Shown in pieces: positions 1 to 64,000 of a stretch of DNA of 64,000 bases. Where the stretch lies: IMG/VR virus record IMGVR_UViG_3300045988_133686, positions 32,001 through 96,000 of that record; one strand, 5' to 3'. Numbering within the stretch: position 1 is the first letter of the stretch; every line of letters starts with the position of its first letter. The position numbers and the translations under genes are program-made. The DNA is from a virus. A model generated the notes under the pieces. It saw only the letters and a program-made list of their open reading frames with translations, made no database searches and was not told the origin of the DNA.

Positions 1-336
1 AAGCAGTTTTTACTCCGTAGTATGCGCTCAAAAATGCGACGCCGCAAGAATAAGCAATTTGAGTCCCAATACTCCCCCATCGTTTCGGCACTGGTGAACT
101 CCGCTGGCTTTAAGTATAACTATGATTCCGTATGGAGCCTCCACGTCAGCCAGATATGGGATGCCTTTTATAGGGCAAATAAGATACAGTCCTATCAAAA
201 TACAATGCTCGGTATCTATACCGGCAATATAGACTCAAAAAAGATTGATAAGGATGTGTTGTCGTGGTTCGGGCGTATTGATCCGAACGCCAGCCAACCG
301 GCCGATCAATCCAAGGCATTGTCCGTCACGCAGTAG
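1..336 (+). CDS. hypothetical late-module protein, 5' end probably outside the window
   Basis: Frame 1 is open from base 1 with no stop before the listed ATG at 22. It ends at TAG 334-336, just upstream of the tail tube candidate. Confidence 0.4.
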   Translation, partial: KQFLLRSMRSKMRRRKNKQFESQYSPIVSALVNSAGFKYNYDSVWSLHVSQIWDAFYRANKIQSYQNTMLGIYTGNIDSKKIDKDVLSWFGRIDPNASQPADQSKALSVTQ

Positions 337-374
337 CGCGGCGGCCTTTATTTTTATAAGGAGGAAAATTCAAC

Positions 375-1187
375 ATGGCTGTTACTTCTAATAAGTACAT
401 CATTCAGAACATGGAGCGCCTGTCCGGCTTCGACCCGGCCGACGGTACCTGCCTGTTTGTTGCCGAAGACCTTCAGGACGGCAACATGACCAACGAGCAG
501 GAAGACGTCTACGCGACCGGTAAGAACGGCGTTAAGATCGGTTCCGGTTCCCGTAACAAGGCTTCTCGTATTACCGCGACTTCCGGTTCCATTCTGGATG
601 GCGTTATTGCTACTCAGGTAGGTTCCGACATTAAGCTGGAAACTGTGCATGTGCCCCACATGGAGATCCTGACCGTCGGTGCTGGCAAGACCGCCACCCT
701 GACCTACAAGGCCATCGGCGCAGAGGGTAATGAGATTCCTTTCATCTACGAGCGCAACTCTGACGGCACCCTCGGCAAGAAGTATGCAATCAACTCTGCT
801 GCTACTGCCGAGCAGTTCTCCTTTAACGCTACTACCGGCGTGATTACTTGCCCCACCGGCATGACTGAGGGTACTCAGATTGTTGTTTGGTATGACGTCG
901 AAGCCAAGAATGCGAAGCACATCGTTAACGCCGACAACGTGTTCTCTCGTGAACTGAAGATTGTTGCCGACGTCTGGGCGCGTGGTACCTGCGATGGTAA
1001 GGATTACTACGGCAAGATTATCTACGGCCGTGCCAAGGCGTCTGGTAACTTCGAGCTGGCATTTGGTAATGACCCCTCTGTACAGAACATGGAGTTCGAG
1101 GCTCTGTCCAATAGCTGTTCTGGCGCTGGCAACCTGCTGTGGGACTTCATCATCTTCGACGGCGAGGACATCTCCAAGGTCGGTTAA
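375..1187 (+). CDS. major tail (tube) protein candidate with an Ig-like insert
   Basis: Strong RBS (taaggagga) upstream of the ATG; 270 aa. It is the best-signalled structural gene upstream of the tape measure. The central segment (GAGKTATLTYKAIGAEGNEIPF...TGVITCPTGMTEGTQIVVWY) looks Ig-like. Assigned by synteny and composition only. Confidence 0.5.
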   Translation: MAVTSNKYIIQNMERLSGFDPADGTCLFVAEDLQDGNMTNEQEDVYATGKNGVKIGSGSRNKASRITATSGSILDGVIATQVGSDIKLETVHVPHMEILTVGAGKTATLTYKAIGAEGNEIPFIYERNSDGTLGKKYAINSAATAEQFSFNATTGVITCPTGMTEGTQIVVWYDVEAKNAKHIVNADNVFSRELKIVADVWARGTCDGKDYYGKIIYGRAKASGNFELAFGNDPSVQNMEFEALSNSCSGAGNLLWDFIIFDGEDISKVG

Positions 1188-1189
1188 TC

Positions 1190-1486
1190 ATGCCCGCACC
1201 AAACCACATTTGCAAAATTTGCGGGGCGGCGTATTATGCGTGCAACCAGTGTGACCAGCGTCATACGTGGCGATCTGTATGCGACACCCCGGAGCACTAC
1301 CAAATATATCAGGTACTCATCATGTTCTCGCGCGATATGATTACCCGTGACGAGGCTGCAACGATGCTCAGTAACCTTGGTGTTACCGCGGATAGCATCC
1401 TGGCCTTCCCACCGGATAAGATCGACGAGATTATGAGTATCATCAAAACACAGACGCGCAAGCGCCACGCTAAAGCCAAGGAATAA
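1190..1486 (+). CDS. small zinc-ribbon protein (CxxC-x6-CxxC)
   Basis: ATG at 1190 follows the upstream stop closely (TAATCATG). N-terminal motif is CKICGAAYYACNQC; 98 aa. Confidence 0.6.
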   Translation: MPAPNHICKICGAAYYACNQCDQRHTWRSVCDTPEHYQIYQVLIMFSRDMITRDEAATMLSNLGVTADSILAFPPDKIDEIMSIIKTQTRKRHAKAKE

Positions 1487-1561
1487 CTTTGTGCTGCAAC
1501 TGGGCGGCACTATTGTCGCCCATATTTTACGAATGCCCGTGCCATACTGGATGGGCAGTTA

Positions 1562-1595
1562 AGCAAAGAAAACCCGCGCGGTTACGTCGCGCGGG
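1562..1595 (-). terminator. rho-independent terminator (minus strand)
   Basis: Stem CCCGCGCG/CGCGCGGG (1573-1580/1588-1595). On the minus strand it is followed by TTTTCTTTGCTT. The T-tail is poorer on the plus strand. Confidence 0.55.
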
Positions 1596-1602
1596 CTGTA
1601 GG

Positions 1603-1686
1603 TTATTTGTGCTTTACATGATCGACAATGTCAATTATGACACTTATCGCATTCAGCACAAGGCCGATTATATCAGCGATAATCAT
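1603..1686 (-). CDS. 27-aa hydrophobic peptide MIIADIIGLVLNAISVIIDIVDHVKHK (below the ORF-track cutoff)
   Basis: ATG at 1686 is preceded by GGCGGTGA plus 6 nt. Stop TAA is at 1603-1605, immediately followed by the 1562-1595 terminator. A TGTATAAT -10 lies about 115 nt upstream. Confidence 0.35.
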   Translation of the reverse strand: MIIADIIGLVLNAISVIIDIVDHVKHK

Positions 1687-1801
1687 ATGATATCACCGCC
1701 AAAGAGGTCGATTCGTCCAAGCTCGCCGATCGGAACTTGGTTCCTTGCAGTTCCTTGTATTCCTTTTACTCTCTGGGGATCGACTTTCCCCTACGGATGA
1801 T

Positions 1802-1809
1802 ATTATACA
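1802..1809 (-). promoter_or_regulatory. -10 element TGTATAAT (minus strand)
   Basis: Reverse complement of 1802-1809 is TGTATAAT. It sits between the two minus-strand hairpin terminators, upstream of the 27-aa ORF. Confidence 0.4.
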
Positions 1810-1910
1810 TTGGCAAAATCTTCTTGTAAAACACATTCATTTGATTGCTAGACCGGCGTCACCTGCCATAGAACAGAGCACGCTGCGCACAAAACTCTAC
1901 TAGACTCGCC

Positions 1911-1948
1911 GTGTAAAACACAGGGGCGGTATGTGTGTATACCGCCCC
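1911..1948 (-). terminator. hairpin terminator candidate (minus strand)
   Basis: Stem GGGGCGGTAT/ATACCGCCCC (1923-1932/1939-1948) with a 6-nt loop. On the minus strand it is followed by CTGTGTTTTAC. Confidence 0.45.
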
Positions 1949-2152
1949 GCATACTAGGCAGTGAATTTAACCACTGCGGCTAGCAGAGCAGCCGCCATCA
2001 AAAGTTGGGAGGCGGCGCGTACTAGATCTGTGACTTGCGCCACAGCGTACTCATACGATTCACCTCCGTTTATTCTATAGGCCAACAAGTAGCATGGGTT
2101 CCTCGCAACAAAACCATCGCTGCTCGCAACATATAGTCACGGACTAGTACGC
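1911..2152 (-). ncRNA. structured leftward leader/ncRNA candidate (about 240 nt) with a 10-codon ORF, alternative hairpins and a terminator
   Basis: Long-range inverted repeat 2017-2035 vs 2135-2152. Overlapping, mutually exclusive hairpins at 1976-1995 and 1991-2016. GGAGGTGA RBS plus ATG-AGT-ACG-CTG-TGG-CGC-AAG-TCA-CAG-ATC-TAG. No long ORF on either strand. Confidence 0.3.
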
Positions 2153-2156
2153 ATTT

Positions 2157-2185
2157 ATTATCAACTATACAACCAATTATTTCAA
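2157..2185 (-). promoter_or_regulatory. sigma70-like promoter (minus strand): TTGAAA-17-GATAAT
   Basis: Reverse complement of 2180-2185 is TTGAAA and of 2157-2162 is GATAAT, with a 17-nt spacer. It points into the structured region. Confidence 0.4.
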
Positions 2186-2192
2186 GGTTCAT

Positions 2193-2660
2193 ATGAAAAT
2201 CATCTCATTCGATCAGGCTACCCACATTACCGGATATGCGATTTATAACGATGGGGAACTTGCAGACTTCGGCATTATACGCTCAAAAGCCACCGATCCC
2301 CATGTACGAATGCGCGAGATGTTTGAGCAAATCTCCGCGCTGATTGACCAGGAACCCCCGGACAATGTATCCATAGAAGGGACGCAATGCCAGAACGGCA
2401 ACTACAAAGCTTTCAGCACATTATGCCAGATGCAAGGTGTACTATTTGCAATTCTATTTATCCGCCACATCGAATTCTTTGTGGTGCCACCGATGACTTG
2501 GAAGGCATTTCACAAGATCGGTAACGGCAAGCGCGCGCTCCAGAAAAGAGCGGCTATTCAGATCGTACACAATAAAGGCATTGACGCGTCGGAAGACGAG
2601 TGCGAAGCAATCCTCCAGGGCGAATACGTCTTGGACTTGATACGAAAGGAACAAAAATGA
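2193..2660 (+). CDS. ruvC: RuvC-like Holliday junction resolvase
   Basis: N-terminal MKIISFDQATHITGYA (catalytic Asp), SIEGTQ (Glu) and C-terminal DASEDECEAIL acidic residues. 155 aa, typical of phage RuvC-type resolvases. Confidence 0.8.
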   Translation: MKIISFDQATHITGYAIYNDGELADFGIIRSKATDPHVRMREMFEQISALIDQEPPDNVSIEGTQCQNGNYKAFSTLCQMQGVLFAILFIRHIEFFVVPPMTWKAFHKIGNGKRALQKRAAIQIVHNKGIDASEDECEAILQGEYVLDLIRKEQK

Positions 2661-3220
2661 TTAAGATCCCGAAGAGCGCTATGAAGCAGGTTAAGGTTGA
2701 CGCAGTTTATCACATCGGTGAAACCGAACGGAAGATGCACATTTCGACCCATATCACGGATGAGATGCGCCTCAAGTATCTCCAGACCTATATGAACATT
2801 ATGTTCGCCGACAATACATATCGCCCCGACTTGAGTGACATTGCACGTAGCTGGGCGCTTATCACGATGGCTACCGACATTGACACAGAGGGCGCAACCA
2901 TCGACGAGATTATTTACGTCGTCGAGCACACGGATGTCCTGCCTGCCATTTATGAGGTTATCCCCGAAAATAGACTGACATATCTAGAGTTTGGCGCCGA
3001 CAAAACAGAGGCGGTCTACATGGAGCGTATGAAGGCAGACCCCGCCCGCAAACTTGACGATCTGCTCACTATGCTCACTGACAAACTCGCAGTGATGCTT
3101 GATAAGTTGGGTGAACTGGATATTAACCCTGCGGAGACGGCCGAAATGATTGACAAATTCAAAGCGTTGCTGGATAGCGAGCAGGGGAGCGAACTGATTA
3201 AGGTTGCCGCAGGCAAGTAA
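2657..3220 (+). CDS. hypothetical acidic protein; possible tail assembly chaperone by position only
   Basis: ATGA overlap with the ruvC stop (2657-2660), preceded by RBS gaaagga. 187 aa. Confidence 0.55.
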   Translation: MIKIPKSAMKQVKVDAVYHIGETERKMHISTHITDEMRLKYLQTYMNIMFADNTYRPDLSDIARSWALITMATDIDTEGATIDEIIYVVEHTDVLPAIYEVIPENRLTYLEFGADKTEAVYMERMKADPARKLDDLLTMLTDKLAVMLDKLGELDINPAETAEMIDKFKALLDSEQGSELIKVAAGK

Positions 3221-3230
3221 GGAGTAATAT

Positions 3231-3842
3231 ATGGAAGATAAGGAAATGCAGGAATATATGGAAGATAAGAACCTACCAGACCCAATCATGCGTCGTTTTT
3301 ACAAAGACTTTGCCCGCCGCGTCCTGTGGCTCGACACAGAAGTTACGGACGGGTTTTTAGAGTTTGGTAAGTTTATTCTCCAGTGGAACGCCGAAGATGC
3401 GGACAAACCAGTGGAAGAGCGCGTCCCGATTAAGCTTATGTTCTTCTCTCCGGGCGGCTCCCTTTACGTTAATAACGCAATGGTTGATATTATTTCTATG
3501 AGCAAGACTCCCGTCTATGGCTATAACATGGGCATGGCGTTCAGCGCGGCCTGCTTTATGTTCCTTGCATGCCACAAGCGTTTTGCCCTCCCCTCCTCCA
3601 GCTTTATGCTCCATAAGGGCAACGCAGCTATGGAGGGCGACACGATTAACATCGAAAATACAGCCGCGGACTACAAGCGCTCGATTGCACGGTTGATTGA
3701 TCTTGTTGTCACTCGCACAACGATTCCGAAGAATGTTGCCAATAAAAAGATGAACAGTGACTGGTTTATCACGGCACAAGACGCTCATGAAAAATACGGC
3801 TTCGTGGATGAGATTCTGACCGACATGGAACAGGTGGTGTAA
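3231..3842 (+). CDS. ClpP-family (S14) serine protease
   Basis: RBS aaggag. Motifs FFSPGGSLYVNNAMVDII, GMAFSAACFM (Ser), FMLHKG (His) and YGFVDEIL match the ClpP fold triad pattern. Confidence 0.85.
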   Translation: MEDKEMQEYMEDKNLPDPIMRRFYKDFARRVLWLDTEVTDGFLEFGKFILQWNAEDADKPVEERVPIKLMFFSPGGSLYVNNAMVDIISMSKTPVYGYNMGMAFSAACFMFLACHKRFALPSSSFMLHKGNAAMEGDTINIENTAADYKRSIARLIDLVVTRTTIPKNVANKKMNSDWFITAQDAHEKYGFVDEILTDMEQVV

Positions 3843-3845
3843 ACC

Positions 3846-5270
3846 ATGGCAAAGCCAAAGGGTAAGGTTCGCGTATCTTTCCCCGGCAACGCCTCTCATG
3901 AGGTGACTGGTTCCATGACGTTGGTCGAAACGGACGGCATGAAGATTCTGATCGAGGCAGGGCTGGTGCAAGGGGGTTCGACACTACAAGATTGGCGGAC
4001 GAACTCCCGCCACTTCCCATTTCGCCCGAACACGATTGATTATATCTTTATAGGTCACGGACACGCCGATCACATGCTGCTGATTCCGAAACTTTATAAA
4101 GAGCATTGCACCGCGAAGATTATCGCGCCGCGCGGCACTAAGGCTCTATTCGATATTATGGCACACGACTCTGCCTATATCATCTCTAAGGACGCGCAAC
4201 AGCTTCAACAGGCGTTCGGCAAATACTTTGACCCGTTCTACACCGCGGATGATGTAGATACGGCCATGGAATATTTCGAGGAGTATGACTTCGACGAAAT
4301 GGTTGAACTGCCCGGCGGTTTGCGCTTCAAGTTTATTCCGTCCGGCCACATCATTAACGCCGCGCAGATTATGTTATGGGTACCGGCGCAGCAGCACTAC
4401 GTAAAAATCGGCTATACTTCCGATCTTGGTTCCACGCTCTTCCGCCGGTACATTAACCATTTCGAGCCGATTGACAACTGCGCGTTATTAATTGGCGAGT
4501 GTACATACGCGCGAGAAACACGACCGGTTACGCCGCGCGACCGCCGCAACGACATGCTAAAGATTAAGAGTATTATCGAAACAACATGTGTCGAGAATCA
4601 CAGCAGAGTGCTCATTCCGGTGTTCAGTCTTGATAGGGCGCAGAATATTGCGTCCTTTATTTATGACCTATTCAACGAAGATGAATCGTTTGACATCCCC
4701 GTCCTGGTCGATTCCCCGCTCACCGTGAAACTTTTCCGCTATATGCTTGAGCACGCCAATCCAGAGGATACAGCTTACCTTGAGAAGGTCATGGCATGGA
4801 AAAATCTGGTGCTCATAGAAGAGTCTGAGCAATCACGCCAATGGATGGAATCCAGCAAACCGTGCGTTATCCTATCCTCCGCCGGTATGTTGACCGCCGG
4901 GCGCAGCCGTCGCTGGGCAGCATCATTGCTCCCGCAGGCCAACGCCCACATTCTCTTCTGTGGGTTTGCCACGGAATCCTCGCTAGCCGGGCAGATCAGA
5001 CATGGTTCGGATCGCAAGTATATCTCTATTGAAGGAAAGCTGCGGCGCAATCGTTGCAGTATCACTGAGCTGCGATCATTCTCCGGCCATATGGGTCGCA
5101 ATGACTTAATCAATTATTACGCTGATGTTGATACGCCCCGCATCGCACTCGTTCACGGAGACGCTGACGCGAAGATTCAGTTTGCGGCAGACCTCGAAGC
5201 CGAGATGCAGAAGCGGAATAGAACGGGGCGCGCCATCTGCGTCAACAAAGGGACTCAAATTTTACTGTAA
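3846..5270 (+). CDS. metallo-beta-lactamase fold beta-CASP nuclease (RNase J/CPSF-like)
   Basis: HGHADH motif (IFIGHGHADHMLL), a mid-protein SGH (FIPSGHIINAAQ) and C-terminal LVHGD. 474 aa. Confidence 0.85.
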   Translation: MAKPKGKVRVSFPGNASHEVTGSMTLVETDGMKILIEAGLVQGGSTLQDWRTNSRHFPFRPNTIDYIFIGHGHADHMLLIPKLYKEHCTAKIIAPRGTKALFDIMAHDSAYIISKDAQQLQQAFGKYFDPFYTADDVDTAMEYFEEYDFDEMVELPGGLRFKFIPSGHIINAAQIMLWVPAQQHYVKIGYTSDLGSTLFRRYINHFEPIDNCALLIGECTYARETRPVTPRDRRNDMLKIKSIIETTCVENHSRVLIPVFSLDRAQNIASFIYDLFNEDESFDIPVLVDSPLTVKLFRYMLEHANPEDTAYLEKVMAWKNLVLIEESEQSRQWMESSKPCVILSSAGMLTAGRSRRWAASLLPQANAHILFCGFATESSLAGQIRHGSDRKYISIEGKLRRNRCSITELRSFSGHMGRNDLINYYADVDTPRIALVHGDADAKIQFAADLEAEMQKRNRTGRAICVNKGTQILL

Positions 5271-5320
5271 GGCTGTACACGGGCTTGTGTCGGCCTTTGT
5301 TTATTTCAGAGGTGAAACAC

Positions 5321-5755
5321 ATGCCTATAATCACATCCCGCGCGGCATTAGAACGTGAGATTCAACGTCGCGCAGTTTACGCCCTCACTCAGTGTGCAGA
5401 CATCATGACCAATGTTTTACACGAAAGTATTCAGGCTAACGTGTATAACGCCTACACCCCAAAGGTTTATGAGCGTCGCGGGGACGATGGCGGTTTGCTC
5501 GATATTATGAACTACGACGCAGAGGTTGATCCCGCGGATCTCAGTATTACGATGCGTGATAATGCGCTTGGCGGATTTGACGGAGCTGATTACTCTGATG
5601 ACCTGGATGCCACGGTTACACAGGGTTGGCACTCTAATGAACTTGACTGGGGCATCCGCGGTCGTCCGTTCTACCCTGTCGCGCAAGACATACTCGACGC
5701 GCAGAGCGGCGAGGTCGGAGCTGTTATCCTGGACGCCATGAAGAAGGGGGTATAG
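5321..5755 (+). CDS. hypothetical protein immediately upstream of the tape measure
   Basis: RBS GAGGTGA plus 5 nt before ATG 5321 (internal Met of the listed ORF 5285..5755). 144 aa. Confidence 0.55.
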   Translation: MPIITSRAALEREIQRRAVYALTQCADIMTNVLHESIQANVYNAYTPKVYERRGDDGGLLDIMNYDAEVDPADLSITMRDNALGGFDGADYSDDLDATVTQGWHSNELDWGIRGRPFYPVAQDILDAQSGEVGAVILDAMKKGV

Positions 5756-5756
5756 T

Positions 5757-8700
5757 ATGGCCGATAATTTGGAGTTTGGGCTAAAAATCGTACCAGACTT
5801 TACAGAATTTGATAGTCAAATAGGAAAACATAAAAGTAAGGAAACAATTAAGGTTGGCATTGAGCCGGATACATCATCTATCGATACAGGAATACGCGCG
5901 TACAATAAAACAAGCAGGAATAACGCGTCGCAGTTACGTGTAGCAATTTCGCCCGTTGAGCCTGCTGACGGCCTACAGAAAGCTGTTGATACATTCTCCG
6001 GCAGGGTGTCACTGCGACTCCCGATCAAGCCTATTGTGTCAACGCTGCGCAGTGACCTGAATGCGGCGGTTGCGAAACTCTCTAGTAACGGTTCGTCGCC
6101 GATCGCTATTGAAGCGTCGATTAAGCCAATCCACATCAACAAAACGTTACAGGAAGCGGCAAAGGGGCAGCTATTCAAGCTCCCCGTCACTCTTGATATT
6201 AACCAGAGTACGCTTAACTCGCAGATACAGAGCATCCAATCCAAGATCGTGCAGGCGCTTGGTACAATTTCGGTTACGCCGCAGATCAATTTGAATGTAA
6301 AACAGAGCGGCGGGACGAGCAACAGCGGTGGCAACAACTCCGGCGGTCTGTCTTACGAGCAAACGCTTGACCAAGCGAAGATGCTCACACAGCTAGAGGA
6401 TTTCCAGCGAAAATATCAAAGTGTACTGCAAAGCGGTGGCACAAACACAGTTCTTGGTGATGAGCTTCAGTCTATCATTGACAAAGTTAATCAGATCAAC
6501 ACCGGTGATGGGCTAACTACCGCCAAGCGTGAAGTGGCGGAAATTGAAGCGCGTGTCAAGTCTCTAGCAAGTGCGTATAGGGACGCATCGAGCGCGGCGC
6601 AGTACATGATTAAGTCCTCCACAACCACGACGTCAGATGACTGGATGAGTCGCTGGGGTGAGATTAATCGGTATATACAAGGTTTAGACGCTCAAGCACA
6701 AAAGCTTCAGTCTGATTTCCAGACATTTTCTTTGCCACAGAAGTTTGTTGATGATCTAAAGCATCTAGCTTCTGCTGTCTCTGGTCGAGCCACGGCGGCT
6801 CTTGGTAAGGCGGATAAAAATGAGATAGCTGGCGTCAATGTTGACAACGTACACCGAGCTTATGCGCAGCTTCAACAGGTTATGCAGACACCGTTCGAAG
6901 CGCAGAATCAAGATTATGTTAAACAATACACTGCCGCGATTCAGGAGCTAGACTCTGCCGTTAAAATCCTCACCGGCGACCTATCTACCGTTAAGCCCAC
7001 CCTGGCCTCTGCGTCTGATGTCAGCAAGGCAAAGGCTGACTTCGAGTCACTGGGTAAGACATGGAGCAAGCTGTTCAGCAATAGCAGCCTATCTGCCCGG
7101 TATACGGACATTCTCGGTAAATTTGATACCGAGATGACACAAGCTCAGTTCAAGGCTCTGCAAGCGGACGTCGCTGCTTTCCGTTCGGAGGTTATTGCGG
7201 CTGGCGCGGCTACACAGTCATTTGGTGGTAAGCTCAAGTCTGCGCTCGGCCAGTTTGGATCGTTCTTGTCTGTCGCATCACTAGTTGGTTACGCTGTTAA
7301 AGGCATGAAGGACATGTACCAGGCGGCCGTTGAGCTTGACACTAAAGTGACAGACCTACAGATCGCATCCGGCAACGCTCGAAGCGAAGTGCGTGCTATG
7401 GTGAACGAGTACGCAGATATGGGTAGGGAGCTTGGTGCCACGGCGGTTGATGTTGCAACGGCTGCGGACACGTTTTTGAGACAAGGCGAAAACGAAGCTA
7501 ATACGGCAAAGCTTGTCAAAGACGCTTTGATGCTATCCAAGCTTGGTCAGATTGGCACCGATGAATCATCGACCGCGCTAACATCTGCCATGAAAGGTTA
7601 CAAGGTGAGCGCCGATCAAGCGGAATTAATCGTCGATAAGCTGACCGCCGTCGATATGGAAGCCGCCGCTAGCGCTGGTGGTATTGCGAAGGCCATGGCT
7701 GAGACGGCTACTAGTGCTGATATGGCTGGTATCAGCATGGACAGATTAATTGGTTATCTAACTACCATAAAAGAGATAACACAAAGTGGTGACGAAGAAA
7801 CCGGTAACTTCTTCAAATCTACCCTTGCTCGTATGTCCAATATTAAAGCCGGTTATCTTTCTGACCCAGAGACGGGAGAGGATCTGTCTAACGTAGAAGC
7901 CACATTGAGCGGCTTAGGAATCAAGCTGCGCAATTCTAACGCAGAGTTCCGCAATTTTGGCGATGTGCTTGATGAGGTGGCCGGAAAATGGGACACCTTC
8001 TCTAGTGTCCAGCAGCGCGCGATTGCTACGGCTCTTGGTGGAACTCGCGGTCAGGAAAAGCTGCTCGTTTTGATCGAGAATTATGATTCCGCCATGGAGT
8101 ATATGGATGTCGCAGCAAATAGCGCCGGTAACGCGGCTGAGAAATACAATGCTTATCTTGCTGGTATCGAGGCATCCTCTGACTCCTTCAAGGCATCCTT
8201 CCAAAAACTTTCCGCGGATGTAATGAATAGCGAGTTTGTGAAGGGTACATATGATGTCGGCACTGGTATTCTTGGATTCTTAGATGCACTCGTTCAAAAG
8301 ATCGGCGTGTTCTCCACCCTCGGCAGTGGTAGCGGAATTGCTTCGATCATTAAAAATCTGACTAAAAAGGGCGATCTTCTTTCAGTCATTGGTAATAGCG
8401 ACCTCTCCGGAGCCATCAGTGATGTTGGGCAACTCTCGCAGGCGTATATGCAACTGAACGGTAAACAACAGCGTGCGTATATGCTGTATAATATGATGAT
8501 GAAGGGCACCTCTGGACTAACCACGGCACAGCGTCAGAATCTCGCGGCGACGGTGCAATTGGTTAGGCAGGGCCAGACCTTTAATGTTACGATGGCGGAG
8601 GCAGCTCTAAAGCAAGAGGGTTTGAATGAGGCGCAAATTCAGGGACTTCAGCTTGCGATGCAGAACCAAGGTGGACTTAAAAGTACCACACTCGCGTATA

Positions 8701-11700
8701 GAGATCAAGCCATGGCTGTGATTGAGGCCACGCTGGCTGGCACCAATCTTGATGCTCAAAAAAAGAGAGAGATTGCCGACCTTATCATGAGCAAGGCTGC
8801 GATTGACAATGAGACGCGTAGCTTGCGCGCAAACGCAACCGCTCGTATCGCGATGATGGCTGCCGATCCAATGTCGTGGTTGTCATTGGCTCTGATGATT
8901 ATCCCGCAGATCGTTAAGGGTATTCAGTGGCTCGCGGGTGCTCAAGAAAGACAGCTTGAGACACAGAAGCAAAATGAGCAAGAGATGCAAAGTGCCTTCG
9001 ACACGTATGACCAGTCAAAGGATGCTGCGGAATCATATGCGGAACAGATTGACGAGCTTACTCAAAAAATACGCGAATTGCAGGCACTTGAGAGTAGCGG
9101 TAGGATTTCACTTGTTCAAAAGGATGAGCTTACTGAACTACGTGCAGAAAATGATGAACTACAACGTAAGCTTGACTTGCAACAAGCGCTTGCTAACCAG
9201 GATTACAAAGATGCCGAAAAGAGCTTTACTGATACACTGACTGCGGGGCATGATGCGTATATTGGAGAAAGCTTCGGCAATATGCAAGCCATAGATGTGG
9301 TTAGCAGCAGCGTTGAAGACCAGATCAAACAAGGAGTAAATTACAAATCGATCTTCAGCGGACTTCGACAAGCATACGACTTTTTCCAAGATGATCTCCA
9401 AAGATATAACGAGATGGCCGACGATGCAATGGCCGCAGGAAATGCAAAAGAAGCTGAACGTCTTAGACAGTTAGCTCAATATGACGAAGAATATCTGAAA
9501 AATATCGAGAGTAAGGCCGCTTCTATCGTTGCACAGTTCGACGACCAATATTGGGCTATATGGGATCATTACAGCGGAGATCTTTCTAAAATTGGTAATA
9601 CCAATCTTAGAGATATTATGTCGTGGCTAGGTGATGCGATCGACTGGGTTAGTAAGGACGCAACAGATCGCCGCGTGGAAGGTATTCTTAATGGCGACGC
9701 TTATAAAGATCAAGTTGACAAAATTAAGGAGCTTGCCAAAAGCGGTAAGCTGACCGCCGACGAGCTTAATAACGAAGACTTCGATGGATTCCGCAAGGCT
9801 TTATCCGATGTGGGTGTAGACATTGACTGGTTTATCGAAAACTATAATCGTCTGCTGACTCTTGATTCGCCAGATGATAATCCCAGTAATATTGTCAATC
9901 CGGTCGAGGCATACGTTGCAAAAAATAAATCTGACATTGGTGATGCGCTCTCTTCTGCTTTGAGCGAATACAGCAATGATGGTGTGGTCGCGAAAGACAC
10001 CCTCATGGCACTCGACAAGGCTATTCCTGGCGTCACGAATTTGCTGCTCGATCAAAACGGCGAGTGGACTGCCGCCGGTCAAGCTATCCTCGGTTATACC
10101 GACAACGTTAAAGGCGCGACAGCAGAGCTTTACCGTCTTCTTATCGCTCAGAAGCAACAAGAACTTGCGCAGCTAAATCCTCGCGACGAAAAATATAGGT
10201 ATAACGAAGAGCAGATTAAAAACGAGATTGATAGCTATCAAGCCGCGCTGGACAACCTCCGCGCGAACTGGCGCGACGAAATTACTACTGCCCTCTCCTC
10301 CATCAACTCCGACTCAGATATTCTCGCCCAGGCCATCAACGACTTGAACGACGGCACATTCGAGGAATGGGACAGCGAGTTCGTCGAGACGCTACTCGAC
10401 GCCTTCCCCGACCTTGCCGACGAGATCGAGGCTTTTGCCGACGGCACCATGGACGCCAAAGACCTCATTGAGGAAATGCAGGACGCGGCTGACGCATCTG
10501 CTTGGGATGACTTCCTCGAAGCTCTCGATGCTGTGAACTCTGCCGTTGAAGAATACGGTGAAGACAGCTATCAGGTTCAGGAAGCGCTAGAGAACCTTGA
10601 GTCTATCGTGCCGGGCGTCTCTGCTCTATTTTACACCGAAGACGGCGCTCTTACCGATGTCGGTCAGGCTGCTATTCTCGCGGCGGATGGACATATTGAT
10701 GCGGCTGAGGCTATGTTACAGTCCGCTTTGGTTGCTGCGCAACTCGATCTGAGTAATATCGTTAATGAGTGGAATGCAGTCACGCAGGCTGCGAATCAGG
10801 CTGCAATTGCTGGCATTAACGCTTCCTATTCACAGCAGTATAATAATGCTTCTAAAAAAGTAGCTGACATTAAGAAATTGCTCGACAACCTTGGCAAGAA
10901 GGGCCTTGGTGGCGGCGGTGGTTCCAGGCGAGGTGGCGGTGGCGGTGGTAGCAGCAAAAAGGATGTTCTGGAGGACTACAAGAATCAGAAGAAGATCCTT
11001 GAGCACCGCGCCGACATGTCTAAATCCGCGCAGGACTTAATGCGGGAAGACACCGACGAATGGCGTGTCGAACAGCAGAAGCAGTACGACATCTACCGCG
11101 AGTATGCTGCGATGATCCAGGCCGAGATGGAACGCTTGCGCAAGCTCGGTTATGATAGCGAGTCCGAAGAACTCATGCAACTTGAGAGTGATCTGGCAAA
11201 AGTCAAGAAGCAGATGTACTCCCTTCAGAAAGAGGCATGGAAGTCTCAGCAAGACGCGCAGATCAAAGCGCTCAAGAAGCAGAAGGACGCCGCCAAGGAG
11301 GCTTGGGAGGCCGAAAAGGAACGGCTCGAAGGCGAGATTGATCGCCAGGAAGCGCTCATCGGTTTGCTCGAAAAGCAATATGACCTGACAAATAACCTCC
11401 GCGACCAACGCACCGACCTTGCAAAACAGCTTGCATCCTCGAAGTCATACATTGGTCTATCCGAAGAAGAGCGCAAGTCTTTATTCTCCGATGAGGATTA
11501 CGCCCAGCTTATGGGTGTTCTTGATGACATCCAGCGCGAAGCAATCATTGCCTATAACGAGTACACCGAGCAGATTAAATCCGTCAACACGGACGAGGCA
11601 TATAAGCTGGACTACATCACCCAGCAGTACGAAGCTCAGTACGAGCTGATGAACAAAAAGTATGCCATCGCCGTGCAGGATCTCGCCGTGGCGCGCGCCC

Positions 11701-12638
11701 GCATCGCTCTGGAAAACGCCCAGCAGAACCGCAATATCGCCATGATCGTCAACGGCAAATGGACGTGGAGCGCTGATCCGCAAGCCATCCAGGACGCTGT
11801 TGAAAAGATATATGACGCCGAGCAGGAGCGTGCTGACGCGCAGAGCGACTATATCCAGCAGGAAAAGCTGAACGAAATGGAAGGCTTCAAGGCCAGTTTG
11901 GAACTGGAAAAAGAAGCCGCACAGAAGGCATACGAAGATTTTGTCGAGCATATCGACAAGCTCATAGAAGCGCTTGAAGAGATGGAGTTCGCGTTCGACG
12001 AAACCATTGAGAACCTGTATGACGTAGCTGGTAAGATCGAGAGCGCGGGCAGTGCCATCGCAAGTGCTGCGGCAAGTGCGGCGGCGGCTATCTCCTCTGC
12101 TGGTGGAGGCGGCGGAGGTGGCGGTGGCGGCGGTGGTGGAGGCGACAACGGATCACCGAAAACAAAGATTGTCAGCAAACCGCTGTCCAAGTACGAGAAG
12201 CCAGGAAGCAAATATGCCGAGATCAACATTATCATTGAAGAGGATAAGAACAGCGGTAAAAAGACCGGTAAGGTATATGGCGGTTCGGGCGGCGGTGGCA
12301 AGAACCTGAACATGTATTATGCCGATGGTGGCGTCAACACACAGACCGGCACCGCCATGATGCACGGCACCCCGCGTGCCCCGGAAGTCGTTTTTAACGC
12401 AGCCGACGCCGCGAAGCTCTATGACATCATCCACAACGGTAATCCCGTCGCCGCTATGGCGGATCAGATAAAGGCTCAGGTACATAACGCTGCTGCAAGC
12501 ATGGCAAACGCTGTGCCCGAAGCGCTCCAGCCTATCCAGTATATCATTAACGGCCTCAAGCTAGGCGACGAATCCGGCAACTTGACGCTGCGACAGTTCG
12601 CCACCCAGCTCTCCGCAGCCGCCCCGTTTTTGAAGTAA
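5757..12638 (+). CDS. tail tape measure protein (2293 aa)
   Basis: Core region typical of TP901-type tape measures (GRELGATAVDVATAADTFLRQG...TALTSAMKGY...AASAGGIAKAMAETATSADMAGIS). Long coiled-coil stretches and Gly tracts (G14 at 12102-12143). Confidence 0.95.
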   Translation: MADNLEFGLKIVPDFTEFDSQIGKHKSKETIKVGIEPDTSSIDTGIRAYNKTSRNNASQLRVAISPVEPADGLQKAVDTFSGRVSLRLPIKPIVSTLRSDLNAAVAKLSSNGSSPIAIEASIKPIHINKTLQEAAKGQLFKLPVTLDINQSTLNSQIQSIQSKIVQALGTISVTPQINLNVKQSGGTSNSGGNNSGGLSYEQTLDQAKMLTQLEDFQRKYQSVLQSGGTNTVLGDELQSIIDKVNQINTGDGLTTAKREVAEIEARVKSLASAYRDASSAAQYMIKSSTTTTSDDWMSRWGEINRYIQGLDAQAQKLQSDFQTFSLPQKFVDDLKHLASAVSGRATAALGKADKNEIAGVNVDNVHRAYAQLQQVMQTPFEAQNQDYVKQYTAAIQELDSAVKILTGDLSTVKPTLASASDVSKAKADFESLGKTWSKLFSNSSLSARYTDILGKFDTEMTQAQFKALQADVAAFRSEVIAAGAATQSFGGKLKSALGQFGSFLSVASLVGYAVKGMKDMYQAAVELDTKVTDLQIASGNARSEVRAMVNEYADMGRELGATAVDVATAADTFLRQGENEANTAKLVKDALMLSKLGQIGTDESSTALTSAMKGYKVSADQAELIVDKLTAVDMEAAASAGGIAKAMAETATSADMAGISMDRLIGYLTTIKEITQSGDEETGNFFKSTLARMSNIKAGYLSDPETGEDLSNVEATLSGLGIKLRNSNAEFRNFGDVLDEVAGKWDTFSSVQQRAIATALGGTRGQEKLLVLIENYDSAMEYMDVAANSAGNAAEKYNAYLAGIEASSDSFKASFQKLSADVMNSEFVKGTYDVGTGILGFLDALVQKIGVFSTLGSGSGIASIIKNLTKKGDLLSVIGNSDLSGAISDVGQLSQAYMQLNGKQQRAYMLYNMMMKGTSGLTTAQRQNLAATVQLVRQGQTFNVTMAEAALKQEGLNEAQIQGLQLAMQNQGGLKSTTLAYRDQAMAVIEATLAGTNLDAQKKREIADLIMSKAAIDNETRSLRANATARIAMMAADPMSWLSLALMIIPQIVKGIQWLAGAQERQLETQKQNEQEMQSAFDTYDQSKDAAESYAEQIDELTQKIRELQALESSGRISLVQKDELTELRAENDELQRKLDLQQALANQDYKDAEKSFTDTLTAGHDAYIGESFGNMQAIDVVSSSVEDQIKQGVNYKSIFSGLRQAYDFFQDDLQRYNEMADDAMAAGNAKEAERLRQLAQYDEEYLKNIESKAASIVAQFDDQYWAIWDHYSGDLSKIGNTNLRDIMSWLGDAIDWVSKDATDRRVEGILNGDAYKDQVDKIKELAKSGKLTADELNNEDFDGFRKALSDVGVDIDWFIENYNRLLTLDSPDDNPSNIVNPVEAYVAKNKSDIGDALSSALSEYSNDGVVAKDTLMALDKAIPGVTNLLLDQNGEWTAAGQAILGYTDNVKGATAELYRLLIAQKQQELAQLNPRDEKYRYNEEQIKNEIDSYQAALDNLRANWRDEITTALSSINSDSDILAQAINDLNDGTFEEWDSEFVETLLDAFPDLADEIEAFADGTMDAKDLIEEMQDAADASAWDDFLEALDAVNSAVEEYGEDSYQVQEALENLESIVPGVSALFYTEDGALTDVGQAAILAADGHIDAAEAMLQSALVAAQLDLSNIVNEWNAVTQAANQAAIAGINASYSQQYNNASKKVADIKKLLDNLGKKGLGGGGGSRRGGGGGGSSKKDVLEDYKNQKKILEHRADMSKSAQDLMREDTDEWRVEQQKQYDIYREYAAMIQAEMERLRKLGYDSESEELMQLESDLAKVKKQMYSLQKEAWKSQQDAQIKALKKQKDAAKEAWEAEKERLEGEIDRQEALIGLLEKQYDLTNNLRDQRTDLAKQLASSKSYIGLSEEERKSLFSDEDYAQLMGVLDDIQREAIIAYNEYTEQIKSVNTDEAYKLDYITQQYEAQYELMNKKYAIAVQDLAVARARIALENAQQNRNIAMIVNGKWTWSADPQAIQDAVEKIYDAEQERADAQSDYIQQEKLNEMEGFKASLELEKEAAQKAYEDFVEHIDKLIEALEEMEFAFDETIENLYDVAGKIESAGSAIASAAASAAAAISSAGGGGGGGGGGGGGGDNGSPKTKIVSKPLSKYEKPGSKYAEINIIIEEDKNSGKKTGKVYGGSGGGGKNLNMYYADGGVNTQTGTAMMHGTPRAPEVVFNAADAAKLYDIIHNGNPVAAMADQIKAQVHNAAASMANAVPEALQPIQYIINGLKLGDESGNLTLRQFATQLSAAAPFLK

Positions 12639-12647
12639 AGGAGTTTT

Positions 12648-12953
12648 ATGACAAACGATTTGCAGACCATCATCAACGCTCTGAAGAAGCCCATCTCAGA
12701 GCTAATAAAAGAGCGTACCAAGAACATGGTACGCCGCGAATCTGCCGTCGTCATTTCTGTGGACAATGCCCGCCGCACCGCAACAGTGCGGCTGGGCACA
12801 TCCCCTGAGCGTGATGACCAGAATATGCTGTTGCCAAATGCTACTGGTTCTGACCTGGAAGTTGGAGAAACCGTGTGGGTAGACATGTGGGGCAGCCCAT
12901 CTTTTAATGCTGTGATCTCTATGCGTAACGTATTTGACGAAACCATCAGGTGA
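12648..12953 (+). CDS. hypothetical tail-module protein
   Basis: RBS aaggag plus 4 nt (tttt) before the ATG. 101 aa. The 3' end overlaps the convergent minus-strand gene by 8 nt. Confidence 0.6.
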   Translation: MTNDLQTIINALKKPISELIKERTKNMVRRESAVVISVDNARRTATVRLGTSPERDDQNMLLPNATGSDLEVGETVWVDMWGSPSFNAVISMRNVFDETIR

Positions 12954-13941
12954 CTCTGTGCAATACAACGGGTGTGTCTCCTCCGGTAATACCAATAGGC
13001 ATAGGTGCAACCCAGCGCAATACGAGTTTACGCTCACTCGGCTCTGACTTTGAACCCGTCCAGAAATAATGCCAGTGCCCGCGCCGCATATGCGGGCGAG
13101 GCGAGGCGTGAGTGCCCGGCTTCTTCTCTTGATGATTTACGGGCTGAGTAGACGTCATAGCGCGGATGGCGTCGCCAATGCGTACCCCGACGTCCCACTT
13201 CCGTATCTCAACATACCTGTCTTTAATTACTCTACTGTTCGTAGTTGTTGACTGTTGCTCTGGGTTTGGTTGGACATCGGCGTTATTCGCGCACACATAC
13301 AACACAAGCTGTAAAACGTCTTGCAGTAATTGATACGTGATATTTACATATCCGTGCGAGTGCAATGCGTGTCGCAGTTCGACTTTACGAGCTTGCGCCT
13401 TAGTCATCTCAATGCTATGTGAAATGTTTTGTGCGTCGATATGCAACATATATGTGCCGACTTCTCCGTCATTTCTTACAAACACTAAGCGCAATTCCCT
13501 ATCACCATTTTTTACATCGTCTTCCAGGTGGACAAACACTCCATGTGCTTCAGTGATTGTGGCAAATTGAATATAGAAACACATATACGGCAGATGGAGT
13601 AGCACTTCGCTCGGTATCTCTGTATCGTCCTGTTCGAGAAGCAGATTCTCTGTGTCTTCGTCCATAACAAAAACTTCTTTGTCGTGACGCCACGGGGCTA
13701 GGGCGGCCATGGCACAGGCATCATCAACGGCTTGGCTTCTGTCACTAAAGTTGTACATTTGTGTGATTGCCAGTGTACCGCCTATCGGTATATAACACCA
13801 TGGTTCCCACACGGGATAACTACTACTCACATCGTCGTGTATTCTAAGCTTTTCAACCAATTCCCAACAATTGGGGTATCGAGCTGTTATCTTTTTCAAG
13901 AGTAACAACGGCGCATACATCTGATCTACATTATTTTTCAT
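12946..13941 (-). CDS. opposite-strand moron; AcrVA2-like protein (tentative)
   Basis: Strong RBS GGGAGGGGG and its own -10 element. 331 aa. The C-terminal RPHMRRGHWHYFWTG...LVLRWVAP and internal LHLPYMCFYIQF / LQLVLYVCANNADV resemble my recollection of the AcrVA2 family. Not verified by search. Confidence 0.5.
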   Translation of the reverse strand: MKNNVDQMYAPLLLLKKITARYPNCWELVEKLRIHDDVSSSYPVWEPWCYIPIGGTLAITQMYNFSDRSQAVDDACAMAALAPWRHDKEVFVMDEDTENLLLEQDDTEIPSEVLLHLPYMCFYIQFATITEAHGVFVHLEDDVKNGDRELRLVFVRNDGEVGTYMLHIDAQNISHSIEMTKAQARKVELRHALHSHGYVNITYQLLQDVLQLVLYVCANNADVQPNPEQQSTTTNSRVIKDRYVEIRKWDVGVRIGDAIRAMTSTQPVNHQEKKPGTHASPRPHMRRGHWHYFWTGSKSEPSERKLVLRWVAPMPIGITGGDTPVVLHRVT

Positions 13942-13965
13942 TTAATACCCCCTCCCGCTGAGAAT

Positions 13966-13973
13966 ATTATACA
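13966..13973 (-). promoter_or_regulatory. -10 element TGTATAAT for the opposite-strand moron
   Basis: Reverse complement of 13966-13973 is TGTATAAT, about 25 nt upstream of ATG 13941. Confidence 0.45.
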
Positions 13974-13998
13974 CGCTAACTGTTTTTATCGCAATACC

Positions 13999-16278
13999 TT
14001 GGAGGTGAGCATCATCCTATATCGTCCCTCATATATGCTTCCGTCCAGCGTGGCAGGCGGATCTGGCGGAATCATAGATGCTACGCAAGAATCCACGTTT
14101 GTGGCGCAACTCAATGCTTCTTCGTGGATCGACGCTTACCAAGTTATTATCCGCCGCAACACCGCGCTGAATGAAATAGTATACAACACCGGAGTTAAGT
14201 TGCTTGACGAACGTTTTTACCCAACTGATCCGGCGGGCAACTATGTGCCATTAACTATCCCTATTCCCTCCTCTGTCGCGCCCCTGCAATACGAGTCCGT
14301 CAACATCGGTGACGCGAACAAGACGGTGTGGGTGCGATTTAATATGCCCATAGCCAAACAAACAACCGGCGACATCAAAGCGGGCGTTAGCTTGTCTACT
14401 GATGGCGGCGCTACGTGGACTGGCACGGCAGGCAATCCTGTGACGGCAGCCGTCATCAAAGACGACGAACTCAAGATCACGTTCACCTCTGCGGTAGCTG
14501 GCAAGGAGAACGTCGTGAAGATTGCGGCGGGCACGATCAAACCGCTGAACGGGTACTTTCAATCGTCGAGCGAAGATATTGTTACCGGCAAATTTACTGG
14601 GTTTTTAGAAGAATCGCTCGTATCACTCAATCCGTCTACCGGCACCATCGCAGCCGGTAGCTCAATGACCGCAACTGTAACCGGCAATAAGCCGACCTAT
14701 GCAGTCAGCCGCAACGCTGCAATCTCTATCAAAAAAGCCGAATCAACGGACGAACTCGCGTCTCGTACACAGGCAGATAACCGCATCTCGTATACCATTT
14801 TAGACAAGTCGATTTATTTCTATGTCGGCGGGAGCATCACGGCTGGTCAGTATGTTTTTAGCTATACGGATAACGCGCTGACCGGAACGACGAAAACTGT
14901 CACCGCGACCGTGAATGTCATTGCCCGCAATGGCATTACCTGCACCGCATACGCATTGGATGATACGGCCAGCGTCGTGTCTTTAACTATGAATAAAGAG
15001 ACGCAGAACGCTAAGAGCACGCTTGCCGAGCTTGCGTCCGCCATCCAACTTTCAACGGACGGAGGCGTGACATGGACTGGTACGACCGCAAATCCTATTG
15101 TTGCGGTAGGTTTTACGAATGAGGCGCAGAAATACACCAAAGCCGCTGTCTACAACATGCGCATCGAGTTCACCTCTCCACTCACTGGTTCCAGCAATAT
15201 TATTAAGATCCCAGCCGACTCCATTAAGTCTGGCGATGTGAAAAATACGGAGATTTTATCCGCGACCCTCGTTGTGCCGGAAGCAACAGCCCCTGCGGCG
15301 TCTTCCAGTGATACGCAGGACACGTCCTCGCCTGTAACAAACCATATGGTGAACGGTTACGCAAACGGATATAAGTGGACGCTCAAGATTTGGAATGGAT
15401 ACGATGCTGGCGACCCGGATGCTCAGGCCATCGAGTCGTTTGAGTCGTGCTTCGATTGCAAGGACACCCCTACGGTTAGTATTACAGGGCCATCTGTTGT
15501 GGCGGCACGCTCCGCACAATGGACTGGGGTATACAGCCACGGCAAGGACATTCCATTAATGTGGAACCGATGGCAACTCCTCATCGCGGGAGATGTTGTG
15601 CGCGACACGGGTATGCAGTACGGCAATAGCGCGTTGGCATACTCTTATGACGGACTGATCGCGGGCACAAATTACGTGCTGAAGCTCACCTGCGCCACGC
15701 AGGACGGTGTTGAGGTCAGCACATCGTTGCCGTTCTCGGTGAACTACACAACGCTGGATTCGAACGGTATCGTCAAGGCGACACCGCAACGCGATGGTTC
15801 CGTTTACGTGCAGTGCCGCAACATGAAGTATATCACAGGCGTGCCCAGCAGCGACGGCTTCTCATATCTGGCGAACACCCCTGTTACCGATCACAATAGT
15901 GTGAGCACGGAGGGCGGGGCGAGCATTAGCTTTGTCAGCACAGAGGATGCCGACATGGATTTTGCGGACGGCGACACATTGATGGTGCGCTTGCATTCCA
16001 AGTACGATGGCACCCTATTGTCTTTCGAGGCGGATGACGGCTCCCTATCCTTTACTCTGACGCACCGAGGGCTGGTGGACGGCTTGCTGCCGAACACTGA
16101 CTTATATCCGGCGACCGACCTATACCCCGACCCGACAAAGTTTGGTGAATTCGTCTATACCGTAAACGGCAAAGAGATCGCCATCATTCCAACCCCGAAC
16201 TACGGTTATAACTGGTATACGCTTTATTTAACCACAACAAGCATAACCGCATATGCGCACACTGGAGGTGCGACCTAA
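13999..16278 (+). CDS. tail/baseplate-associated protein with duplicated Ig-like domain
   Basis: Internal repeat: SLSTDGGATWTGTAGNPVTAAV...ITFTSAVAGKENVVKIAAGTIK vs QLSTDGGVTWTGTTANPIVAV...IEFTSPLTGSSNIIKIPADSIK. Start is uncertain (TTG 13999 or ATG 14035). Confidence 0.65.
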   Translation: MEVSIILYRPSYMLPSSVAGGSGGIIDATQESTFVAQLNASSWIDAYQVIIRRNTALNEIVYNTGVKLLDERFYPTDPAGNYVPLTIPIPSSVAPLQYESVNIGDANKTVWVRFNMPIAKQTTGDIKAGVSLSTDGGATWTGTAGNPVTAAVIKDDELKITFTSAVAGKENVVKIAAGTIKPLNGYFQSSSEDIVTGKFTGFLEESLVSLNPSTGTIAAGSSMTATVTGNKPTYAVSRNAAISIKKAESTDELASRTQADNRISYTILDKSIYFYVGGSITAGQYVFSYTDNALTGTTKTVTATVNVIARNGITCTAYALDDTASVVSLTMNKETQNAKSTLAELASAIQLSTDGGVTWTGTTANPIVAVGFTNEAQKYTKAAVYNMRIEFTSPLTGSSNIIKIPADSIKSGDVKNTEILSATLVVPEATAPAASSSDTQDTSSPVTNHMVNGYANGYKWTLKIWNGYDAGDPDAQAIESFESCFDCKDTPTVSITGPSVVAARSAQWTGVYSHGKDIPLMWNRWQLLIAGDVVRDTGMQYGNSALAYSYDGLIAGTNYVLKLTCATQDGVEVSTSLPFSVNYTTLDSNGIVKATPQRDGSVYVQCRNMKYITGVPSSDGFSYLANTPVTDHNSVSTEGGASISFVSTEDADMDFADGDTLMVRLHSKYDGTLLSFEADDGSLSFTLTHRGLVDGLLPNTDLYPATDLYPDPTKFGEFVYTVNGKEIAIIPTPNYGYNWYTLYLTTTSITAYAHTGGAT

Positions 16279-17108
16279 TGGCAAAAGGAACATTGACTCT
16301 TGGGCCGCACGTCTGGTGCGACTGGATCACGATTACAACGGCGCAGCCTGGCGCGGAAACCGAGGACTTAAATTACGAGCCTGTGTGGAACAAGCAGAGT
16401 AAGTTCCTGGCGAAGTTCGACAACACGCTGCGCACCGGCAACCTAAAGGCTGATGGCACACCGCCGACGAGCTGGGCGATTTATCGTCAAGAGGTCGGCA
16501 AGGAAGCCATGCAGTATGTCATTACGGCGGAGGGCACGGAAGCCACCTGCTTCGACTATGCCGCCGCCAACAACACACAGTATATCTATCATTCATTTGC
16601 CCGCACCGAGAGCGACATGTCTGAGGACAAGCGGAGCAACACGCTCATGCCGAACTGGAACGGGTGGATTCTGACTACCCTCGACCCAACTGACGACCCT
16701 ACGTTGTTTGTGCCGCACGAGATCTTCTGTTTCGACTACAATCTTGAGTTGGGTGATATGACAAATAATACGGGCTTTAACCAGATGGAGACATTTGGAC
16801 GCTACCCAATCATTCAGCGTTCTGCCGCCAACCATATGAGCGGACAGCTCAAGGGACTGGTTGGCATCATGGACGACCGCTGCCGCTATATCGAAACTGT
16901 GGCTATGGCTGATGCGATACAGGCGTTGACGACAGACACTCGCCGCAAAATCCTCAAAGACCTCAAGGGTCATGTGTGGGAGGTCGAGCTGTCCGGCGGC
17001 ATTATCTTCTCGATCGAGCCTCGGCTTACCAAAGAGCCATACGCGGCTACACTGCAATGGGTTGAAGTCGGTGACGCAAGCGACATAAGGGTGGTGAAGA
17101 CGGTGTGA
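16278..17108 (+). CDS. distal tail protein (Dit)-like, by size and position
   Basis: RBS GGAGGTG. TAATG overlap with the upstream stop. 276 aa. Confidence 0.5.
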   Translation: MAKGTLTLGPHVWCDWITITTAQPGAETEDLNYEPVWNKQSKFLAKFDNTLRTGNLKADGTPPTSWAIYRQEVGKEAMQYVITAEGTEATCFDYAAANNTQYIYHSFARTESDMSEDKRSNTLMPNWNGWILTTLDPTDDPTLFVPHEIFCFDYNLELGDMTNNTGFNQMETFGRYPIIQRSAANHMSGQLKGLVGIMDDRCRYIETVAMADAIQALTTDTRRKILKDLKGHVWEVELSGGIIFSIEPRLTKEPYAATLQWVEVGDASDIRVVKTV

Positions 17109-18358
17109 ATACATACTATGCGCGGTATGCAGAATACCTAGACAAGATCACACGCCCGCACATCGCGGCTACGAAAATTGAGTGGCTGAATCCTGATGGC
17201 TCGGTTGCCTTTGATATTACCGAGGATTCTATCCAATCCGGCACCATCAACGTGCAGTACCAAAACGGCATTCGCAGCACCGCCGACATCACCCTGGACA
17301 ATTGGGCGCAAACTTTCGACGTTAACGCTGACAAAATATGGTTCGGGCAGCAGATTAAGATCAGCAAAGGGCTGTACCTAGACGACGGAACGCCCTTCTA
17401 CGTGCCCAAAGGCGTGTATTATGTGAGCAATCCCGATCAGGTCTACTCCCCCACTCAGCGCACCACGCACCTATCCTTGGTGGATAAATGGGGCTATCTG
17501 GACGGCAGCTTGTTCGGCAATTTGGACGGCATTTATCAGCTCAATATAGGCGACGATTTATTTGTGGCGCTGCGGGAATTGCTCTTAAAGGATCGCGGCA
17601 ATGGAATCCCATATGACTCCATGCCTCCCATCCTCAGCAGTTACTACCAAGGACGCACAACGACCGCCGCGTACACCAAGCTCATCACGAGCTTTGATGC
17701 TACGGGCGCTGAATATACGACCACAGAACTTGAATACCGCGACATCCCCGTAACGGAATGCCCATATACCTCGCGCATCGAAGCCACAGGCACATTTGCT
17801 GACGTCGTGTTAGAAATCGCGAAGATGCTGGTCGCGAACGTTGGATATGACGCAGCGGGTCGGCTTTGCATTGAACCCAACAACACAGACATCCACAACT
17901 CAGACCGTCCAGTGCTTTGGCATTACCGAACGACCGAAAACTCATTGTTGAGTGTGTCGTACCAGTTCCCGCTTTCGGATGTATTCAACTCTGTCACCGT
18001 GACAGGAGCTACCCTCAATGGCTTGCAGGCCAAGGGATTTGCGCAGAACACAGACGCCCGCAGTGGCACCAGTGTCGCCCGTATCGGTGTCAAGAGTTAT
18101 TCCGAGGAGCAAAGCTCGTATTACACCAACTTGCAGTGTCAGGAGATGGCAGACTACCTGCTGCAACAAAAATCCTCACTGCTGACAACTACGACGATTG
18201 ATTCGGTGCCTATATATCACATGGATGTAAACTGCCTCGTAACGCTAGAGCGCCCGGAGATTTCCTCGGCGGTTGATACCTATCTTGTTACGGGCTACTC
18301 TATGCCGGTTGGTCAAACGGGTTCGATGAGCATCAACGCGGTGCGCGCCTATCGTTAA
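17105..18358 (+). CDS. baseplate hub / tail-associated (Tal N-terminal-like) protein, by size and position
   Basis: GTG start overlapping the upstream stop (GTGTGA). 417 aa, following the Dit-like gene. Confidence 0.5.
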   Translation: MNTYYARYAEYLDKITRPHIAATKIEWLNPDGSVAFDITEDSIQSGTINVQYQNGIRSTADITLDNWAQTFDVNADKIWFGQQIKISKGLYLDDGTPFYVPKGVYYVSNPDQVYSPTQRTTHLSLVDKWGYLDGSLFGNLDGIYQLNIGDDLFVALRELLLKDRGNGIPYDSMPPILSSYYQGRTTTAAYTKLITSFDATGAEYTTTELEYRDIPVTECPYTSRIEATGTFADVVLEIAKMLVANVGYDAAGRLCIEPNNTDIHNSDRPVLWHYRTTENSLLSVSYQFPLSDVFNSVTVTGATLNGLQAKGFAQNTDARSGTSVARIGVKSYSEEQSSYYTNLQCQEMADYLLQQKSSLLTTTTIDSVPIYHMDVNCLVTLERPEISSAVDTYLVTGYSMPVGQTGSMSINAVRAYR

Positions 18359-18369
18359 GGAGAATGGAC

Positions 18370-20259
18370 ATGAGTATATATCTCGTAAATGAGCGAAAAC
18401 AACTGATTCGCACCCAGTCCTCCGTTATTTATGAGCGCGAGACTGGGGCGGGCACACTGCAATTCGTGATACCGACTGCCATTGACGGTATTGATTTAGC
18501 GGCTTGCGCCTGCACCTTGCACACGATCAACATGGACTGCGCGGGCAATGTTCACGCGCTGGACTACATTAATAATGAAGACTTCCCGGAGCATCTCTTC
18601 TGCTCGTACACGCTGCGCACTGAGGACACCTATAAAGACGGCGACGTAGATATTTGGCTGGAATTTGCGAACGCGGAGCAGGAGGTTATCCTCAAGACAG
18701 CAGAGACAAAGTACACCGTCGTGGATCACCAGATTGTGGCGGATTATCTGCCGGACGGGCAGCTTGACCTGCTGGAAGAATACCTGCTGAAGTTTAGCGG
18801 CATTAAGACCGATGTCGAAGGCTCTGCTGCACAGGCTAAAGCGGATGCGGAACGCACCACTCTGCTTGCCGCAAATGCCGCGGATTCCGAGGCTAACGCC
18901 GCAAAAAGTGCATCCGAAGCCAGTGATTCCGCCGTGCGGGCTGCAAGCTGCGTGGATCTTGCTGACGACGCAGCACGCGCAGCCAGTACCTCAGCTCAGA
19001 ACGCTGCGCAGTCCGCTGATGCCGCCGCACAATCTGCTGCAAAAATTGCCGAAGCAGAGAAATTTGCCGAACAGGCGGAGCAAAGTGCGTCGAAGGCAGG
19101 GCAATATGCTGCTGACGCTGCGGCTAGCATGATCGAAGCACAGAACGGGGCCAGTGTCGCTGAGCGGGAATCCGCTAACGCCGCGCAATCCGCCAAGGAT
19201 GCTGCGCAGTCTATGGCATCTGCCGAAACTTACGCCAAGGGTACGGCGTCGGATCGTTACACAACGGCGCGACTTGTGGACGCGGCGGCTGTCAGTGCTC
19301 GTGATGCGGCAGGGTATGCCGAGCAAAGTGCCGCCTCCGCACAGCAGGCAAGTAAGAGCGCGCAGGACGCAGCGAATGCCATCGGTAGACTAACAGTAGA
19401 TGTGAAGGACGGCAAAACTGCCAGCGCAGTCGTTTCTGATGTTGACGGGCATAAACACATTGATTTCATACTGCCAGGCGCAGGCGGGGCAAAAGTAGAG
19501 ATTGATAACAAGACGATCACGCGCGACGCAGACGGTAAGTTGCAAACTGCTGTGGGCGGATACATCAACGAAGACGCTCTGCATATTACGTGGGATGGTA
19601 ACACCGACGGATTGGTGTCTGTTGCTCTAGGTGAAAGCAATGTGTTCTACAAAGTTAGCGACCTAACACCAACCGTAAGCGAGCTGACCGGGGCAACGCT
19701 TGTGGATAGCGACGGTACCTCTATAACTATAAACAGTGACGATCTTGATGACACAAACCATGATTATGTTTTCTGTGGCAGTGAGCCTCCAATAATGGTA
19801 GTAGTAATCTACAAGGACGATGCTCTTATCCACGGAGTCACCTTTCCTAAAAAGGGGACATATTTCGGAATGGGAGACGATGAAGCCGGAACACTCTTTC
19901 TCTCTTCTCTAACCGCTGGCAACGCCGTGGTGCAAATTGACGAGAGGTTCATCCCAAAGACGTCGGTGGTGCAGGAATTAGAAAACCAGGTGCGGGATCT
20001 TGGCCTCAGCGTGAATCGTGCGAACGGCAATGCGGTAACTGCACTCAGCGGCGCAGATACAGCGCAGAAAATCGCGATCAACGCACGGAGTATCGCAAAC
20101 GCCGCGCAAAATGCGCAGCAAACCGCGAACACTGCACTAGCAAAGGCAACAGCGATTAATAAAGAAATCATCCTCGTCTCCTCTACCGCCAATTCCACAA
20201 AAAAGTTCAAGATTACGATAGACGATAACGGCCAACTATCCGCCACAGAAGTGGTGTAA
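18370..20259 (+). CDS. tail fibre protein with Ala/Gln/Ser-rich coiled-coil stalk
   Basis: RBS aaggaga 6 nt before ATG 18370. Long AAxSAxxA heptad-like region (about 18800-19400). Confidence 0.7.
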   Translation: MSIYLVNERKQLIRTQSSVIYERETGAGTLQFVIPTAIDGIDLAACACTLHTINMDCAGNVHALDYINNEDFPEHLFCSYTLRTEDTYKDGDVDIWLEFANAEQEVILKTAETKYTVVDHQIVADYLPDGQLDLLEEYLLKFSGIKTDVEGSAAQAKADAERTTLLAANAADSEANAAKSASEASDSAVRAASCVDLADDAARAASTSAQNAAQSADAAAQSAAKIAEAEKFAEQAEQSASKAGQYAADAAASMIEAQNGASVAERESANAAQSAKDAAQSMASAETYAKGTASDRYTTARLVDAAAVSARDAAGYAEQSAASAQQASKSAQDAANAIGRLTVDVKDGKTASAVVSDVDGHKHIDFILPGAGGAKVEIDNKTITRDADGKLQTAVGGYINEDALHITWDGNTDGLVSVALGESNVFYKVSDLTPTVSELTGATLVDSDGTSITINSDDLDDTNHDYVFCGSEPPIMVVVIYKDDALIHGVTFPKKGTYFGMGDDEAGTLFLSSLTAGNAVVQIDERFIPKTSVVQELENQVRDLGLSVNRANGNAVTALSGADTAQKIAINARSIANAAQNAQQTANTALAKATAINKEIILVSSTANSTKKFKITIDDNGQLSATEVV

Positions 20260-20286
20260 CGTGCCACGGCACAAAGGAGGTGAGTT

Positions 20287-21318
20287 ATGCGGGTAATCAG
20301 ATTTAACGGGCAAACACCAACCCCGGACACATTTAAGCTGTGCAACCTCAGTGACAACAAGTGGGAGAAGATCGAGTTCCACATCCCGCGCTATGCTGGC
20401 ATGAACGCAACTCTCCACCTGACAATTGGCGATTACTCCGATGTGGTCAACCTCTCCTCAGACGGCGTTTATACCGTGCAGCGCAAGCACACGCAACAGG
20501 CGGGCACCATCCGCGGCTATATCACCATCGTTGGCGATGAAGACATTGTTTGGCATTCAGACGAGTTCAAGATGATTGTGGGCGATGTGCGCGACGATGG
20601 GCCAGCTATTGCGGACGCGTACCCATCGGCATTTGAGGACGCTCTAAAAGCTCTTGCGGAGATCAAGACTGCGCAGGAGGATGTGACGAAGACTGCTGCG
20701 GACGTTGCAATTAACGCGAAAGAAGCCCAGGATGCCTCACAGGTTGCGCAAACCGCCGCGCAGGATGCCAGTAAATCTCAGCAAGCCGCCAAGGAAGCAG
20801 CCGACGCAGCCTCAGCAACACTGAGCGATGTTCATGGCATCAAGACGAGCGTTGACGAACTTGCCGCAGAGTCCCGCAGCAATGCGGAGCGCGCAAAACA
20901 GTCCGCCGACAACGCGGCCGCAAGTGCGCAATCTTCTGCCAACGCCGCGCAATCCGCGCAGCAGTCCGGCGCACAGGCTACGTTGGCAGCATCTGACGCG
21001 GTGCAGTCTGCCACCTCTGCTATTGACGCCGCACAGCGCAGCGCGGTCAACGCCGACCAGTCCCGCAGCAATGCGGAGCAAGCGAAGGCCAGTGCTGACG
21101 CGGCAGCTAGGAGTGAGGCACAGGCCAAGCAGTATGAAGCCGACGCGCGCAAGGCAGCCGAGCAGGCAATTGGCGGGTCGAGAGATCATAGGAACCTTAC
21201 TAATAGGGATGCCCCAGACCAGCACCCAATCGGAGCAATTACAGGATTGGCGTCGCGTCTTACAGACGTGGAGTCTCGACCAATGACAAGTGCAGAAATT
21301 CTTGCGATCATGAAATGA
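20287..21318 (+). CDS. tail fibre protein (coiled-coil stalk, DQHPIGAITGL motif)
   Basis: RBS aaaggaggtga. Ala-rich stalk paralogous to the previous gene. The C-terminal DAPDQHPIGAITGL motif is common in phage fibres. Confidence 0.7.
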   Translation: MRVIRFNGQTPTPDTFKLCNLSDNKWEKIEFHIPRYAGMNATLHLTIGDYSDVVNLSSDGVYTVQRKHTQQAGTIRGYITIVGDEDIVWHSDEFKMIVGDVRDDGPAIADAYPSAFEDALKALAEIKTAQEDVTKTAADVAINAKEAQDASQVAQTAAQDASKSQQAAKEAADAASATLSDVHGIKTSVDELAAESRSNAERAKQSADNAAASAQSSANAAQSAQQSGAQATLAASDAVQSATSAIDAAQRSAVNADQSRSNAEQAKASADAAARSEAQAKQYEADARKAAEQAIGGSRDHRNLTNRDAPDQHPIGAITGLASRLTDVESRPMTSAEILAIMK

Positions 21319-21328
21319 GGATGAGCAT

Positions 21329-22621
21329 ATGGCTGATGAAAAAGTATATTTAGGCAAAGACCAACTTGCCTTGGTGTGGCAGTTGATTAAGAATGCCTTT
21401 GTCGCCAAGGTTGAGGGCAAGGGACTTTCTACCAACGACTTTACCAATGACCTTCTGACCAAGCTGACTGGCATCCAGACCGGCGCTACTGCTGTGGCGA
21501 ATTCCGCCAAGAACGGTGCTATCACCATTAATGGAAAAGACGAGACGGTGTACGCGCTACCGGCCGCAACAGCAAGCCTACTCGGCGGCGTCATCATCGG
21601 CGCTGGTCTTTCCATTGACGATACCGGCAAGCTAATTAACGCTATCACGAAATTAAGCCAGCTCGAAAATGATGCTGGCTTTATTACTACCGCGGACATC
21701 CCCGAAGGCGCTGCTGCCTCGACCACCACGCCTAAAATGGACGGCACGGCGACGACCGGCACGGAACTTGCCTTCGCGCGTGGCGATCACGTCCACCCAT
21801 CTGATACTACGAAGGTGGACAAGGAAACCGGCAAGGGTTTGTCCACGAATGATCTGACCAATGTGCTGAAGGGTAACTATGACGCAGCATACACGCATAG
21901 CGTCGCCCCGCACGCACCTTCCAACGCAGAGAAGAATGTGATCGTCGGCATCCAGAAAAACGGGACGGATGTTTCGGTCAACGCCACGACGCGCAAGGCC
22001 AACATCGTTGTACCCACTAAGGTTAGTGACTTGACAAATGATACCGGCTTCATCACTGCGAGTGAGGTGCCGGAGACATATACGTTGCCCGACGCAACTT
22101 CGACCGTAAAGGGCGGCGTCAAGATCGGCAACAACGTGAAGGTGGTTGGCGCGACCATCTCTGTTGACGATGCTTCCGCAAGCGCAAAGGGCGTTGTCCA
22201 ACTTGCTATCGCTGCCACGGATGATGATACGAAAGCGGCTACGGCTGGCGCTCTCTATGACGTTAACACAGATCTGAGCGCGAAGATTGCGGCGAAACAG
22301 TCCCCCGCCACGTCTCTTGCTGGCTACGGGATCACGGACGCGTACACAAAGACCGAGATTAACTCCATGGTTTCGTCCGTCCTTCATTATAAAGGCACAA
22401 AGACGAGCTACTCTGATCTGCCCAAGACTGGTAACGTTGTTGGCGACGTGTGGAATATCGAAAATGCTAATACCTTACATGGGGTACGCGCCGGTGACAA
22501 CGTAGCGTGGAATGGTACTGCATGGGACGTGCTGGCAGGCACGATTGACCTGTCTACGTATCTGCAAACGTCCGAGCTGCGGGAAATAACAGAGGGCGAA
22601 ATCAAGTCCATCTGTGTGTGA
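21329..22621 (+). CDS. tail fibre protein with GKGLSTNDxT repeats
   Basis: GKGLSTNDFTNDLL and GKGLSTNDLTNVL repeats. C-terminal GDVWNI...AWNGTAWDVLAG receptor-domain-like end. Confidence 0.7.
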   Translation: MADEKVYLGKDQLALVWQLIKNAFVAKVEGKGLSTNDFTNDLLTKLTGIQTGATAVANSAKNGAITINGKDETVYALPAATASLLGGVIIGAGLSIDDTGKLINAITKLSQLENDAGFITTADIPEGAAASTTTPKMDGTATTGTELAFARGDHVHPSDTTKVDKETGKGLSTNDLTNVLKGNYDAAYTHSVAPHAPSNAEKNVIVGIQKNGTDVSVNATTRKANIVVPTKVSDLTNDTGFITASEVPETYTLPDATSTVKGGVKIGNNVKVVGATISVDDASASAKGVVQLAIAATDDDTKAATAGALYDVNTDLSAKIAAKQSPATSLAGYGITDAYTKTEINSMVSSVLHYKGTKTSYSDLPKTGNVVGDVWNIENANTLHGVRAGDNVAWNGTAWDVLAGTIDLSTYLQTSELREITEGEIKSICV

Positions 22622-22634
22622 GTGAGGTGAGCTT

Positions 22635-22811
22635 ATGGCGATACCTTCTCCTCCAGACTCGCGTTACTTTTACTTAGACAAAACAGGGCTGGGAACATTG
22701 TGGGCGTTGATAAAAGAGAAGTTCGCGAGTAAGACGCATACACACACAGCGTCAGACATCACGGGTCTAAGCGCCGCAACAACGATTACCATATACCGTT
22801 ACACAGAATGA
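22635..22811 (+). CDS. 58-aa protein (below track cutoff) sharing the fibre N-terminal motif
   Basis: RBS gaggtga plus 4 nt (gctt) before the ATG. YFYLDKTGLGTLWALIKEKFA parallels VYLGKDQLALVWQLIKNAFVA of the previous gene. Confidence 0.5.
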   Translation: MAIPSPPDSRYFYLDKTGLGTLWALIKEKFASKTHTHTASDITGLSAATTITIYRYTE

Positions 22812-22826
22812 TAAGGAGGTGGCCGC

Positions 22827-23078
22827 ATGGCCTATTATCTCGGCTCAAAGCGCATCTCAGGCGTGCTGACCGAATACGCTACGACAGAAATCAACACATC
22901 TGACGCCACGGCCACAGCGGCCGACATAATTGAAGGAAAGACCGCTGGTGTCGGCGGGCAGCTCGTCACCGGTACACTAAAACAGAATCATCTCTACGTT
23001 GCGCATACCGCCGGGGCACCATCTAACAATCTTGGTGTGCCCGGCGATCTGTATATTATCATCGAGGAGGGCGAGTAA
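22827..23078 (+). CDS. small fibre-module protein with SDATATAADI..GKTA..G..VTGT motif
   Basis: RBS taaggaggt. 83 aa. The motif recurs at the N-terminus of the 26594 gene. Confidence 0.65.
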   Translation: MAYYLGSKRISGVLTEYATTEINTSDATATAADIIEGKTAGVGGQLVTGTLKQNHLYVAHTAGAPSNNLGVPGDLYIIIEEGE

Positions 23079-26000
23079 TGGCGGTCACTCCTATCACATA
23101 CGTTGGGAGGTTGGTCGCTCAGGACAACGACCTCCCCACCCTAGATACTATGTATGATGTGGCTTACCGTTATACATCGATCACAGCGTCGATGAATGCC
23201 GCCATACCAGCGTTCTACAGCTTGAACACTGACTCTGATCTCACATCATCATCAATATGGTCTTATCTCGAAGATGGCAATCCGGCCACGACGATAGCTG
23301 CTGACGAGGACTTTACTGTTGAGTTCTGGATGCAACTCGAAAAAACAGGGCTCGAACAAACCATCATCAATGGTCCAACGTCCAACAACTTATTCATATA
23401 TCTTGGCACGGCGAATAAACTGAATTTTGATCTTGGTACAACATCCACATCACATAACTGTGCTTCATACGCATTTGCTGCGTCAACATGGTACCACATT
23501 GCCTTCGTGCGAAGCGGTGGTACCGTAACCTATTACGTAAACGGTGATGCTCTCGAAACCTGGACGATGAACGTCGCACTTTCCATACCGGCCTCTATCA
23601 GATACGGCCAACAATGGAATGGCGTCGCTGCGTCGCACCAATTTTACGGTGATCTCGCTGGTGTGTGTATCCTGAGAGGCGCAAAATACACCGCCCCGTT
23701 TGCCCCGCCTATGACCCCGGCGCAGTACGAAGATGTTACATCCGCCCCAGTCGAACTCTTTGAGCTTGTAGGTGACACCGTGACAGATCGTTACGGGCAC
23801 AATCTCACGAAAACTGACATCTCCACAAGTGGGGATGCAACATTTCTTGGGCAGAATACGCTGTTTTTTAATGGCACATCATCTGTGCTCACCACTGCGC
23901 TTTACTGCGGCAAGGCCGCCGACTTTACCATCGACTGGTGGTGTAAGCCAAACTCTGTGAGCAATTACAACAATTGGAATACCGTCTTAGAATGGAGATC
24001 TGACCTAACATCAGGGCGTGGGTATTACTGCCATATTATGACACAGGGCAGGAGCATTTGTTCGGCACCGAGCGTTGCTACAAGCAGCAGTGGGTATGCA
24101 AGTGGCCCAACTAGTTACCATGGTATCGGCGGCAACAGTTGGAACCATTACGCGATCGTAAAGCGCGGTGGCACCTGCTACTTCTATATCAATGGTGTTC
24201 AGCACGCTGTCACTTACGCCACATCAAACTACATGTGGCCGACGTTGTTATCGGTCGGAAAGTGTGCGTTCACGAGCGGGTACTATTCGGGGTATGTTGC
24301 GCATCTTCGGGTATGCTGCGGCGCGCGCTGGACTGGAAACTTTGCTGTACCCAACAACCTTGCTGATTACGGGCTGGGCACTGCGCAGAAATATGATATT
24401 ACAAACGGCGCCCCTGAACAACTATCAGCCTCCCCTAATACAGTCCTGGAATGCAATTACTCCGGCGCTGCAATTCCGATCACTCTCCCACGTGGCGCAT
24501 ACAAGCTCGAATGCTGGGGTGCCTCTGGCGGCTATTACCAAAATACGTCTGGCGGCCGCGGCGGTTATTCGTGCGGTACACTGACATTACAAGACACGAC
24601 CAAACTCTATTTATATGCTGGTGGTATGGGCGAGGACTTTGAGAACTACAAACGCTCATCTGCTGGCAACGTGTACGCTGGCGGCTTCAACGGCGGCGGT
24701 TCGGCCAAGGTTGTTTACTACAGCGGCACAACCACAACTCCTTCCGGTGGTGGCGGCGGCACGGACATCCGCATCGGGGCGAAGAGCCTCTACGCGCGTG
24801 TTATCGTCGCGGGCGGTGGCAGTGGTGCTACCAACGGCAACGCGGGGTACGTTGGCGGAGGTGAGTCCGGTGGCGGGTATAATACTTCCTTTGCTGGTAA
24901 GGCGGCTGCTGCTGGCACAAATGGAGCTTTCGGTGTCGGCGCGTCCTCTTCTCCGAGTTCAACAAACTATAAGTATTCAGGTACGGGCGCTGGTGGTGGC
25001 TGGTACGGCGGCGGCGCAACTTCGACATATAGTGACAGCGATACATCGCTACCCAAACAGGCGGGCGGTGGCTCTGGTTATGTGTATGCACAAACCTCGG
25101 CGCAGAATTATCCGTCTGGCTGTCTGCTCAACAGCGCGCAGTATCTAGCGGATGGTCTAACAAAGGCTGGCTCTGAAGCCATCCCGGAAATCAACGGCGA
25201 CACTGCGTGTGCAAGCCAATTCGGTCACGCTGGGTATATTCGCGTCACCGTGCTAAATGTGCCACCAGCTATCTACCTGCGAACTTCTGCGGGCTGGAAG
25301 CGTGTACGTGATGTATGCACCAATCAAAATACGTCTGGTTGGACAAGCATTATAGAGTCTAGCGCGGATGTTATTCGGGCAACGTTAGCCTCTGCTATCA
25401 CAACGGTGTCGCCCAACAACGTGGAATATGTGTGGCGCAAGTGTACGCGCGATGCCAATACAAAACTCCTCTTGAAATTTGACGATGGCGTAACTGACGT
25501 GAGCGGAAATGATGTGGCATTGGTATCGCAGGGAGTCACCACATCCGACGCACAGTCGAAGTTCGGCGGAAAGAGTGGCTATTTTAACGGGAGCACCGCA
25601 TGGATTGATTTTACTGTTAAATCTGTATTCAATCCAAATGCCGACTGGACAATCGACTGGTGGGAATATATTGAGACGAAAGTGAATGCGGCCTGTATAT
25701 ACAACCAGACGAATGGCATACACAATAACGACCGCGGCATCTTGCTGGGCTATCAATCATCGTCAAACAATGAATACGCATATGTTACCGACAGTGCCAG
25801 CGGTTGGACGATTGCGGACAGTAAAACCATGGGTGCATTAACCACCGGGCAGTGGGTGCATCGGGCAGTTGTGCGCTCCGGCAGCACTTACTACACTTTC
25901 CGTGACGGCGTGCAACAGGCTACATGGACGTCAACTAAAAGCATCCTAAGCACAGCTACACTTGGTACCATCGGGCGTTACGCCAACGGAATAAAATACT

Positions 26001-26179
26001 ACAAAGGATATATCGATGAGTTCCGCATTTCAGATATCGCGCGCTGGACGTCATCTTTCACAGCTCCAGCCACGCCTTACACAGCGATTAATATCGTTGG
26101 TTATGTTACTTCGCCGTCACCTCGCGCCTACCCTGATGGAAAAACAGCGAGTGATGGCTTTTATTATGAACGCATTTAA
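23078..26179 (+). CDS. large fibre/receptor-binding protein: three LamG-like (concanavalin-type) modules plus a central glycine-rich domain
   Basis: Three repeats of the pattern FT(V/I)(E/D)(F/W)W ... W(Y/N/V)H(I/Y/R)A(F/I/V)V(R/K)(S/R)GG/S..Y(Y/F)..(N/D)G. Central LECWGASGGYYQNTSGGRGGYSCG...VIVAGGGSGATNGNAGYVGGGESGGGY. Confidence 0.8.
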   Translation: MAVTPITYVGRLVAQDNDLPTLDTMYDVAYRYTSITASMNAAIPAFYSLNTDSDLTSSSIWSYLEDGNPATTIAADEDFTVEFWMQLEKTGLEQTIINGPTSNNLFIYLGTANKLNFDLGTTSTSHNCASYAFAASTWYHIAFVRSGGTVTYYVNGDALETWTMNVALSIPASIRYGQQWNGVAASHQFYGDLAGVCILRGAKYTAPFAPPMTPAQYEDVTSAPVELFELVGDTVTDRYGHNLTKTDISTSGDATFLGQNTLFFNGTSSVLTTALYCGKAADFTIDWWCKPNSVSNYNNWNTVLEWRSDLTSGRGYYCHIMTQGRSICSAPSVATSSSGYASGPTSYHGIGGNSWNHYAIVKRGGTCYFYINGVQHAVTYATSNYMWPTLLSVGKCAFTSGYYSGYVAHLRVCCGARWTGNFAVPNNLADYGLGTAQKYDITNGAPEQLSASPNTVLECNYSGAAIPITLPRGAYKLECWGASGGYYQNTSGGRGGYSCGTLTLQDTTKLYLYAGGMGEDFENYKRSSAGNVYAGGFNGGGSAKVVYYSGTTTTPSGGGGGTDIRIGAKSLYARVIVAGGGSGATNGNAGYVGGGESGGGYNTSFAGKAAAAGTNGAFGVGASSSPSSTNYKYSGTGAGGGWYGGGATSTYSDSDTSLPKQAGGGSGYVYAQTSAQNYPSGCLLNSAQYLADGLTKAGSEAIPEINGDTACASQFGHAGYIRVTVLNVPPAIYLRTSAGWKRVRDVCTNQNTSGWTSIIESSADVIRATLASAITTVSPNNVEYVWRKCTRDANTKLLLKFDDGVTDVSGNDVALVSQGVTTSDAQSKFGGKSGYFNGSTAWIDFTVKSVFNPNADWTIDWWEYIETKVNAACIYNQTNGIHNNDRGILLGYQSSSNNEYAYVTDSASGWTIADSKTMGALTTGQWVHRAVVRSGSTYYTFRDGVQQATWTSTKSILSTATLGTIGRYANGIKYYKGYIDEFRISDIARWTSSFTAPATPYTAINIVGYVTSPSPRAYPDGKTASDGFYYERI

Positions 26180-26190
26180 GGAGGGATTGC

Positions 26191-26589
26191 ATGGCATTCA
26201 CAGAGACACAGGTGCCTAATTATAAAATATATACCTTGCCGCAGTCCGTTTACGACGCGCTCGTGCAGTCCGGCGGCATTGATGAGAATGCTCAATACCT
26301 CACCACCAACGACGGCGATCCGTATGGGCGCGTCATTGTCAGCAATGTCAATGTACCCGCATCGCTATGGGCGGATGACTCAACGACGGAGATGTATACC
26401 GCAGCTGCGATTGTGCCCGTTACCGGCATCACGGCATCTCTGGTGCCTGAGGTCATTTTTAACATGGACGACGCCACAGGCGGCAACTTTGCGCCGGTTG
26501 CAGAGTCCTCGGACGACGGGGTAAAAATCTACGCGAGAGAGAAACCAACCTCGGCGATAATAATTCCAACAATCATCCTTTGGAGGTGA
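26191..26589 (+). CDS. hypothetical fibre-module protein
   Basis: RBS taaggaggg. 132 aa. Confidence 0.65.
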   Translation: MAFTETQVPNYKIYTLPQSVYDALVQSGGIDENAQYLTTNDGDPYGRVIVSNVNVPASLWADDSTTEMYTAAAIVPVTGITASLVPEVIFNMDDATGGNFAPVAESSDDGVKIYAREKPTSAIIIPTIILWR

Positions 26590-26593
26590 ATGA

Positions 26594-27325
26594 ATGGTAG
26601 GAACGACTAATGCTATGGCAGTTGGAACAAAGACAGCCGCCATTATTGATATGTCTGATGCAACGGGCACGGCACAGGATGTCGCCAAGGACGTCATCGT
26701 ATACACAAAAAATGGTCAACGACTAGTTGGTACTGCCGTCGTCGGCGGAGCCAGCGCAGACGCAAAGCCATCTGTTACTTATACAGGCAAATGGACAGGG
26801 TGGCATATTGAGTTCTATGGAGGCACGCCTTATTGGGAGGCGGTTTTCTATACTTCTGGCACGCTTAATTTTTCCAACGCCTATACCGCAGACCTCTGGG
26901 GCGTTGGCGGAGGACCATTTGACTACAGCGGCGTTATGTGCCGCGCATCTTCTGCCAAGGTGCTCGGTGTGCAATTTGCCGTCGGACAGCAAGCCGTAAC
27001 GATCGGGGCAGGGGCGACGAAGAACGCGCGCGGCAACGGCGGCAATACGACGGTTGGAGGCGTGTTCACCGCCAATGGAGGCGTAATGAACGTATCGAGC
27101 ACCAGCAAAATGTACCGTTTCGAGGATGAAGACAAAGCAGGTGAAGCGGGCGCAGATGGTACGTCCAACGGATATGCGCACGGGGAAGGCGGCTGGCTGC
27201 ACTGGCGATGCGGGGTTGACAACGGCGACGGCGAAGGTTACGGCGCGGGGGGCGACTACGGCGGCTACGGCAACGCGCTGGTGAACGCGCATCCGGGTGC
27301 ATTGGTCATTCGTATTGCAATGTGA
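26594..27325 (+). CDS. glycine-rich domain protein with N-terminal SDATGTAQDV adaptor motif
   Basis: RBS ggaggtga. LWGVGGGPF...GAGATKNARGNGGNTTVGG...GYGAGGDYGGYG. Confidence 0.7.
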   Translation: MVGTTNAMAVGTKTAAIIDMSDATGTAQDVAKDVIVYTKNGQRLVGTAVVGGASADAKPSVTYTGKWTGWHIEFYGGTPYWEAVFYTSGTLNFSNAYTADLWGVGGGPFDYSGVMCRASSAKVLGVQFAVGQQAVTIGAGATKNARGNGGNTTVGGVFTANGGVMNVSSTSKMYRFEDEDKAGEAGADGTSNGYAHGEGGWLHWRCGVDNGDGEGYGAGGDYGGYGNALVNAHPGALVIRIAM

Positions 27326-27334
27326 GGTAAGGAT

Positions 27335-27532
27335 ATGGCTGTATATATTGTAAGCAATTCAAACGGAGAACGTATCAACTTGATTGAGATTGACGCGCTC
27401 CAAGTTGCAGAGTATTCCCAACTAACTGGGATGACTCTTTCCTTACCGGAAGAGTCTGGTGCAGATCAACCCGAAGAATCGCAAATGAAACAAGCGCTGC
27501 GAACGCTTGGCGTAGACACGGAAGGAGCGTGA
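27335..27532 (+). CDS. hypothetical small acidic protein
   Basis: RBS gaggtaagg. 65 aa. Confidence 0.55.
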   Translation: MAVYIVSNSNGERINLIEIDALQVAEYSQLTGMTLSLPEESGADQPEESQMKQALRTLGVDTEGA

Positions 27533-27536
27533 TATA

Positions 27537-28019
27537 GTGGCTTTTAAGGATCAATATACGAAGGTTAACTTCGTCAATAAAAATGACCCCGCGTTTGTGG
27601 AGGGCGTCTCCCCTTCCATCTCCGCGGAGCATCTGAACGCGATACAGGACGGCATTATCAATTCGCTGGTTGACGCCGATGGACTCAATGAGCGGTTGAC
27701 ACAGGAGGAAGCGAATACCGATGCCCTGTTTGCTGGCACGATCGGTGTGCGGTGCGAGGTGCTGAACACAACCGTGACAATCCAGGCCGCAAGTTGGACT
27801 GAGGACGCGGTAAACATGCGGTATACCGCCACGATCACCAACGCGGCGATTCGCACGGATACAGATGTGGAACTCGTGCTAGCTGATGCCGATAAGGGTA
27901 AGTACGCGCTCAACGCCCTTGATCCTGCCGCGGGCAGCGTGACACTGTTTGCTGGCGCGGCACCAACCCAGCCTCTTACCCTCCGGCTTATCGTGACCGA
28001 GGTGAGAAAAATTGACTAG
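27537..28019 (+). CDS. hypothetical fibre-module protein
   Basis: GTG start after ggaaggagcg. 160 aa. Confidence 0.65.
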   Translation: MAFKDQYTKVNFVNKNDPAFVEGVSPSISAEHLNAIQDGIINSLVDADGLNERLTQEEANTDALFAGTIGVRCEVLNTTVTIQAASWTEDAVNMRYTATITNAAIRTDTDVELVLADADKGKYALNALDPAAGSVTLFAGAAPTQPLTLRLIVTEVRKID

Positions 28020-29085
28020 AGTTGGGCGCACATATGTAAAAGGAACGGCGGCTGGTGCTGCCAATGATGGATACTTCGGTAATGGGTCTGACGGCGCGCT
28101 GAATGTAGCGGCTGGTCAGACCTTTATTATTGATGTACCGTCTGAAGACACACAAATCATCAAAAATTACAGCAGCGTGAATATCGCGGCTGGGGCGACA
28201 GTGAAGACTTCTGGCCGATGCAACGGCATGGTCTGGCTCGTAAGCGGAGATTTCATTCTTAACGGTACGATTAACATGGACAAGCGTGCGCCTCTACTGA
28301 ACGATAACGAGGCAGCGGCGACACAAGAACTGCATGTTGCGCTGTGCGGGACACTGAATGGTGGTAAAGGCGGAAACGGAAATGCTGGTGGCGGTGCAAG
28401 TCAAACATCATCAGAATCAGCAGTAGTTTGGCGCAGTTGGGATAGTTCTAAGGCTGGCGTTGGCGGACAAGGGTTCCGACTGGGCGGCGGGTATGGCGGC
28501 GGAGGCGGTGGCGGTTCTGATGCTGGTGGAAGTTGCGAACCGCGCCCCCCAATCGGCACAACAATCCCTTATCCATCTGGGCGTGGTGTTGTGTTTTGCG
28601 GAACTGGAGGTTCGAGTTATAACAGCATGGCATCAGATCATCCATATTTTTATGTAGGCGGCGCTGGTCCGGGTGGATCTGGCGCCTTTGGCATTTATAA
28701 CCAATATGGAGTTAACGGTAACGCTGGAGACGCGATTGGCGGTGGGGCAATCTGGATTTTTGTCATGGGGCAGGTAACGATCGGTGCAACGGGTATAATT
28801 TCGGCTTGTGGTGGGAATGGCGCTGCTGGAGTCCATGCCACTCCCTCTTATAGCGGAACCGGGTATACCGGAGGTAGTACGGCATACACCGGGTCTGGCG
28901 GTGGCGGTGGCGGAGGAATTATTGCCCTGGTATATAGCGGTGGCATCTCAAACCTTGGGTCATTGCGTGCCGAAGGTGGGAGTGGTGGGGCTAATATCGC
29001 TGCCCCATTTGGCTCCACGAAGGGCGAAGACGGTGCTATCGGCGTCATCCTTGTAAAATCCATATCTGACCTGCTCGACTTATAA
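28012..29085 (+). CDS. glycine-rich fibre/spike-like protein, paralog A
   Basis: TTG start after GAGGTGA. GSDGALNV...FILNGTINMDKRAPLL...GGKGGNGNAGGG...GGGGGGIIALVYSGG. Confidence 0.75.
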   Translation: MTRVGRTYVKGTAAGAANDGYFGNGSDGALNVAAGQTFIIDVPSEDTQIIKNYSSVNIAAGATVKTSGRCNGMVWLVSGDFILNGTINMDKRAPLLNDNEAAATQELHVALCGTLNGGKGGNGNAGGGASQTSSESAVVWRSWDSSKAGVGGQGFRLGGGYGGGGGGGSDAGGSCEPRPPIGTTIPYPSGRGVVFCGTGGSSYNSMASDHPYFYVGGAGPGGSGAFGIYNQYGVNGNAGDAIGGGAIWIFVMGQVTIGATGIISACGGNGAAGVHATPSYSGTGYTGGSTAYTGSGGGGGGGIIALVYSGGISNLGSLRAEGGSGGANIAAPFGSTKGEDGAIGVILVKSISDLLDL

Positions 29086-29099
29086 AGAGGTGATAAAAC

Positions 29100-30182
29100 G
29101 TGACTCGACCAGGAACAGTACGAACAGCAGGTCAATCTAAGATCATAGGTGCGTCGCTCGGCGGATCAAATCTGCGCACTTGGTATGGAGATGCCTCTGA
29201 CGGAGATTTAGCATTATCCGAAAATCAAACACTTGAACTCGATGTTACATCTGATGAAGGACAAATTTTTAAGCAATATAAATCACTAACCATTCCAGTA
29301 GGCGCAGTGCTCAGACCGTCACATCGATGCAACGGATTAATTATTACAGTCCAAGGCGACCTTATACTGAATGGCACGATTTCTGTTGACAAATGCGCCC
29401 CACTGCTAAATGCCAACGAATCCTTACACGCTCAATCCAAATACATCTCTTTATGTGGAGAGCTAATCGGAGGTAAAGGTGGCGCTGGCGGTAACGGCAC
29501 AACTGCCAGTCTGCTGCCTGGCACTGGCGGCAACGGATTCACATTTGGCGGCGGATACGGTGGAGGTAGTGCTGCTGGCAGCGGGCAAGGGTCATCGTCA
29601 TACTATTATTACGGTTACAACGGAGGTAGCGGTGAGCCTCGTCCTCCTGCGGGAACAACAATGCCGTACCCCGCTCCGACCACCAGCAATCAGGTAGTTA
29701 TGTATGGAGTTGGCGGGTCTTGTTCTCATTCAGGAATGCGTTGCCAAGGTGGCGCTGGCCCCGGTGGCTCCGGTGGAGCAATTAATTGGAAACATAGTGA
29801 TGATGATCCTAATGGTATCTATGTAGTCTCTAACGGCCAAACGGGCGACGCTTATGGAGGCGGCGCTTTTTATTTATTTGTTAAGGGGAACATTATCATT
29901 GGCGAAACTGGTGCTATCACAGCGGACGGAGGCAATGGTGCTAACGGGGTAAGCGCCTACGCGAATAATGTGTACGCCTCCGGCGGAGGTGGTGGAGGTG
30001 GTGGCGGCATTATTGCTATCGTTTATGGTGGTACATATACCAACAACGGCTCGGTTCATGCCAACGGTGGGCACGGTGGTACTCGCGGGACATACGGCCC
30101 ATACACCGTAAATACAACAAATGGCGCTGATGGTTCTATCGGCACCGTTTTTATTTCGTCTTTTGCCGATTTGATGAATTAA
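29100..30182 (+). CDS. glycine-rich fibre/spike-like protein, paralog B
   Basis: GTG start after agaggtga. Colinear with paralog A (ASDGDLAL...LILNGTISVDKCAPLL...GGKGGAGGNG...GGGGGGGGGIIAIVYGG). Confidence 0.75.
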   Translation: MTRPGTVRTAGQSKIIGASLGGSNLRTWYGDASDGDLALSENQTLELDVTSDEGQIFKQYKSLTIPVGAVLRPSHRCNGLIITVQGDLILNGTISVDKCAPLLNANESLHAQSKYISLCGELIGGKGGAGGNGTTASLLPGTGGNGFTFGGGYGGGSAAGSGQGSSSYYYYGYNGGSGEPRPPAGTTMPYPAPTTSNQVVMYGVGGSCSHSGMRCQGGAGPGGSGGAINWKHSDDDPNGIYVVSNGQTGDAYGGGAFYLFVKGNIIIGETGAITADGGNGANGVSAYANNVYASGGGGGGGGGIIAIVYGGTYTNNGSVHANGGHGGTRGTYGPYTVNTTNGADGSIGTVFISSFADLMN

Positions 30183-30191
30183 GGAGAATTT

Positions 30192-30500
30192 ATGGAAGAA
30201 AGAGATCTTCGCATGGTTATTATTGCGGATGTGAATAACGCTGAGTCACGCGAGACTATTGCGCAGCTCAGCAATAATCCGCAAATTCCGCAGACGGTTA
30301 TTACGCCGTATGCGGTGCGTAACATTCTACCCGGCATCCGTGCCACTCCGGCGATTGGCGTCCTGCTCTGGGCGACCGACCTTCAGGGATTGGTGGCTGA
30401 TGTGGACGCCTTCGCGGCGTATATCAAAAATGAGAACGAGACGTTAAGCGCACTTGAAACGCTTGGTGTCGAGACAAAAGCAAAAGAGGTCGTGTCATAA
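30192..30500 (+). CDS. hypothetical protein
   Basis: RBS taaggaga. 102 aa. The 3' end overlaps the convergent minus-strand gene by 6 nt. Confidence 0.6.
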   Translation: MEERDLRMVIIADVNNAESRETIAQLSNNPQIPQTVITPYAVRNILPGIRATPAIGVLLWATDLQGLVADVDAFAAYIKNENETLSALETLGVETKAKEVVS

Positions 30501-30842
30501 GCACGGCCTCTCATCATTTTCATTCGATTTCTTTGCCCGGCACCGACGCACCGTTTGCGCGTTAGTGCTGGGTTCAAATTTATAGACACATTTTGTGTAC
30601 GGCAAATTGGCATTCACGGATGCTCTTGAAATATTGAGTTGCTTGGCAATTTCCCGTGGTGTGTATCCGCGACCGTAAAGCTCTTGGATATAATCACTAG
30701 TTTCACAGCTATATAGGCCGTGCGAAATGAGCACCTTGCGGACGAATGATTCGGATACAGTGCCACGTAGCGACTTCCATGTAGCTTTAATAGACCTTTG
30801 CACCTGATATTTCTGAATAATCTCTTGCTCAATTTGCTTCAT
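30495..30842 (-). CDS. opposite-strand HTH DNA-binding protein
   Basis: GYTPREIAKQLNISRASVNANL helix-turn-helix near the C-terminus. 115 aa. It is the only minus-strand gene between the fibres and the lysis cassette. Confidence 0.65.
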   Translation of the reverse strand: MKQIEQEIIQKYQVQRSIKATWKSLRGTVSESFVRKVLISHGLYSCETSDYIQELYGRGYTPREIAKQLNISRASVNANLPYTKCVYKFEPSTNAQTVRRCRAKKSNENDERPCL

Positions 30843-30890
30843 TTCATCACCCCCTTTTTATCATATCACATCCGAAAGGAGATATCCAGT

Positions 30891-31304
30891 ATGAGAACCG
30901 ACCTTGTAGAACAGGCCAAAGCTATCCGCGCAGCCATGCAGCTCACCAACCGATATGTACCTGATGAGGTTGCTTTTAAGCAGCCTTTTGCTATTTTTGA
31001 CGAATGGAGCGCCGACAGTGTTGCCTATATTAAGGGCGACATTCGCCGCTTTGGTGGTAAGCTCTACCGCTGCGTGCAGCCCCACACCTCTCAATCCACA
31101 TGGACACCCAGTGCCGCCGTTTCCCTCTGGACGGAAATTTCTGATCCTACCGAAGAATGGCCTGCATGGATTCAGCCAACCGGCGCGCACAACGCTTACG
31201 CCCAGGGCGCCAAGGTTTCACACAATGGCAAGCATTGGATCTCTGACGTGGCAGGGAATGTATGGGAGCCTGGTGTGTCTCAGTGGACTGAAGCCACCGC
31301 GTAA
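30891..31304 (+). CDS. carbohydrate-binding protein (CBM5/12-like repeats)
   Basis: RBS aaaggaga before ATG 30891. Two repeats: GGKLYRCVQPHTSQSTWTPSAAVSLWTEI and VSHNGKHWISDVAGNVWEPGVSQWTEA. Confidence 0.7.
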   Translation: MRTDLVEQAKAIRAAMQLTNRYVPDEVAFKQPFAIFDEWSADSVAYIKGDIRRFGGKLYRCVQPHTSQSTWTPSAAVSLWTEISDPTEEWPAWIQPTGAHNAYAQGAKVSHNGKHWISDVAGNVWEPGVSQWTEATA

Positions 31305-31333
31305 CCGATCAATCAAGTACGAAAGGAATAGTT

Positions 31334-32641
31334 ATGATTATCAGAGTAAAAATTAGTCGTCAAGATAACCCGGACTATGGTAAAGTCCTGAACTTAGACT
31401 TAGAGGAATATTTGCGCGACGTCGTGCCTAGCGAGGTGCGCGCCGGGTACGATCATATGGAAGCTCTAAAGGCGCAGGCAGTAGCTGCCCGCACTTACGC
31501 GATGTACCGTGCGCACAAAAACCGCTACCTCAGCTATGATGTAACGGACTCCTCCGGCCGCGACCAAGCGTATAAATCCCGCCCGCGTCATCCCCGCAGC
31601 GATCAGGCAGTGGCCGAAACCGCTGGCTGGGTGCTGGCGTATAATAACACCACGATTGACTGCAAATACACAAACTCAAATGGCGGTCGTGTGCGTAGCT
31701 CTCTCGAACGCTGGGGTACCGACCTCCCCTACTACCGCGGCTTTGACGATCCATATGATACGACCACGGAGGTCAGCGGCCACGGCGTTGGTATGTCGCA
31801 GACCGGTGCGCGGGCAATGGCGAGAGCGGGGAAGAACTACAAGGAGATACTGGCGTATTACTATCCGGGAACCCGACTAATCAAAAGAGAGGAGTTGAAT
31901 CGTGTGTCTTTTGACTATGAAGAACATCTGTCCCCACACTTCAAACGCAAAGAATTTTTTGATCCCGCAAACTATACAAATGTAACCAACAAGCGCACTA
32001 AGCGCCCGTACACCTACTCTGAGGCTGAGCAGGCGCTGAATGGCAAGGTGCTAGTCGAGAAGAAGCTGCTTGATCTGTTAGAGACAATGCGCGAGGATTT
32101 GCGCAAGACTTATCCCGGCGCTACCATCGTTCTTACACCGCACGGTGGGTATCGCCCAACCGAACTAAACGCGGCGGTCGGTGGAGCTGCTGGCTCTCAG
32201 CATCGCTACGGGCGGGCGGCGGACTTCCGCGTGGTGTATGGCGGCAAAAAAGTGAATGCGGCCGACCTTGCTGTGTATACCGAGAAGTTCATGGCTGACC
32301 ATGGCTACAAGGGCGGTGTTGGCATGTACCACGCCGATGATGATTATATCCATGTTGACGTGCGCGGCGTGAACGTCCACTGGTATGCCAGCTACAAGTC
32401 TGCTGGTTGCCCCGGTCAGGGCGGCACTCCGTGTGTGTATAAGCATGGCTACAAGAGCGCAGGCATTGTTCTTGTGCAGCGCAAACTTAAAGAGCTGGGG
32501 TATGACCCCGGCACGGCTGATGGTATATACGGCGTTAAGACTCTTAATGCTGTGCGCAAGTTTCAGGAGAGCGTTGGGTTGAAGCCCGATGGGATTTACG
32601 GCAAGGCTACCAACGCGAAGTTGGGTGCGTTGCCCTGGTAA
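31334..32641 (+). CDS. multidomain endolysin: SpoIID-like, M15-type peptidase-like, and PG_binding_1
   Basis: ALKAQAVAARTYA...GHGVGMSQTGA (SpoIID/LytB type). SQHRYGRAADF...HVD (zinc peptidase type). C-terminal VQRKLKELGYDPGTADGIYGVKTLNAVRKFQ (PG-binding repeat). Confidence 0.88.
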   Translation: MIIRVKISRQDNPDYGKVLNLDLEEYLRDVVPSEVRAGYDHMEALKAQAVAARTYAMYRAHKNRYLSYDVTDSSGRDQAYKSRPRHPRSDQAVAETAGWVLAYNNTTIDCKYTNSNGGRVRSSLERWGTDLPYYRGFDDPYDTTTEVSGHGVGMSQTGARAMARAGKNYKEILAYYYPGTRLIKREELNRVSFDYEEHLSPHFKRKEFFDPANYTNVTNKRTKRPYTYSEAEQALNGKVLVEKKLLDLLETMREDLRKTYPGATIVLTPHGGYRPTELNAAVGGAAGSQHRYGRAADFRVVYGGKKVNAADLAVYTEKFMADHGYKGGVGMYHADDDYIHVDVRGVNVHWYASYKSAGCPGQGGTPCVYKHGYKSAGIVLVQRKLKELGYDPGTADGIYGVKTLNAVRKFQESVGLKPDGIYGKATNAKLGALPW

Positions 32642-32652
32642 GGGGGATGACG

Positions 32653-32934
32653 ATGACAGTTGAACTCACAGTGCTGATTTCTATCGTATGCGGGGTTGGT
32701 GGATTTGCTCTATCATGGCTAGTATATAACCGTAATCAAAGGTCTGACGCCAAAAAGAACGGGCTGGATCAAGGAACGATGCAGGCCGATATCGACAGCA
32801 TTAAGCGTGGCGTGGATGAAATTCGCATCGACCAGAAAGCTCAGTATAACACCATTAACAACCACGAGGCGCGCATTATGGTTCTAGAGCACGAGGTAGG
32901 CTCTCTACAACAGCAACCGCCGCGCCAGTCGTAA
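32653..32934 (+). CDS. single-TM protein with coiled-coil tail (holin/lysis-accessory candidate)
   Basis: RBS aggggg 6 nt before ATG 32653. TM segment LTVLISIVCGVGGFALSWLVY. Confidence 0.55.
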   Translation: MTVELTVLISIVCGVGGFALSWLVYNRNQRSDAKKNGLDQGTMQADIDSIKRGVDEIRIDQKAQYNTINNHEARIMVLEHEVGSLQQQPPRQS

Positions 32935-33212
32935 TGGCGGCCGCGCAGAAGAAAAGGAGAAGAAGAAAACCAGAGACTTCCAAGGTTGTGCTGGTGTCTG
33001 TGCTGTGCGTGTGTTGCGCGCTGGAGATCGTCGTGCTGCTCGGCTGGTTGGTGTGGGATCGCACTGATGCAGCTGGGCTTGCCGGTGTGTTCTCCGCGCC
33101 CGCCGTTGCGGTAATAAGCTGGTACACGTGGAAGGCAAAATGTGAGAATATTCAGAAGTACGGGTATAAAGCCCGCCCTGATGACAATGAGGAGGATACG
33201 TATGCAGGTTGA
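32934..33212 (+). CDS. two-TM small protein (holin candidate)
   Basis: TAATG overlap. Basic N-terminus KKRRRRK, then two hydrophobic segments. Confidence 0.55.
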   Translation: MAAAQKKRRRRKPETSKVVLVSVLCVCCALEIVVLLGWLVWDRTDAAGLAGVFSAPAVAVISWYTWKAKCENIQKYGYKARPDDNEEDTYAG

Positions 33213-33528
33213 TATTACACCGATTGCGGAGGCTTTGCTCTCCCTTATTATTTCTATCATTGCGGTTGTTGTGCTGCCGCGCGTTAAGACATGGCTGGAC
33301 GCCCGCACCACTAAAGCAGACCGCGAGAATATTATGAATCTTGTCAAGGTGGCCGTTAACGCCGCTGAACAGCTCTACCAGTCTCAGACCGGCGAGAAGC
33401 TTGGCGCCAAGCGTAAGGAATACGTCATGAATTTGCTGGCCGCTCAGAACCTAAACATTGATTATGATCTGCTAGAGGCTATGGTCGAGGATGAGGTTCG
33501 CAAGCTTAATGAGGCACTAGTAAAATAA
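33202..33528 (+). CDS. LL-H family holin-like protein
   Basis: RBS gaggagga before ATG 33202. N-terminal TM followed by VKVAVNAAEQLYQSQTGEKLGAKRKEYV, the pattern I associate with LL-H holins. Confidence 0.65.
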   Translation: MQVDITPIAEALLSLIISIIAVVVLPRVKTWLDARTTKADRENIMNLVKVAVNAAEQLYQSQTGEKLGAKRKEYVMNLLAAQNLNIDYDLLEAMVEDEVRKLNEALVK

Positions 33529-33604
33529 ATCGTCCGAGGTAGAGATGTGCTTCTACACCCCGTTGCGGGCAAAAGAGATGCGGGACTTGGCACACCCGCC
33601 GGAC

Positions 33605-33641
33605 AAAAAAAAAGAAGGGGCGCTTATTGCGCCCCTTCTTT
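33605..33641. terminator. bidirectional hairpin terminator (stronger for the integrase strand)
   Basis: A9 run, stem GAAGGGGCGC/GCGCCCCTTC (33614-33623/33629-33638), then TTTAC. The minus-strand reading gives the stem plus T9. It overlaps the integrase stop. Confidence 0.7.
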
Positions 33642-34775
33642 ACGATTATCAAGTTGTTGTGATACGCCCGCCACACTAGTTGACTGCACATTCGTTAGGA
33701 GGTGTGTGTAAATACGTCCGGTGATGTCCGGCGAACTATGACCGAGAGCCTTGCTGGTATCAAAAAGGGTCACTCCGCTCTGATTCGCAAGCGACGCAAA
33801 TGTGTGCCGCAATCCGTGCAGCGTAATATGCGGAAGATTGTATTTGCTCACAATCTGCTGAAGCTTTGCAGATAGATAATTGGGGCGTCTTGGTCTTCCG
33901 TCATCGTGCTGTATAACGTACCCGCCGTTGTGGTATTGCGCTCCATAAATGCCCTTCCACTCTTCCTGGCGTTGTCTTTCTCCAAGCAAAACTTCCCGCA
34001 GCGTGCTAGGCATCTGAAGCTTTCTATACGACGAGCTAGTTTTAGTCTCCTTTTCTATAATGGTACTACCGGCTGACGTGCGCGCGTCACATATTAAGAT
34101 GGTATTGTTTGTGAAGTCTATCGAACTCCATCTCAGGCCAGATATTTCTTCGCGGCGTAGCCCTAAATACCCTGCAATAAAAACAACTGGCTCCATCCAC
34201 GTGCCCTTAACCGCTCTGAAAAGCGTTTGCAACTGTTCGGCTGTATAGATGTCTGGTTCGCTCACAATTTTTTTAGGTGGCATCGTCTCCTTCACATAAT
34301 TGCGGTAAGCATACTTCATCATCACCGCGTAGTCAAATATAGAACTAAGCAGGTTGTAGTGCTTAATAACCGTATTAGGACTAAGCTTCTCCAACGCCCG
34401 CGCATAGTATTGTTGGATGTCCCGCGCCTTGATGTCTTGTATAGGGAGCTTCCCAATTTTATCTTTGAGCAGATGATTGCGCACGATCTGTTCATATCCA
34501 TAATAAGTCGTGTGCGCTATCTTTGGTTGGGCCACTGTTTTTAGCCACTCCTGAATTACATCTCCTAGAGTAATCCTACGCGGCGACAAAGTATCCCCGT
34601 GATCCTTATTAGCGTCAAATTCACGCTTGGCCGCTCTAGCCTCCTTTAACGTTGAGTAGGTTTTGTACTTGCGGATAAATTTCCCGTTACCGTCTCGACC
34701 GTATGTAAATGCAACATAATACAGTTTTCGGTCGATGTCATACGAGATTCCTTCGGCAATTTTTTCTCTAGCCAT
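33624..34775 (-). CDS. int: tyrosine site-specific integrase
   Basis: RBS aaggaggt. C-terminal HGLRHTFASL...LGHSSPDITGRIYTH catalytic motifs. 383 aa. Confidence 0.95.
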   Translation of the reverse strand: MAREKIAEGISYDIDRKLYYVAFTYGRDGNGKFIRKYKTYSTLKEARAAKREFDANKDHGDTLSPRRITLGDVIQEWLKTVAQPKIAHTTYYGYEQIVRNHLLKDKIGKLPIQDIKARDIQQYYARALEKLSPNTVIKHYNLLSSIFDYAVMMKYAYRNYVKETMPPKKIVSEPDIYTAEQLQTLFRAVKGTWMEPVVFIAGYLGLRREEISGLRWSSIDFTNNTILICDARTSAGSTIIEKETKTSSSYRKLQMPSTLREVLLGERQRQEEWKGIYGAQYHNGGYVIQHDDGRPRRPNYLSAKLQQIVSKYNLPHITLHGLRHTFASLANQSGVTLFDTSKALGHSSPDITGRIYTHLLTNVQSTSVAGVSQQLDNRKEGAQ

Positions 34776-34795
34776 TTGTGCTACCTCCTTCTACC

Positions 34796-34870
34796 ATTGC
34801 TACCAACACGTTCAGTGTAGCACGTCAGCTCCAAAATTGCTACCAAAATTGCTACCAGAAATTACTGCCA
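34796..34870 (+). repeat. arm-type direct repeats ATTGCTACCA x3 plus a degenerate ATTACTGCCA (int-proximal arm)
   Basis: Copies at 34796-34805, 34836-34845 and 34848-34857. Degenerate copy at 34861-34870. Confidence 0.7.
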
Positions 34871-34901
34871 TTCGCACATACACCATATATAGTGTAGCAA
34901 A

Positions 34902-34938
34902 CATAGAAAAAGCACCACATTTTGTATAATGTGGTGCT
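34902..34938 (-). terminator. terminator hairpin directly 3' of the tRNA fragment (minus-strand sense)
   Basis: Stem AGCACCACAT/ATGTGGTGCT (34911-34920/34929-34938). The minus-strand reading is followed by TTTTCTATGT. Confidence 0.6.
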
Positions 34939-34943
34939 TTATT

Positions 34944-34966
34944 TGGTGGAGGTGAGGGGAGTCGAA
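34944..34966 (-). other. tRNA 3'-end fragment (T-loop, T-stem 3' arm, acceptor 3' strand and CCA): putative att core
   Basis: Minus-strand reading is TTCGACTCCCCTCACCTCCACCA. Upstream sequence does not complete a T-stem or the rest of a cloverleaf. Confidence 0.6.
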
Positions 34967-35084
34967 CGGTCGTCTATGCCAACACTACAAACCATCACTG
35001 TTCACTTTTATCCACTTATAATGGGCTTTGTTGATGGCTTGCATCACTCGTATATGTCACACATCACCTCGTTTCACTCCCATG

Positions 35085-35106
35085 ATTGCTACCAACATTG
35101 CTACCA
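35085..35106 (+). repeat. arm-type direct repeats ATTGCTACCA x2 (xis-proximal arm)
   Basis: Copies at 35085-35094 and 35097-35106, in the same orientation as the int-proximal copies. Confidence 0.7.
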
Positions 35107-35154
35107 ACATCACCCCTTGTACACTACGTCACCTATGCTCACTCGTTGAGGCAC

Positions 35155-35180
35155 AAAAAAGCGCACCCGAAGGTGCGCTG
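35155..35180 (-). terminator. rho-independent terminator after xis
   Basis: Stem AGCGCACC/GGTGCGCT with a CGAA loop. On the minus strand it is followed by TTTTTT. Confidence 0.7.
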
Positions 35181-35185
35181 TATAT

Positions 35186-35371
35186 TTATGAATTTAGCCA
35201 GTCCTCAAATGCCTTGCGCGGGATGATAATCCGCTTACCGGAGTATACTACTTTGAACTGATTCGACTTTGCTAACGCATATGCTTGGTTAATTCCAATA
35301 CCGAGATAATCCTTAATATCTTTAACGCTTAGTACCATCTTATCTGCGCCCAGTGCTACCGAATCCGCCAC
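35186..35371 (-). CDS. xis: excisionase-type HTH DNA-binding protein
   Basis: GTG start at 35371 preceded by AGGAGGG plus 7 nt. [23 protein letters not shown]...[12 protein letters not shown] matches the excisionase/MerR-like HTH pattern. Adjacent to attP. Confidence 0.7.
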
Positions 35372-35849
35372 GATTCTTCCCTCCTAGCGTGCTCACTACA
35401 TCAAACTTTATACTCGGCTGCTTGCGTACAATGCGGAACTGGCAGATGCGATCACCGGCCGGAATGAACGTATCCTCGGTGGCGTAGGCCGGGAATCTCC
35501 ACTCATCCAGATCGCCGCAGTAAGCATTATCAATCACGCCCATGGAGTTAGCCTGAATCACATGGTACTTCATATAGGTGGAACTGCGCGGCACAACGTG
35601 AGCCTCATAACCGGTCGGCAGCTTCATCGCTACGCCAAGTGGGATGAGCTTGAAATCGCCCGCCTGAATACGCACGCTGTCCGCGGCATAAAGATCAATC
35701 CAGTCACCCTCACGGATTTTGGCAACTGAACTGACACCCTCAACGGTGTATTTGAGTTTGATTTTATGTGGAAGGATTCGTTTAAGCATGATAGAGATGA
35801 TAAGCACACTTGTGATAATATCGAGGATTAAGATCATTGTCTCTGTCAT
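35340..35849 (-). CDS. dut: trimeric dUTPase with a hydrophobic N-terminal extension
   Basis: [10 protein letters not shown] and RGGFGSTG motifs. RBS AGGAGA 7 nt before ATG 35849. The first ~22 aa ([17 protein letters not shown]) are hydrophobic. Confidence 0.88.
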
Positions 35850-35866
35850 AACATTATCTCCTGTAT

Positions 35867-36346
35867 TTATGAGATTTTTTTTGCATATTGATTGCCGGAC
35901 GCTAGGTCTACGCCAAGTGTGTCGTCAAACCGAGGACACATCGTTGGTATATATCGCCCAAACTTTATAATCACGTTTGGGTACTGTGACAGGCGCCGCA
36001 CTTGGTCATTCACTTCATGCTCGTAATAGCCCGTATAAATAATAAAGGTGTCCATACACCCATTGTCCCGGAACGTGCGCAATAGTGCGAGCACCTCGTC
36101 TATCTGCAACATCGGTTCGAGGCCGCCGATCACGACAGCTTCTGTGATGTCGTTGCTTTGATAGAGTTGATAGAGTCTTTTGTCATCAATGTTATAAGCG
36201 CTGCCGAACAGGTCATGGTTCTGACAAACAGAGGGCGGAAACCCGCCCTCCTTACAACACTTAAAGTCACATGATACAGAACCGATGAACAAACTTGGCT
36301 TCTTATAGTTGACAAAATCCTCAACTACAATGCCGCTCACCCTCAT
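35867..36346 (-). CDS. nrdG: anaerobic ribonucleotide reductase activating protein-like (radical SAM, small type)
   Basis: Cys-rich N-terminus [19 protein letters not shown]. 159 aa. Overlaps the nrdD stop (ATGA). Confidence 0.75.
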
Positions 36347-38277
36347 TTGAGGTCATCTCCAACAACGTCAAACCAGTCTCGCATCGCGAACTCCGCTTTG
36401 CGCTCTTTGGAATATGTTTTTGTAGGAACGAGGAATCCTACGATACGCTGGTAAGTCGTTTCCATTGGTTCACCACACACAGGGCATGTCTTACCATAAA
36501 ATCCGTGATTATGCTTGCAAGCGCTGATTCTGAGGTTAAAGGCGAAATACTGTACGCCAGCATCGGCGACATAATTTAACATCTTCCACGCAGTGTCAAA
36601 GTCCTTGAACGGTGCGTCAATGTTTACGTGCATGATCGAACCACCATTACACGCTTTGTCAAGAATCGCACTCAGTCGAATCTTTTCATATAGTGTTGTC
36701 TTTACACCAAGTGGAATCCACTGATTACCATACAAAGGCAGCTCGTATGCTTCATTTGGGAATAGGAGTTTGTCCTTCTGCATAAGTACCGCTGCCGCGC
36801 GCTCACCGGGGATCTGCTCGATGTTAACCATATAAGACTTATCTGAAGTGAATGCAGCCTTGGCCTCGTTGAGCACAGACATAACATCCGTTGCACATTC
36901 CAACCCCGCATCTGTGTACGTCGTGTTACCAAACTCATCAGTAATGGTAAACCCATACTTCTGAAGGGCTTCGTACAGCCCAATAATACCGATTGTATTA
37001 TACTGTTTATCCATGTGCATGATTCCCAAAGAATAGTTTGGCAATAACCCCTTCTCCACATTGCGCTCAATAATATGCCTTACGCAATCAAGAGCCTGCA
37101 TACACAGCAACGCTTTCTCGCTCAGAGCTTCCATATATTCTTCAGTGGTATCACATTCATACGCGAGTCTAGCAAGGTTGATCGTATTAACCTTCACACT
37201 ACCCACCTCAAGAGCTGTGCCACCGATGCTATTGAAGTAACCGAGGTTCTTTACGTCTGAAACCAAGCGGCAGCAGTTGCTGAGGCTTGTAACGTCGTCG
37301 CTAATAAAGAAGTTGCTGTCACCCCACTGCATATTGTGTTCGCAGCACCATTGAGCGAAGCCTTCATCAACAAACCTGCCGTCCTTGCGAAGAAGCGCAT
37401 ATGTAAGCACGGGGAATGTCATCATGTTCTCCATTCGAATCTTACTTACCACACGCATAAACGCCTTCTGGTATTCCAGTATCTCGTCAATATAGTCAAT
37501 GATAAACGTGCCGTCTGGATACTCTTTGCCTCCGAACAACGCCTCAAGGTACGGGCGGTCAAAGATCGAAATGTTTGTGAAGGCTGACTGGATACCGCCG
37601 CGCAGGAATGGCTGGTTTAAGCGATAGATGAATTCTTGGAAGTGCTGATCTCGATAATACTCTGGGTCACGAAGGACGTAATTCTCCGCGCAATCTTTGT
37701 GCCAGAAGTAGAACGAGTAAATCAGGAAGCTTGGTAGACCAACCGCACCGGAAGAACGATTACACGTCCAACTCACGAACTCTCCGATAAAATCTGTGAA
37801 CGTTGTGAGATGCTGTGGCGGTGTAGCGTTGAAGTTATTAATAAAAAATAGCCCACGCTCAACAATATTCGCGATATCATAAGCAAAACAATAAGACTTC
37901 TCCGTTGCGTTATACGCATCGTGCAGATAAAAATGTCCGTTCCATTCGTTCTCTAGCCATTCCCTCGCAACTTTACGTCCATACTTCTTATTGAGTTCGT
38001 AGTAGATTTTGTTGAACGCCAGCAGCTTAGAATGTGGCTTGCTCATCTCGTTTTCGAGAGAAACAATATCCTTATGCCCGACGTTTGCGTTGCCGTCAAT
38101 ACTCGCATCTGCGACCGTCTGCTTGTCTACAAAGTTGTCAATGAAGTCAGTGTAGCTCAACTGCTCATCTCCGAAGCCATTAAGCGCGGCCATATCGGAT
38201 CCATATTTGTCCTGCATCTGATTATATGCGGTTGTGAAGTCCTTCAGGAGCCTGATGTCAATCTTCATGCCATACAC
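36343..38277 (-). CDS. nrdD: anaerobic (class III) ribonucleoside-triphosphate reductase
   Basis: 644 aa. C-terminal zinc site CKHNHGFYGKTCPVCGEP and the glycyl-radical-type end RIVGFL. Confidence 0.9.
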   Translation of the reverse strand: MYGMKIDIRLLKDFTTAYNQMQDKYGSDMAALNGFGDEQLSYTDFIDNFVDKQTVADASIDGNANVGHKDIVSLENEMSKPHSKLLAFNKIYYELNKKYGRKVAREWLENEWNGHFYLHDAYNATEKSYCFAYDIANIVERGLFFINNFNATPPQHLTTFTDFIGEFVSWTCNRSSGAVGLPSFLIYSFYFWHKDCAENYVLRDPEYYRDQHFQEFIYRLNQPFLRGGIQSAFTNISIFDRPYLEALFGGKEYPDGTFIIDYIDEILEYQKAFMRVVSKIRMENMMTFPVLTYALLRKDGRFVDEGFAQWCCEHNMQWGDSNFFISDDVTSLSNCCRLVSDVKNLGYFNSIGGTALEVGSVKVNTINLARLAYECDTTEEYMEALSEKALLCMQALDCVRHIIERNVEKGLLPNYSLGIMHMDKQYNTIGIIGLYEALQKYGFTITDEFGNTTYTDAGLECATDVMSVLNEAKAAFTSDKSYMVNIEQIPGERAAAVLMQKDKLLFPNEAYELPLYGNQWIPLGVKTTLYEKIRLSAILDKACNGGSIMHVNIDAPFKDFDTAWKMLNYVADAGVQYFAFNLRISACKHNHGFYGKTCPVCGEPMETTYQRIVGFLVPTKTYSKERKAEFAMRDWFDVVGDDLK

Positions 38278-38280
38278 CTC

Positions 38281-38517
38281 TTAGAGTTTACAAGTCGGGC
38301 ACACAAAGTCATCGTCCTGCGCATTGATCCAGCGGCAGGCATCTACAAAGTTCATGAGTTCTCCGTCTCCAATATCAATGACTGGCACCTCCGTAATACC
38401 CATACTACGCATTACGTCAATGTCGTCGCACTCTTCATATTCGATATTGGCCTTGTTGAGTTTGGACTCCAACACACGGCAGCGCGGGCAACCTGTTGAA
38501 TAAATCTTAACCTTCAT
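38281..38517 (-). CDS. glutaredoxin/NrdH-like redoxin
   Basis: RBS GGAGGAAG before ATG 38517. MKVKIYSTGCPRCRVLE CxxC active site. 78 aa. Confidence 0.8.
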   Translation of the reverse strand: MKVKIYSTGCPRCRVLESKLNKANIEYEECDDIDVMRSMGITEVPVIDIGDGELMNFVDACRWINAQDDDFVCPTCKL

Positions 38518-39058
38518 AATCTTCCTCCATTTTAATATACGACCAAACTGTCTCGACACATTTGTCGAGCAAAATGTTTTTAATGATGCAATCAGCTTGA
38601 CGCGCCACGGCCTCGAACTCAACTTTATCGTTGTATACTCTGCGGGCGATTTCTCCTGTGCTCGCGCCGCGCTTCTGCATGCGTTGAATACGTACATCAC
38701 CGGGCACCGTGATATAAATAACCCTGATGCCACGCTCTCCGTGGTAATGCGCCCGGAAATAATCGATGCCCGCCGGGTCAATGACATAAACACAAGCAGC
38801 ATCAACCTGTTTTTGTGTGGCGAAGTAGCAATGTCCATCGAACACTGTGCGGGCAACTACGTCGAAGTCCTCATTGATTTCCTTAAAGGACGGGTACTGG
38901 ATCGGGCTAAGAAAGATATGTCCGCGCTCTCCTTCATACCTCGGCAGACGATTGGTATAACTCTCAACCGACGTCAACCCATATCGCTTATTTAGCTCTT
39001 CGCACACCGTGGTTTTGCCCGCACCGCTCTCACCCACGATCAAATAGATATTTTTCAT
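38507..39058 (-). CDS. guanylate kinase-like / dNMP kinase
   Basis: P-loop GESGAGKTT and SYTNRLPRYEGERGHIF (the TTRxPRxGE-like motif). Confidence 0.78.
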   Translation of the reverse strand: MKNIYLIVGESGAGKTTVCEELNKRYGLTSVESYTNRLPRYEGERGHIFLSPIQYPSFKEINEDFDVVARTVFDGHCYFATQKQVDAACVYVIDPAGIDYFRAHYHGERGIRVIYITVPGDVRIQRMQKRGASTGEIARRVYNDKVEFEAVARQADCIIKNILLDKCVETVWSYIKMEEDYEG

Positions 39059-39851
39059 TATAGACCTCCTTCAGCGTTGGATGGCGCCCGCAGGACTTAT
39101 GCTCCGTACAGAAGTTGTACGGTTCATGTGCCTCGCATTGGGGCACAAGATATGCGGCTAAGTCAGGCGACACCTTTTTCACCTCATCGCGCATTGCACA
39201 TGCCAGATCGCGGATTTCCTTCTGCGCGCGGGTACACAGCCGCAGATGGCAAAAGTGCATCAGCTCACGGGCGTTCATACTGACCGCCAGCTTAGTCTCG
39301 CAAGCATTTGGCAACACAGCCCGCGCATCCTCATTAGCCGCGCCCAATCTCTTTAGTGCGTTATAGGCAATTGTTGCATGTCCCATCGCATCCTGGAATT
39401 CTTCACTGTTGACTCCCGGCGGCTCGATATAGCGGAACCCATCTTCGGCACAATAACGCTGGCTGCGCACGCTAAACGCTGTGTTACGGTGCCGCGTCAA
39501 CTGCGCCAGCAGAGCGCGACTCACCCCGGCGACCTCAAAAGAAAAACTGACATGCTCGAATACACTGGTGTGTCCTATCCGGTAGCAACCTCTTGCGAGT
39601 TTGTGCGTTGTCGTCGGCTTACTGTCATAGCACATCGCAGCGGCTTGCTCAACCACATCAAGCGGGTCATGACTTTCGCCTATGGGCTGAGTGTAGGCGA
39701 CCAGTTTGCAGGAGAGCTTAACCGCACGTTGTTCTCCCCTACATTGATATGGGGTCTTACCTGCGCCGCATGCAATAAACTCCCCGGCCTGGTCTTCCAT
39801 GTGCTGTCCACACACACAACCGTCGCACACCTCAAGACTTACTTCGTTCAT
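39030..39851 (-). CDS. thyX: flavin-dependent thymidylate synthase
   Basis: ThyX signature RHRNTAFSVRSQRY. Start placed at ATG 39851, after the stop of the upstream 64-aa gene; the listed longer ORF overlaps that gene. Confidence 0.88.
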   Translation of the reverse strand: MNEVSLEVCDGCVCGQHMEDQAGEFIACGAGKTPYQCRGEQRAVKLSCKLVAYTQPIGESHDPLDVVEQAAAMCYDSKPTTTHKLARGCYRIGHTSVFEHVSFSFEVAGVSRALLAQLTRHRNTAFSVRSQRYCAEDGFRYIEPPGVNSEEFQDAMGHATIAYNALKRLGAANEDARAVLPNACETKLAVSMNARELMHFCHLRLCTRAQKEIRDLACAMRDEVKKVSPDLAAYLVPQCEAHEPYNFCTEHKSCGRHPTLKEVYNEKYLFDRG

Positions 39852-39855
39852 TCCT

Positions 39856-40050
39856 TCACCACTTTCTAAAGATTCCATGGTAAGCACTTGCACATGCGTG
39901 AGAGCAGAAGAGATGACCTTCGTCGTCTTCCCACACCTCGTCGTCATATTCGCATATAACCTCGCCACACTCTGCGTATTCCACAAGGATACGGTCTGGC
40001 GCGTTTGGACACCTAGGATCACATGGTGTCTGCCAACAAACATTGCACAT
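39856..40050 (-). CDS. small Cys-rich zinc-binding protein
   Basis: MCNVCWQTPCDPRC...CGEVIC...CSHAC. ATGA overlap with the HD gene stop. Confidence 0.6.
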   Translation of the reverse strand: MCNVCWQTPCDPRCPNAPDRILVEYAECGEVICEYDDEVWEDDEGHLFCSHACASAYHGIFRKW

Positions 40051-40694
40051 CAGCCGCGCACCTCGTCCAAGTAAGAGGCCAGCATATCTGCCGTGTGGAT
40101 CAGTGCCACACCGGGGTATTTCTCCATAGCCTGTGTAAGTGCTCTACTTCCACCGCGCGCCGCTTCGTCGAAGCCACCCATATGCCAGCGAACCATCATC
40201 GCTTCCTCGCGGGTTAGTCTCATAAAGGCTTGAATAATATAGACACTCTTTTCGCCGTGACCAAACGGGCACTCATCTTCGATACTGTAACTCGGTACTT
40301 GCTGCCACTTGCCATGCTCGTCTTTGACATTGCGCACGCCGAGCTTGTAAAAATTCACCTTGCACAGATCGTGCAATAGCGCGGTCAGCGCTACCGTTTC
40401 TTCCTGTTCTGCGGTCAGTTGCCCGTACTCACCTTGATATAGGCGCCGCAATCTCTCGTAGACGTGTAGGCTATGCTTACACAACCCGCCTGCACAGCTC
40501 AGATGATAGATTGTGCTAGCCGGGGCGGCAAAGAAATCAGATTTTTCCAGCCATGCCAGCAACTTATCCGCGCCTTCGCGTTTAATGTACTGCGTAAAGA
40601 TGCCAAGGAATTTCTCACGATCACTCTGCTCGTTCGGCGTCGATGAATCCGAACTCATAGGGGTCTGGCAAGCTCCAATCCCACTCTCCGTCAC
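40050..40694 (-). CDS. HD-domain phosphohydrolase
   Basis: GTG start preceded by AGGAG plus 7 nt. LLHDLCK (HD) and GHGEKS motifs. Confidence 0.82.
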   Translation of the reverse strand: MTESGIGACQTPMSSDSSTPNEQSDREKFLGIFTQYIKREGADKLLAWLEKSDFFAAPASTIYHLSCAGGLCKHSLHVYERLRRLYQGEYGQLTAEQEETVALTALLHDLCKVNFYKLGVRNVKDEHGKWQQVPSYSIEDECPFGHGEKSVYIIQAFMRLTREEAMMVRWHMGGFDEAARGGSRALTQAMEKYPGVALIHTADMLASYLDEVRG

Positions 40695-41121
40695 TTTTGT
40701 ACTCCTTTCTGAACACGTTTCCGTGTCCTCTAGCCTTGAAAAAATAATAATCCGCGGGCAACGTGCGACCTACGCCGATATAGCCTTGCTTTTCCAACTC
40801 CCACCGCCGCACAACATCTCGCGTAATATCCATCAGCTCGTCCGTCACTGGATAGCGTGCCTTGTAACCATGGAACTGAGAATAAATGACGACCTCCCCG
40901 ATTGTGTCAGGGAAGTCGTCAGAATCCAGCCGGTTCAAGATACACCACACAACGGCGGCCTTCTCAGCGATTGGCACGTCCTCGGCTCGGCATTCGCCAT
41001 AGAGAGTGCGGGCGATGCGGTGCATATCACTTTCGCTGATAGCATCCGCGGCGAGTGTTGTTACAGGCATAAAGGTAAGAGCCGCAATCAAAAGCCACAC
41101 GGCGCAGTGTTTAATTCGCAT
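40621..41121 (-). CDS. secreted SleB-type cell wall hydrolase
   Basis: Signal-peptide-like MRIKHCAVWLLIAALTFMPVTTLAADA. TLYGECRAE...AAVVWCILNRLDS...VIYSQFHGY pattern. The 3' end overlaps the HD gene start by 74 nt. Confidence 0.72.
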   Translation of the reverse strand: MRIKHCAVWLLIAALTFMPVTTLAADAISESDMHRIARTLYGECRAEDVPIAEKAAVVWCILNRLDSDDFPDTIGEVVIYSQFHGYKARYPVTDELMDITRDVVRRWELEKQGYIGVGRTLPADYYFFKARGHGNVFRKEYKSDGEWDWSLPDPYEFGFIDAERAE

Positions 41122-41917
41122 TGTTGTCTGCTCCTGTATTATAACATGATTCGATACGTTTGCGGGCAGCCTCGTAAAAGTCTTTGTCCTTTTCAAAAGC
41201 TATAAATTCGCGTCCGGTATTAATGGCTGCTACGCAGGTCGTACCGCTGCCAGCGCATGGGTCAAGCACAAGATCATCCTCGTCCGTGTAAGTGCGCACT
41301 AGATACTCGCACAACTCGACAGGTTTCTGTGTTGGATGCAACAAGCCTTTATTGATATTTGGATAATCAAGCACCTGCCGAGGATACCCGGCGTACTCAA
41401 TCACCCTGTCCAGTTTATGGCTAGGACGGGTCGGGTTTACCCCCTTCCCATCTCCGTACCTTTGCGGGCGGCTCCATTCTTGATCCACGCGCACCAGACC
41501 TTGTGGCCGGTACTTCATATTGACCTTTGCGCCGTTTGCCGTCGAGGCCGGACTGAATACCGCAATCTCTTCAATATCTTTTAGAGGCTTGAGTTTCGCG
41601 TTTGTGTGCCCCGATGGTCTACTCTTACGCCAGTACCACATGTATTTGAACCATTCCTTGTTGCTCTGCACAAGATCAGATGTGAATGGCTGCTGGCAAA
41701 ACATGACGATGGCGCCGTCGGGTTTAATAATGCGGCGCAGGTGCGCCCATAATTCATCCAGAGGCAGAGCTTTGTCCCATTTGCATGTCGTGGTGTTATA
41801 TGGTGGGTCAGCCAGCACTAATTGCACCGACTGATCTGTCACGTCCGCTAGGCCGTGCAGACAATCATCACAGAGTAACAAAGTCATCACCGTACTTATC
41901 AATAAAGGCGAGGTCAA
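41111..41917 (-). CDS. DNA methyltransferase (DPPY motif; N6-adenine or N4-cytosine)
   Basis: LVLADPPYN (motif IV) precedes VLDPCAGSGTT (motif I). Start is uncertain (TTG 41917 or ATG 41887). Confidence 0.85.
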   Translation of the reverse strand: MTSPLLISTVMTLLLCDDCLHGLADVTDQSVQLVLADPPYNTTTCKWDKALPLDELWAHLRRIIKPDGAIVMFCQQPFTSDLVQSNKEWFKYMWYWRKSRPSGHTNAKLKPLKDIEEIAVFSPASTANGAKVNMKYRPQGLVRVDQEWSRPQRYGDGKGVNPTRPSHKLDRVIEYAGYPRQVLDYPNINKGLLHPTQKPVELCEYLVRTYTDEDDLVLDPCAGSGTTCVAAINTGREFIAFEKDKDFYEAARKRIESCYNTGADNNAN

Positions 41918-42302
41918 ACTTAACCTTGAACCTCCGAATGGCGCGTTTCATTGCCACGTCAATGCCAACCTGCTTGTCAAACTCGTCTTCGGGACTGCAC
42001 GATGCTTCCCCGCGGATGCCATTCCACAGTTCGACTTGGGTGACGTGCCCATTGTTACGAGTGCGATATTCGCCGAAGTCGTTGTAGTCAGTTTCCCAAG
42101 CAGACCATACGCGGCGAGGGGCGGGCTGAAGCTGCTCCTCAAACAAGGCGTGAAATTCATTAGACGATACGATGCCAGTTCCCTGATGGTTCGTAAATGT
42201 AATGGTGCCATCACTATCAACATGGGTCACTGTAAATACAGTACCTCTTTTCAGGCCGGGGACATCCTTAATGAGTGCAATTTTCGATCCGGTCATAATC
42301 AT
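41868..42302 (-). CDS. hypothetical protein
   Basis: ATGA overlap with the upstream stop at 42299-42302. 144 aa. Confidence 0.6.
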   Translation of the reverse strand: MIMTGSKIALIKDVPGLKRGTVFTVTHVDSDGTITFTNHQGTGIVSSNEFHALFEEQLQPAPRRVWSAWETDYNDFGEYRTRNNGHVTQVELWNGIRGEASCSPEDEFDKQVGIDVAMKRAIRRFKVKFDLAFIDKYGDDFVTL

Positions 42303-43393
42303 GCGATTTTCTCCTCCATGTTCTGATTCCATTTTTCAACTATTGCGGCTTGTTGTGCTGTGAGCGGCGCGTTATAAGTTTGCAATGCCTGCACAATATG
42401 GTTATTACGAATTTCGAGCGTTACTAAAGATTTGTCCGGTTCGTCCGCTCTGCGCATAAACATAACATGACAGTTGCCGTCAATGACACGCTGAATATAT
42501 GACACGACGCAATTATGTTGCTGAGCGGCTTCGTCTTTGATGTCGGCGGTGCTCTGCGGATAAATAAAGATGTAATCACCGATGCGGCATTCGTACTCCG
42601 GTCGGCACTGTTTCTGAAACGCAGCTTCATCGAATTGCGTTCTTGCCCGCTCATAGTTACGCCGCATGATGTCGTGCGTGGTCACTAGGCAGCGTGGGTA
42701 GCGATCGAACTTGACGCTCACTCTCTTTGCCATATTTATGTAGTCAATATAGTGTTGAGCTGCCGACGAAGCAGTTTGTGCCTCAAACGTACAAATGCGG
42801 TCGATATAGGTAATATAATCCAGCGCACGCAGAGTGCCATCTTTAATAAATGCCCAAATGCCAGTGTTCCACCTCCAACTGGCGCCTTGGAAGACTGCTT
42901 CTATTTTTCTGTCATAGTTCGACAACTCGTCACCAATAGGGTGATAAGAAAGTATGGTTTGCATAGCATCAGGATCTTCTTTATATGCTGCCAGCAGCTT
43001 ACCAGTTAGCGTTAAACCGTGACGTGCATGTCGAAGTAACGGCTTGGGAATATCAGTAATTTGAACACTGAAATGGGGATCAAACTTTGTGATACCAGCC
43101 GCAAAATATTGCTCATGCAGTTTGTCTTTGGCCGCAATTCTTAGCACTGTGCTGAGCTTTTTCGTGTTGTGTTCGCATTTATGCGTCCAAATCCACCGAA
43201 GGTAGTCGGCGTAGCGCTGATCCTCAAACGTGCCGAAGACTTGCGGCGCGTACCATCCATCAAGCTGGCTGTCAAGTGACGTGACGGACTTGCCGCGCAG
43301 TCCAATACACTGTTGCTCTGCCAAGTCGTACTTCACAACGCGGCCATCATCTCGCCAGAATTCAAGCATTCGACCATTCTTGACTACCCTCAC
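42299..43393 (-). CDS. hypothetical protein, possibly PcfJ-like
   Basis: 364 aa. The C-terminal AAQQHNCVVSYIQRVIDGNCHVMFMRR...LVTLEI resembles what I recall of the PcfJ-like domain. Weak call. Confidence 0.45.
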   Translation of the reverse strand: MRVVKNGRMLEFWRDDGRVVKYDLAEQQCIGLRGKSVTSLDSQLDGWYAPQVFGTFEDQRYADYLRWIWTHKCEHNTKKLSTVLRIAAKDKLHEQYFAAGITKFDPHFSVQITDIPKPLLRHARHGLTLTGKLLAAYKEDPDAMQTILSYHPIGDELSNYDRKIEAVFQGASWRWNTGIWAFIKDGTLRALDYITYIDRICTFEAQTASSAAQHYIDYINMAKRVSVKFDRYPRCLVTTHDIMRRNYERARTQFDEAAFQKQCRPEYECRIGDYIFIYPQSTADIKDEAAQQHNCVVSYIQRVIDGNCHVMFMRRADEPDKSLVTLEIRNNHIVQALQTYNAPLTAQQAAIVEKWNQNMEEKIA

Positions 43394-43620
43394 TTACTTG
43401 ATCCTCCTGCCAAAAGAAGGATAAGTAAGATAGCTAATCCAAGATCGAGGAATCCAGGAATAAGGACTTGCCACCAATTCCAGTCCAGAAACCCGGCGAC
43501 CTTAAAGGCAATAAACAGCGCCTGAAGCGTCATAAGAAAGCTACACCCGGAGCGGCGAGACGAATTATTTTCCAAGCTTGTTTTCCTCCTTAAATTCATA
43601 ATCACCGATGTCTTTATCAA
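43390..43620 (-). CDS. small membrane protein (start uncertain)
   Basis: C-terminal half LQALFIAFKVAGFLDWNWWQVLIPGFLDLGLAILLILLLAGG is strongly hydrophobic. Possible starts are TTG 43620, ATG 43599 or ATG 43533. Confidence 0.45.
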   Translation of the reverse strand: MIKTSVIMNLRRKTSLENNSSRRSGCSFLMTLQALFIAFKVAGFLDWNWWQVLIPGFLDLGLAILLILLLAGGSSK

Positions 43621-43870
43621 ATGTATTTGCTATATCTTCCAGTGCGGCGAGTTCTTCTGCCGTTTGCGTATATAATTCGGGGTACACATCTAGAATGTCA
43701 ATGCGGCACAGCAGCTTATGCACGTCCGCCAGCAGCTCTTCGTACTCCGCGGCTTCCGACCCGTAACTGAATAGCGTGTCGGCATAAAGTTCTGCTGTCA
43801 GAATTGCCTCACCAACAGTATCCAGGCCAGCTTTATAAGCGATTTCGCATGCCTCTTTTAGTTTCATCAT
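43565..43870 (-). CDS. hypothetical acidic protein
   Basis: RBS GAGGAGGTGA. ATGATGA overlap with the deaminase stop. 101 aa. Confidence 0.6.
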   Translation of the reverse strand: MMKLKEACEIAYKAGLDTVGEAILTAELYADTLFSYGSEAAEYEELLADVHKLLCRIDILDVYPELYTQTAEELAALEDIANTFDKDIGDYEFKEENKLGK

Positions 43871-44262
43871 ATCACCTCCTCTGCATACCCATCGTCTGTT
43901 GTATAACAAATATGATGGATGCCCATATCCTTTATGAGCTTGAGACAACTTTTGCACGGCCGCGCGCACCCCAAAGAGCCATCACGGCGTTGTCTGTAAA
44001 CATAGAGTATAACCTTGTTCCAATCTACGCTTGCTCCCCGCAGCCCACAGAGAGCATGTAGTTCGGCGTGCATGGAGTGTGGTGTGCTGTCTTCAGAAAA
44101 TCGTTCCCGGTTGTACCGCCGTTGCAATGGATGAGACTTACAACAGTTATACCCGGAGCCAATCACCTTTCCTTTGTACAAAACAACGCACCCGATGTGG
44201 ATGCGTTGAAAGTCAGAAAGTGTAGATACGTTGCGCGCTAAGTCGAAGTATCTTTGTTTCAT
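43867..44262 (-). CDS. dCMP deaminase
   Basis: Zinc motifs HAELHAL and PCKSCLKLI. 131 aa. Confidence 0.88.
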   Translation of the reverse strand: MKQRYFDLARNVSTLSDFQRIHIGCVVLYKGKVIGSGYNCCKSHPLQRRYNRERFSEDSTPHSMHAELHALCGLRGASVDWNKVILYVYRQRRDGSLGCARPCKSCLKLIKDMGIHHICYTTDDGYAEEVI

Positions 44263-44271
44263 GTTTTTTTA

Positions 44272-44300
44272 TTGACCGTAATGTTACGGAGTGGTAAACT
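44272..44300 (+). promoter_or_regulatory. strong sigma70-like promoter TTGACC-17-TGgTAAACT with a palindromic operator in the spacer
   Basis: TTGACC at 44272-44277, 17-nt spacer, TAAACT at 44295-44300 with a TG extension. CCGTAATGTTACGG at 44276-44289 has perfect 6-bp inverted arms. Confidence 0.6.
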
Positions 44301-44362
44301 ATGAATGGGTTGGCTGTCCTCGTTTAGGAGAGGGCGGCAGCGGCTACTTGTGCCTCATTTTC

Positions 44363-44412
44363 TCTGCAAGAGCAAGGTGAGTTACACAAGATTCTCACTC
44401 GCTCTTAGCAGA
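44363..44412 (+). promoter_or_regulatory. long imperfect hairpin in the 5' leader of the small-peptide transcript
   Basis: TCTGCAAGAGC..GGTGAG / CTCAC..GCTCTTaGCAGA gives about 16 bp of pairing, upstream of the RBS agagaggtga. Confidence 0.45.
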
Positions 44413-44438
44413 AATTCAATGTTAAGAGAGGTGATAGA

Positions 44439-44543
44439 ATGGAATATCTTCTAGCGATTGCTTTGATCGTGCAGCCAATCTGCATGGCATACGTCGCTTA
44501 TGTCCTATACCATATCAGGACAACTAAAAAAGAAAATTCCTAA
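44439..44543 (+). CDS. 34-aa hydrophobic peptide MEYLLAIALIVQPICMAYVAYVLYHIRTTKKENS (below track cutoff)
   Basis: RBS GAGAGGTGA plus 5 nt (tagaa) before the ATG. One TM-length segment and a charged C-terminus. Flanked by its own promoter and terminator, on the strand opposite to all neighbours. Confidence 0.45.
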   Translation: MEYLLAIALIVQPICMAYVAYVLYHIRTTKKENS

Positions 44544-44613
44544 GCCGTTTGGTGCTTAGTATACTTATATTAAAACTATGAGATATTAGGTACAGTAGCC
44601 GCTTGCGCCAACC

Positions 44614-44656
44614 CGCGCCGCGTAGATGGGAGGTGCCCATCGCGGCGCTTTTTTTT
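44614..44656 (+). terminator. rho-independent terminator
   Basis: Stem CGCGCCGCG/CGCGGCGC followed by T8 (44649-44656). Confidence 0.8.
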
Positions 44657-44667
44657 ATGCCCGCCGA

Positions 44668-44847
44668 TTACTTTGCGGGAACTGCGGCGTATGCAACACC
44701 GCGGGAGATATAGTTCCAGGCAAGGCGGGTAGGCCAACTGCATGTCCAACCCTGGTGGTAAACCTTACCATTGACGATTACGAACTCATACCGGAGAAAA
44801 TCGTCCACCGACATGAGACGCACGCCGCGCTTATACTTGCTACTCAT
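44668..44847 (-). CDS. 59-aa hypothetical protein (below track cutoff)
   Basis: RBS aaggagaaga before ATG 44847. MSSKYKRGVRLMSVDDFLRYEFVIVNGKVYHQGWTCSWPTRLAWNYISRGVAYAAVPAK. Stop at 44668-44670. Confidence 0.5.
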   Translation of the reverse strand: MSSKYKRGVRLMSVDDFLRYEFVIVNGKVYHQGWTCSWPTRLAWNYISRGVAYAAVPAK

Positions 44848-45065
44848 TCTTCTCCTTTACAAAGTGGTAGTATTATGACCTACCAGTTATGTGTTGTGTC
44901 GTAGGTACAGACAAGCACGATATTCTTGCTACGGCACCGAGGATATTCGTGTACGTCCTCGCACTCATCGACCTCACAGAACAGGCGGTGACAAATGATG
45001 ACGAAGATTCTGAAAACTATTGCGATTAACTCTGAAGGGGCGGCGCTTTGGTGCTGCTTTCTTTG

Positions 45066-45281
45066 TCAGCAAATGTACCGCTCAATCTTCGAATAAATAT
45101 CCCGGTCGCTTTCCACCCACAGGTCTTCAAATTCCAATGAGTATATCGCGCCGAGCAGAGACTTGGCATTCACGCAATGCCCGACCGCATCAACGATCCT
45201 CACATCACCATGGATGTGTGATGCGATCTCGGAAAAGTTTTTTGCGTCCTCTACGGTTTCTAGATGAATCTTGTTTCTCAA
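45066..45281 (-). CDS. HPr-like domain protein (lacks a recognisable N-terminal His15 region)
   Basis: GGAGGG plus 6 nt (atttat) before TTG 45281. VNAKSLLGAIYSLEF resembles the HPr NAKSIMGVMSLG motif. The listed ORF extends to GTG 45335. Confidence 0.55.
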   Translation of the reverse strand: MRNKIHLETVEDAKNFSEIASHIHGDVRIVDAVGHCVNAKSLLGAIYSLEFEDLWVESDRDIYSKIERYIC

Positions 45282-45477
45282 ATAAATCCCTCCAATGACA
45301 TAATAAAAGGCAGGTAAGAAGTCACTCGCGTACACCCGCTATTGCGTGCGTAACTAAGCCTTCCCTCGTTTCTTGTGGCCTGCCACCACTCACCTCACTC
45401 TGGCAGTACGGGCGCCCCTTCTCCTCTAGACATCAGCATCTCAGCTTTTGCCATTTGCGCAATAAGGAGTTAGGAAT

Positions 45478-45553
45478 TGGAGCTGGGTAGGAGACTTGAA
45501 CTCCTAGTCTACGGAGTACAAAACCGTGGCTTTACCAATTAAGCTAACCCAGC
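45478..45553 (-). tRNA. tRNA, anticodon UGU (Thr) by manual folding; CCA encoded
   Basis: Cloverleaf: GCTGGGT/ACCCAGC acceptor, GCTT/AAGC D-stem, anticodon loop TTTGTAC, AGGAG-TTCAAGT-CTCCT T-arm. 31:39 is a U-U mismatch. Confidence 0.75.
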
Positions 45554-45554
45554 G

Positions 45555-45628
45555 TGGAGCCTCCAGAAGGAATCGAACCCTCACTGACTGATTACGAAAC
45601 AGCCATTCTACCGTTAAATTATGGAGGC
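45555..45628 (-). tRNA. tRNA, anticodon CGU (Thr) by manual folding; CCA encoded
   Basis: GCCTCCA/TGGAGGC acceptor, anticodon loop TTCGTAA, GAGGG-TTCGATT-CCTTC T-arm. 31:39 is a U-U mismatch. Confidence 0.7.
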
Positions 45629-45701
45629 ACAACCCAGCGTCCGAAGAACATCGTTGCGCACCGACGAGTTTCTCATAAAGAGCATAACTCACTGGGTCTA
45701 C

Positions 45702-45778
45702 TGGTGGACTCTCTGGGACTTGAACCCAGGCGCGACCGCTTATGAGGCGGGTACTCTAACCAACTGAGCTAAGAGTCC
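45702..45778 (-). tRNA. tRNA, anticodon CAU (Met, or Ile2 if lysidine-modified); CCA encoded
   Basis: GGACTCT/AGAGTCC acceptor, GCTCAGTTGGTTAGAGT D-arm, anticodon loop CTCATAA, CTGGG-TTCAAGT-CCCAG T-arm. Confidence 0.8.
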
Positions 45779-45781
45779 ATG

Positions 45782-45855
45782 TGGCAGAGGTGGCCGGGAT
45801 CGAACCGACATTAACAGGGTCAAAGTCTGTTGTCCTGCCGTTGAACGACACCTCT
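45782..45855 (-). tRNA. tRNA, anticodon UUG (Gln) by manual folding; CCA encoded
   Basis: AGAGGTG/CACCTCT acceptor, anticodon loop CTTTGAC, GTCGG-TTCGATC-CCGGC T-arm. 31:39 is an A-C mismatch. Confidence 0.7.
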
Positions 45856-45900
45856 ATGCGGGCTGCTTTCGCAACCCGGTTTGTTTCTTTTGATGTAATT

Positions 45901-45909
45901 ATTATACCA
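45901..45909 (-). promoter_or_regulatory. extended -10 promoter TGGTATAAT upstream of the tRNA cluster
   Basis: The minus strand reads TTTGTGGTATAATAATTAC. It shares the 12-mer TGTGGTATAATA with the element at 54348-54356. Confidence 0.5.
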
Positions 45910-45933
45910 CAAATTTCTGGTGTGTGGGGGCGG

Positions 45934-46176
45934 CTAGTCAATAATTTCTACATCATACCCAAGTTTTTCGATGAGTTCTTTGCGGGTTATGCGCCGCACA
46001 GAATATGGCATCCAACCGTCCAGATGTAAGAGTTTCATGATCGCCAATGTCATTTCATACGGCTCACCGTTGGAGAAAATAAATCCCCTGCCTGGTACAT
46101 AAAAAAGATCTTTCTCTGATAGCCTGTAAGTCTCATTTTTCTTATCGGCCTCAATCACCATTTGTGCAGTATTCAT
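45934..46176 (-). CDS. hypothetical protein
   Basis: AAGGAG 7 nt before ATG 46176 (internal Met of the listed ORF). 80 aa. Confidence 0.55.
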   Translation of the reverse strand: MNTAQMVIEADKKNETYRLSEKDLFYVPGRGFIFSNGEPYEMTLAIMKLLHLDGWMPYSVRRITRKELIEKLGYDVEIID

Positions 46177-46468
46177 CTTCATACTCCTTTGCAATCATCA
46201 GTAAGTGCTCCGCAGCGCGCACAACCCAACCGCTTTGGTATGGGAGGTAGTAACCGGACGCCGACGTGAATTTATGAAACGCCCCGGCAAAATCGCCCGT
46301 CCCAGCCAGCACCGGATATTCCGCGTTCAATCGCTCAAGTTCACGCGCCCAACGATCCCACTGACCATCACTGATTAGTGATGTACCACGCCCGTAATAA
46401 ATGTAAGAATGAATCAGGAGCTGGCGGCGTCGGCGCACCATCAGCTCCAATACTTCTTCATCAGTCAT
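46151..46468 (-). CDS. stand-alone protein resembling NAD-dependent DNA ligase domain Ia
   Basis: LLIHSYIYYGRGTSLISDGQWDRWARELERLNAEYP parallels the LigA N-terminal pattern (hh.YY....isD.eYD.L..EL..lE..yP). Weak, motif-level only. Confidence 0.45.
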   Translation of the reverse strand: MTDEEVLELMVRRRRQLLIHSYIYYGRGTSLISDGQWDRWARELERLNAEYPVLAGTGDFAGAFHKFTSASGYYLPYQSGWVVRAAEHLLMIAKEYEDEYCTNGD

Positions 46469-46730
46469 CTGCCCGCATCTTCCTCATGCGTTCCGCGGCT
46501 GCTTGCCTCACTTCTTCAGATACCTGTCGAGGTGGGCTGATCTTCAGCCATTTGGTTGTGATGTGTGCGAGAACACTTCCGTCTTTGTTGTGGGCGATAA
46601 TCTTTACATCGTCCGGGTATTTTTGCGCCCACATGACAACTCGCTTAATCCATTTCGGTTCGGCTGTGTAAAACGTTCCGATCTTCTCTCCGGCTAAATG
46701 ATTCCACGCTGTCTCTCTTAGTTCTGCCAT
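46461..46730 (-). CDS. hypothetical protein
   Basis: Start placed at ATG 46730 (RBS aaagggtga), 16 nt downstream of palindrome copy 1. Confidence 0.55.
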   Translation of the reverse strand: MAELRETAWNHLAGEKIGTFYTAEPKWIKRVVMWAQKYPDDVKIIAHNKDGSVLAHITTKWLKISPPRQVSEEVRQAAAERMRKMRADD

Positions 46731-46744
46731 AATGTCACCCTTTG

Positions 46745-46993
46745 TTAGATATCCCAAGTTGGGATATCTCTTTCTGCATCGGAATAAGCCCACCAAGTTT
46801 CGCCGTACTCAAATGACCAAAATGCGCCGTCTTCGGTGTATGCAAAAACATGCTCGGATACTGGGTCTACATCAAGATACGCTCCGGCATAAATTTTGCC
46901 GCTGCGAATGTCCATAACGTACACAGGATTACATAGCCCGCACATGTGCCCCATCGTGATGAGGGTTTGGTATGATAGTGGTTTAATCATCAA
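46745..46993 (-). CDS. hypothetical protein
   Basis: 82 aa. ATGA overlap with the upstream gene. Confidence 0.55.
   Translation of the reverse strand: MMIKPLSYQTLITMGHMCGLCNPVYVMDIRSGKIYAGAYLDVDPVSEHVFAYTEDGAFWSFEYGETWWAYSDAERDIPTWDI
46747..46769. promoter_or_regulatory. 23-bp perfect palindrome AGATATCCCAAGTTGGGATATCT, copy 1
   Basis: 11-bp arms around a single central base. It overlaps the stop of gene 46745..46993 and precedes the 46730 start. Confidence 0.8.
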
Positions 46994-47286
46994 ACCGCCA
47001 CCTCCTGATCCTGAGCTGAGATCGCCAAGGTCACATCTCGCAGCATTAGGTAGTCAATCATGGGGTATCTATCATCGTCATATCTATCGTCTGCGGTTTG
47101 TACGCCGATCATAATGCCTTCGCCAGTATCTACAATTTCGGTGATATACACAAACTCGCAGACTGCATCTGGATCGGTTTTATCTGTCCACAGCCTGACA
47201 ACTTCGTCCTTATGTTTTTCGTGCCACTGTTCAAAAGTCACTTTGATTCCTCCTAAAAAATGTATTGATATCCGGTTATCCACCAA
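46990..47286 (-). CDS. hypothetical protein
   Basis: 98 aa. Packed between the polymerase and downstream small genes. Confidence 0.55.
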   Translation of the reverse strand: MVDNRISIHFLGGIKVTFEQWHEKHKDEVVRLWTDKTDPDAVCEFVYITEIVDTGEGIMIGVQTADDRYDDDRYPMIDYLMLRDVTLAISAQDQEVAV

Positions 47287-50200
47287 TACCCGCTCTTGTC
47301 CTGACGCATATCGCCGCTTCCAACCTCGATAAAGTCTCCTTCTTTGAATGGAAATTGCTCAAATGTGCCGGGGCGAATGCTCACGCGCGCTGTCTTACCG
47401 CTGCCGAGCGATTTGCAGTCCACGCGGTAACACCACACGCTGCCTGTCTTACGACTTGTCAAGCCGATTGGCTTCGACGTGATGATGAGTTTGCCACGGT
47501 CTGCTTTTTGCCCAGTGACCAAATCGACGTAGCCGAGACGTTCCTTTTGTAGGGACGCCTTTTGCTCTAGTGACAAGTCGCGGATGTCAAGCGTGCGTTG
47601 ATGCGCTTCGTATTCGTATAGGATTGCCGGTAGGTCTATTATAGCATAAGATTTGGCTTCTTTTCCCGCCTTGGTCTTATCACTTGCGTGCGGGCGGATA
47701 AATTCTTCATAAATGCCCGCCTTGGTTTTTGCAACACTCTTTGCATCGCCCCACTTGAAGAAGTCCAAGCAGTCAACAATGTTATTAAGCAATGTAATTG
47801 GGCCGAACTCCGCAAAGAAGTCAATGTCGATGAGGGCGGCACGCTGATCTGACCGCAGGCTGGTTTCTTTGGTGCAGGCCAACATAACGTCCGTGAACGT
47901 GTCCCAATGCGGGCGGCTGTGTGCAAGCTCATACAATTCGTTAGGCACAGTCGCATTCAAACTCTTGACGGATGCCACGCCCTTAGTGATAGTGCGCGCC
48001 TCGACGTCCATGAAATAATCGCTCTTGGAATGCCCCCAGCGCGGCGGCAGAATTGGTATCTTGTATGCTCCAGCGAGAGCGGCGCCGTTCGCCACGTCGT
48101 CATCATTGGCAGCGTTGTTCAGCAGCGCGGTGATAAATTCCAGCGGATAATGATAACGCAGATAGGCGCATAAGTAACCTACCATACAGTAAGCTATTGA
48201 ATGGTTAAAACCAAACATGTAACTCGATGCGTCCTCAATAATCTTAATGAATTCTTTTGCTTCGGCTTCCGCTTCCTCGCGCGACTTGTCCGATTTGGCA
48301 CAGTACCCGTCGAGTATCTTGGGCATTGCTTTCTCTAGGATCTCTGGCTTTTTACGGGCAATACCGCGTCGCACAGTGTCAGCTTCACTCCCGCTGAATC
48401 CGCAAATTTCAGTCAGGAACTTAATGACGTCCTCCTGATACACAAGATAACCATTGTTGTCCGCTAGGAGATCATCGATCAGTTTTGACGGGTTATGATG
48501 CTGCTTATGTCCAAGCAAGTCGTCTCGGTATGACGCGCCGGACGGGCGAATACACGCTGTCACCAGTGACATACCGAAGATATTGTGCGGCTTAAACTTT
48601 CGCAAGCTGTCGCCCGCATACGGAGACTCCATTTGGAAGATAGCCGTGGTGTTCCTCCGCATATCCTCCCAAACCTCCGGCTCATCCCAATTAATCTCGT
48701 GTGCTCTCGGATATGGAATACCTACTAACTTGCAAGTATCCGCGATAATCGCCACATTGCGCAAGATCAGGAAATCAAACTTCGCAAGACCCGCTCCATC
48801 ATGAATCTCATCCATGTCGATCTCCAGACATGACATATCGTCTTTGTAGAATGTGCCGAAGTTATCCGTAAGCGTTATGGGCGAGATAACAATACCCGCC
48901 GGATGAACAGACTGCGATACCTTTGTGCCAACCAAGCCATCATAATAATAGAAGAGGTCTTTATACTTTTTCTTCGTCCCGTCCGGATCGACGCTATACT
49001 GCTTCTTGATGTCGTCAACCTTCTTCAGCGAATACGGACACTCCTGCGTGTTCATGTCTGGATGTGCTTTCTGCCATTTGGAGGCTAATGCGCGGCCAAT
49101 ATCATCAATCGCAGCCTTGTCTGCAATGGTGCCGTAAGACGGTACGCGCGCCGTGTATGCTTCACCGAATCTATTGATGATGTATTCGAAGATGCGCGGT
49201 CGGTCGGTATCAATGACGTCAATATCAATATCGCCAATCTCCACGCGATCTTCGTTTGCAAATCGAGAAGCGACTGTTTTCCATATCGTAGGATCAACAT
49301 CTGTAATGTCTGTGATATAGGCAATAGTAGAACCGCACACCGAGCCACGACCTGGCCCAACAGGAATACCATTGTCGCGGCACCAGCAGATCAGCTCACT
49401 CATGATGAGCATAAATCCGCACATGCCGATCTTAGTGAACACCTTCTTTTCGTCCTCGATATTCGCCCGCACCTGGTATAGCCTCTCCGGTGGAATAATA
49501 CCAGCAGCAACCTTCTGCGCCAGCATATCGTCGATGCGCGCGAACCATCGTTCTCTGTCAGCTTCGGCGCTGCCATAAAGAATCGGGTATTTGATGCTCG
49601 GATCAATCGGCACATCCTCTACCATATCAGCCAGCCTATTGGTATTCTCTATCGCTTCGCGCCACTTGTTTTCCGGAATGGCGTCCTGCACGCGGAACAT
49701 CTCAGCTAGTTCATCATAGGATTTATAAGTAAGATCAAACTCGTCCTCCTGCGCAAACTCGATCTTCTTGCTGGCTAACAAGATTTTGCGGCACTCAGCT
49801 TTGTACTGATTCAGTGAGTGTGTATCTGTGCCCGCGATCAGTGGCTTCCCGTACTGTTCGCTCATAAAAAGCAAGCGCTGGTTGTATTTGCTCTGGTCGA
49901 TGTTGTTGTGCGGCTGGATCTCGTAAAAGTCGTAATGCCGCGCCAGTTTTTCGTATATCTTATTATCGCCTTCATATTTGTTGAGCGGTGACGCAAGGCA
50001 AGCACTAATCTTGATAACATTGTCCGAGATGCCAAGAAATTCATCAAACGTAATACGGTTCTTATAATAGAAATGATTCGCGTCCGTTGATGCCATAATC
50101 AGCTTATTGATCTCTTTACGCCCCTGCTTGTTACGGGCAATCAACACTGTGTGGTAATTGTCGCGGATTTTTTCCTCCCCGATTTTCTCGGTTAAATATG

Positions 50201-50426
50201 CTTCGACCCCCCACAGAAACTTGATGCCCTTGCTCTCACAGTACATCTGTTTACGCATCCAGCCGATCGGGCGGCCATGCTCGGTTGAGCCGATCGCCTT
50301 TTGACCAAGCTCAACCGCGCGGTCAACATAATCCTCGAAATGTGTGCAGGAGTCCAGCAAACTGTAATCCGAGTGTACATGGTAAGCAACGTAGTTACTC
50401 AGCTTTATCACCTCCAAATACTTCAT
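47253..50426 (-). CDS. dnaE: DNA polymerase III alpha subunit (DnaE-type, PHP N-terminus)
   Basis: YHVHSDYSLLDS PHP motif and about 1050 aa of colinear DnaE-like sequence. The exact start is uncertain: a GGAGGTGA lies inside the listed 5' end. Confidence 0.9.
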   Translation of the reverse strand: MKYLEVIKLSNYVAYHVHSDYSLLDSCTHFEDYVDRAVELGQKAIGSTEHGRPIGWMRKQMYCESKGIKFLWGVEAYLTEKIGEEKIRDNYHTVLIARNKQGRKEINKLIMASTDANHFYYKNRITFDEFLGISDNVIKISACLASPLNKYEGDNKIYEKLARHYDFYEIQPHNNIDQSKYNQRLLFMSEQYGKPLIAGTDTHSLNQYKAECRKILLASKKIEFAQEDEFDLTYKSYDELAEMFRVQDAIPENKWREAIENTNRLADMVEDVPIDPSIKYPILYGSAEADRERWFARIDDMLAQKVAAGIIPPERLYQVRANIEDEKKVFTKIGMCGFMLIMSELICWCRDNGIPVGPGRGSVCGSTIAYITDITDVDPTIWKTVASRFANEDRVEIGDIDIDVIDTDRPRIFEYIINRFGEAYTARVPSYGTIADKAAIDDIGRALASKWQKAHPDMNTQECPYSLKKVDDIKKQYSVDPDGTKKKYKDLFYYYDGLVGTKVSQSVHPAGIVISPITLTDNFGTFYKDDMSCLEIDMDEIHDGAGLAKFDFLILRNVAIIADTCKLVGIPYPRAHEINWDEPEVWEDMRRNTTAIFQMESPYAGDSLRKFKPHNIFGMSLVTACIRPSGASYRDDLLGHKQHHNPSKLIDDLLADNNGYLVYQEDVIKFLTEICGFSGSEADTVRRGIARKKPEILEKAMPKILDGYCAKSDKSREEAEAEAKEFIKIIEDASSYMFGFNHSIAYCMVGYLCAYLRYHYPLEFITALLNNAANDDDVANGAALAGAYKIPILPPRWGHSKSDYFMDVEARTITKGVASVKSLNATVPNELYELAHSRPHWDTFTDVMLACTKETSLRSDQRAALIDIDFFAEFGPITLLNNIVDCLDFFKWGDAKSVAKTKAGIYEEFIRPHASDKTKAGKEAKSYAIIDLPAILYEYEAHQRTLDIRDLSLEQKASLQKERLGYVDLVTGQKADRGKLIITSKPIGLTSRKTGSVWCYRVDCKSLGSGKTARVSIRPGTFEQFPFKEGDFIEVGSGDMRQDKSGYWWITGYQYIF

Positions 50427-52347
50427 CTAATGGGTCTGGGATTGGATATGCCAGTGGTGATTTATACTCTCCTTTATCCCATCTATACTGGCGCCCGTAC
50501 TCAGCGGGGGTTGTGAAGAACCGCCGTGACGGTACATCGTAAAACATGCCGCAGGAGAAGCCAGCGCGACCGCGCAACCTATCCTTGAGCACCGTGATCT
50601 TCACATCAGACGGGTCTGGTGGGGCGATCATCTGCCCCTTCATATTGTATTTGCCTTCTTTTTCCTGTTTCGTGACGCGCCGCAGTGAGATGGTGCGGTG
50701 CGCAAGGTTAATGATATTACTGCTGCCAGCTAGGTCATATAGGCCGACCTCAGTCCCGGCCATCATCTTGCGTGGGTGTGCCACCAGGATAACCGCAACG
50801 TCGTACTTCATCGCAAACTGAATAAGCTTACTGATCGCTTCCGTCTGTTTTTTCAGTTCGTCATTCGCGCCCGCACCAATGTCAATCGTCATCAGGTTGT
50901 CGAGGATGAGCAGCTTGACTCCGTACTTGCGCACCACATCAGTCATACTGCCGATCAGATCATCCAGCTTGTTGCTATCGTTGTCGTTATAGACGTACCA
51001 CTGGCCACGGTAGTAATCATTCATATCACGCTTAACGCTGGGGTCAACCTTGAAGTAGTGTGCGCCGTTACTATCATAGTGTTCTGTCAGATGGCGCGGA
51101 CCAGCGAGGATATAGCTGAACCAGTTTTTACTCATCCAGCCCGGCAGTTCTCGACTGAACAGCCAGCAGTTATGGCCTGTATCCATGGCGTTACACACGG
51201 TCTGATAAAGAAAGCTCGTCTTACCGGCGCCGGGCATACCGGACACAATCGTGAGCGTCCCGTAAAACAACCTCATGAGTTCTTTATCGATCGCTTCAAT
51301 GCCGAACTGCACGCCGTCAATCTGGTCTAGGTCTACGTCATCGATGTCTGAGAGGTCGGTTACACTTGCAACCGGCGTGTCCTTGGCGTTCAGGATTGCG
51401 GACAGCAAGGCGTCTTTGCCGCCGTAATACAGCACTTCATTCAGATCTTTGACCTTGACGACCTCACCTGTTTCTTTGTTGGTCATCTCCGACGGAATTT
51501 GCACATACTTCGTGCGCCACGATCCAAGTCGGTTGACTACTTCCTTATTCATCTTCTGCCCTGGCTCGTCATTATCGCCAGCCACGATAATACTGTCGAA
51601 CTGCTCAAGGAAATCCCAATTCTCTTCGATCCATGTGAAGTTGTTTGCCCCAAACGGAACGCTTACTGCGTTATGATAACCGGCTTCAATGGCCGCAAGC
51701 GTGTCCATCTCGCCTTCGCAGCACAGTAGCGGAGAATCGGTATTGACGCGATTCATATTAAAAAGGAGCGGGGTTGTGTCCGCTCCTCTTTGTGCCCACA
51801 TCTTTGATTCGCCCGCCGCCTTGTTGATCTTGTGGGACGGCCGGTACTTTACGTTCGTCAAGACGTCGTTCAGGTCATAGTAATTAAACACACAATTCCC
51901 GTGAGCATCTTCCCGCACGTCGGCATAATCTACCGTGCTCTGACTAATACCGCGTGTCTTCATATAACAGTAAACATTCTCTTTGTTATTTAGAGGCTCT
52001 TCATGCGGATATTTGTAATCCCGCTTCGACGGCACTCCTTGCTCCCCAAATACATAGGGGACGTCCGCCGCCTTAAACAGTTCCTGCACAGCATCCAGAA
52101 ACGAGATGTTCTGCCCGCGCATCGCCGCCTCAATAAAGTCAAAAGATGCCCCGCATCCGAAGCACTTGCATCTATGTCTCTTGGTATCGTAGATAAATGA
52201 CGCAGTATCTTCGTGATGTACGGGGCATTTGCATTTCATGCGCGTTTCATCGATCTCGTCAACGTTTAGGAACTTTGTGATAAACAGGAAGTTTTGATCC
52301 CCAAGTTTTTCTTTGGCCTTTTGTATAAGCTCCTTTTCGACCAGCAT
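50395..52347 (-). CDS. bifunctional primase-helicase (CHC2 zinc finger, TOPRIM, DnaB-like P-loop)
   Basis: CKCPVHHEDTASF...CKCFGCGASFD zinc finger, CCEGEMD TOPRIM-like, GMPGAGKTSF Walker A, ILDNL Walker B-like. Start at ATG 52347 after AAGGGAGAAG. Confidence 0.88.
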   Translation of the reverse strand: MLVEKELIQKAKEKLGDQNFLFITKFLNVDEIDETRMKCKCPVHHEDTASFIYDTKRHRCKCFGCGASFDFIEAAMRGQNISFLDAVQELFKAADVPYVFGEQGVPSKRDYKYPHEEPLNNKENVYCYMKTRGISQSTVDYADVREDAHGNCVFNYYDLNDVLTNVKYRPSHKINKAAGESKMWAQRGADTTPLLFNMNRVNTDSPLLCCEGEMDTLAAIEAGYHNAVSVPFGANNFTWIEENWDFLEQFDSIIVAGDNDEPGQKMNKEVVNRLGSWRTKYVQIPSEMTNKETGEVVKVKDLNEVLYYGGKDALLSAILNAKDTPVASVTDLSDIDDVDLDQIDGVQFGIEAIDKELMRLFYGTLTIVSGMPGAGKTSFLYQTVCNAMDTGHNCWLFSRELPGWMSKNWFSYILAGPRHLTEHYDSNGAHYFKVDPSVKRDMNDYYRGQWYVYNDNDSNKLDDLIGSMTDVVRKYGVKLLILDNLMTIDIGAGANDELKKQTEAISKLIQFAMKYDVAVILVAHPRKMMAGTEVGLYDLAGSSNIINLAHRTISLRRVTKQEKEGKYNMKGQMIAPPDPSDVKITVLKDRLRGRAGFSCGMFYDVPSRRFFTTPAEYGRQYRWDKGEYKSPLAYPIPDPLDEVFGGDKAE

Positions 52348-53134
52348 CCGGCGCTTCTCCCTTCTTACTGCGCGGGCACAAATTACCCACAGAACACAGC
52401 GTATCGCAGAAGAAGTCGCCGTGATCTTCTCCTGCCAGTTCAACTTTATCTAAGAATTGTTCGTCGGCGTACATCGCATTAATCGTATCAATGAACCACT
52501 GTTCCGCGGCCTGCATCTCATGCAGATCGAACTTAATTACCTCATGCTGGCGTGCTCGGAACATATTGAACTCCATCTCGATTGGGTACTCCCCATAATT
52601 GTCGAATACCCAACGAGCGTAAAGGTAAAGCTGGAGGGCGTAATGCTTTTTCTCTTCATCGCTCTTAAAAGATCCTTTGCTCTTAAAGTCAACGACCTTA
52701 AAGTGCCCATCCTTGTCACGCAGCAACAAGTCGATGAACCCGATGAATGGACGTCCTTGGATTTCCAACGTAACTTTTATTTCTGCACCAACGACTTCAT
52801 AATCCGCGTAGTCGCCCTCGAACATATCAAAGAACTCTTTGCCGTTCTTGTAATAGCCCGCGCCCATCTTGGCGAATGGAAACGGTGTTGGCACAGCCTC
52901 ATCATATTCAGATTCATAAGCTGCGCTCAACTCATAAAACTCCAACTTATGTGTGTAATACCGCTCAAACAGTGAATGGCACAAGCTCCCCCACTCGGCA
53001 AACGCATTGCTATCCTTATCTGCCTGCTGCAAATACTCCAGATAAAACATCCGCGGGCAAGTGCTGTAAGCATTCACCCGCGAAAAGCTCCACGTCATGC
53101 CGTCAAGGAGAAAATCCTTATCGGCCTTGTTCAT
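52259..53134 (-). CDS. PD-(D/E)XK exonuclease of the Cas4/RecB type with a Cys cluster
   Basis: N-terminal YSTCPRMFYLEY, core GFIDLL...VVDFKS, C-terminal CDTLCSVGNLC. The tail overlaps the primase start by about 89 nt. Confidence 0.78.
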   Translation of the reverse strand: MNKADKDFLLDGMTWSFSRVNAYSTCPRMFYLEYLQQADKDSNAFAEWGSLCHSLFERYYTHKLEFYELSAAYESEYDEAVPTPFPFAKMGAGYYKNGKEFFDMFEGDYADYEVVGAEIKVTLEIQGRPFIGFIDLLLRDKDGHFKVVDFKSKGSFKSDEEKKHYALQLYLYARWVFDNYGEYPIEMEFNMFRARQHEVIKFDLHEMQAAEQWFIDTINAMYADEQFLDKVELAGEDHGDFFCDTLCSVGNLCPRSKKGEAPDAGRKGAYTKGQRKTWGSKLPVYHKVPKR

Positions 53135-53136
53135 TT

Positions 53137-53487
53137 TTAGAACGGCAGCTCGTCTTCATGTACACCAGCGGCGGGAGCAGCAGGCTTCGACGCGGCGTTG
53201 CGAGGAGCAGTTTCCTCGAAAGAGTACATGGTGTAATTGGTGTACAGCTTGCCCTTTTCCTTATCATATTTATTAGTCACGGCAAAGTCACCGACTTTGA
53301 TGCGTGAGCGGGCAGGTAGTTCAGCGATACGCCTGGCGTCTCCGGCCAGTGTTACCCAATCGCTCCAATCCTGTACATAATCATCGGAATCCTTAACCTT
53401 GCGCCTGGTGGACATACGCGCCTCAATAAATCCGTTGTGCTCACGGGTTTCCCAAACGGTGGCATACGCATTGACTCTCATGCTCAT
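53137..53487 (-). CDS. ssb: single-stranded DNA-binding protein
   Basis: 116 aa, OB-fold-like N-terminus, Pro/Ala linker and an acidic tip ending HEDELPF (the DDDLPF-type tail). Confidence 0.82.
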   Translation of the reverse strand: MSMRVNAYATVWETREHNGFIEARMSTRRKVKDSDDYVQDWSDWVTLAGDARRIAELPARSRIKVGDFAVTNKYDKEKGKLYTNYTMYSFEETAPRNAASKPAAPAAGVHEDELPF

Positions 53488-53489
53488 AA

Positions 53490-54257
53490 TTACTTATCCT
53501 CTTTCTTCAGTTCATCAATAAGTTTCATAACCTTTTCGCAGTCTGCAACAGAGGTCAGCGAGTTGGGGTTCGCACTCTTACACACTTTCTTGCAACATGC
53601 GAACACTCTGTCCTTGCCGAGTTCTTCGGACTTTTCCTTCATATAAGCCAATACCTCGGCACGCTTGTCTGCCAATTCCTTACTGACTTCTTCGCCTTTG
53701 TTTCTACCGCCGGTTTTACCAGCCGCCGTGTTGCCGTCATCATCTGCTTCGCCATGCGTCGCCAGAATAGGATTAATAGCGCCGCGGCGTGCATATGTAA
53801 GTGCTGCAATGACGCCCTGCGCGTCTCTCTTGGTAGTCGGCACACCAAACGGCGGGTATACCATGACGCCGCCCTCACCGTGCATCAGGATTGTCTGGGC
53901 GTAAATAAATCCATCATCACCATTGATAGGCACTTGCGTCAGACCAAGGTTATACTTCGACAATACGGGGCGGGTCGCATTCAATACTTCGTCAAGCGGT
54001 GTGTACTTAGACTGGGTAAAGGGATTCAGCTTTGTTGTGGTCGGGTTCTGAACCTCTCCGATGTATTTTACGAAGTCACGCAACATCGCAGTGCGCTGCT
54101 CGTCAGTGCCGTAAAATCGGATATTGTTCTCGGCCGCAAGTTCAGTAAACCTAGGCTCGTACCAAGTCAGTTCGTCCTCAAATGCGGTCTGCGGTTCATC
54201 GTTCGTAGCTTCGTTTACGGGTTCAACGGTCAATTCGTTTTTCATCTCTTCACTCAT
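53490..54257 (-). CDS. erf: Erf-family single-strand annealing protein
   Basis: KYTPLDEVLNATRPVLSKYNLGLTQ...ALTYARRGAI pattern. Adjacent to ssb and the nuclease. Confidence 0.7.
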   Translation of the reverse strand: MSEEMKNELTVEPVNEATNDEPQTAFEDELTWYEPRFTELAAENNIRFYGTDEQRTAMLRDFVKYIGEVQNPTTTKLNPFTQSKYTPLDEVLNATRPVLSKYNLGLTQVPINGDDGFIYAQTILMHGEGGVMVYPPFGVPTTKRDAQGVIAALTYARRGAINPILATHGEADDDGNTAAGKTGGRNKGEEVSKELADKRAEVLAYMKEKSEELGKDRVFACCKKVCKSANPNSLTSVADCEKVMKLIDELKKEDK

Positions 54258-54347
54258 AAAAAATCTCCTTTTGTTTTATAGGCACGGAAATAAACCGCAC
54301 CTGGAGGTGATCGGTACATATTCATTTATCTCACTCCTTGTGTCTGT

Positions 54348-54356
54348 ATTATACCA
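54348..54356 (-). promoter_or_regulatory. extended -10 promoter TGGTATAAT upstream of erf-ssb
   Basis: The minus strand reads CATGTGGTATAATACAGAC. Palindrome copy 2 is centred about 60 nt upstream of the predicted start site. Confidence 0.5.
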
Positions 54357-54389
54357 CATGAGGTTGGCTGTGTGTGGGCATATAAGAAA

Positions 54390-54412
54390 AGATATCCCAA
54401 GTTGGGATATCT
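54390..54412. promoter_or_regulatory. 23-bp perfect palindrome AGATATCCCAAGTTGGGATATCT, copy 2
   Basis: Identical to copy 1. It overlaps the stop of the FNT-like gene. Confidence 0.8.
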
Positions 54413-55013
54413 AAATCAAATAACGATGGACAGTTCTTGCGCCAAGAGTGTTGCCAAGCAGCGCCGCGAAAAAGAACAGCGGTGCGCGCCACCAAGTTAT
54501 ATCCGCTACCGGAACACACAACATATAATAGAAGAAATCGGCAATACTGTGCTCAAATCCGGAGAGAATAAAAGTTGTTACGCAAAAGGTAATGATGAGA
54601 ATCTTGCCAGCCGTATCGGTGGCCGACATCGAAGCTCGAACGGCTGTATACATTAGCACGCCACAGCAATACGCTTGAGAAAAGACGACCACCCACGACT
54701 TTGTGAGTTTTGCTTGGACGAGCGGCAATGCCACGCATGTGATATCCTCATTGGTTGCGTTCACAAGGATAGCACACGCCACCGCTCCGCAGCAGTTTCC
54801 AAGTAGAATCCAAAATACATCTTCCCAATCTTGCTTATGCTCGACAAAGCCAATACTTCCTGTGAAAAGTTTCGCCCCGGTCAATACAATGCTATTAAGG
54901 GCAATAGAAAAGAGCACTGCCGCAAGAATCGGTTGCTCTTTGAAAAGCGTGAGATAAATAGTGCCTCCGATACCAATGAATAGGCCGCCGATCACGCCGC
55001 GCTTAATCATCAT
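54411..55013 (-). CDS. formate/nitrite transporter (FNT) family-like channel protein
   Basis: GFEHSIADF (FNT GFEHSIAN signature) and VLTGAKLFTGS (FNT signature-1-like). Multiple TM segments. Start at ATG 55013 (GGGGAG RBS). 200 aa. Confidence 0.7.
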   Translation of the reverse strand: MMIKRGVIGGLFIGIGGTIYLTLFKEQPILAAVLFSIALNSIVLTGAKLFTGSIGFVEHKQDWEDVFWILLGNCCGAVACAILVNATNEDITCVALPLVQAKLTKSWVVVFSQAYCCGVLMYTAVRASMSATDTAGKILIITFCVTTFILSGFEHSIADFFYYMLCVPVADITWWRAPLFFFAALLGNTLGARTVHRYLI

Positions 55014-55314
55014 AAGACTCCCCACTGACAATCTTTGTAAGCAATTCCCAGTCGCATTTTGAGTTGAGCCATTTAGTGAAGCAAGCGGCACAATCATTGT
55101 TTGTCTTTGACGCGCAGTTAACATCCAAACTCCCAGGCGGACATCCAAAGTTACACAAAAACTCCGCCAGTGCTTCAGGTGTTAGCACAGCTAAGGCATA
55201 GCGGTATGTTTTGTCGGAAGAGTCATACAAAATTCCGTCCTGCCGAAAGGTGTCTACCGCCGCGTTCCAACCATCAATCCAATCCTGTGTATGATATGTC
55301 CTTTTCTCAACCAT
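55003..55314 (-). CDS. hypothetical protein
   Basis: 103 aa. Its start faces the divergent promoter region at 55315-55374. Confidence 0.6.
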   Translation of the reverse strand: MVEKRTYHTQDWIDGWNAAVDTFRQDGILYDSSDKTYRYALAVLTPEALAEFLCNFGCPPGSLDVNCASKTNNDCAACFTKWLNSKCDWELLTKIVSGESYDD

Positions 55315-55328
55315 GATAAGATTCCTCC

Positions 55329-55357
55329 TTGCTTATTTCTGTGCGTAATGTTACTAT
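55329..55357 (+). promoter_or_regulatory. sigma70-like promoter TTGCTT-17-TACTAT containing CGTAATGTTAC
   Basis: TTGCTT at 55329-55334, TACTAT at 55352-55357. The 11-mer at 55344-55354 is identical to the core of the operator at 44277-44287. Confidence 0.5.
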
Positions 55358-55374
55358 TAATGTGAGGTGATATT

Positions 55375-55890
55375 ATGGCAGTATTCGAAATCGGTCAACC
55401 TTCTCCGCTCGGCAATACCATACCAGAAGGTGCAATCTGCGATATCGACGATAGCGGGTTACTCGTCGTGATGAACTTTGGAGTACCAACACTTGACGAA
55501 CGCGCTGCATTTAAGACGGGCGCGCCGTATGAGTTCCGGCTCGTTAGGCTGCGCGGTGTATTATTCCTGCTGGCGCGTCTTGGCTCTATGCCATGGACAG
55601 ATATGCCGTACAGTCCGCATCTCAGTAAATGCTCTGAGTTCCAATTCCCTGCGCCGAACACAGGCTATGCGACGACAACGGTGCTTATTGATAGTCGGTC
55701 GCACATCGTGCGCGGGCTACGATTGATTGGACTTAGCACCTCTTTTTCCGCAAAGTTGTATGAAGAGGTAGTCGCCGATTTGCAGAAGCCATTCGATCAT
55801 GCGGAATACCTGCAAAACATTAACGACGTTTACAACGCATATTCCACAAAAGATATGCTGCGATATAGTTTCGCGGCTTGTAAAGGCTGA
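55375..55890 (+). CDS. hypothetical protein on the opposite strand to its neighbours
   Basis: RBS gaggtga, own promoter and terminator. 171 aa. No motif recognised. Confidence 0.7.
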   Translation: MAVFEIGQPSPLGNTIPEGAICDIDDSGLLVVMNFGVPTLDERAAFKTGAPYEFRLVRLRGVLFLLARLGSMPWTDMPYSPHLSKCSEFQFPAPNTGYATTTVLIDSRSHIVRGLRLIGLSTSFSAKLYEEVVADLQKPFDHAEYLQNINDVYNAYSTKDMLRYSFAACKG

Positions 55891-55916
55891 GGACGGTATT
55901 ACCCGTCCTCTTTTTC
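55889..55916 (+). terminator. rho-independent terminator
   Basis: Stem GAGGACGG/CCGTCCTC followed by TTTTT. Confidence 0.75.
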
Positions 55917-56336
55917 TATAAAAAATTGTCGTATACTTTCCGGTGTGATCTCTGCTTTGCCTTGATGGTACGCATCTATCCACGGTGTTTGGCGCTGTGT
56001 TATTTCGGTTAGCATGGAAGACGAATATGCGCTACACGCATCAACGATGTGTTCAATCCTCCTTTTGTCTGCTGATGAAAACTTATATGATATGTCATTC
56101 CTCGGCGGATAGATAAACGAATTGCCGTAAATATCATACTTCATATACACGCACGGAACCACCGGTCCAAAACTCCACGCTTCGATGCGCTCAAGGAAGC
56201 ACTGTTTTTGCGCGCCAACTAAAAATTCAGCTTGAATATAGTATAGTATTTTTTATAACTTCAAATTTGTTACGATATTGCCTTGCGTGTAAGCATAATA
56301 AATAACATATTCAGCAATTTCTTGTACTTTATACAT
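55899..56336 (-). pseudogene. DUF4065/Panacea (SocA-like antitoxin) domain gene interrupted by an in-frame TAA at 56253-56255
   Basis: The single frame reads MYKVQEIAEYVIYYAYTQGNIVTNLKL*KILYYIQAEFLVGAQKQCFLERIEAWSFGPVVPCVYMKYDIYG... The stop falls where the family has LKLQKLLYY. The listed ORF 55899..56162 is only the distal part. Confidence 0.6.
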
Positions 56337-56342
56337 AACGTT

Positions 56343-56681
56343 TCACATGCAAAGTCGGTCATCCTCGCAAGAATCATTACCGCCTGCCAATTCTTTCAGC
56401 CGCTCCTCCATTCCGTCAAAGCAATGGGTGACATCATTCACAAACTCTGCTTCTGTCTTCCCGTGAAATTTCAAGTTGTAACGCACGAACCGCTGAAACT
56501 CAGGCGTAATATCATCCGGCCACTCTCCCGCACAGGCAACACCAGAGACAATCAAATCATAAGGCTCGTAATGATGAGCTGCGCAATCATCACAACACCA
56601 ATACGACAGGGAACCAAAGGCAGACGGCATAGCAAATACACCCTCCTTTTTCCCGCACACTTCACAGATTTCATTGTCCAA
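56343..56681 (-). CDS. Cys-rich hypothetical protein
   Basis: 112 aa. CEVCG...WCCDDC zinc-binding-like N-terminus. Confidence 0.6.
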   Translation of the reverse strand: MDNEICEVCGKKEGVFAMPSAFGSLSYWCCDDCAAHHYEPYDLIVSGVACAGEWPDDITPEFQRFVRYNLKFHGKTEAEFVNDVTHCFDGMEERLKELAGGNDSCEDDRLCM

Positions 56682-56700
56682 TGTACTAAGACCTCCTCAA

Positions 56701-56946
56701 TTATTTCTTACTGGCATAACTGCAATAATCATCCGCGCACACTTCCATGCTGCCAAGGAGTCGCGTACACCAATGCTTATCGAGCAGTATATCCGGCTTA
56801 TCCCACTTACAATCTTGGCAGGTAGTCGGTAGACGCATAGCTACCTCTCTTAATAGATCCCCCATATCAATAGGAATCTCCCATTCATTCGCATCGCACC
56901 AATCTGCATATTCGGTAAGCTTTGCAATTAACTCTTTATTTGTCAT
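56701..56946 (-). CDS. hypothetical protein
   Basis: 81 aa. CQDCKWDK...WC...CADDYCSY Cys-rich C-terminus. Confidence 0.55.
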   Translation of the reverse strand: MTNKELIAKLTEYADWCDANEWEIPIDMGDLLREVAMRLPTTCQDCKWDKPDILLDKHWCTRLLGSMEVCADDYCSYASKK

Positions 56947-56948
56947 TC

Positions 56949-57128
56949 TTATTTTCCTTCCTGCAAACTTAATTCATAGCATTTTCTACACATTGTTTCT
57001 AGTATTTGAAAATATGTCTTATCTCTAGTAAATTTATTAAAATAAGACTCTACGTCACAGCCACATACTATATATACAGGCTCATTATGCGCTAATACCT
57101 TACCACATTTTGTGCAGATATTTATCAT
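56949..57128 (-). CDS. 59-aa zinc-ribbon protein (below track cutoff), tandem paralog of 57125..57331
   Basis: MINICTKCGKVLAHNEPVYIVCGC...MCRKCYELSLQEGK. ATGA overlap with the upstream stop. DNA similarity is visible (CCTGCAAACTTAATTCATAGCATTTTCTACACATT vs CCTGCATACTTAATTCATAGCATTGTCTACACATT). Confidence 0.55.
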   Translation of the reverse strand: MINICTKCGKVLAHNEPVYIVCGCDVESYFNKFTRDKTYFQILETMCRKCYELSLQEGK

Positions 57129-57331
57129 TCTTTACACGCCTCCTGCATACTTAATTCATAGCATTGTCTACACATTAATCCTAATATCTGAAGATTCGAT
57201 GACGAGCCGCCCATTCCACCTCTAGTAAAATCCTCAGAATGGAAATCTACGACGCGGCCATACGCCATGTATACAGGTTCGTTATGGGCGAATACCTTAC
57301 CACATTTTACGCAAGTATTTGGCATTCTCAT
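57125..57331 (-). CDS. zinc-ribbon protein, tandem paralog
   Basis: MRMPNTCVKCGKVFAHNEPVY...MCRQCYELSMQEACKE. Confidence 0.6.
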   Translation of the reverse strand: MRMPNTCVKCGKVFAHNEPVYMAYGRVVDFHSEDFTRGGMGGSSSNLQILGLMCRQCYELSMQEACKE

Positions 57332-57351
57332 TTTCCTCCTGCATATTTAAT

Positions 57352-57576
57352 TTATAGAATTGTTGGATATCTTATTTCGTATGTTGCGTACGCACCAGTT
57401 TCTTCACACCGAACCTCAATGAACTGCGGCCATTTCTCATATGGGTTATATTGTTTACAAGGTATAATTTTCAAGTTAGCAAAATGACTTTGCTCACACT
57501 CTTCGCAATCACTCTTATCGCTGTATATAGCGCCGCATATCTCACAAACATATTTTGTTTCTACTTTCATCAACAT
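57352..57576 (-). CDS. zinc-ribbon protein
   Basis: RBS aaggag. CEICG...CEECE motif. 74 aa. Confidence 0.6.
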   Translation of the reverse strand: MLMKVETKYVCEICGAIYSDKSDCEECEQSHFANLKIIPCKQYNPYEKWPQFIEVRCEETGAYATYEIRYPTIL

Positions 57577-57649
57577 TCATCTCCTTAATCTCTTTATTAA
57601 CTATTATAGACCAGTACGGCAATAATCTTGGCGCTGAACTCATAAATAT

Positions 57650-58036
57650 TCAAACGTTCCTGACATCTTCCGTCCTGCGCGCCAGCATAATTCGATCATT
57701 GGCGGCCTTGGTCTGCAAGCTGCCATTTTCGTAACGAGCAATGGCATTATCATCCTCTCCAACCATACGAGCAAATGCAACTTGCGAAATGCCGTATTGT
57801 TCACGGATGGCCTTGATTTCTTCTGGCTGCAAAAGCCCGTGGCGACTGCGATATTTTGCATAGGCTTTACGGAGATTGTCATCATCGTATTCTTCGGTCA
57901 TGATTTCCTCACCACAATGCGCGCACGTGCAAACGGTTGCATCAATGGTGAATGGCTCTCCTCTCACAAGATATGTTTCTTCTTTCTGGACAAGAAGCAT
58001 CTCTTGTTCACAGTTACAGACGGGACAATACTTCAT
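57650..58036 (-). CDS. MqsA-like protein: YgiT-type zinc finger plus XRE HTH (regulator/antitoxin family)
   Basis: CPVCNC...CTCAHCGEE zinc finger, then IKAIREQYGISQVAFARMVGEDDNAIARYENG HTH. Confidence 0.72.
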   Translation of the reverse strand: MKYCPVCNCEQEMLLVQKEETYLVRGEPFTIDATVCTCAHCGEEIMTEEYDDDNLRKAYAKYRSRHGLLQPEEIKAIREQYGISQVAFARMVGEDDNAIARYENGSLQTKAANDRIMLARRTEDVRNV

Positions 58037-58197
58037 TTTTTATTCACTATCCTTTTTAAGAGTTCAAGCCAACAATCTCTACATAAATCACCAGTAGTAC
58101 CAGTAGAGAGACTTCCATTTAACTTATAAGTTATAGTGCCATCTTCTCCATAATACATAATTTCCTTTCCACATCTATCGCAGAATGTTTTAATCAT
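58033..58197 (-). CDS. 54-aa zinc-ribbon protein (below track cutoff)
   Basis: MIKTFCDRCGKEI...DLCRDCWLELLKRIVNKK. ATGA overlap with the MqsA-like start. Confidence 0.5.
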   Translation of the reverse strand: MIKTFCDRCGKEIMYYGEDGTITYKLNGSLSTGTTGDLCRDCWLELLKRIVNKK

Positions 58198-58346
58198 AAT
58201 TTCTTCATTTTTCCTCCGCTGATAAAAAACTTATGCAAGGCATCAATTGGTGTACAAAACATTAAGAGTAAACGTAAGCGCTGCCATTCAGTAAACTTAC
58301 AGCCGAGCAGTGTCTCACAACAATCAATATCTCGTTTCGTTATCAA
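58194..58346 (-). CDS. 50-aa hypothetical protein (TTG start; below track cutoff)
   Basis: AGGGGGG plus 9 nt before TTG 58346. ATGA overlap with the next gene. It fills an otherwise empty 168-nt gap. Confidence 0.35.
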   Translation of the reverse strand: MITKRDIDCCETLLGCKFTEWQRLRLLLMFCTPIDALHKFFISGGKMKKL

Positions 58347-58365
58347 TAAATAATACCCCCCTAAT

Positions 58366-58626
58366 TTAAGACTGAACTAAAACCGCAGGTGGAAATTTGT
58401 CAACTACGCTCCAGTCTAGTTCTTGCCCACAATACGGGCATCTTTCTAGCTCGCGCGCCCTCAAATAATATCTATTATCGTAATCTTCATAACCGTCGAA
58501 AAAAAGCCTTCCGCATCTGGGGCATTCGAACGGGTTCCATTTTTCTGCAACAACACACATCGGACGGTTAATATCTTCCAAGGCTTGTGCGTAACCCCGC
58601 TGAAAATCCGATATTGAATCCGTCAT
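58366..58626 (-). CDS. zinc-ribbon protein
   Basis: RBS AGGGAGA before ATG 58626. CPRCG...CPYCG. Confidence 0.6.
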   Translation of the reverse strand: MTDSISDFQRGYAQALEDINRPMCVVAEKWNPFECPRCGRLFFDGYEDYDNRYYLRARELERCPYCGQELDWSVVDKFPPAVLVQS

Positions 58627-58646
58627 ACTTATTCTCCCTATGACCA

Positions 58647-58937
58647 TTATTTCACACCATAACTGCAAAAATCATCTGGATATACGCCTTCATCCCATTG
58701 CGTACACCATAAAACTCCTTCAACATACAGGTTTTCTCGACTATCTTCTCGATTTAACTCACGGCAATTACCACAATCCTTACACCGTGTCACCGCCACT
58801 GCATCAACAGTTGGCGCGGCATCTATCAAGGTGTGCATTAGTCGAATTGCTGTTCCACCCGTTACTGACCAGTCCTCATCAGATATGTTATATGGTTTGA
58901 CGCGGGCGCGCATCAAATCAGCATCAACAAGTCTCAT
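58647..58937 (-). CDS. Cys-rich hypothetical protein
   Basis: 96 aa. CKDCGNC...WC...FCSYG. Confidence 0.58.
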   Translation of the reverse strand: MRLVDADLMRARVKPYNISDEDWSVTGGTAIRLMHTLIDAAPTVDAVAVTRCKDCGNCRELNREDSRENLYVEGVLWCTQWDEGVYPDDFCSYGVK

Positions 58938-58969
58938 TTACCATTCCTACAAAAAGTCTCTTTACGATC

Positions 58970-59350
58970 TTATGGCTTAACATCGACCGTAACAGGGAAT
59001 TCAGTATGAAAATGCAGCTCATAATGGTACGGGTCAGCATGCGTGCCAGTAATATCCTCAACAACATACATCGTGTAATCGTTGAGATAGATGTAATTCT
59101 TCTTGTAGGTACTAGGGCCAGTTTTAACAGTGACAACCAGCTCATTGGTACTATTGTTGGAGATGTCCATGTAACCTTCGGCATATAGAATAACTAGATC
59201 GGTACGGGCATTATATACAGTGATACGCCGCTCAGATTCAAAATATTGCGCCTGTTGAGACAAATTGTAGTTGACCTTATCGGCTTCGGTGCAGCCCGTT
59301 AGCATCATCACAAGGCACACGGCCAACGCCGCAATCAGTTTCTTTTTCAT
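58970..59350 (-). CDS. lipoprotein
   Basis: RBS GGAAGGA before ATG 59350. Signal peptide MKKKLIAALAVCLVMMLTGC with an LTGC lipobox. Confidence 0.75.
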   Translation of the reverse strand: MKKKLIAALAVCLVMMLTGCTEADKVNYNLSQQAQYFESERRITVYNARTDLVILYAEGYMDISNNSTNELVVTVKTGPSTYKKNYIYLNDYTMYVVEDITGTHADPYHYELHFHTEFPVTVDVKP

Positions 59351-59372
59351 GTGTTTTCCTTCCCTACTACTG

Positions 59373-60029
59373 CTATCTGGCATTCAGCTTCACTCCAAAA
59401 ACTTCTTCTGCATTAATATTCCATATCGTAGCAATACTTTTCATCATATCAATGACTTCTGCGCGCTTCTTCCGTTCCTCTGCATTCTCTCTATTTATTA
59501 AGTACGATGCTAAAATTTCAGAATTGAGTTTGCAAAGCGGGCGAACGCCACCGTTGCCGCTATCTGGGTAGCTGCTGTTCAAAGAGCCGTCCGAATCGAC
59601 GTAGCGGATGTAAGAATTTGTCAGACTGTCCGGCGTAGCCGTCCACCACCAACGATCCGGAAGCGCCGGAATGTTGCCGCGCAAAAGGCGGTATTGCTCG
59701 CAAGTGATAAGTCCAATTCTGGTAAAAATGTTTTCACAATTCTTCAAACCATCATCTGCGGTCAAGTCAATGTCAAAATACCTAAACATTTCTTTCGGCG
59801 CGCCCGCCTTAATCAGACGGCGCAAGAATTCGCCGTTCAGATAGACACGAAGGGAAGAAGCGACAAAGTCGTTCTTGTTCCCTTCATCGAAGGCGCGTTC
59901 CTCGACGCAATCGGAAGCAATGCACTTTACCCAATCCTCGCCTGTCTGAATGATCGTCCAGGCGATTCCGCCCATTACAAATTCCTGTTTCAGCTCAAAG
60001 CCGTGTTTATTCTCTGTCATATTAAACAC
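59373..60029 (-). CDS. hypothetical protein with DUF6273-like pattern
   Basis: FVASSLRVYLNGEFL ... WWWTATPDS ... GGVRPLCKL matches the pattern I associate with that domain. Not verified. Confidence 0.5.
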   Translation of the reverse strand: MFNMTENKHGFELKQEFVMGGIAWTIIQTGEDWVKCIASDCVEERAFDEGNKNDFVASSLRVYLNGEFLRRLIKAGAPKEMFRYFDIDLTADDGLKNCENIFTRIGLITCEQYRLLRGNIPALPDRWWWTATPDSLTNSYIRYVDSDGSLNSSYPDSGNGGVRPLCKLNSEILASYLINRENAEERKKRAEVIDMMKSIATIWNINAEEVFGVKLNAR

Positions 60030-60077
60030 CCCTGTTATTTAATATTTCTTACTGCCATCATTTTATCGCAACGATGT

Positions 60078-61067
60078 TTACTTCCAAAACCCAGCCCTAT
60101 CGTTACTAAAATCCGCACCTACAATCCCGCCATGCTTTGCCAACACCCCATCTACCAGCTCAACTGGCACATAACCATATACCGTATCACATGGCCGCTC
60201 TTTATCTTCTGCATAATCTATCAGCTCAAAATCTTCATCACTGGGATAACCGAGTTCGACTTTATCAAAATGATCCGCATCTGCTCTCGGAGAACAGTAA
60301 TGATATTCACCAGCTTGCACCGACACCGTATACCCATCCGTACACTTTACACGTGGGCGAACGACTTGTATGCCATTACAACACTGCTTTCGGTATTTTC
60401 GCAAAAAATCATTGATGTTCATGCTATGCTGCTGCTCCTTTTCTCTCTTCGCATCGCTTTCTTTAAGCATTAGAGGCAATACCGCCTCTGCGTAAGCACA
60501 CGCCGCTATATACTGCGCCTCATAGATCGTGCCGCCATGTACACTCTTGACGCGCGCCTTAAACTCATCCATACCGCTAAACCAGCACCCCGCGCGGACA
60601 AACATTGCTCCATCCTTATCGATGTAAAAGTATGCCGTCCTATGCGCACTGCCGATATTGCCAATTTGCACATACAGACCGTCCAGCACACGCCCGCCCT
60701 CGAACGTTGCACGCACGTCAATACACTTGCCCAGCACGCACCCGTCGCCCAGCTTGCAGCCGTTTCCCAGCACGCACCCGTCGCCCAGCTTGCAGCCGTT
60801 TCCAAGCTCGCACCCGTCGCCCAACTCGCACCCGAAGCCCAGCGCACACCAGTCACCCAGCTTACACCCGTCGCCCAGCTTGCACCAGTTGCCCAGCTTG
60901 CAGCCAACGCTCAATACGCAGCAGTTGCCCAGCGTGCAGCAGTTGCCGAAGATTACCCTGTCCGCCGCACCAAAGTCGATCTCAGTGCAGTCCGTGTATT
61001 CAGGGATTATCAAATAACCATCCTTGCGCTTCAGTGCGTCAAACTCCGCTTGTGTCATCTTACGCAT
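60078..61067 (-). CDS. Cys-containing hexapeptide-repeat (left-handed beta-helix-like) protein with an unknown C-terminal domain
   Basis: RBS GGAGGA before ATG 61067. About 13 consecutive six-residue units of LG(D/N)(G/W)C(K/E/V). Confidence 0.72.
   Translation of the reverse strand: MRKMTQAEFDALKRKDGYLIIPEYTDCTEIDFGAADRVIFGNCCTLGNCCVLSVGCKLGNWCKLGDGCKLGDWCALGFGCELGDGCELGNGCKLGDGCVLGNGCKLGDGCVLGKCIDVRATFEGGRVLDGLYVQIGNIGSAHRTAYFYIDKDGAMFVRAGCWFSGMDEFKARVKSVHGGTIYEAQYIAACAYAEAVLPLMLKESDAKREKEQQHSMNINDFLRKYRKQCCNGIQVVRPRVKCTDGYTVSVQAGEYHYCSPRADADHFDKVELGYPSDEDFELIDYAEDKERPCDTVYGYVPVELVDGVLAKHGGIVGADFSNDRAGFWK
60729..60950. repeat. 18-bp tandem repeat array (about 12 units) encoding the hexapeptide repeats; includes a perfect 36-bp duplication
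   Basis: The plus strand reads GCCCAGCACGCACCCGTC GCCCAGCTTGCAGCCGTT TCCCAGCACGCACCCGTC GCCCAGCTTGCAGCCGTT, and so on. The array generates spurious long ORFs in several frames. Confidence 0.85.
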
Positions 61068-61389
61068 TTTTGTCCTCCATTTTCGCGCCGCAGTTTGGAC
61101 AGAATTTAGGCAACCAATTAGTATACGCATCCGCGTAGCGGCATACCGGACACGTCACAAGACGTCTGCCGTCGTGTAGCAGCAGAACGTCCCACTGGTA
61201 TTCCTGCACCGCCTGTAAGTCAACCGTTGCAAACTTTTCAACCATCTCTGTCACAATATCAAACACATCTAACTCACGTGGTAGAGATATAATGTCAAAG
61301 TCGTTCAAATCCCGCTCGCTCCGGTATTGACTTTTGCGCTCTTGGATTGCATTGTGTAGTCTATATTTATCAATATACTTAGATTCCAT
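61060..61389 (-). CDS. hypothetical protein with C-terminal zinc ribbon
   Basis: CPVCRYADAYTNWLPKFCPNCG. 109 aa. Confidence 0.6.
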   Translation of the reverse strand: MESKYIDKYRLHNAIQERKSQYRSERDLNDFDIISLPRELDVFDIVTEMVEKFATVDLQAVQEYQWDVLLLHDGRRLVTCPVCRYADAYTNWLPKFCPNCGAKMEDKNA

Positions 61390-61426
61390 ATTAGCTATTC
61401 CTCCCTGTGCCTTTCAATGCTTTCTC

Positions 61427-61846
61427 TCATGCTCTTACTTCATCCCAACCTAACAACTCTTTCGCAACCCTTATTGCGTTTTCTATATTACAGGCCGGAG
61501 CTGCGTTAGCTGCCTTCGCCAACTGCAACACCGCCAGCAACTCATGATATTCGCGCAAATTAAAACGACCGTGCTTGTTTCGTCGCACGGCCGCCAACCA
61601 TTCCTGATAATCACTTTGGTCTTCTGATGTTAATGGAAATCCGGTTTCAGATTCTATTCCCAATTTCGAGAGCGTGAATTGATCGTCAATCTTGAGATCA
61701 CCGTCACCAGATTCCCATACCGTTGTTATCTGTGTTTCTATTATATCATGTTCTACATCTCTCGTAATAACACCCGGCGGCACATCCGTGATATGCTTGA
61801 TAATTTCGCGTACTTGCTCGTCTGTCACGGAAACAAATGTCAGCAT
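61427..61846 (-). CDS. hypothetical protein
   Basis: 139 aa. Its ATG immediately follows a TAG stop of a possible upstream micro-ORF. Confidence 0.6.
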   Translation of the reverse strand: MLTFVSVTDEQVREIIKHITDVPPGVITRDVEHDIIETQITTVWESGDGDLKIDDQFTLSKLGIESETGFPLTSEDQSDYQEWLAAVRRNKHGRFNLREYHELLAVLQLAKAANAAPACNIENAIRVAKELLGWDEVRA

Positions 61847-61936
61847 CTACTCTCCCCCTACAGCCACAATAATGTTTACTATCAATGCCGCGGCGAGCAG
61901 AAAGACACCCGCCGCCATATAAATAACAAGTCCCAC
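61847..61936 (-). CDS. possible 29-aa membrane micro-protein (GTG start)
   Basis: GGAGGA plus 6 nt before GTG 61936. (M)GLVIYMAAGVFLLAAALIVNIIVAVGGE. Its stop abuts the next ATG. Confidence 0.25.
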   Translation of the reverse strand: MGLVIYMAAGVFLLAAALIVNIIVAVGGE

Positions 61937-61988
61937 CGGCAATCCTCCATAATAAAGAGCCGCTGTGTTCCCACAACGGCCCAATCCA

Positions 61989-63164
61989 TTACGCTACTCT
62001 CAGTCTGCCCGCAGTATAAACGAAATTCGCAATCGCCGTATCGACCTCCGCGGCTCTTTGTTTCAATTCAGAACTCACAATGCCCTTCATCATACTTTGC
62101 AGTGCTTCCTTCGCATTGCTCATCGTCTTACACGCGTTATCGATACTGGACAGCTCCCGCACCTTCGCCTGAAGTGCCTTGTTTTCTTCCTGCAAGCGCT
62201 GCATCTCGTTCGCTTGAGCGTCCGGGTCTTCCGGCAGCTTATCTTCCAGTTCTACGATCTTCTGACGCAACTCAGGAATCTCACTCAGCGCCTTGTTCTT
62301 TTCGCGCAGGTGATCCTTGAGCTGGGCAATGCTGATCTTGTACTTGCGGATTTCCTCCTGCATCTGCACGATACTCTCAACATCGTCACCACCGCGCCCT
62401 TCCTCCAGAGCATCACAGCGCTGCACCATGCGCTCCAGACGATCCTCGAACTCACTGGCCTCCGCGTTCAGTCGCTCAATCTCGGCATCCTTGTCGCGCA
62501 CCGTCTGGATCAGTTCTTTGATTTTCGCCTCGGAAACCTTATCGTCACCTTCGGGTACCGCGTCAGCCACCTCGCGCTGCTGTTCGGCAGGCAAAGATGC
62601 GATTGCGATCAAGCCAGAAGCGCTCACTCGATTTCCAATTTCGTTTCCAACTTCGTCATCAAGTGCGGCCAACTTATCCAGGCGACCCACTGCCGAACGC
62701 GACGTGTGGAGATCTTCGCACATATCGTTGATGTTGCGGTACATACCGATAGGCGACCGCTTACTGTCCTCGCTTGCGCCATGACCGCGATTGCCGTACA
62801 AGCGGCGCAACTCATTCAGCACTCTCGCCTGCTGATATACCGGCAGCCCACTCAGCCCGCCGCGGCTCATCACGTTGCTGGCGAGCAGATCGTACAGCAT
62901 CATATCATCGTTATCATAGTCGCGCACCTGACACTGAATCTGCTCGTAGCCACAAGTAATTGCTGCCCGCACTCTGCGATGCCCAGAGACAATCACGCCG
63001 GTCGAGCTTACCAGCGGCATATCGATAATGCCGCGTTCACGCACAGAGGTTAGAAACTCCTCATCGTCTGCGACCGCAGGGAAAAAGTAATCATTGCGGG
63101 GATGTGACGTCAGTTCATTAGGGTTGAGTACCATAATCGTAGAGGGTACATTAATAAGCTGCAT
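61989..63164 (-). CDS. ParB/Srx N-terminal domain protein with a long coiled-coil C-terminus
   Basis: LTSHPRNDYFF...VIVSGHRRVRAA (the ParB-type GHRR box), then a Glu/Lys-rich coiled coil. Confidence 0.78.
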   Translation of the reverse strand: MQLINVPSTIMVLNPNELTSHPRNDYFFPAVADDEEFLTSVRERGIIDMPLVSSTGVIVSGHRRVRAAITCGYEQIQCQVRDYDNDDMMLYDLLASNVMSRGGLSGLPVYQQARVLNELRRLYGNRGHGASEDSKRSPIGMYRNINDMCEDLHTSRSAVGRLDKLAALDDEVGNEIGNRVSASGLIAIASLPAEQQREVADAVPEGDDKVSEAKIKELIQTVRDKDAEIERLNAEASEFEDRLERMVQRCDALEEGRGGDDVESIVQMQEEIRKYKISIAQLKDHLREKNKALSEIPELRQKIVELEDKLPEDPDAQANEMQRLQEENKALQAKVRELSSIDNACKTMSNAKEALQSMMKGIVSSELKQRAAEVDTAIANFVYTAGRLRVA

Positions 63165-63238
63165 GATTGACTCCTCCTTCGTTTACAGAACTGGTGTTCT
63201 CTCTATAGTGGTATTATACAGCACATATGTTCCCGTTG

Positions 63239-63454
63239 TCAATGATATTTTTCCTCACCTCCCGTCTGGTCCGGGAACACAATATAGATACTCAAGTGTA
63301 GCGCTCGACATATCGCGTAAGCCACCGGCACAGTTGGGTCGCAATATCCATTTTCCAATTTGGACAAATGCCCAACGCTAACCCCGCAGCGTCTCGCCAA
63401 CGCCCGCAATGTAATGTCTCGCTCGTAGCGGATAGATCCAAGATTATTTTTCAT
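63239..63454 (-). CDS. XRE-family HTH transcriptional regulator
   Basis: ITLRALARRCGVSVGHLSKLENG. 71 aa. A TGcTAAAAT -10 lies upstream on the minus strand. Confidence 0.8.
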   Translation of the reverse strand: MKNNLGSIRYERDITLRALARRCGVSVGHLSKLENGYCDPTVPVAYAICRALHLSIYIVFPDQTGGEEKYH

Positions 63455-63538
63455 GATCTCAGTCTGCCCGCCCGGCGATTCTTGATTCCTTTAAGTGATT
63501 CCAATTTTAGCATAAAGCTTGTTTCTTATGGGAAACAC

Positions 63539-63922
63539 TTAACCTATTTTAACACGCCGTCTTCTCATAATTTCGAAACTGGACACCGCCGCTCCAACCT
63601 CAAGTGGCTCATAGCAGAATACTCGTAGGAACCCATTTGGAGTGCAATCAATTACCCAATTTTGCTCCAGATTATCTCTTTTCCAGTTTCCAATCCCATC
63701 TAGGTGTAGTGCATCGGAGCACCCGCCCATACGGCATACTGCATGGCCTTTGTTACATGCAGCAAATGTCATGTTACCCCACCCACTATCGTGTATCGAC
63801 CTTATGTCGGTCGGATAAATAATCACGCTATCAAACGCTGGTGCTTCCTCTTGGCTGTACGGCGTCCAATACGGCAAATTCTCGAAATCGTCCATGGTCA
63901 TTCTCATAATATCCGTTTCCAT
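63539..63922 (-). CDS. hypothetical protein
   Basis: GGAGGG plus 5 nt before ATG 63922. Palindrome copy 3 lies 29 nt upstream. Confidence 0.6.
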   Translation of the reverse strand: METDIMRMTMDDFENLPYWTPYSQEEAPAFDSVIIYPTDIRSIHDSGWGNMTFAACNKGHAVCRMGGCSDALHLDGIGNWKRDNLEQNWVIDCTPNGFLRVFCYEPLEVGAAVSSFEIMRRRRVKIG

Positions 63923-63950
63923 ATCTTCCCTCCAAATGTAATCCAATGTC

Positions 63951-63973
63951 AGATATCCCAACTTGGGATATCT
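63951..63973. promoter_or_regulatory. 23-bp palindrome AGATATCCCAACTTGGGATATCT, copy 3 (central base inverted)
   Basis: Same 11-bp arms as copies 1 and 2. Confidence 0.8.
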
Positions 63974-64000
63974 CTTACTTTGTGCTCGCCAAGAACTTGT

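Follow-up and report, generated by a model that had tools for sequence, protein, structure and literature searches.

AcrVA2, encoded by prophages of Moraxella bovoculi, binds the N-terminal peptide of Cas12a and thereby brings about a translation-dependent loss of the cas12a mRNA (10.1101/2022.11.29.518452). No other bacterial protein is so far known to recognise a polypeptide and then remove the specific mRNA that encodes it. FinQ, a fertility inhibitor of IncI-type and F-like plasmids of Enterobacteriaceae, lowers or terminates the transcripts of the F tra operon (10.1101/2022.11.29.518452) and resembles AcrVA2 in that the transcripts of a specific target operon are lowered. For the family at large, targets other than Cas12a were already proposed by those who characterised AcrVA2 (10.1101/2022.11.29.518452); this main source on the AcrVA2 mechanism is a preprint. 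At a threshold of 50% identity, AcrVA2-like proteins form about 5,100 clusters. Another point of comparison are the classical phage morons, reportedly exemplified by bor and lom of lambda and by the morons of HK97, which are said to have been described by Juhala et al. in 2000.

Here, we analysed a window of 64,000 nucleotides (positions 32,001 to 96,000 of the IMG/VR record IMGVR_UViG_3300045988_133686), in which a gene of this family lies reversed within the tail module of a phage. The phage is large (~109 kb), temperate and one of anaerobic gut Bacillota. It is called temperate because of an integrase gene at 33624-34775, together with genes for replication and nucleotide metabolism. Taken as a whole, we consider it reasonably probable that the window carries an intact AcrVA2-like/FinQ-family moron, which would be expressed from the prophage and would work like the studied members of the family.

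Membership in the AcrVA2-like/FinQ family

The coding sequence occupies positions 12946..13941 on the minus strand, as defined by its open reading frame, ATG start and translation, and encodes 331 aa. The initial annotation had described this minus-strand frame and had proposed a resemblance of its product to AcrVA2. Hereby, the frame is present with LHLPYMCFYIQF and LQLVLYVCANNADV in its translation and THASPRPHMRRGHWHYFWTGSKSEPSERKLVLRWVAPMPIG at the C-terminus, the AcrVA2 motif that had been named (RPHIRRGHWHGYWQG...RVRWQP) matches the PDB sequence, and sequence, profile, fold and motif tests all agree with the resemblance. A phmmer comparison with AcrVA2 (PDB 7CI1) yielded an E-value of 2.9e-9 over two colinear stretches, while a profile built from 42 homologs reached 7e-16 against 7CI1, its sole PDB match. 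The precomputed Pfam assignment PF26125 ("AcrVA2-like") is found on 120 of the 120 homologs listed and on P0001, and it is via this protein, 99% identical to the 331-aa protein, that the window protein is assigned. Scans of both the 331-aa protein and P0001 against Pfam and NCBIfam returned nothing; since the scanned Pfam copy does not include the PF26125 model, this empty Pfam result is no evidence against membership. In addition, phrog_6160 matches across the full length of the protein (E 1e-44), and tblastn aligns residues 84-327 with finQ of 500+ conjugative plasmids at 27% identity (E 9e-13). The protein is about equally close to FinQ, with which it shares the C-terminal motif (L041/L047), and to AcrVA2. 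PADLOC gave no match for it.

Membership of the 331-aa protein in the AcrVA2-like/FinQ family (PF26125) is thus solid. The gene is another member of a large known family, already curated in Pfam, and not a new kind of system; alone, it adds no new mechanism. "Anti-CRISPR" is here the name of a family, and such an activity of the window protein is only putative.

The likeness to AcrVA2 extends to length (~322 aa compared to 331 aa here), to the occurrence of both genes in temperate phage and to a series of colinear sequence blocks, namely W-R...D, LPxxCxYI, LYxCAxNAxI and RPH[IM]RRGHWH. In line with this, a Foldseek search with the AlphaFold model of the protein (overall pLDDT 77) retrieved 7CI2_A with an E-value of 1.8e-9, a probability of 1.00 and TM scores of 0.49/0.51. 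7CI2 and 7CI1 are the only significant fold matches, the next one having an E-value of 0.29. The comparison of profile and structure with AcrVA2 called for at the outset thus yields significant similarity, at a structural-alignment identity of about 14-15%, and no homology to a tail component. In the model, the N-terminal part is helical and the central part of beta/alpha type; a linker of low confidence (approximately residues 224-279, with pLDDT < 50 at 232-279) then leads to a small C-terminal beta domain, which holds P283-H284-M-R286-R-G-H289-W-H291 and in which pLDDT is about 54-76 at residues 280-320.

In AcrVA2, the substitution W79A or D89A leaves a weakened function and H286A, R288A or H291A none, and the H-x-R-x-x-H element formed by the latter three residues is needed for mRNA down-regulation (10.1101/2022.11.29.518452). 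Binding of the target by AcrVA2 mutated at these C-terminal positions is stable. These five residues (W79, D89, H286, R288 and H291) align with W84, D94, H284, R286 and H289 of the window protein, so that 5 of 5 are kept. H284, R286 and H289 lie within RPHMRRGHWH, are invariant across the 42 homologs and are retained in distant members; W84 is likewise invariant and D94 nearly so among the 42. All five positions are conserved across homologs from Moraxella, Escherichia and Clostridia. The N-terminal part behaves differently: residues 1-100 show 12-13% identity to the Moraxella homologs, compared to 39% for the C-terminal part, and in the tblastn comparison with FinQ the N-terminal 80 residues stay unaligned. 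Within the clade of gut-Clostridia phage proteins, the members of which are 40-50% identical to each other, the N-terminal part is well conserved.

Gene layout and insertion in the tail module

On the left, the gene is flanked by an open reading frame for a 101-aa protein (12648..12953, plus strand), which is encoded behind the tape-measure protein within the late operon and for which family searches gave no match. On the right follows the open reading frame of a tail-module protein of 747-759 aa (13999..16278, plus strand); an independent call for the latter (747 aa, L001) starts at the ATG at 14035. The 331-aa gene and the 101-aa gene are convergent and share exactly the 8 nt (12946-12953) that had been claimed as an overlap with the upstream plus-strand gene. 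The initial annotation further stated that this is the sole minus-strand gene in the block from 5.7 to 30 kb of the window, in agreement with independent gene calls on a 99%-identical contig, where nine tail-side and six tape-measure-side genes all lie on the strand opposite to the AcrVA2-like gene. The other minus-strand open reading frames of this block are all nested within longer plus-strand ones. The AcrVA2-like gene is monocistronic, with no co-oriented neighbour, and paralogs of its product were not found within the window. A frame at 12476-12946 (minus strand), the ATG of which overlaps the stop codon as TGATG, was considered as a translationally coupled downstream gene and rejected, because it lies in antisense over the conserved 101-aa gene and the end of the tape-measure gene, is of low-complexity S/R-rich sequence and is closed in the related phage L002.

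In L002, the homologs of the two flanking tail genes (the 101-aa and 749-aa genes) lie 36 bp apart and the AcrVA2-like gene is missing, as seen by ORF map, tblastn and junction alignment; the 36-bp spacer carries a G+C-rich hairpin. The tail genes of L002 are otherwise colinear with those of the window, with 78% amino-acid identity for the 101-aa protein (100% to the L001 homolog) and 58% for the right flanking protein (13999-16278). From this comparison the inserted segment, comprising the gene, its promoter match and its ribosome-binding site, measures ~1.04 kb (12954..13997). Due to the empty site in L002, the gene and its promoter are best read as an accessory insertion into the tail module, which bears out the moron architecture that had been suggested, and the data support a putative ~1.04-kb moron in reverse orientation between two tail genes. 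The empty-site evidence comes from one related lineage (L002 = L063 = L065). A deletion in the L002 lineage would look the same as an insertion here. Scans of viral and metagenome contigs with the 747-aa tail protein, used either by itself or in an alignment, retrieved one other lineage plus L064 (97% identical); a viral-contig scan with the single 331-aa protein found nothing, and a search of the phage collection for near-identical DNA gave no match.

The window gene resembles the classical morons: it stands alone, with a promoter match and a possible terminator, lies between two late-operon genes, is lacking in a relative and has a lower G+C content. The latter amounts to 46.8% in the gene compared to 50-53% in the flanking genes, with GC3 values of 48.5% and 54-61%, respectively, which is a modest gap. 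Unlike the classical morons, the window gene opposes the operon, with an 8-nt convergent overlap, and its candidate terminator lies within the neighbouring coding sequence.

The location of the gene, with the tape-measure region on one side and the distal tail genes on the other, is also the sole point in favour of a tail structural or assembly component encoded on the opposite strand. Against this, the gene is missing at the L002 junction, where the tail genes are otherwise colinear, and homologs are found on plasmids and at non-structural positions. Moreover, the 331-aa protein has no structural match in PHROGs, Pfam or PDB in the search for tail or virion homology. We therefore regard a role in the tail as scarcely credible and effectively refuted.

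Transcription signals

Two upstream elements had been proposed for the gene, an own -10 element and a very strong ribosome-binding site, and both are found. The ribosome-binding site GGGAGGGGG is read from the sequence at 13948..13956 on the minus strand (13956-13948 in the direction of the gene), 6 nt 5' of the ATG. The -10 element TGTATAAT is located at 13973-13966, with TATAAT at 13971-13966. A consensus scan extends it to a sigma-70-type promoter match on the minus strand (13966..13994; TTGCGA-17-TATAAT, 10 of 12 positions), in which the -35 hexamer TTGCGA at 13994-13989 is separated from the -10 hexamer by a 17-nt spacer. The match is placed in the 57-bp divergent spacer between the AcrVA2-like gene and the next tail gene. 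An extended -10 (TGnTATAAT) was rejected, the TG being displaced by one base. Within the 3-kb region, two promoter-like matches compare to 3.8 expected from shuffled sequences. As there is no excess over shuffles, the promoter call rests on position and on analogy with homologs and not on statistics; comparable promoters are located just 5' of the homologs in L005 (TTGACG-17-TATAAT), L010 and Lactobacillus phage JCL1032. We infer that transcription of the AcrVA2-like gene starts at a sigma-70-type promoter of its own and does not depend on the late operon, and judging from the consensus promoter only, expression from the prophage would be possible.

A terminator scan identified a candidate at 12702..12735 on the minus strand, consisting of a hairpin with a 9-bp stem (-17.1 kcal/mol, z = -2.0) followed by CTTTTATT. 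It lies ~210 nt beyond the stop codon, antisense inside the 101-aa gene, in a region where terminator-like sites show no excess over shuffles. The one comparison made was with the homologous gene of the insert-free L002, which has neither the left arm of the stem nor the T-run.

Allelic variation

Both the window copy and that of L001 encode the full-length protein and retain every conserved residue; they differ at two synonymous and two nonsynonymous sites (pN/pS ~0.27, from tiny counts). Other alleles are damaged: the copy on a 109-kb contig (OIZT01000039.1, L064) carries a 1-nt deletion in an A6 run that results in a frameshift, and the P0002 allele, found in other assemblies, has an in-frame internal deletion. 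Loss-of-function alleles thus appear to circulate, in which case the gene can be dispensed with and may be in decay in some hosts. These two alleles would fit a passenger gene without current function that is heading to decay. The intact window and L001 copies, a protein cluster of 63 member sequences and the intact ribosome-binding site and promoter match speak against decay, which we deem very improbable for this gene.

Proposed function and target

By analogy with the studied members, the most likely function of the protein would be the translation-coupled loss of the mRNA of one target protein. Hereby, the gene would be expressed from the prophage via its own sigma-70-type promoter, one specific protein, probably still a nascent chain, would be bound by the N-terminal and central parts, which have diverged, and the conserved C-terminal HxRRGHWH element would bring about the loss of the mRNA of the bound protein during its translation.

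A rival reading is a genuine type V-A anti-CRISPR, which would recognise the nascent N-terminus of host Cas12a and lead to removal of the cas12a mRNA. Some gut Lachnospiraceae and related Bacillota carry Cas12a, and the window protein shares its family with AcrVA2 and has all of the tested residues. Furthermore, AcrVA2 spans Cas12a orthologs with only 35% identity, which it inhibits via a short conserved LSKT motif (10.1101/2022.11.29.518452); as such a short motif is read, low identity of the inhibitor need not change specificity. Compared to the Moraxella system, however, identity is as low as 12-13% across the N-terminal 100 residues, and the window gene is reversed inside a tail module of a phage with a gut-anaerobe host. 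It is monocistronic and lacks a neighbouring acrVA1: neither an acr gene nor an HTH aca gene is found beside it at the locus, a neighbourhood that is common among acr genes and not obligatory. AcrVA2 homologs usually occur where Cas12a is absent (10.1101/2022.11.29.518452), and FinQ shows that targets outside CRISPR exist within the family. Taking both sides together, an inhibitor of Cas12a is distinctly unlikely. Because of the N-terminal divergence (12-13%) and the usual occurrence of homologs without Cas12a, the target is probably not Cas12a, and a different target is the more likely one. The strong divergence of the N-terminal part fits the suggestion, made in the initial annotation, of a target other than Cas12a. 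Translation-coupled silencing by the window protein may instead be directed at another host defence protein or at a protein of a rival mobile element.

The second of these options can be narrowed to a weapon of the FinQ type, which would be expressed from the prophage and, in place of countering a host defence, silence a transcript on which a superinfecting phage or a conjugative element depends. The direct similarity to FinQ of conjugative plasmids, which reduces F tra transcripts, argues for such a use, as do the temperate lifestyle of the phage, the promoter match of the gene and its position away from any early cluster of anti-defence genes. Moreover, to block biogenesis is to act on newly made proteins, which suits incoming elements (10.1101/2022.11.29.518452, discussion). 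FinQ itself differs in being plasmid-borne, from Gram-negative hosts and directed at the F tra operon, and the homolog in L010 lies in an early phage region, which fits an anti-defence use. In this narrow form the proposal appears unlikely. It is a sub-case of translation-coupled silencing, our best explanation, and not a separate mechanism.

With respect to the clade of gut-Clostridia phage proteins, we see about an even chance that it forms a further specificity class of the AcrVA2/FinQ family, that is, a prophage-expressed silencer that would recognise the nascent chain and remove the mRNA of a target other than Cas12a or F tra. If true, this target might be, for instance, a further defence system in gut Bacillota or some protein that competing phages encode. 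The window gene is clean, intact and self-contained, stems from a phage lineage of the human gut and comes with both a defined insertion and a relative that has the matching empty site; it is hence a reasonable candidate for target discovery.

Genomic contexts of homologs

The closest homologs are found in MAGs of gut Clostridiales, Oscillospiraceae and Faecalibacterium, and across phages homologs occupy varied accessory positions. In L006, the homolog is located at the prophage end after the holin, in L008 it adjoins the integrase, and in JCL1032 it lies between the lysis genes and attP with terminators on both sides. Some homolog loci contain a small downstream gene, as in L006 (with a faint HTH_3 match) and JCL1032 (ORF33). 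Reversed placement in the tail module was considered as a habit of the family and rejected, since both neighbours are on the opposite strand in 2 of 31 genome loci in a crude survey. L005, in which the homolog lies reversed within the tail-fibre module, and L026 do resemble the window case in their placement.

Results and Discussion

By sequence comparison, the 331-aa minus-strand product encoded between two tail genes is shown to belong to the AcrVA2-like family. A single-sequence search matched AcrVA2 (PDB 7CI1/7CI2) over two colinear stretches (E 2.9e-9), and a profile of 42 homologs returned AcrVA2 as its sole match (E 7e-16). An AlphaFold2 model based on the 42-homolog alignment (mean pLDDT 77; high for residues 10-220, low for 232-279) gave three AcrVA2 chains as the only significant Foldseek matches (E 1.8e-9, probability 1.00, TM about 0.5), the next-best match lying at E 0.29. 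In precomputed Pfam annotation PF26125 ('AcrVA2-like') is found on 120 of the 120 matches listed, including the 99%-identical homolog; our own Pfam scans of the window protein and of P0001, this 99%-identical homolog, were empty because the scanned Pfam copy lacks this model. In PHROGs the family is phrog_6160, function unknown there. Moreover, tblastn against plasmids links the protein to finQ (27% identity over residues 84-327, E 9e-13), which is carried by over 500 enterobacterial plasmids, most of them conjugative. At E <= 1e-3 the profile assigns about 5,100 clusters (50% identity) to the family, of which 1,415 remain at E <= 1e-30.

In AcrVA2, the substitutions W79A and D89A weaken function, and H286A, R288A and H291A abolish mRNA down-regulation while Cas12a binding is retained (Marino et al., bioRxiv 10.1101/2022.11.29.518452). 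With the PDB numbering of AcrVA2 offset by one in the alignment, these positions correspond to W84, D94, H284, R286 and H289 of the window protein. Among the 42 aligned sequences, W84, H284, R286 and H289 are invariant and D94 is nearly so; homologs from Moraxella, Escherichia, Pantoea, Thauera and Clostridia retain all five. The resemblance to AcrVA2 that the initial annotation had pointed out is upheld by sequence, profile, predicted fold and motif residues: each segment it quoted is present in the translation, and the blocks LPxxCxYI, LYxCAxNAxI and RPH[IM]RRGHWH are colinear across the family. Identity to the Moraxella homologs rises from 12-13% (residues 1-100) through 19-20% in the middle to 39% in the C-terminal part, in agreement with the common C-terminal domain and diverging N-terminus described for the family (10.1101/2022.11.29.518452).

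The ORF (12946-13941, minus strand, 331 codons, ATG start) is preceded by the ribosome-binding site GGGAGGGGG (13956-13948), six bases 5' of the ATG, and by a sigma-70-type match scoring 10/12 (TTGCGA 13994-13989, 17-nt spacer, TATAAT 13971-13966). The TG noted initially directly abuts the -10 hexamer, so that the match is no canonical extended -10. Promoter-like sites in the 3-kb region show no excess over shuffles of the same region, and the promoter call relies on where the match lies, within the 57-bp spacer between the divergent genes, and on the analogy to homologs. At its other end the gene converges on the 101-aa gene of the plus strand (12648-12953), the two sharing exactly 8 nt, as had been noted. 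According to independent gene calls on the 99%-identical contig L001, all other genes over 21 kb lie on the opposite strand, which bears out the description of a sole minus-strand gene.

The moron architecture claimed initially is supported by an empty site. In one related lineage, L002 (IMGVR_UViG_3300014203_000054), the tail module is colinear with the window (101-aa homolog 78% identical, large tail protein homolog 58%) and the two tail genes are 36 bp apart with no AcrVA2-like gene between them. From the ribosome-binding site of the large tail gene onward the two phages are homologous again, which places the extra segment at about 12954-13997; it coincides exactly with the AcrVA2-like gene and the 57 bp upstream of it. 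The G+C content of this segment is 46.8% compared to 50-53% in the flanks (GC3 48.5% and 54-61%, respectively). Accessory status is shown at the level of genome comparison. The gene adds one more member to a very large family that is already curated in Pfam, and it sits in a well-defined moron. Within the 101-aa gene, 210 nt beyond the AcrVA2-like stop, the minus strand has a hairpin followed by a T-run; L002 lacks the left stem arm and the T-run although the protein is conserved, and this single comparison hints at a terminator that evolved along with the insert. The terminator scan found no plus-strand terminator-like site within the insert, so that late transcription could read through it. 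The empty site itself (L002:7932-7967), which marks the insertion point, carries a G+C-rich hairpin, GGCGGGGC-ATC-GCCCCGCC, followed by AAATTTT; it may act as an attenuator inside the operon or stabilise the RNA.

The L001 copy differs from the window by two synonymous and two nonsynonymous changes. In the 97%-identical, 109-kb metagenome contig OIZT01000039.1 (L064:2914-3908, corresponding to window 12946-13941), the gene has lost one nucleotide from an A6 run (gene nt 429-434), which would shift the frame and cut the protein short after about 144 residues; as read from the alignment, this copy otherwise carries about six synonymous and four nonsynonymous changes. The deletion could reflect an assembly error or a real allele, either loss-of-function or phase-variable. 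A further allele, P0002 (191 aa; 5 member sequences, ENA contigs <=1.3 kb), has lost residues of about 61-202 in frame, including W84, D94 and the central domain. Given these two alleles, the gene is dispensable and sometimes lost, as expected of an accessory gene.

The window derives from a large temperate phage. Its plus strand encodes a virion structural protein, a ClpP-type protease, a 2,293-aa tape-measure protein, tail/fibre proteins and an endolysin, downstream of which lies a tyrosine integrase (33624-34775). The minus strand carries genes for NrdD with its activase, dUTPase and ThyX, for an HD protein, a DNA methylase, DNA polymerase III alpha, a primase-helicase, a PD-(D/E)XK nuclease and an ERF recombinase, and a cluster of four tRNAs (Thr-TGT, Thr-CGT, Met-CAT, Gln-TTG; 45478-45855, minus strand) in the replication-side module. 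Anaerobic gut Bacillota are the probable hosts, judging from the anaerobic nucleotide reductase and from the closest homologs of the AcrVA2-like gene, which come from human-gut Clostridiales, Oscillospiraceae and Faecalibacterium MAGs.

Three further features of this phage may be recorded. The tape-measure protein (5757-12638, plus strand) contains poly-glycine runs, e.g. G14, and is far longer than its counterpart in L002 (1,382 aa). An orphan N6/N4 DNA methyltransferase, possibly serving anti-restriction, adjoins a PcfJ-like protein (41111-41917 and 42299-43393, minus strand). A 474-aa metallo-beta-lactamase/beta-CASP/RMMBL protein with an RNase J/CPSF-like nuclease fold (3846-5270, plus strand) is encoded between the ClpP-type protease and the tape-measure region of the structural module, and is conserved in L001; that an RNA nuclease shares a phage with the predicted mRNA-depleting AcrVA2-like gene is a notable coincidence, and nothing connects the two.

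By homology we infer that the diverged N-terminal and central parts would bind one specific protein, probably co-translationally, and that the C-terminal HxRRGHWH element would then cause loss of that protein's mRNA, on the model of AcrVA2 with cas12a and of FinQ with the F tra operon. That the gene has a predicted promoter of its own and is reversed within a temperate phage suggests that it is expressed in the lysogen. An AcrVA2-type mechanism blocks new synthesis and does not inactivate existing protein (10.1101/2022.11.29.518452). Lysogen expression would fit such a mode of action. Cas12a itself appears an improbable target: some gut Bacillota encode it and AcrVA2 recognises a short motif only, but the presumed recognition part has diverged from the Moraxella homologs and neither acrVA1 nor aca adjoins the window locus. 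Moreover, most AcrVA2 homologs occur without Cas12a, as reported by Marino et al. (10.1101/2022.11.29.518452), who already raised the question of the targets of non-Cas12a homologs. Taken together, the initial observation is confirmed and its interpretation supported; the locus adds no new principle and is a tidy candidate for finding non-Cas12a targets.

The lone-reversed arrangement, seen in 2 of 31 genome loci in a crude survey, is one among several placements of a mobile accessory gene. A homolog with 47% identity (L005) is likewise reversed among the tail-fibre genes of a similar large phage and is preceded by TTGACG-17-TATAAT. Others lie at an Oscillospiraceae prophage end after the holin and before a small gene with a faint HTH match (L006), next to an integrase (L008), in an early region (L010) or, in Lactobacillus phage JCL1032, between the lysis genes and attP with annotated terminators on either side. 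Two or three diverged AcrVA2-like genes per genome occur in Lachnospiraceae bacterium A4 (L026, L027, L050; L026 is also reversed and adjoins a 759-aa ORF) and in Agathobaculum butyriciproducens DSM 100391 (L022, L024). AcrVA2-like genes are also found in Leptospira LE1-like phage-plasmids, one of them from L. inadai, a species with a Cas12a (Cpf1) ortholog; this lineage might represent a true anti-Cas12a case.

What the first reader, a model, noticed from the sequence alone, without database searches (positions are those of the whole stretch)
46747..63973. A perfect 23-bp palindrome repeated three times at gene boundaries of the early/replication arm
AGATATCCCAAGTTGGGATATCT has 11-bp arms around one central base. 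It occurs at 46747-46769, 54390-54412 and, with the centre inverted, at 63951-63973. Three identical 23-mers in 64 kb cannot be chance.

All three copies lie at the junction between the stop of one minus-strand gene and the 5' region of the next. They sit 16, 133 and 29 nt upstream of the start codons. Copy 2 is centred about 60 nt upstream of the start site predicted from an extended -10 promoter (TGTGGTATAATA), which is an activator-like position. None has a U-tail, so they are not canonical terminators.

Candidate roles are operators for a dimeric phage regulator (XRE 63239-63454, the MqsA-like protein, or the ParB-like protein as a parS/KorB-type site), RNA hairpins for processing, or replication/partition sites. 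A degenerate half-site, GTTGGATATCT, lies at about 57360.
Basis: seen in the sequence. Interest (0 to 1): 0.7.

Follow-up and report, generated by a model that had tools for sequence, protein, structure and literature searches.

The report
Phage ParB-like protein's probable binding sites
Three identical 23-base palindromes in this gut phage are real, are strictly conserved in its relatives, and are most likely the DNA docking sites of the phage's own partner-less ParB-like protein; the same core sequence also turns up, unexplained, inside ORF6N genes of many unrelated bacteria.

Summary
AGATATCCCAA[G/C]TTGGGATATCT occurs exactly three times (46747, 54390, 63951), against zero expected, and there are no degenerate extra copies.

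About 17 orthologous sites in related 100-kb gut-phage contigs show one arm substitution. The flanks differ by about 3%. The centre base flips G<->C at every site.

More distant relatives encode a ParB-like protein only 37-41% identical. They keep GATATCCC-N5-GGGATATC at the same two places: upstream of the ParB-like gene block and upstream of the ERF/replication operon. Spacing is fixed and the centre is free. In two clades the sites form 36-bp tandem arrays or overlap the -35 position. One clade with a different recognition helix carries a different 23-bp palindrome at that place.

The ParB-like protein is the only DNA-binding candidate seen next to the site in every clade sampled. It has ParB boxes I-III, an HTH and a coiled coil, and its model matches ParB, Noc and KorB. 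The XRE and MqsA-like proteins are not seen across the clades.

Best reading (about 0.5): KorB/VirB-like loading or operator sites of an orphan ParB. Main rival: an RNA hairpin or terminator, since copy 2 and some relatives have a U-tract.

Unexplained: the same 21-bp core lies in frame in ORF6N genes across phyla, where the palindrome is family-wide and its arms covary.

The parts
46747..46769 (.). Palindrome copy 1. On the gene (minus) strand it encodes the last 8 codons and overlaps the TAA of the 82-aa ORF 46745-46993. It lies 16 nt before the ATG at 46730 and downstream of the DnaE module.
   Evidence: orthologous copies in L002, L044, L048, L064, L109
54390..54412 (.). Palindrome copy 2. 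It overlaps the TAG of the FNT-like gene, is followed by TTTTCTTATAT, and lies 36 nt upstream of the -10 of the ERF-operon promoter.
   Evidence: orthologues in L003, L042-L048, L062, L109, L200
63951..63973 (.). Palindrome copy 3. It lies 1 nt after the TAA of the Bro-N/ANT gene and 28 nt before the ATG of the 127-aa gene, at the head of the block 127aa-XRE-ParB-like.
61989..63164 (-). Orphan ParB-like gene (391 aa): ParB-CTPase N-domain (boxes I-III, SGHRRVRAA), an HTH and a long C-terminal coiled coil. Proposed binder of the palindrome.
   Evidence: Pfam ParB_N 26.8 bits; alignment invariants; PHROG ParB-like; AF2 model pLDDT 77; Foldseek top 19 hits all ParB/Noc/KorB/Spo0J
63213..63242 (-). 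Consensus promoter TTGACA-18-TATAAT directly upstream of the ParB-like gene.
   Evidence: similar sequence in L200
61957..61982 (-). GC-rich intrinsic terminator right after the ParB-like gene. It shows what a canonical terminator looks like in this phage.
54348..54358 (-). Extended -10 promoter TGTGGTATAAT of the ERF / PD-(D/E)XK / primase-helicase / DnaE operon, downstream of copy 2.
   Evidence: conserved in all relatives
46745..54325 (-). Replication/recombination operon bracketed by copies 2 and 1: 23-aa mini-ORF, ERF, 116 aa, PD-(D/E)XK, primase-helicase, DnaE, 98 aa, 82 aa.
63975..64000 (-). 3' end of the Bro-N/KilAC (ANT) antirepressor-type gene that precedes copy 3. The gene runs off the window.
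   Evidence: L046:6917-7693

Best explanation
The three palindromes are cis-acting docking sites (parS- or operator-like dyads) for the phage's own orphan ParB-like protein.

The protein dimerises through its coiled coil. Each helix-turn-helix reads one GGGATATC half-site; the two half-sites are held 5 bp apart. By analogy with KorB of plasmid RK2 and VirB of Shigella, binding probably involves nucleotide-dependent clamping and sliding. It would then control the early arm of the genome: the block that contains its own gene (copy 3), the ERF/replication operon and its promoter (copy 2), and the distal end of that operon (copy 1).

Shown here: the sites, their conservation, the co-occurrence with the ParB-like gene, and the fold of the protein.

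Inferred: that this protein binds them, and what binding does (repression or roadblock versus genome organisation).
For: 1. Purifying selection or homogenisation. There is 1 arm substitution in about 17 distinct orthologous sites (374 arm positions), while the flanks differ by about 3%. The centre base is G or C at every site and never A or T, so function does not depend on orientation.

2. Conservation beyond alignable DNA. In phages whose ParB-like protein is 37-41% identical, GATATCCC-N5-GGGATATC recurs with fixed spacing and a free centre. It lies just upstream of the genes leading to the ParB-like gene (L100, L196, L198, L194, L197). It also lies upstream of ERF (L194, L197, L200).

3. 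Operator-like layouts. L197 has three tandem copies with a 36-bp period. L194 has a second, imperfect dyad 36-37 bp upstream. The ERF-upstream sites in L194 and L197 end 21-22 nt before TATAAT, which is the -35 position.

4. One case of co-variation. The P0009 clade has recognition helix SRTTVCRALTI instead of SRSxxGRAxxI. It carries a different perfect 23-bp palindrome, CGTTAATCCAAATTGGATTAACG, at the equivalent position.

5. The ParB-like protein is the only DNA-binding candidate found with the site in all clades. XRE and the 127-aa protein have no homologues elsewhere, and MqsA-like is in one clade only.

6. The protein has boxes I-III and an HTH, and its model matches ParB, Noc, KorB and Spo0J over about 200-230 columns. 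Wider homologues carry PF17762 HTH_ParB.

7. From my own knowledge, not checked here: KorB operators are also odd palindromes with a G/C centre, scattered at varying distances from promoters.
Against: - No binding data exist.
- The Pfam ParB_N score is marginal (26.8 against a cut-off of 26.3).
- There is no ParA partner and no ParA-interaction motif.
- The site spans 21-23 bp, longer than classical parS.
- Copies 1 and 3 are not near promoters.
- In several contexts the flanks extend the stem and a T-tract follows (copy 2, L001, L196/L198). This fits an RNA hairpin.
- The co-variation rests on one short contig.
- The same 21-bp core occurs in ORF6N genes, and near XRE and HigBA promoters, in organisms where no ParB-like gene of this family was found nearby. 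This model does not explain that.
- ERF, primase and DnaE also co-occur with the site, so co-occurrence alone is not specific.
Confidence: 0.5

Rival explanations
1. The palindrome acts as an RNA hairpin in the early transcripts. It would be an intercistronic terminator or attenuator, or a 3'/5' stabiliser, marking the ends of transcription units.
For: - All copies lie at gene 3' ends.
- The hairpin alone (centroid structure) is predicted at about -14 kcal/mol; the 63-nt segments fold at -14.8 to -15.1.
- Copy 2 is flagged as terminator-like.
- L196/L198 have GGTT...AACC plus TTATTTTTT.
- L001 adds CGGAG/CTCCG and a U-rich tail, and L035 extends to 15-bp arms.
- L194:8811 is fully paired on the sense strand only through a G-U wobble.
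- A related ORF6N-type palindrome sits between convergent genes with A and T tracts in unrelated phages.
Against: - Copies 1 and 3 have no U-tract, and copy 1 lies in coding sequence.
- Real terminators in this phage are GC-rich with T-tails.
- A structural hairpin does not need a stem sequence kept across phages with unalignable intergenic DNA, nor a fixed 21-bp span with a free centre.
- Tandem arrays (L197) and sites overlapping the -35 position do not fit terminators.
- Several family sites have arm mismatches.
Confidence: 0.2
2. The palindrome is an instance of a wider, undescribed class of CAA-N-TTG-centred palindromes shared with ORF6N ('Bro network') genes. It would act at the DNA or hairpin level, as a recombination or module-boundary hotspot or as a self-propagating palindrome, or it would be read by an unknown common factor.
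For: - The exact 21-mer occurs in 65 loci, found in two separate scans (genomes and metagenomes) of which some loci duplicate each other, across many phyla. Most are in frame in ORF6N genes, or just 3' or 5' of them.
- The palindrome is family-wide in ORF6N, with covarying arms.
- Homology between relatives breaks at or near the palindrome. L042 diverges from the window 17 nt after copy 3. L001 has both flanks unique. Four Bacteriovorax loci diverge right after it.
- Rapid centre flipping shows DNA-level template switching or gene conversion.
Against: - No ORF6N gene was detected in the window or in relatives.
- ORF6N hosts are unrelated to gut Clostridia.
- No chimerism of ORF6N genes at the palindrome was seen.
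- Distant phage relatives conserve the outer arms, whereas ORF6N conserves the inner part. The overlap may therefore hold only for this clade; I estimate the chance of coincidence at about 1e-4 to 1e-3.
- No mechanism is known.
Confidence: 0.12
3. The palindrome is the operator of another regulator: the XRE protein (63239-63454), the MqsA-like protein (57650-58036), the Bro-N/ANT protein, or a host factor.
For: - XRE lies 500 bp from copy 3.
- In unrelated loci the same 21-mer sits at the +1 of a promoter divergent from an XRE gene (L054) and 26 nt upstream of higB in a HigBA module (L084).
- Bro-N genes flank sites in the window, L001, L072 and L087.
Against: - The window XRE has no similarity to the L054 XRE and no homologue in the other clades that keep the site.
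- MqsA-like is found only in the L035 clade.
- Bro-N/ANT is absent from the L194, L196, L197 and L198 loci.
Confidence: 0.1
4. The palindromes are replication elements: an origin, or primosome or primase-helicase loading hairpins flanking the replication module.
For: Copies 2 and 1 bracket the ERF / primase-helicase / DnaE operon.
Against: - There are no AT-rich unwinding regions or iterons beside the sites.
- GC skew shows no inflection at them.
- Copy 3 and the L001-type site lie outside the module.
- The sites are single and isolated.
Confidence: 0.03

Closest known systems
KorB and its OB operators on plasmid RK2 (with the KorA partner)
   Same: A ParB-family protein (CTPase N-domain plus HTH) acts as a global regulator. 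It binds an odd palindrome with a G/C centre (TTTAGCSGCTAAA), present in several copies at varying distances from promoters, including its own operon. The KorB structure 8qa9 is among the fold hits. The details of the operators come from my own knowledge and PMC11790492.
   Different: KorB has a ParA partner (IncC) and a KorA co-repressor, and its site is 13 bp. Here there is no ParA, the C-terminus is a roughly 190-aa coiled coil, the site is 21-23 bp, and there are only 3-4 copies, mostly at gene 3' ends. No biochemistry has been done.
VirB of Shigella: an orphan ParB-like, CTP-dependent transcription regulator
   Same: A ParB-like protein without a ParA partner binds a parS-like inverted repeat and acts on transcription from a distance (PMC10653881).
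   Different: VirB counteracts H-NS silencing on a virulence plasmid. Nothing of that kind is known here. Sequence similarity is limited to the fold.
Chromosomal or plasmid ParB-parS and Noc-NBS
   Same: The fold is shared: the top Foldseek hits are Myxococcus, Caulobacter and Bacillus ParB and Noc. Boxes I-III are present, and the palindromic sites are dispersed, with one close to the gene.
   Different: There is no ParA and no LG[KR]GL motif. The C-terminal domain differs. The site is longer, with a free 5-bp centre in distant relatives. The setting is a phage early region.
Intrinsic (Rho-independent) terminators
   Same: A stem-loop at the end of genes. Copy 2 and the L196/L198 sites have a following T-tract.
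   Different: Two of the three copies lack the T-tract. The stem sequence is conserved across deeply diverged phages. Relatives show tandem arrays and sites overlapping promoters.
In-frame palindrome of ORF6N (PF10543) genes, described here and not found in the searched literature
   Same: The 21-bp core GATATCCCAA-N-TTGGGATATC is identical. The centre base toggles between complementary bases, and the flanks often extend the palindrome.
   Different: In ORF6N genes it encodes L-I-S-Q-[IF]-G-I-S inside the gene and the inner bases are the conserved ones. In the phage it lies outside any ORF6N gene and the outer arms are the conserved ones.
Mycobacteriophage L5 'stoperators'
   Same: Repressor sites at gene boundaries that could block elongation.
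   Different: Stoperators are asymmetric 13-14-mers, number about 20-30 per genome, depend on orientation, and bind an unrelated repressor (from my own knowledge).

Membership tests
ParB/KorB/Noc family (the protein 61989-63164) | N-terminal ParB-CTPase fold with box I, box II (GxRRxRA) and box III | tested here: met
   Pfam ParB_N scores 26.8 bits against a cut-off of 26.3. Invariant residues are R44-G45-I46-I47..M49-P50, S60-G61-H62-R63-R64..A68 and S96-N97..S100-R101-G102-G103. A PDB profile search hits Caulobacter ParB at E 8e-4. The top 19 Foldseek hits are all ParB family.
ParB/KorB/Noc family (the protein) | Central helix-turn-helix DNA-binding domain after the N-domain | tested here: met
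   The model has helices 145-152, 156-167 and 170-176. Foldseek alignments span 186-264 columns of ParB, Noc and KorB chains that include the DNA-binding domain. Wider homologues carry PF17762 HTH_ParB. This is prediction only.
ParB/KorB/Noc family (the protein) | C-terminal dimerisation domain | tested here: inconclusive
   Residues 212-390 are predicted as long helices or a coiled coil. This is not the canonical ParB C-domain. Dimerisation is plausible but not shown.
ParABS partition system | Adjacent ParA ATPase and an N-terminal ParA-interaction motif LG[KR]GL | tested here: not met
   No ParA-type gene appears in the called genes within +/-10 kb in any relative. The N-terminus MQLINVPSTIMV has no such motif.
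ParB-parS / KorB-OB (the site) | Palindromic site present in several copies, one close to the parB-like gene, co-occurring with the protein | tested here: met
   There are 3-4 sites per genome. One lies upstream of the ParB-like gene block in all five clades. The dyad was found in every clade's ParB-like contig (L200 and L194-L198 among those fetched through the protein), plus an alternative palindrome in L201.
ParB-parS / KorB-OB (the site) | Direct, sequence-specific binding of the protein to the site; CTP-dependent clamping | not testable with these tools
   Needs EMSA, ChIP-seq and CTP-binding assays.
Intrinsic terminator | Stable stem-loop immediately followed by a U-tract on the transcribed strand | tested here: not met
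   The stem is present in all copies. A T-tract follows only copy 2 on the gene strand (TTTTCTTATAT). Copy 1 is followed by AACAAAGGG and copy 3 by GACATTGG.
Operator of the neighbouring XRE or MqsA-like regulator | Regulator conserved together with its operator in relatives | tested here: not met
   XRE has no homologue in the L100, L194-L198, L200 or L201 loci. MqsA-like is found only in L035/L089.
ORF6N in-frame palindrome | Located inside an ORF6N-domain gene at the L-x-S-Q-x-x-x-S codons | tested here: not met
   A local ORF6N HMM finds no hit in the window or in L042-L048. Copy 1 is read in the DIPTWDI frame of an unrelated 82-aa ORF.
CRISPR solitary repeat / RNA anti-CRISPR | Repeat of 28-37 nt matching a host CRISPR repeat | not tested
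   The conserved unit is only 21-23 bp and its flanks are not conserved. No CRISPR comparison was run.

The most novel reading that the evidence does not exclude
The phage palindrome belongs to an undescribed, cross-phylum class of conserved dyad or hairpin elements centred on CAA-N-TTG. The class is embedded in frame in essentially all ORF6N ('Bro network') genes, where the arms covary even at the cost of amino-acid changes. It also occurs as free-standing copies at gene junctions, promoters and terminator-like positions in unrelated phages and bacteria. That would imply either a common trans-acting reader or a hairpin-driven copy-and-correct mechanism that spreads and maintains these palindromes.
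Probability: 0.2. Interest if true: 0.85.

Novelty: new variant of a known kind. Interest (0 to 1): 0.6.

Why it matters
Orphan ParB-CTPase proteins are common in phages and other mobile elements, but what they do is largely unknown (survey in PMC12704722). This case offers a defined protein family paired with a defined 21-23-bp site and a simple map: 3-4 sites at operon boundaries of the early/replication arm. That makes the question directly testable. Does a phage ParB act as a KorB/VirB-like long-range regulator, a roadblock, or a genome organiser?

Separately, ORF6N genes across phyla carry a conserved, covarying in-frame palindrome, and the same sequences occur free-standing in phages. 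I found no description of this in the searched literature. It may point to a cis element, or to a mutational mechanism, acting inside a widespread family of antirepressor-type genes.

Tried and rejected
- A megablast of 10 kb against INPHARED phages found nothing. DnaE tblastn reached at best 44% identity.
- An exact scan of IMG/VR found one related contig only. A relaxed 17-mer scan gave mostly unrelated single hits plus L023.
- DnaE-based relatives at 48-57% identity (L036-L041) lack the motif, but their loci do not reach the ParB-like region, so they are uninformative.
- The window XRE has no similarity to the XRE next to the L054 site.
- Bro-N/ANT as the binder was rejected: it is absent from the L194-L198 loci.
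- Rfam shows nothing at the sites. GC skew has no inflection there.
- ORF6N has no PDB relative.
- ORF6N genes show no chimerism at the palindrome and no enriched neighbouring family and no ParB.
- A ParB-like profile scan of IMG/VR returned only the one known contig.
- A scan for the L201 palindrome in IMG/VR gave unrelated hits.
- Very distant ParB-like loci (L209-L211) show no repeated palindrome. They have only single small ones, including one inside the gene about 380 nt from its start in two loci.
- A look-up of the 127-aa protein found no record.
- CRISPR-repeat mimicry, an N4-type hairpin promoter, a protelomerase site, dif, and DnaA, HipB, FNR and matS boxes were compared from memory. 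They were set aside because spacing or sequence does not fit.

Full report
**1. The observation**

The 23-mer AGATATCCCAA-N-TTGGGATATCT is present at 46747-46769, 54390-54412 and 63951-63973. The centre is G, G and C on the plus strand. No other match appears even with three mismatches, and none appears in shuffled sequence. The flanks of the three copies share nothing, so the repeat is the palindrome itself. A relaxed scan for GATATCCC-N5-GGGATATC with up to four mismatches adds only chance-level hits. The 'half-site' near 57360 has two mismatches, as do 22 other places in the window, so I do not count it as a site.

All genes in this arm are on the minus strand.
- Copy 1 lies inside the last eight codons and the stop of an 82-aa ORF. 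It is 16 nt before the next start.
- Copy 2 overlaps the TAG of a formate/nitrite-transporter-like gene and is followed by TTTTCTTATAT. Thirty-six nt further on is the -10 of the extended promoter TGTGGTATAAT, which drives a 23-aa mini-ORF and ERF.
- Copy 3 follows the TAA of a Bro-N/KilAC antirepressor-type gene that runs off the window. It is 28 nt before a 127-aa gene.

**2. What the phage is**

The window holds a tail/structural arm on the plus strand and an early/replication arm on the minus strand. The early arm encodes:
- DnaE-type polymerase, primase-helicase, a PD-(D/E)XK nuclease and ERF;
- an MqsA-like protein, an XRE protein and a ParB-like protein;
- four tRNAs.

It has no close relative among deposited phages. 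Near-identical contigs of 95-110 kb occur in human-gut metagenomes. One of them (ERZ28594631 scaffold_106) carries identical copies of two of the window's proteins, in the same gene order, and is probably the source of the window.

**3. Conservation among close relatives**

All relatives keep the three sites at the same gene junctions. One genome (OIZT01000039, which is also IMG/VR 128406) has a fourth site. That site follows a helicase and a 211-aa gene, in a region with no similarity to the window.

Among about 17 distinct orthologous sites there is a single arm substitution, while the flanks differ by about 3%. The centre base is polymorphic G/C at every one of the four positions and is never A or T. 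Two things follow.
- The arms are under strong constraint, or are homogenised.
- The centre is flipped by a DNA-level process, either a template switch in the hairpin or gene conversion between copies in either orientation. Function therefore does not depend on orientation.

Homology between relatives sometimes ends close to the palindrome. L042 diverges from the window 17 nt after copy 3, and the transporter gene upstream of copy 2 is deleted in some genomes.

**4. Conservation among distant relatives (the key evidence)**

A phage with 65%-identical DnaE carries GTTTCGATATCCCAACTTGGGATATCGAAAC. This lies in the 3' part of a non-orthologous kinase-like gene downstream of DnaE.

Homologues of the ParB-like protein at 37-41% identity lead to four further clades. 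In all of them the dyad GATATCCC-N5-GGGATATC recurs. The span is fixed at 21 bp and the centre is not conserved (AANTT, GCACT, GCGCT, GCGGT, ATCGT, AGGTT). It recurs at the same two kinds of place.
- Upstream of the small genes that lead to the ParB-like gene: L100, L196, L198, L194, L197.
- Upstream of ERF: L194, L197, L200.

In L197 three copies stand in tandem with a 36-bp period. In L194 a second, imperfect dyad lies 36-37 bp upstream. The ERF-upstream sites of L194 and L197 end 21-22 nt before a TATAAT, so they overlap the -35 position.

In L201 the ParB-like recognition helix reads SRTTVCRALTI instead of SRSxxGRAxxI. There the equivalent position holds a different perfect 23-bp palindrome, CGTTAATCCAAATTGGATTAACG.

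The XRE and 127-aa proteins next to copy 3 have no homologues in the other clades. The MqsA-like protein is found in only one of them, and Bro-N/ANT is absent from several.

**5. The protein**

The 391-aa protein has:
- the three ParB-CTPase boxes, including SGHRRVRAA;
- a conserved SPIG...M..L..SR....R helix-turn-helix;
- a long C-terminal coiled coil.

Sequence evidence is modest. Pfam ParB_N just passes its cut-off. PHROGs calls it ParB-like. A PDB profile search hits Caulobacter ParB weakly.

The structural evidence is clearer. The AlphaFold model (pLDDT 77) has as its best 19 structural neighbours only ParB, Noc, Spo0J, pNOB8 ParB and KorB, aligned over N-domain and DNA-binding domain. 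A wider family of about 870 proteins shares the N-domain plus HTH, and its members often carry PF17762 HTH_ParB.

There is no ParA gene and no ParA-interaction motif. The gene is a unit of its own, with a consensus promoter and a GC-rich terminator.

**6. Best explanation**

The palindromes are docking sites of this orphan ParB-like protein, working like KorB operators or the VirB site.
- Shown: sites, constraint, co-occurrence, positional conservation, and the fold of the protein.
- Inferred: binding, nucleotide-dependent clamping, and the effect on the early operons.

I put this at about 0.5.

**7. Rivals**

*RNA hairpin (0.2).* The position at gene ends fits. So do the T-tract after copy 2 and in L196/L198, the extra stem pairs in L001, L035 and L100, and one sense-strand G-U wobble. 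Against it: two copies lack a U-tract; the stem sequence is kept where everything around it has diverged; the centre is free at fixed spacing; and tandem and promoter-overlapping layouts occur.

*Another regulator (0.1).* This is disfavoured by the lack of conservation of those proteins.

*A replication element (0.03).* This has no support.

**8. The unexplained link to ORF6N genes**

Scanning genomes and metagenomes for GATATCCCAA-N-TTGGGATATC gave 27 and 38 loci, against about one expected by my estimate. Some of the loci duplicate each other between the two scans. They come from many phyla.

Most hits lie in frame in about 173-aa ORF6N-domain genes, where the sequence encodes L-I-S-Q-[IF]-G-I-S. 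ORF6N genes that were not selected by this sequence also carry a palindrome at the same codons, with different, covarying arms. Examples are TTGAGGTCACAA-N-TTGTGACCTCAA, a TCG/GCG variant, and ATGTCATCACAATTTGTGATGACAT.

In the 27 distinct sequences from a search of viral contigs that did not fix the codons, the third base of the Ser codon pairs with the second base of the V/G/A codon in 27 of 27 cases. Across both samples there are three pair types.

Free-standing copies also exist:
- directly 3' of ORF6N genes in four Bacteriovorax genomes, where homology ends at the palindrome;
- 5' of ORF6N genes (L055, L063, L106);
- at the +1 of a promoter beside an XRE gene (L054);
- 26 nt upstream of higB (L084).

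The commonest ORF6N variant occurs 12 times outside ORF6N genes in unrelated phages, mostly in terminator-like settings.

ORF6N genes have no constant neighbours and no ParB nearby. The phage has no detectable ORF6N gene.

Distant phage relatives conserve the outer arms, whereas ORF6N conserves the inner bases. The identity may therefore be a coincidence limited to this clade; I estimate that chance at 1e-4 to 1e-3. It may also reflect a shared reader, or a hairpin-driven copy-and-correct process. Template-switch 'quasipalindrome correction' could produce the covariation without selection. I found no paper on this.

**9. Verdict**

This is a real, strongly constrained cis element. It is best read as the binding site of an orphan phage ParB-like protein, a new variant of the ParB-parS / KorB-operator kind, with an RNA-hairpin role not excluded. 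Interest is moderate to high. It pairs an uncharacterised but widespread class of phage proteins with a concrete site, and it exposes an unexplained palindrome shared with ORF6N genes.

Noticed in passing
L049-L113 and L114-L193 (ORF6N genes); e.g. L058:644-664, L065:2714-3223, L177, L189: ORF6N-domain genes (PF10543) of many phyla carry a perfect or near-perfect in-frame palindrome at the L-x-S-Q-x-x-x-S codons. The arms covary (TCA-GTG, TCC-GGG, TCG-GCG; AGG-ACC, AGA-ATC, ATA-ATA), which changes amino acids while keeping the palindrome. The centre toggles A/T, giving Ile or Phe.
   Followed up: partly
L212, L214-L219, L223-L226, L233: The commonest ORF6N palindrome, GAGGTCACAA-N-TTGTGACCTC, occurs 12 times outside ORF6N genes in unrelated IMG/VR phages. 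Most copies lie between convergent or tandem genes with A-tract and T-tract flanks, which looks terminator-like. There is one copy per contig.
   Followed up: partly
L056:980-1000, L059:871-891, L061:5213-5233, L065:2679-2699: In four Bacteriovorax-type genomes the exact phage-type palindrome sits 12-15 nt after the stop of a conserved ORF6N gene whose own internal palindrome is a different variant. Homology between the four loci ends at the palindrome. L059 has a tRNA gene next to it, and L065 has a second solo palindrome (TTTGAGGTCACAAATTGTGACCTCAAA) 170 nt further on.
   Followed up: partly
window 54411-55148 (-): A formate/nitrite-transporter-family gene (Pfam E 6e-32) sits in the phage early arm. 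About 530 bp of it is deleted in the 97%-identical relative L003, and it is variably present in other relatives. It may be an auxiliary metabolic gene or moron.
   Followed up: partly
window 54254-54325 (-): A 23-aa mini-ORF (MNMYRSPPGAVYFRAYKTKGDFL) has a strong RBS. Its stop overlaps the ERF start (ATGA), between the promoter and ERF. It is conserved in relatives, and a 33-aa gene is called there in L043.
   Followed up: no
window 45478-45855 (-): Cluster of four tRNA genes: Thr-TGT, Thr-CGT, Met-CAT, Gln-TTG.
   Followed up: yes
window 61957-63242 (-): The ParB-like gene is a self-contained unit, with a perfect TTGACA-18-TATAAT promoter whose -35 overlaps the end of the XRE gene, and a GC-rich terminator right after the stop.
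   Followed up: partly
window 63239-63454 (-): The XRE ORF has a clear HTH_3 domain (E 1e-10) but is missing from the called-gene lists of all related contigs in the collection.
   Followed up: no
L042-L047, upstream of the window's end (e.g. L042:2086-7686): Relatives carry Fic-like, AAA_23/AAA_21 and RloB (OLD-like) genes and, in some, a small Phage_integrase gene just beyond the window end. This may be a defence or anti-defence cargo region.
   Followed up: no
L071:2040-2180, L111, L113: Ktedonobacter-type loci have the 21-mer next to two copies of another palindrome (GTAGGAAATATCCTAC / GTAGGAACTTTCCTAC) in one intergenic region.
   Followed up: no
L209:10380-10398 and L210:10381-10401: Two very distant ParB-like genes each contain a small palindrome about 380 nt into the gene (CTTCCAACAATGTTGGAAG; CAATCCGCAAGTTGCGGATTG). 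L209 and a third locus, L211, have TnpB/OrfB_IS605 genes nearby.
   Followed up: no
window 46151-46468 (-): A stand-alone 105-aa protein consists only of the NAD+-ligase N-terminal Ia domain (Nlig-Ia, E 1e-24).
   Followed up: no

Follow-up and report, generated by a model that had tools for sequence, protein, structure and literature searches.

A probable recent null allele of an orphan Panacea-domain gene in a temperate gut phage

The 64,000-nt stretch of viral DNA analyzed here (referred to below as the window) belongs to a temperate tailed phage of an anaerobe, with genes for an integrase (33624-34775) and NrdD (36343-38277); its host is best explained as an anaerobic gut bacterium of the Clostridia type. 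A blastn search with 1.9 kb around the locus of interest found no match among 50,697 GenBank phages, and the phage is thus one without a sequenced isolate relative. The locus centers on a Panacea-domain gene interrupted by a stop codon (Table 1), which lies in a long minus-strand block in the early/replication region of the phage. The order of this block is small Cys-rich ORFs, an MqsA-like regulator (57650-58036), a 112-aa gene, the Panacea gene, a break, and then a 103-aa gene followed by genes for a formate/nitrite-transporter-family protein, ERF, an SSB-like protein, a PD-(D/E)XK nuclease, a primase-helicase, and Pol III alpha. The break consists of a single plus-strand gene of 171 aa, whose intrinsic terminator hairpin is embedded in the last codons and the stop of the Panacea gene.

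Table 1. Coordinates of the interrupted Panacea gene, its neighbors, and the phage tRNA-Gln in the window
Feature	Position in window	Strand	Remarks
Panacea-domain (PanA-like) gene	55899..56336	-	145 codons and a terminator; in-frame stop at codon 28
Premature ochre codon TAA, Q28*	56253..56255	-	CAA to TAA, single C-to-T transition
27 codons still translatable from native ATG	56256..56336	-	Helix 1 and first turn of helix 2 only
GPV motif codons (G57 P58 V59)	56160..56168	-	3' of stop, so untranslated from native ATG
Residual 87-codon ORF from internal GTG	55899..56162	-	From ORF list
Convergent 171-aa gene	55375..55890	+	Function unknown, phrog_12389; constant downstream neighbor in lineage
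Intrinsic terminator hairpin of 171-aa gene	55889..55910	+	8-bp stem, then TTTTTCTATA
Upstream 112-aa Cys-rich gene	56343..56681	-	6 nt from Panacea ATG; no family; intact in window
Phage tRNA-Gln, anticodon UUG	45782..45855	-	Cognate for CAA, near-cognate for UAA; not a suppressor

Read in one frame on the minus strand from 56336 to 55899, the gene translates as MYKVQEIAEYVIYYAYTQGNIVTNLKL, a single internal TAA, and then KILYYIQAEF...EKEDG up to its terminator, which is also TAA; the interrupted 145-codon frame claimed in the original prediction was confirmed in every detail by this translation. The base that follows the premature codon (+4) is A. The residual GTG-start ORF that had also been pointed out is present in the ORF list, at 87 aa, and its GTG (56162..56160) is the sole in-frame restart codon found there 3' of the TAA.

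With Gln substituted for the TAA, the window protein matched the Pfam family SocA_Panacea (PF13274; DUF4065) at 49.1 bits (E = 1.2e-12; gathering cut-off, 25.7 bits). The match aligns residues 27 to 119 with profile positions 1 to 112 of 113; the stop, at codon 28, therefore falls inside the matched region. Thus, the proposed Panacea/DUF4065 identity held up in an HMMER-type Pfam check, and it did so for the concatenated translation across the stop; the 87-aa fragment alone scored 17.9 bits, under the cut-off. Judged by profile score and GPV motif, the gene satisfies the sequence definition of a Panacea protein. Among PHROGs, it was assigned to phrog_1281 (function unknown; E = 6e-36). The NCBIfam SocA_antitoxin model (NF047745) gave a partial match, over residues 4 to 77, of 58.4 bits versus an equivalog cut-off of 190, ruling out a SocA orthologue.

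A protein search yielded 403 homologues, nearly all of them ∼145 aa long with PF13274; the close homologues all carry a precomputed PF13274 match. In an alignment of 56 natural homologues, Gln occupies position 28 in every one, as expected when the TAA was first noticed, and N24, L25, L27, K29, and G57-P58-V59 are likewise invariant. In other strains, the syntenic position is occupied by one intact 145-aa gene, to which the 27 codons 5' of the stop and the 117 codons 3' of it show 93 to 99% protein identity, so the resemblance of both flanks to Panacea is not due to chance.

These other strains, ∼12 in number, carry the same temperate gut phage, and all those examined read CAA at codon 28 of an intact, syntenic 145-aa orthologue. 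They comprise L001/L060 (IMG/VR UViG_3300045988_128406), L045 (ERZ779895), L046 (OIZT01000039.1, whose fetched stretch ends at codon 96 of its Panacea gene), L047 (a contig of a Hadza-gut "Eubacteriales" MAG), and the Logan contigs L042, L043, L064, L065, L067, L068, L069, and L071. They are distinct genomes, with 88 to 97% DNA identity around the locus. In addition, 39 sequences from dozens of contigs make up the cluster, at 90% identity, to which the intact protein belongs, and all listed members are 145 aa long. By sequence comparison, the ancestral state is shown to be one intact 145-codon ORF with CAA at codon 28. The homologues are single ORFs and not pairs of genes, and the truncated products expected from the TAA allele (87 or 81 aa) are absent among 15 billion proteins.

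The stop would remove most of the protein. We modeled P0001, which is 94% identical to the window protein, with AlphaFold from the 56-sequence alignment (pLDDT, 93.4; pTM, 0.90). The model has a helix at residues 4 to 17, a long central helix at 24 to 42, strands at 51 to 54 and 57 to 59, and five further helices; Q28 lies near the start of the central helix, and the GPV motif forms the second strand. In PanA, central helix 2 lies beside strand beta-2, which carries GPV, and the G62A V64S double substitution in this motif abolished neutralization (PMC8832971). The predicted P0001 topology appears to match that published for PanA, a central helix with about five helices around it and a small three-strand sheet. 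No comparable solved structure came up when the PDB was searched by sequence and by fold (best E = 0.88), while BFVD gave TM-scores of ∼0.77 to unnamed phage proteins of ∼147 aa and a weak match to an annotated Panacea protein.

Because Q28 sits at the start of the central helix, the product of the native ATG would be a 27-residue peptide that ends before both the complete central helix and GPV. The restart GTG coincides with V59 of GPV, so the 87-aa product would begin within the motif, without its G-P, and would have neither helices 1 and 2 nor strand 1; judging from the model, such a re-initiated product is unlikely to be functional. One could nevertheless imagine that the two halves give separate products, or that the C-terminal fragment started at GTG 56162 keeps function, since this in-frame GTG is preceded by GGAG ∼10 nt upstream. 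We find this scarcely credible: the fragment lacks the structural elements just named and scores below the Pfam cut-off, its homologues are all single ORFs of ∼145 aa, and the 15 billion proteins include no such product.

The same TAA is present in two further assemblies, retrieved by exact-sequence look-up of the neighboring 171-aa protein, and it is limited to this one genome lineage (window/L062/L066). L066 (Logan, SRR3993044, 85 kb) and the window show 100% identity across 14.3 kb; in 18.6 kb of L062 (ENA ERZ28594631, LIUW16-1_SAMN05414971, 101.6 kb), one base departs from the window, at window position 63837. Both represent the window's own genome, assembled by two pipelines (an ENA scaffold and a Logan contig), probably from one sample. 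The agreement of the pipelines at this base rules out an artifact of the assembler, though a fault in the reads themselves would pass this check; a pure assembly error is accordingly unlikely. We also carried out a homologue-guided scan for stops over ∼16 kb (47.9 to 64 kb of the window), in place of a list of same-frame ORF pairs one stop apart that was too noisy. Q28* was the only window-specific mid-gene stop in ∼25 syntenic genes (the other stops flagged were N-terminal ORF over-extensions or antisense-frame positions), indicating that the window assembly is not generally error-prone.

A consensus error could take another form: the TAA might be a sequencing error or a minority variant, the phage population of the sample really carrying CAA and an intact gene. 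C-to-T is the commonest type of damage or error, the allele comes from one genome lineage and probably one sample (SAMN05414971 for L062, SRR3993044 for L066), and its truncated products were found in no other assembly. Yet L062 and L066 agree at the TAA though they differ from each other at another base in 18.6 kb, no other gene in the ∼16 kb compared has a lesion, and Panacea genes of this class gather real lesions in other strains (see below). An erroneous or minority TAA is therefore improbable. When the other strains serve as outgroups, the private codon changes in the window's Panacea copy are one synonymous change and Q28*, which is its sole derived non-silent change; this places the stop at the very tip of the tree, without further decay. 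Thus, the proposal of a single CAA-to-TAA change, arising as a recent nonsense mutation or strain variant, agrees with what we found: relatives all have CAA in an uninterrupted 145-codon gene.

The original prediction had also allowed for translational readthrough or suppression at the TAA. Read with the standard code, the window has a coding density of 93%. Its ORFs run without interruption for as much as 2,293 aa, and it uses TAA as terminator more often than either other stop (37 of 83 ORFs); these features rule out genome-wide recoding. The window encodes four tRNAs on the minus strand (45478-45855), Thr-UGU, Thr-CGU, Met, and Gln-UUG, and L060, a CAA strain, has the same four; no tRNA with a stop anticodon was found in the 64 kb scanned of the ∼100-kb genome. 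Programmed recoding is excluded by the standard code with TAA as its commonest terminator, together with the lack of a suppressor tRNA and the occurrence of the stop in no other strain, and we see no basis for readthrough or suppression as originally suggested.

The tRNA-Gln of the window differs from that of L060 by one base, at canonical position 39 (window 45818), where C creates an A31.C39 mismatch in place of the A31-U39 pair that closes the anticodon stem; owing to this single-base difference, the exact pattern of the window tRNA-Gln had no match in viral contigs. Position 39 is C in the window, L062, and L066 (all Q28*), in L063 (E141* in its Panacea gene), and in L065, and is U in L060, L064, and L067, all three with an intact Panacea gene. 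Since the gene is intact in L065 too, C39 is a polymorphism that does not go with the TAA alone, and we rejected it as a change linked to the stop.

Basal readthrough deserves separate consideration. Of the bacterial stops, UAA leaks least, and both RF1 and RF2 recognize it; its main near-cognate misreader is tRNA-Gln(UUG), the strongest +4 context is U, and Gln insertion at UAA is documented in suppressor-free E. coli (PMC5289835, referring to Nilsson and Ryden-Aulin 2003). The phage itself encodes a tRNA-Gln(UUG), Gln is the wild-type residue at codon 28, the +4 base is A and not the strongest context, U, and C39 occurs in both ochre-bearing lineages (window and L063), so one might propose that this tRNA, perhaps aided by A31.C39, yields enough functional full-length protein by readthrough. 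We regard this as highly unlikely. Both release factors act on UAA, the anticodon is an ordinary UUG, CAA strains share the tRNA set, C39 accompanies an intact gene in L065, TAA ends many genes of this phage in the ordinary way, and the absence of the stop from other strains gives no sign of selection for it. Basal readthrough at Q28* would produce at most a trace of wild-type protein. A broader version of the idea, in which the C39 form of the phage tRNA-Gln(UUG) acts as a weak ochre suppressor via first-position wobble, restoring Gln at Q28* and buffering nonsense mutations in accessory genes, seems to us most unlikely.

The Panacea gene is under weak constraint, or evolves fast, and has suffered repeated damage, as expected of a dispensable accessory gene. 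Summed over 12 strains, its private codon changes are 23 non-synonymous, 11 synonymous, and 2 stops; the corresponding numbers for the neighboring 171-aa gene are 3, 13, and 0. With site counts taken from a pairwise omega analysis, these changes give a rough omega of ∼0.5 for Panacea versus 0.07 for the 171-aa gene. In L063, E141* is accompanied by S55G and F56S beside the GPV motif; E141* costs the protein just 5 residues, a loss that may be harmless, and the L063 lesions are mostly G-to-T or C-to-A, which sequencing damage could also give. L061 has lost GPV through an in-frame deletion of 189 nt; this is weak evidence, coming from a 540-nt contig at 2x coverage. The 23:11 ratio could also reflect diversifying selection in an arms race instead of relaxed constraint.

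Could either adjacent gene encode a toxin neutralized by the Panacea protein? The 171-aa protein is 98.8 to 100% identical across strains, with omega values of 0.02 to 0.06 (for example, 30 synonymous and 2 non-synonymous differences from L043). It has no match in Pfam, PADLOC, NCBIfam, or PDB sequences and no PHROG function. Panacea is missing from the surroundings of its few distant homologues, which adjoin an integrase gene (L058) or an AcrVA2-like gene (L059). We rejected it as a toxin partner on the basis of these distant relatives and the lack of a toxin-family match. The 112-aa protein has neither a family match nor a transmembrane segment, and its gene was disrupted independently in two strains, L063 (a 1-nt insertion and two stops) and L068 (Q63*). 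PADLOC gave no match for the Panacea protein or its neighbors.

The arrangement itself is suggestive of a local pair, whose toxin would be one of these two genes and whose loss of antitoxin would be consequential for the phage or the lysogen: throughout the lineage, Panacea invariably has the 112-aa gene 6 nt upstream and the extremely conserved 171-aa gene next to it, and in L063 the 112-aa and Panacea genes decayed together. However, in the window both candidate toxin genes are intact while the antitoxin is null, and in L068 the 112-aa gene carries Q63* but Panacea is intact. Neither candidate has transmembrane segments or matches a toxin family, the 171-aa gene occurs elsewhere without Panacea, and the normal partner in this subfamily is downstream and co-directional. 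A local toxin-antitoxin pair is thus very unlikely, and neither gene behaves as an obligate toxin partner.

What such a normal partner looks like is evident from homologues outside the lineage. In those with ∼50% identity (P0021 and P0076), Panacea is located at one end of a prophage and is followed directly by a 332-aa gene with a hydrophobic C terminus, often with a 4-nt overlap. More generally, of 49 loci fetched from outside the lineage, 37 have, directly 3' of Panacea, a co-directional ORF of 240 to 435 aa with 2 to 6 predicted transmembrane segments, whose start lies between -20 and +15 nt from the end of the Panacea gene. Panacea is thus the first of two genes there, the layout of PanA-PanT. 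One major class of validated PanT consists of membrane toxins (PMC8832971), and standalone Panacea directly neutralizes transmembrane toxins (PMC10440598). A tblastn search found no homologue of the transmembrane partner anywhere in the window, and none of the window-lineage strains has a downstream membrane-protein gene in the loci fetched; in the window, no co-directional ORF follows Panacea, the next gene being convergent. The absence of this gene from the lineage makes the Panacea gene an orphan, and the earlier observation that no obvious toxin partner is adjacent was right. Both an adjacent co-directional toxin gene and an intact antitoxin frame, features of a PanAT module, are lacking from the window (TAA at codon 28 of 145). 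A Panacea homologue carried by a phage (integrase, NrdD, ERF, primase-helicase, and Pol III alpha) without a cognate toxin is, on the other hand, what is seen with orphan antitoxins.

The locus is therefore a broken, orphan, phage-borne PanA-like gene, and not a case of recoding, a split gene, or a new system. We consider it likely that Q28* is a real and very recent null allele, or a young pseudogene, of a dispensable orphan Panacea gene. The intact orphan product may bind and neutralize a PanT-like membrane toxin that the host or a resident prophage supplies; where no such toxin is present, the gene would be dispensable and its loss neutral in such hosts. Because Panacea would be dispensable without a target toxin, a nonsense allele could arise and persist at no cost. 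A specific counter-defense role for the intact gene is possible, and we put it forward tentatively by analogy. The original prediction described phage copies as suspected counter-defense factors, a statement for which the Panacea papers (PMC8832971 and PMC10440598) provide no source and which we take as an analogy with other orphan antitoxins; nor do these two papers report an orphan phage Panacea protein that neutralizes a host toxin. Phage orphan antitoxins do act in counter-defense against DarTG1 (PMC11825919).

Taken alone, Q28* is a nonsense allele of an ordinary kind, specific to one strain of a metagenomic phage. Its importance is chiefly one of annotation, in that the locus should be entered as a disrupted Panacea gene, neither as two small ORFs nor as evidence for recoding. 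Beyond this, a lineage of ∼13 strains with a toxin-less Panacea gene, in which intact and null alleles both occur, amounts to a natural experiment on counter-defense by orphan Panacea. The closest partnered relatives of the orphan gene would guard prophages with putative membrane toxins.

Several known systems resemble the locus in part. For comparison we used the PanAT systems of Kurata et al. 2022 and Ernits et al. 2023. The PanA proteins of these type II systems (Bartonella choladocola/apis PanT-D11:PanA; Gelidibacter mesophilus toxFtsL-D9:PanA) are, like the window protein, single-domain, ∼145 aa long, and endowed with GPV. PanAT systems with membrane toxins appear to share its predicted topology, and relatives of the window protein with ∼50% identity have a multi-transmembrane gene directly 3'; the window lineage differs in having no downstream membrane-protein gene, and the window copy ends at codon 28. 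The 240- to 435-aa partners seen here recall PanT-D11 and toxFtsL in gene layout. Caulobacter SocA, a type VI antitoxin that serves as a ClpXP adaptor for SocB, has the Panacea/DUF4065 domain in common with the window gene. The latter, however, falls far short of the SocA equivalog cut-off (58 bits versus 190) and has no SocB-like partner; a proteolytic-adaptor mechanism is not implied.

T4 Dmd (which acts against RnlA/LsoA) and the NADAR/DarG-like AdfB (against DarTG1; PMC11825919) are also phage antitoxins without a toxin, early or accessory genes of variable presence or integrity; they belong to other protein families than the window's Panacea gene, and we infer the likeness in counter-defense. 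The MqsA-Panacea fusions (Bacillus fungorum MqsR-D2:PanA and phrog_10390) recall another feature of the window, which has both an MqsA-like zinc-ribbon/HTH protein (the regulator gene upstream, 57650..58036) and a Panacea protein, but in which a toxin like MqsR was not found. The phrog_10390 profile matches each of the two over its corresponding half, although in the window they are encoded by separate genes, between which lie 1.3 kb and five ORFs.

Constraint in the neighborhood of the Panacea gene falls most strongly, by far, on the convergently transcribed 171-aa gene (phrog_12389). Between strains, its protein is 98.8 to 100% identical while the flanking DNA is only 88 to 97% identical, and strain comparisons gave omega values of 0.02 to 0.06. 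The Panacea gene contains, at its 3′ end, the terminator of the 171-aa gene. The protein's distant homologues adjoin an integrase gene at one locus (L058) and an AcrVA2-like gene at another (L059). The 171-aa gene is the single plus-strand gene interrupting a long minus-strand early block.

Features of the window discussed here
Feature	Position	Strand	Remarks
Metallo-beta-lactamase/beta-CASP/RMMBL nuclease-like gene	3846-5270	+	474 aa
2,293-aa ORF	5757-12638	+	close behind the 474-aa nuclease-like gene
"Skipping-rope" sRNA motif	33529-33607	+	Rfam RF02924; 57.9 bits (gathering score, 36.7)
Integrase gene	33624-34775	-	
tRNA-Gln(UUG)	45782-45855	-	canonical position 39 = 45818
Pol III alpha gene	47253-50426		one ORF, 1,057 aa
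Formate/nitrite transporter family gene	54411-55010	-	PF01226; ~199 aa in relatives
171-aa gene	55375-55890	+	phrog_12389
112-aa Cys-rich gene	56343-56681	-	directly upstream of Panacea gene
Run of ~nine small ORFs	56701-58668	-	50-100 aa
MqsA-like zinc-ribbon plus HTH protein	57650-58036	-	128 aa; PF15731, E = 1.4e-13

The small early genes upstream of the Panacea gene seem to form a stretch prone to natural knock-outs. The 112-aa Cys-rich gene is independently disrupted in two other strains: the L063 copy (L063:10969-11308) carries a 1-nt insertion as well as TGC>TGA and GAA>TAA changes, and the L068 copy carries Q63*. Gene content of the small-ORF run beyond it differs between strains; many of these ORFs encode paired, zinc-ribbon-like CxxC motifs, and none of the roughly nine in the window received a family assignment.

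Canonical position 39 of the phage tRNA-Gln(UUG) is polymorphic between strains, being C (an A31.C39 mismatch) in the window and the two other assemblies of its genome (L062 and L066), L063, and L065, and U (paired) in L060, L064, and L067. Both strains with Panacea ochre mutations have C39, as does one strain whose Panacea gene is intact, numbers too small for inference.

Several other elements of the window are worth recording. The RF02924 motif directly adjoins the integrase gene. The formate/nitrite transporter family gene, which sits within the phage replication/recombination block and is missing or replaced in L001, L065, and L068, is unusual membrane-channel cargo for a phage. The Pol III alpha gene is a single 1,057-aa ORF in L062, L066, and L067, as in the window; it is called as two ORFs (741 to 746 aa plus 310 to 338 aa, separated by 150 to 300 nt) in three other strains (L063:1645-5038, L064:1588-5062, and L065:2151-5559). 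An intron, insertion, or disruption could account for the arrangement in those strains, as could an intein remnant.

Two prophage PanA-PanT-like modules outside the lineage show the reverse of what is seen in the window: their Panacea genes are intact, and it is the partner, the 332-aa membrane protein, that is split or truncated (195 plus 118 aa and 132 plus 189 aa) at L049:4442-5451 and L051:4442-5439. As for the MqsA-like gene, no MqsR-like toxin was seen in the window. The PHROGs family phrog_10390 (299 positions) is an MqsA-like domain fused to a Panacea domain, whereas the window encodes each in a gene of its own, with 1.3 kb between them.
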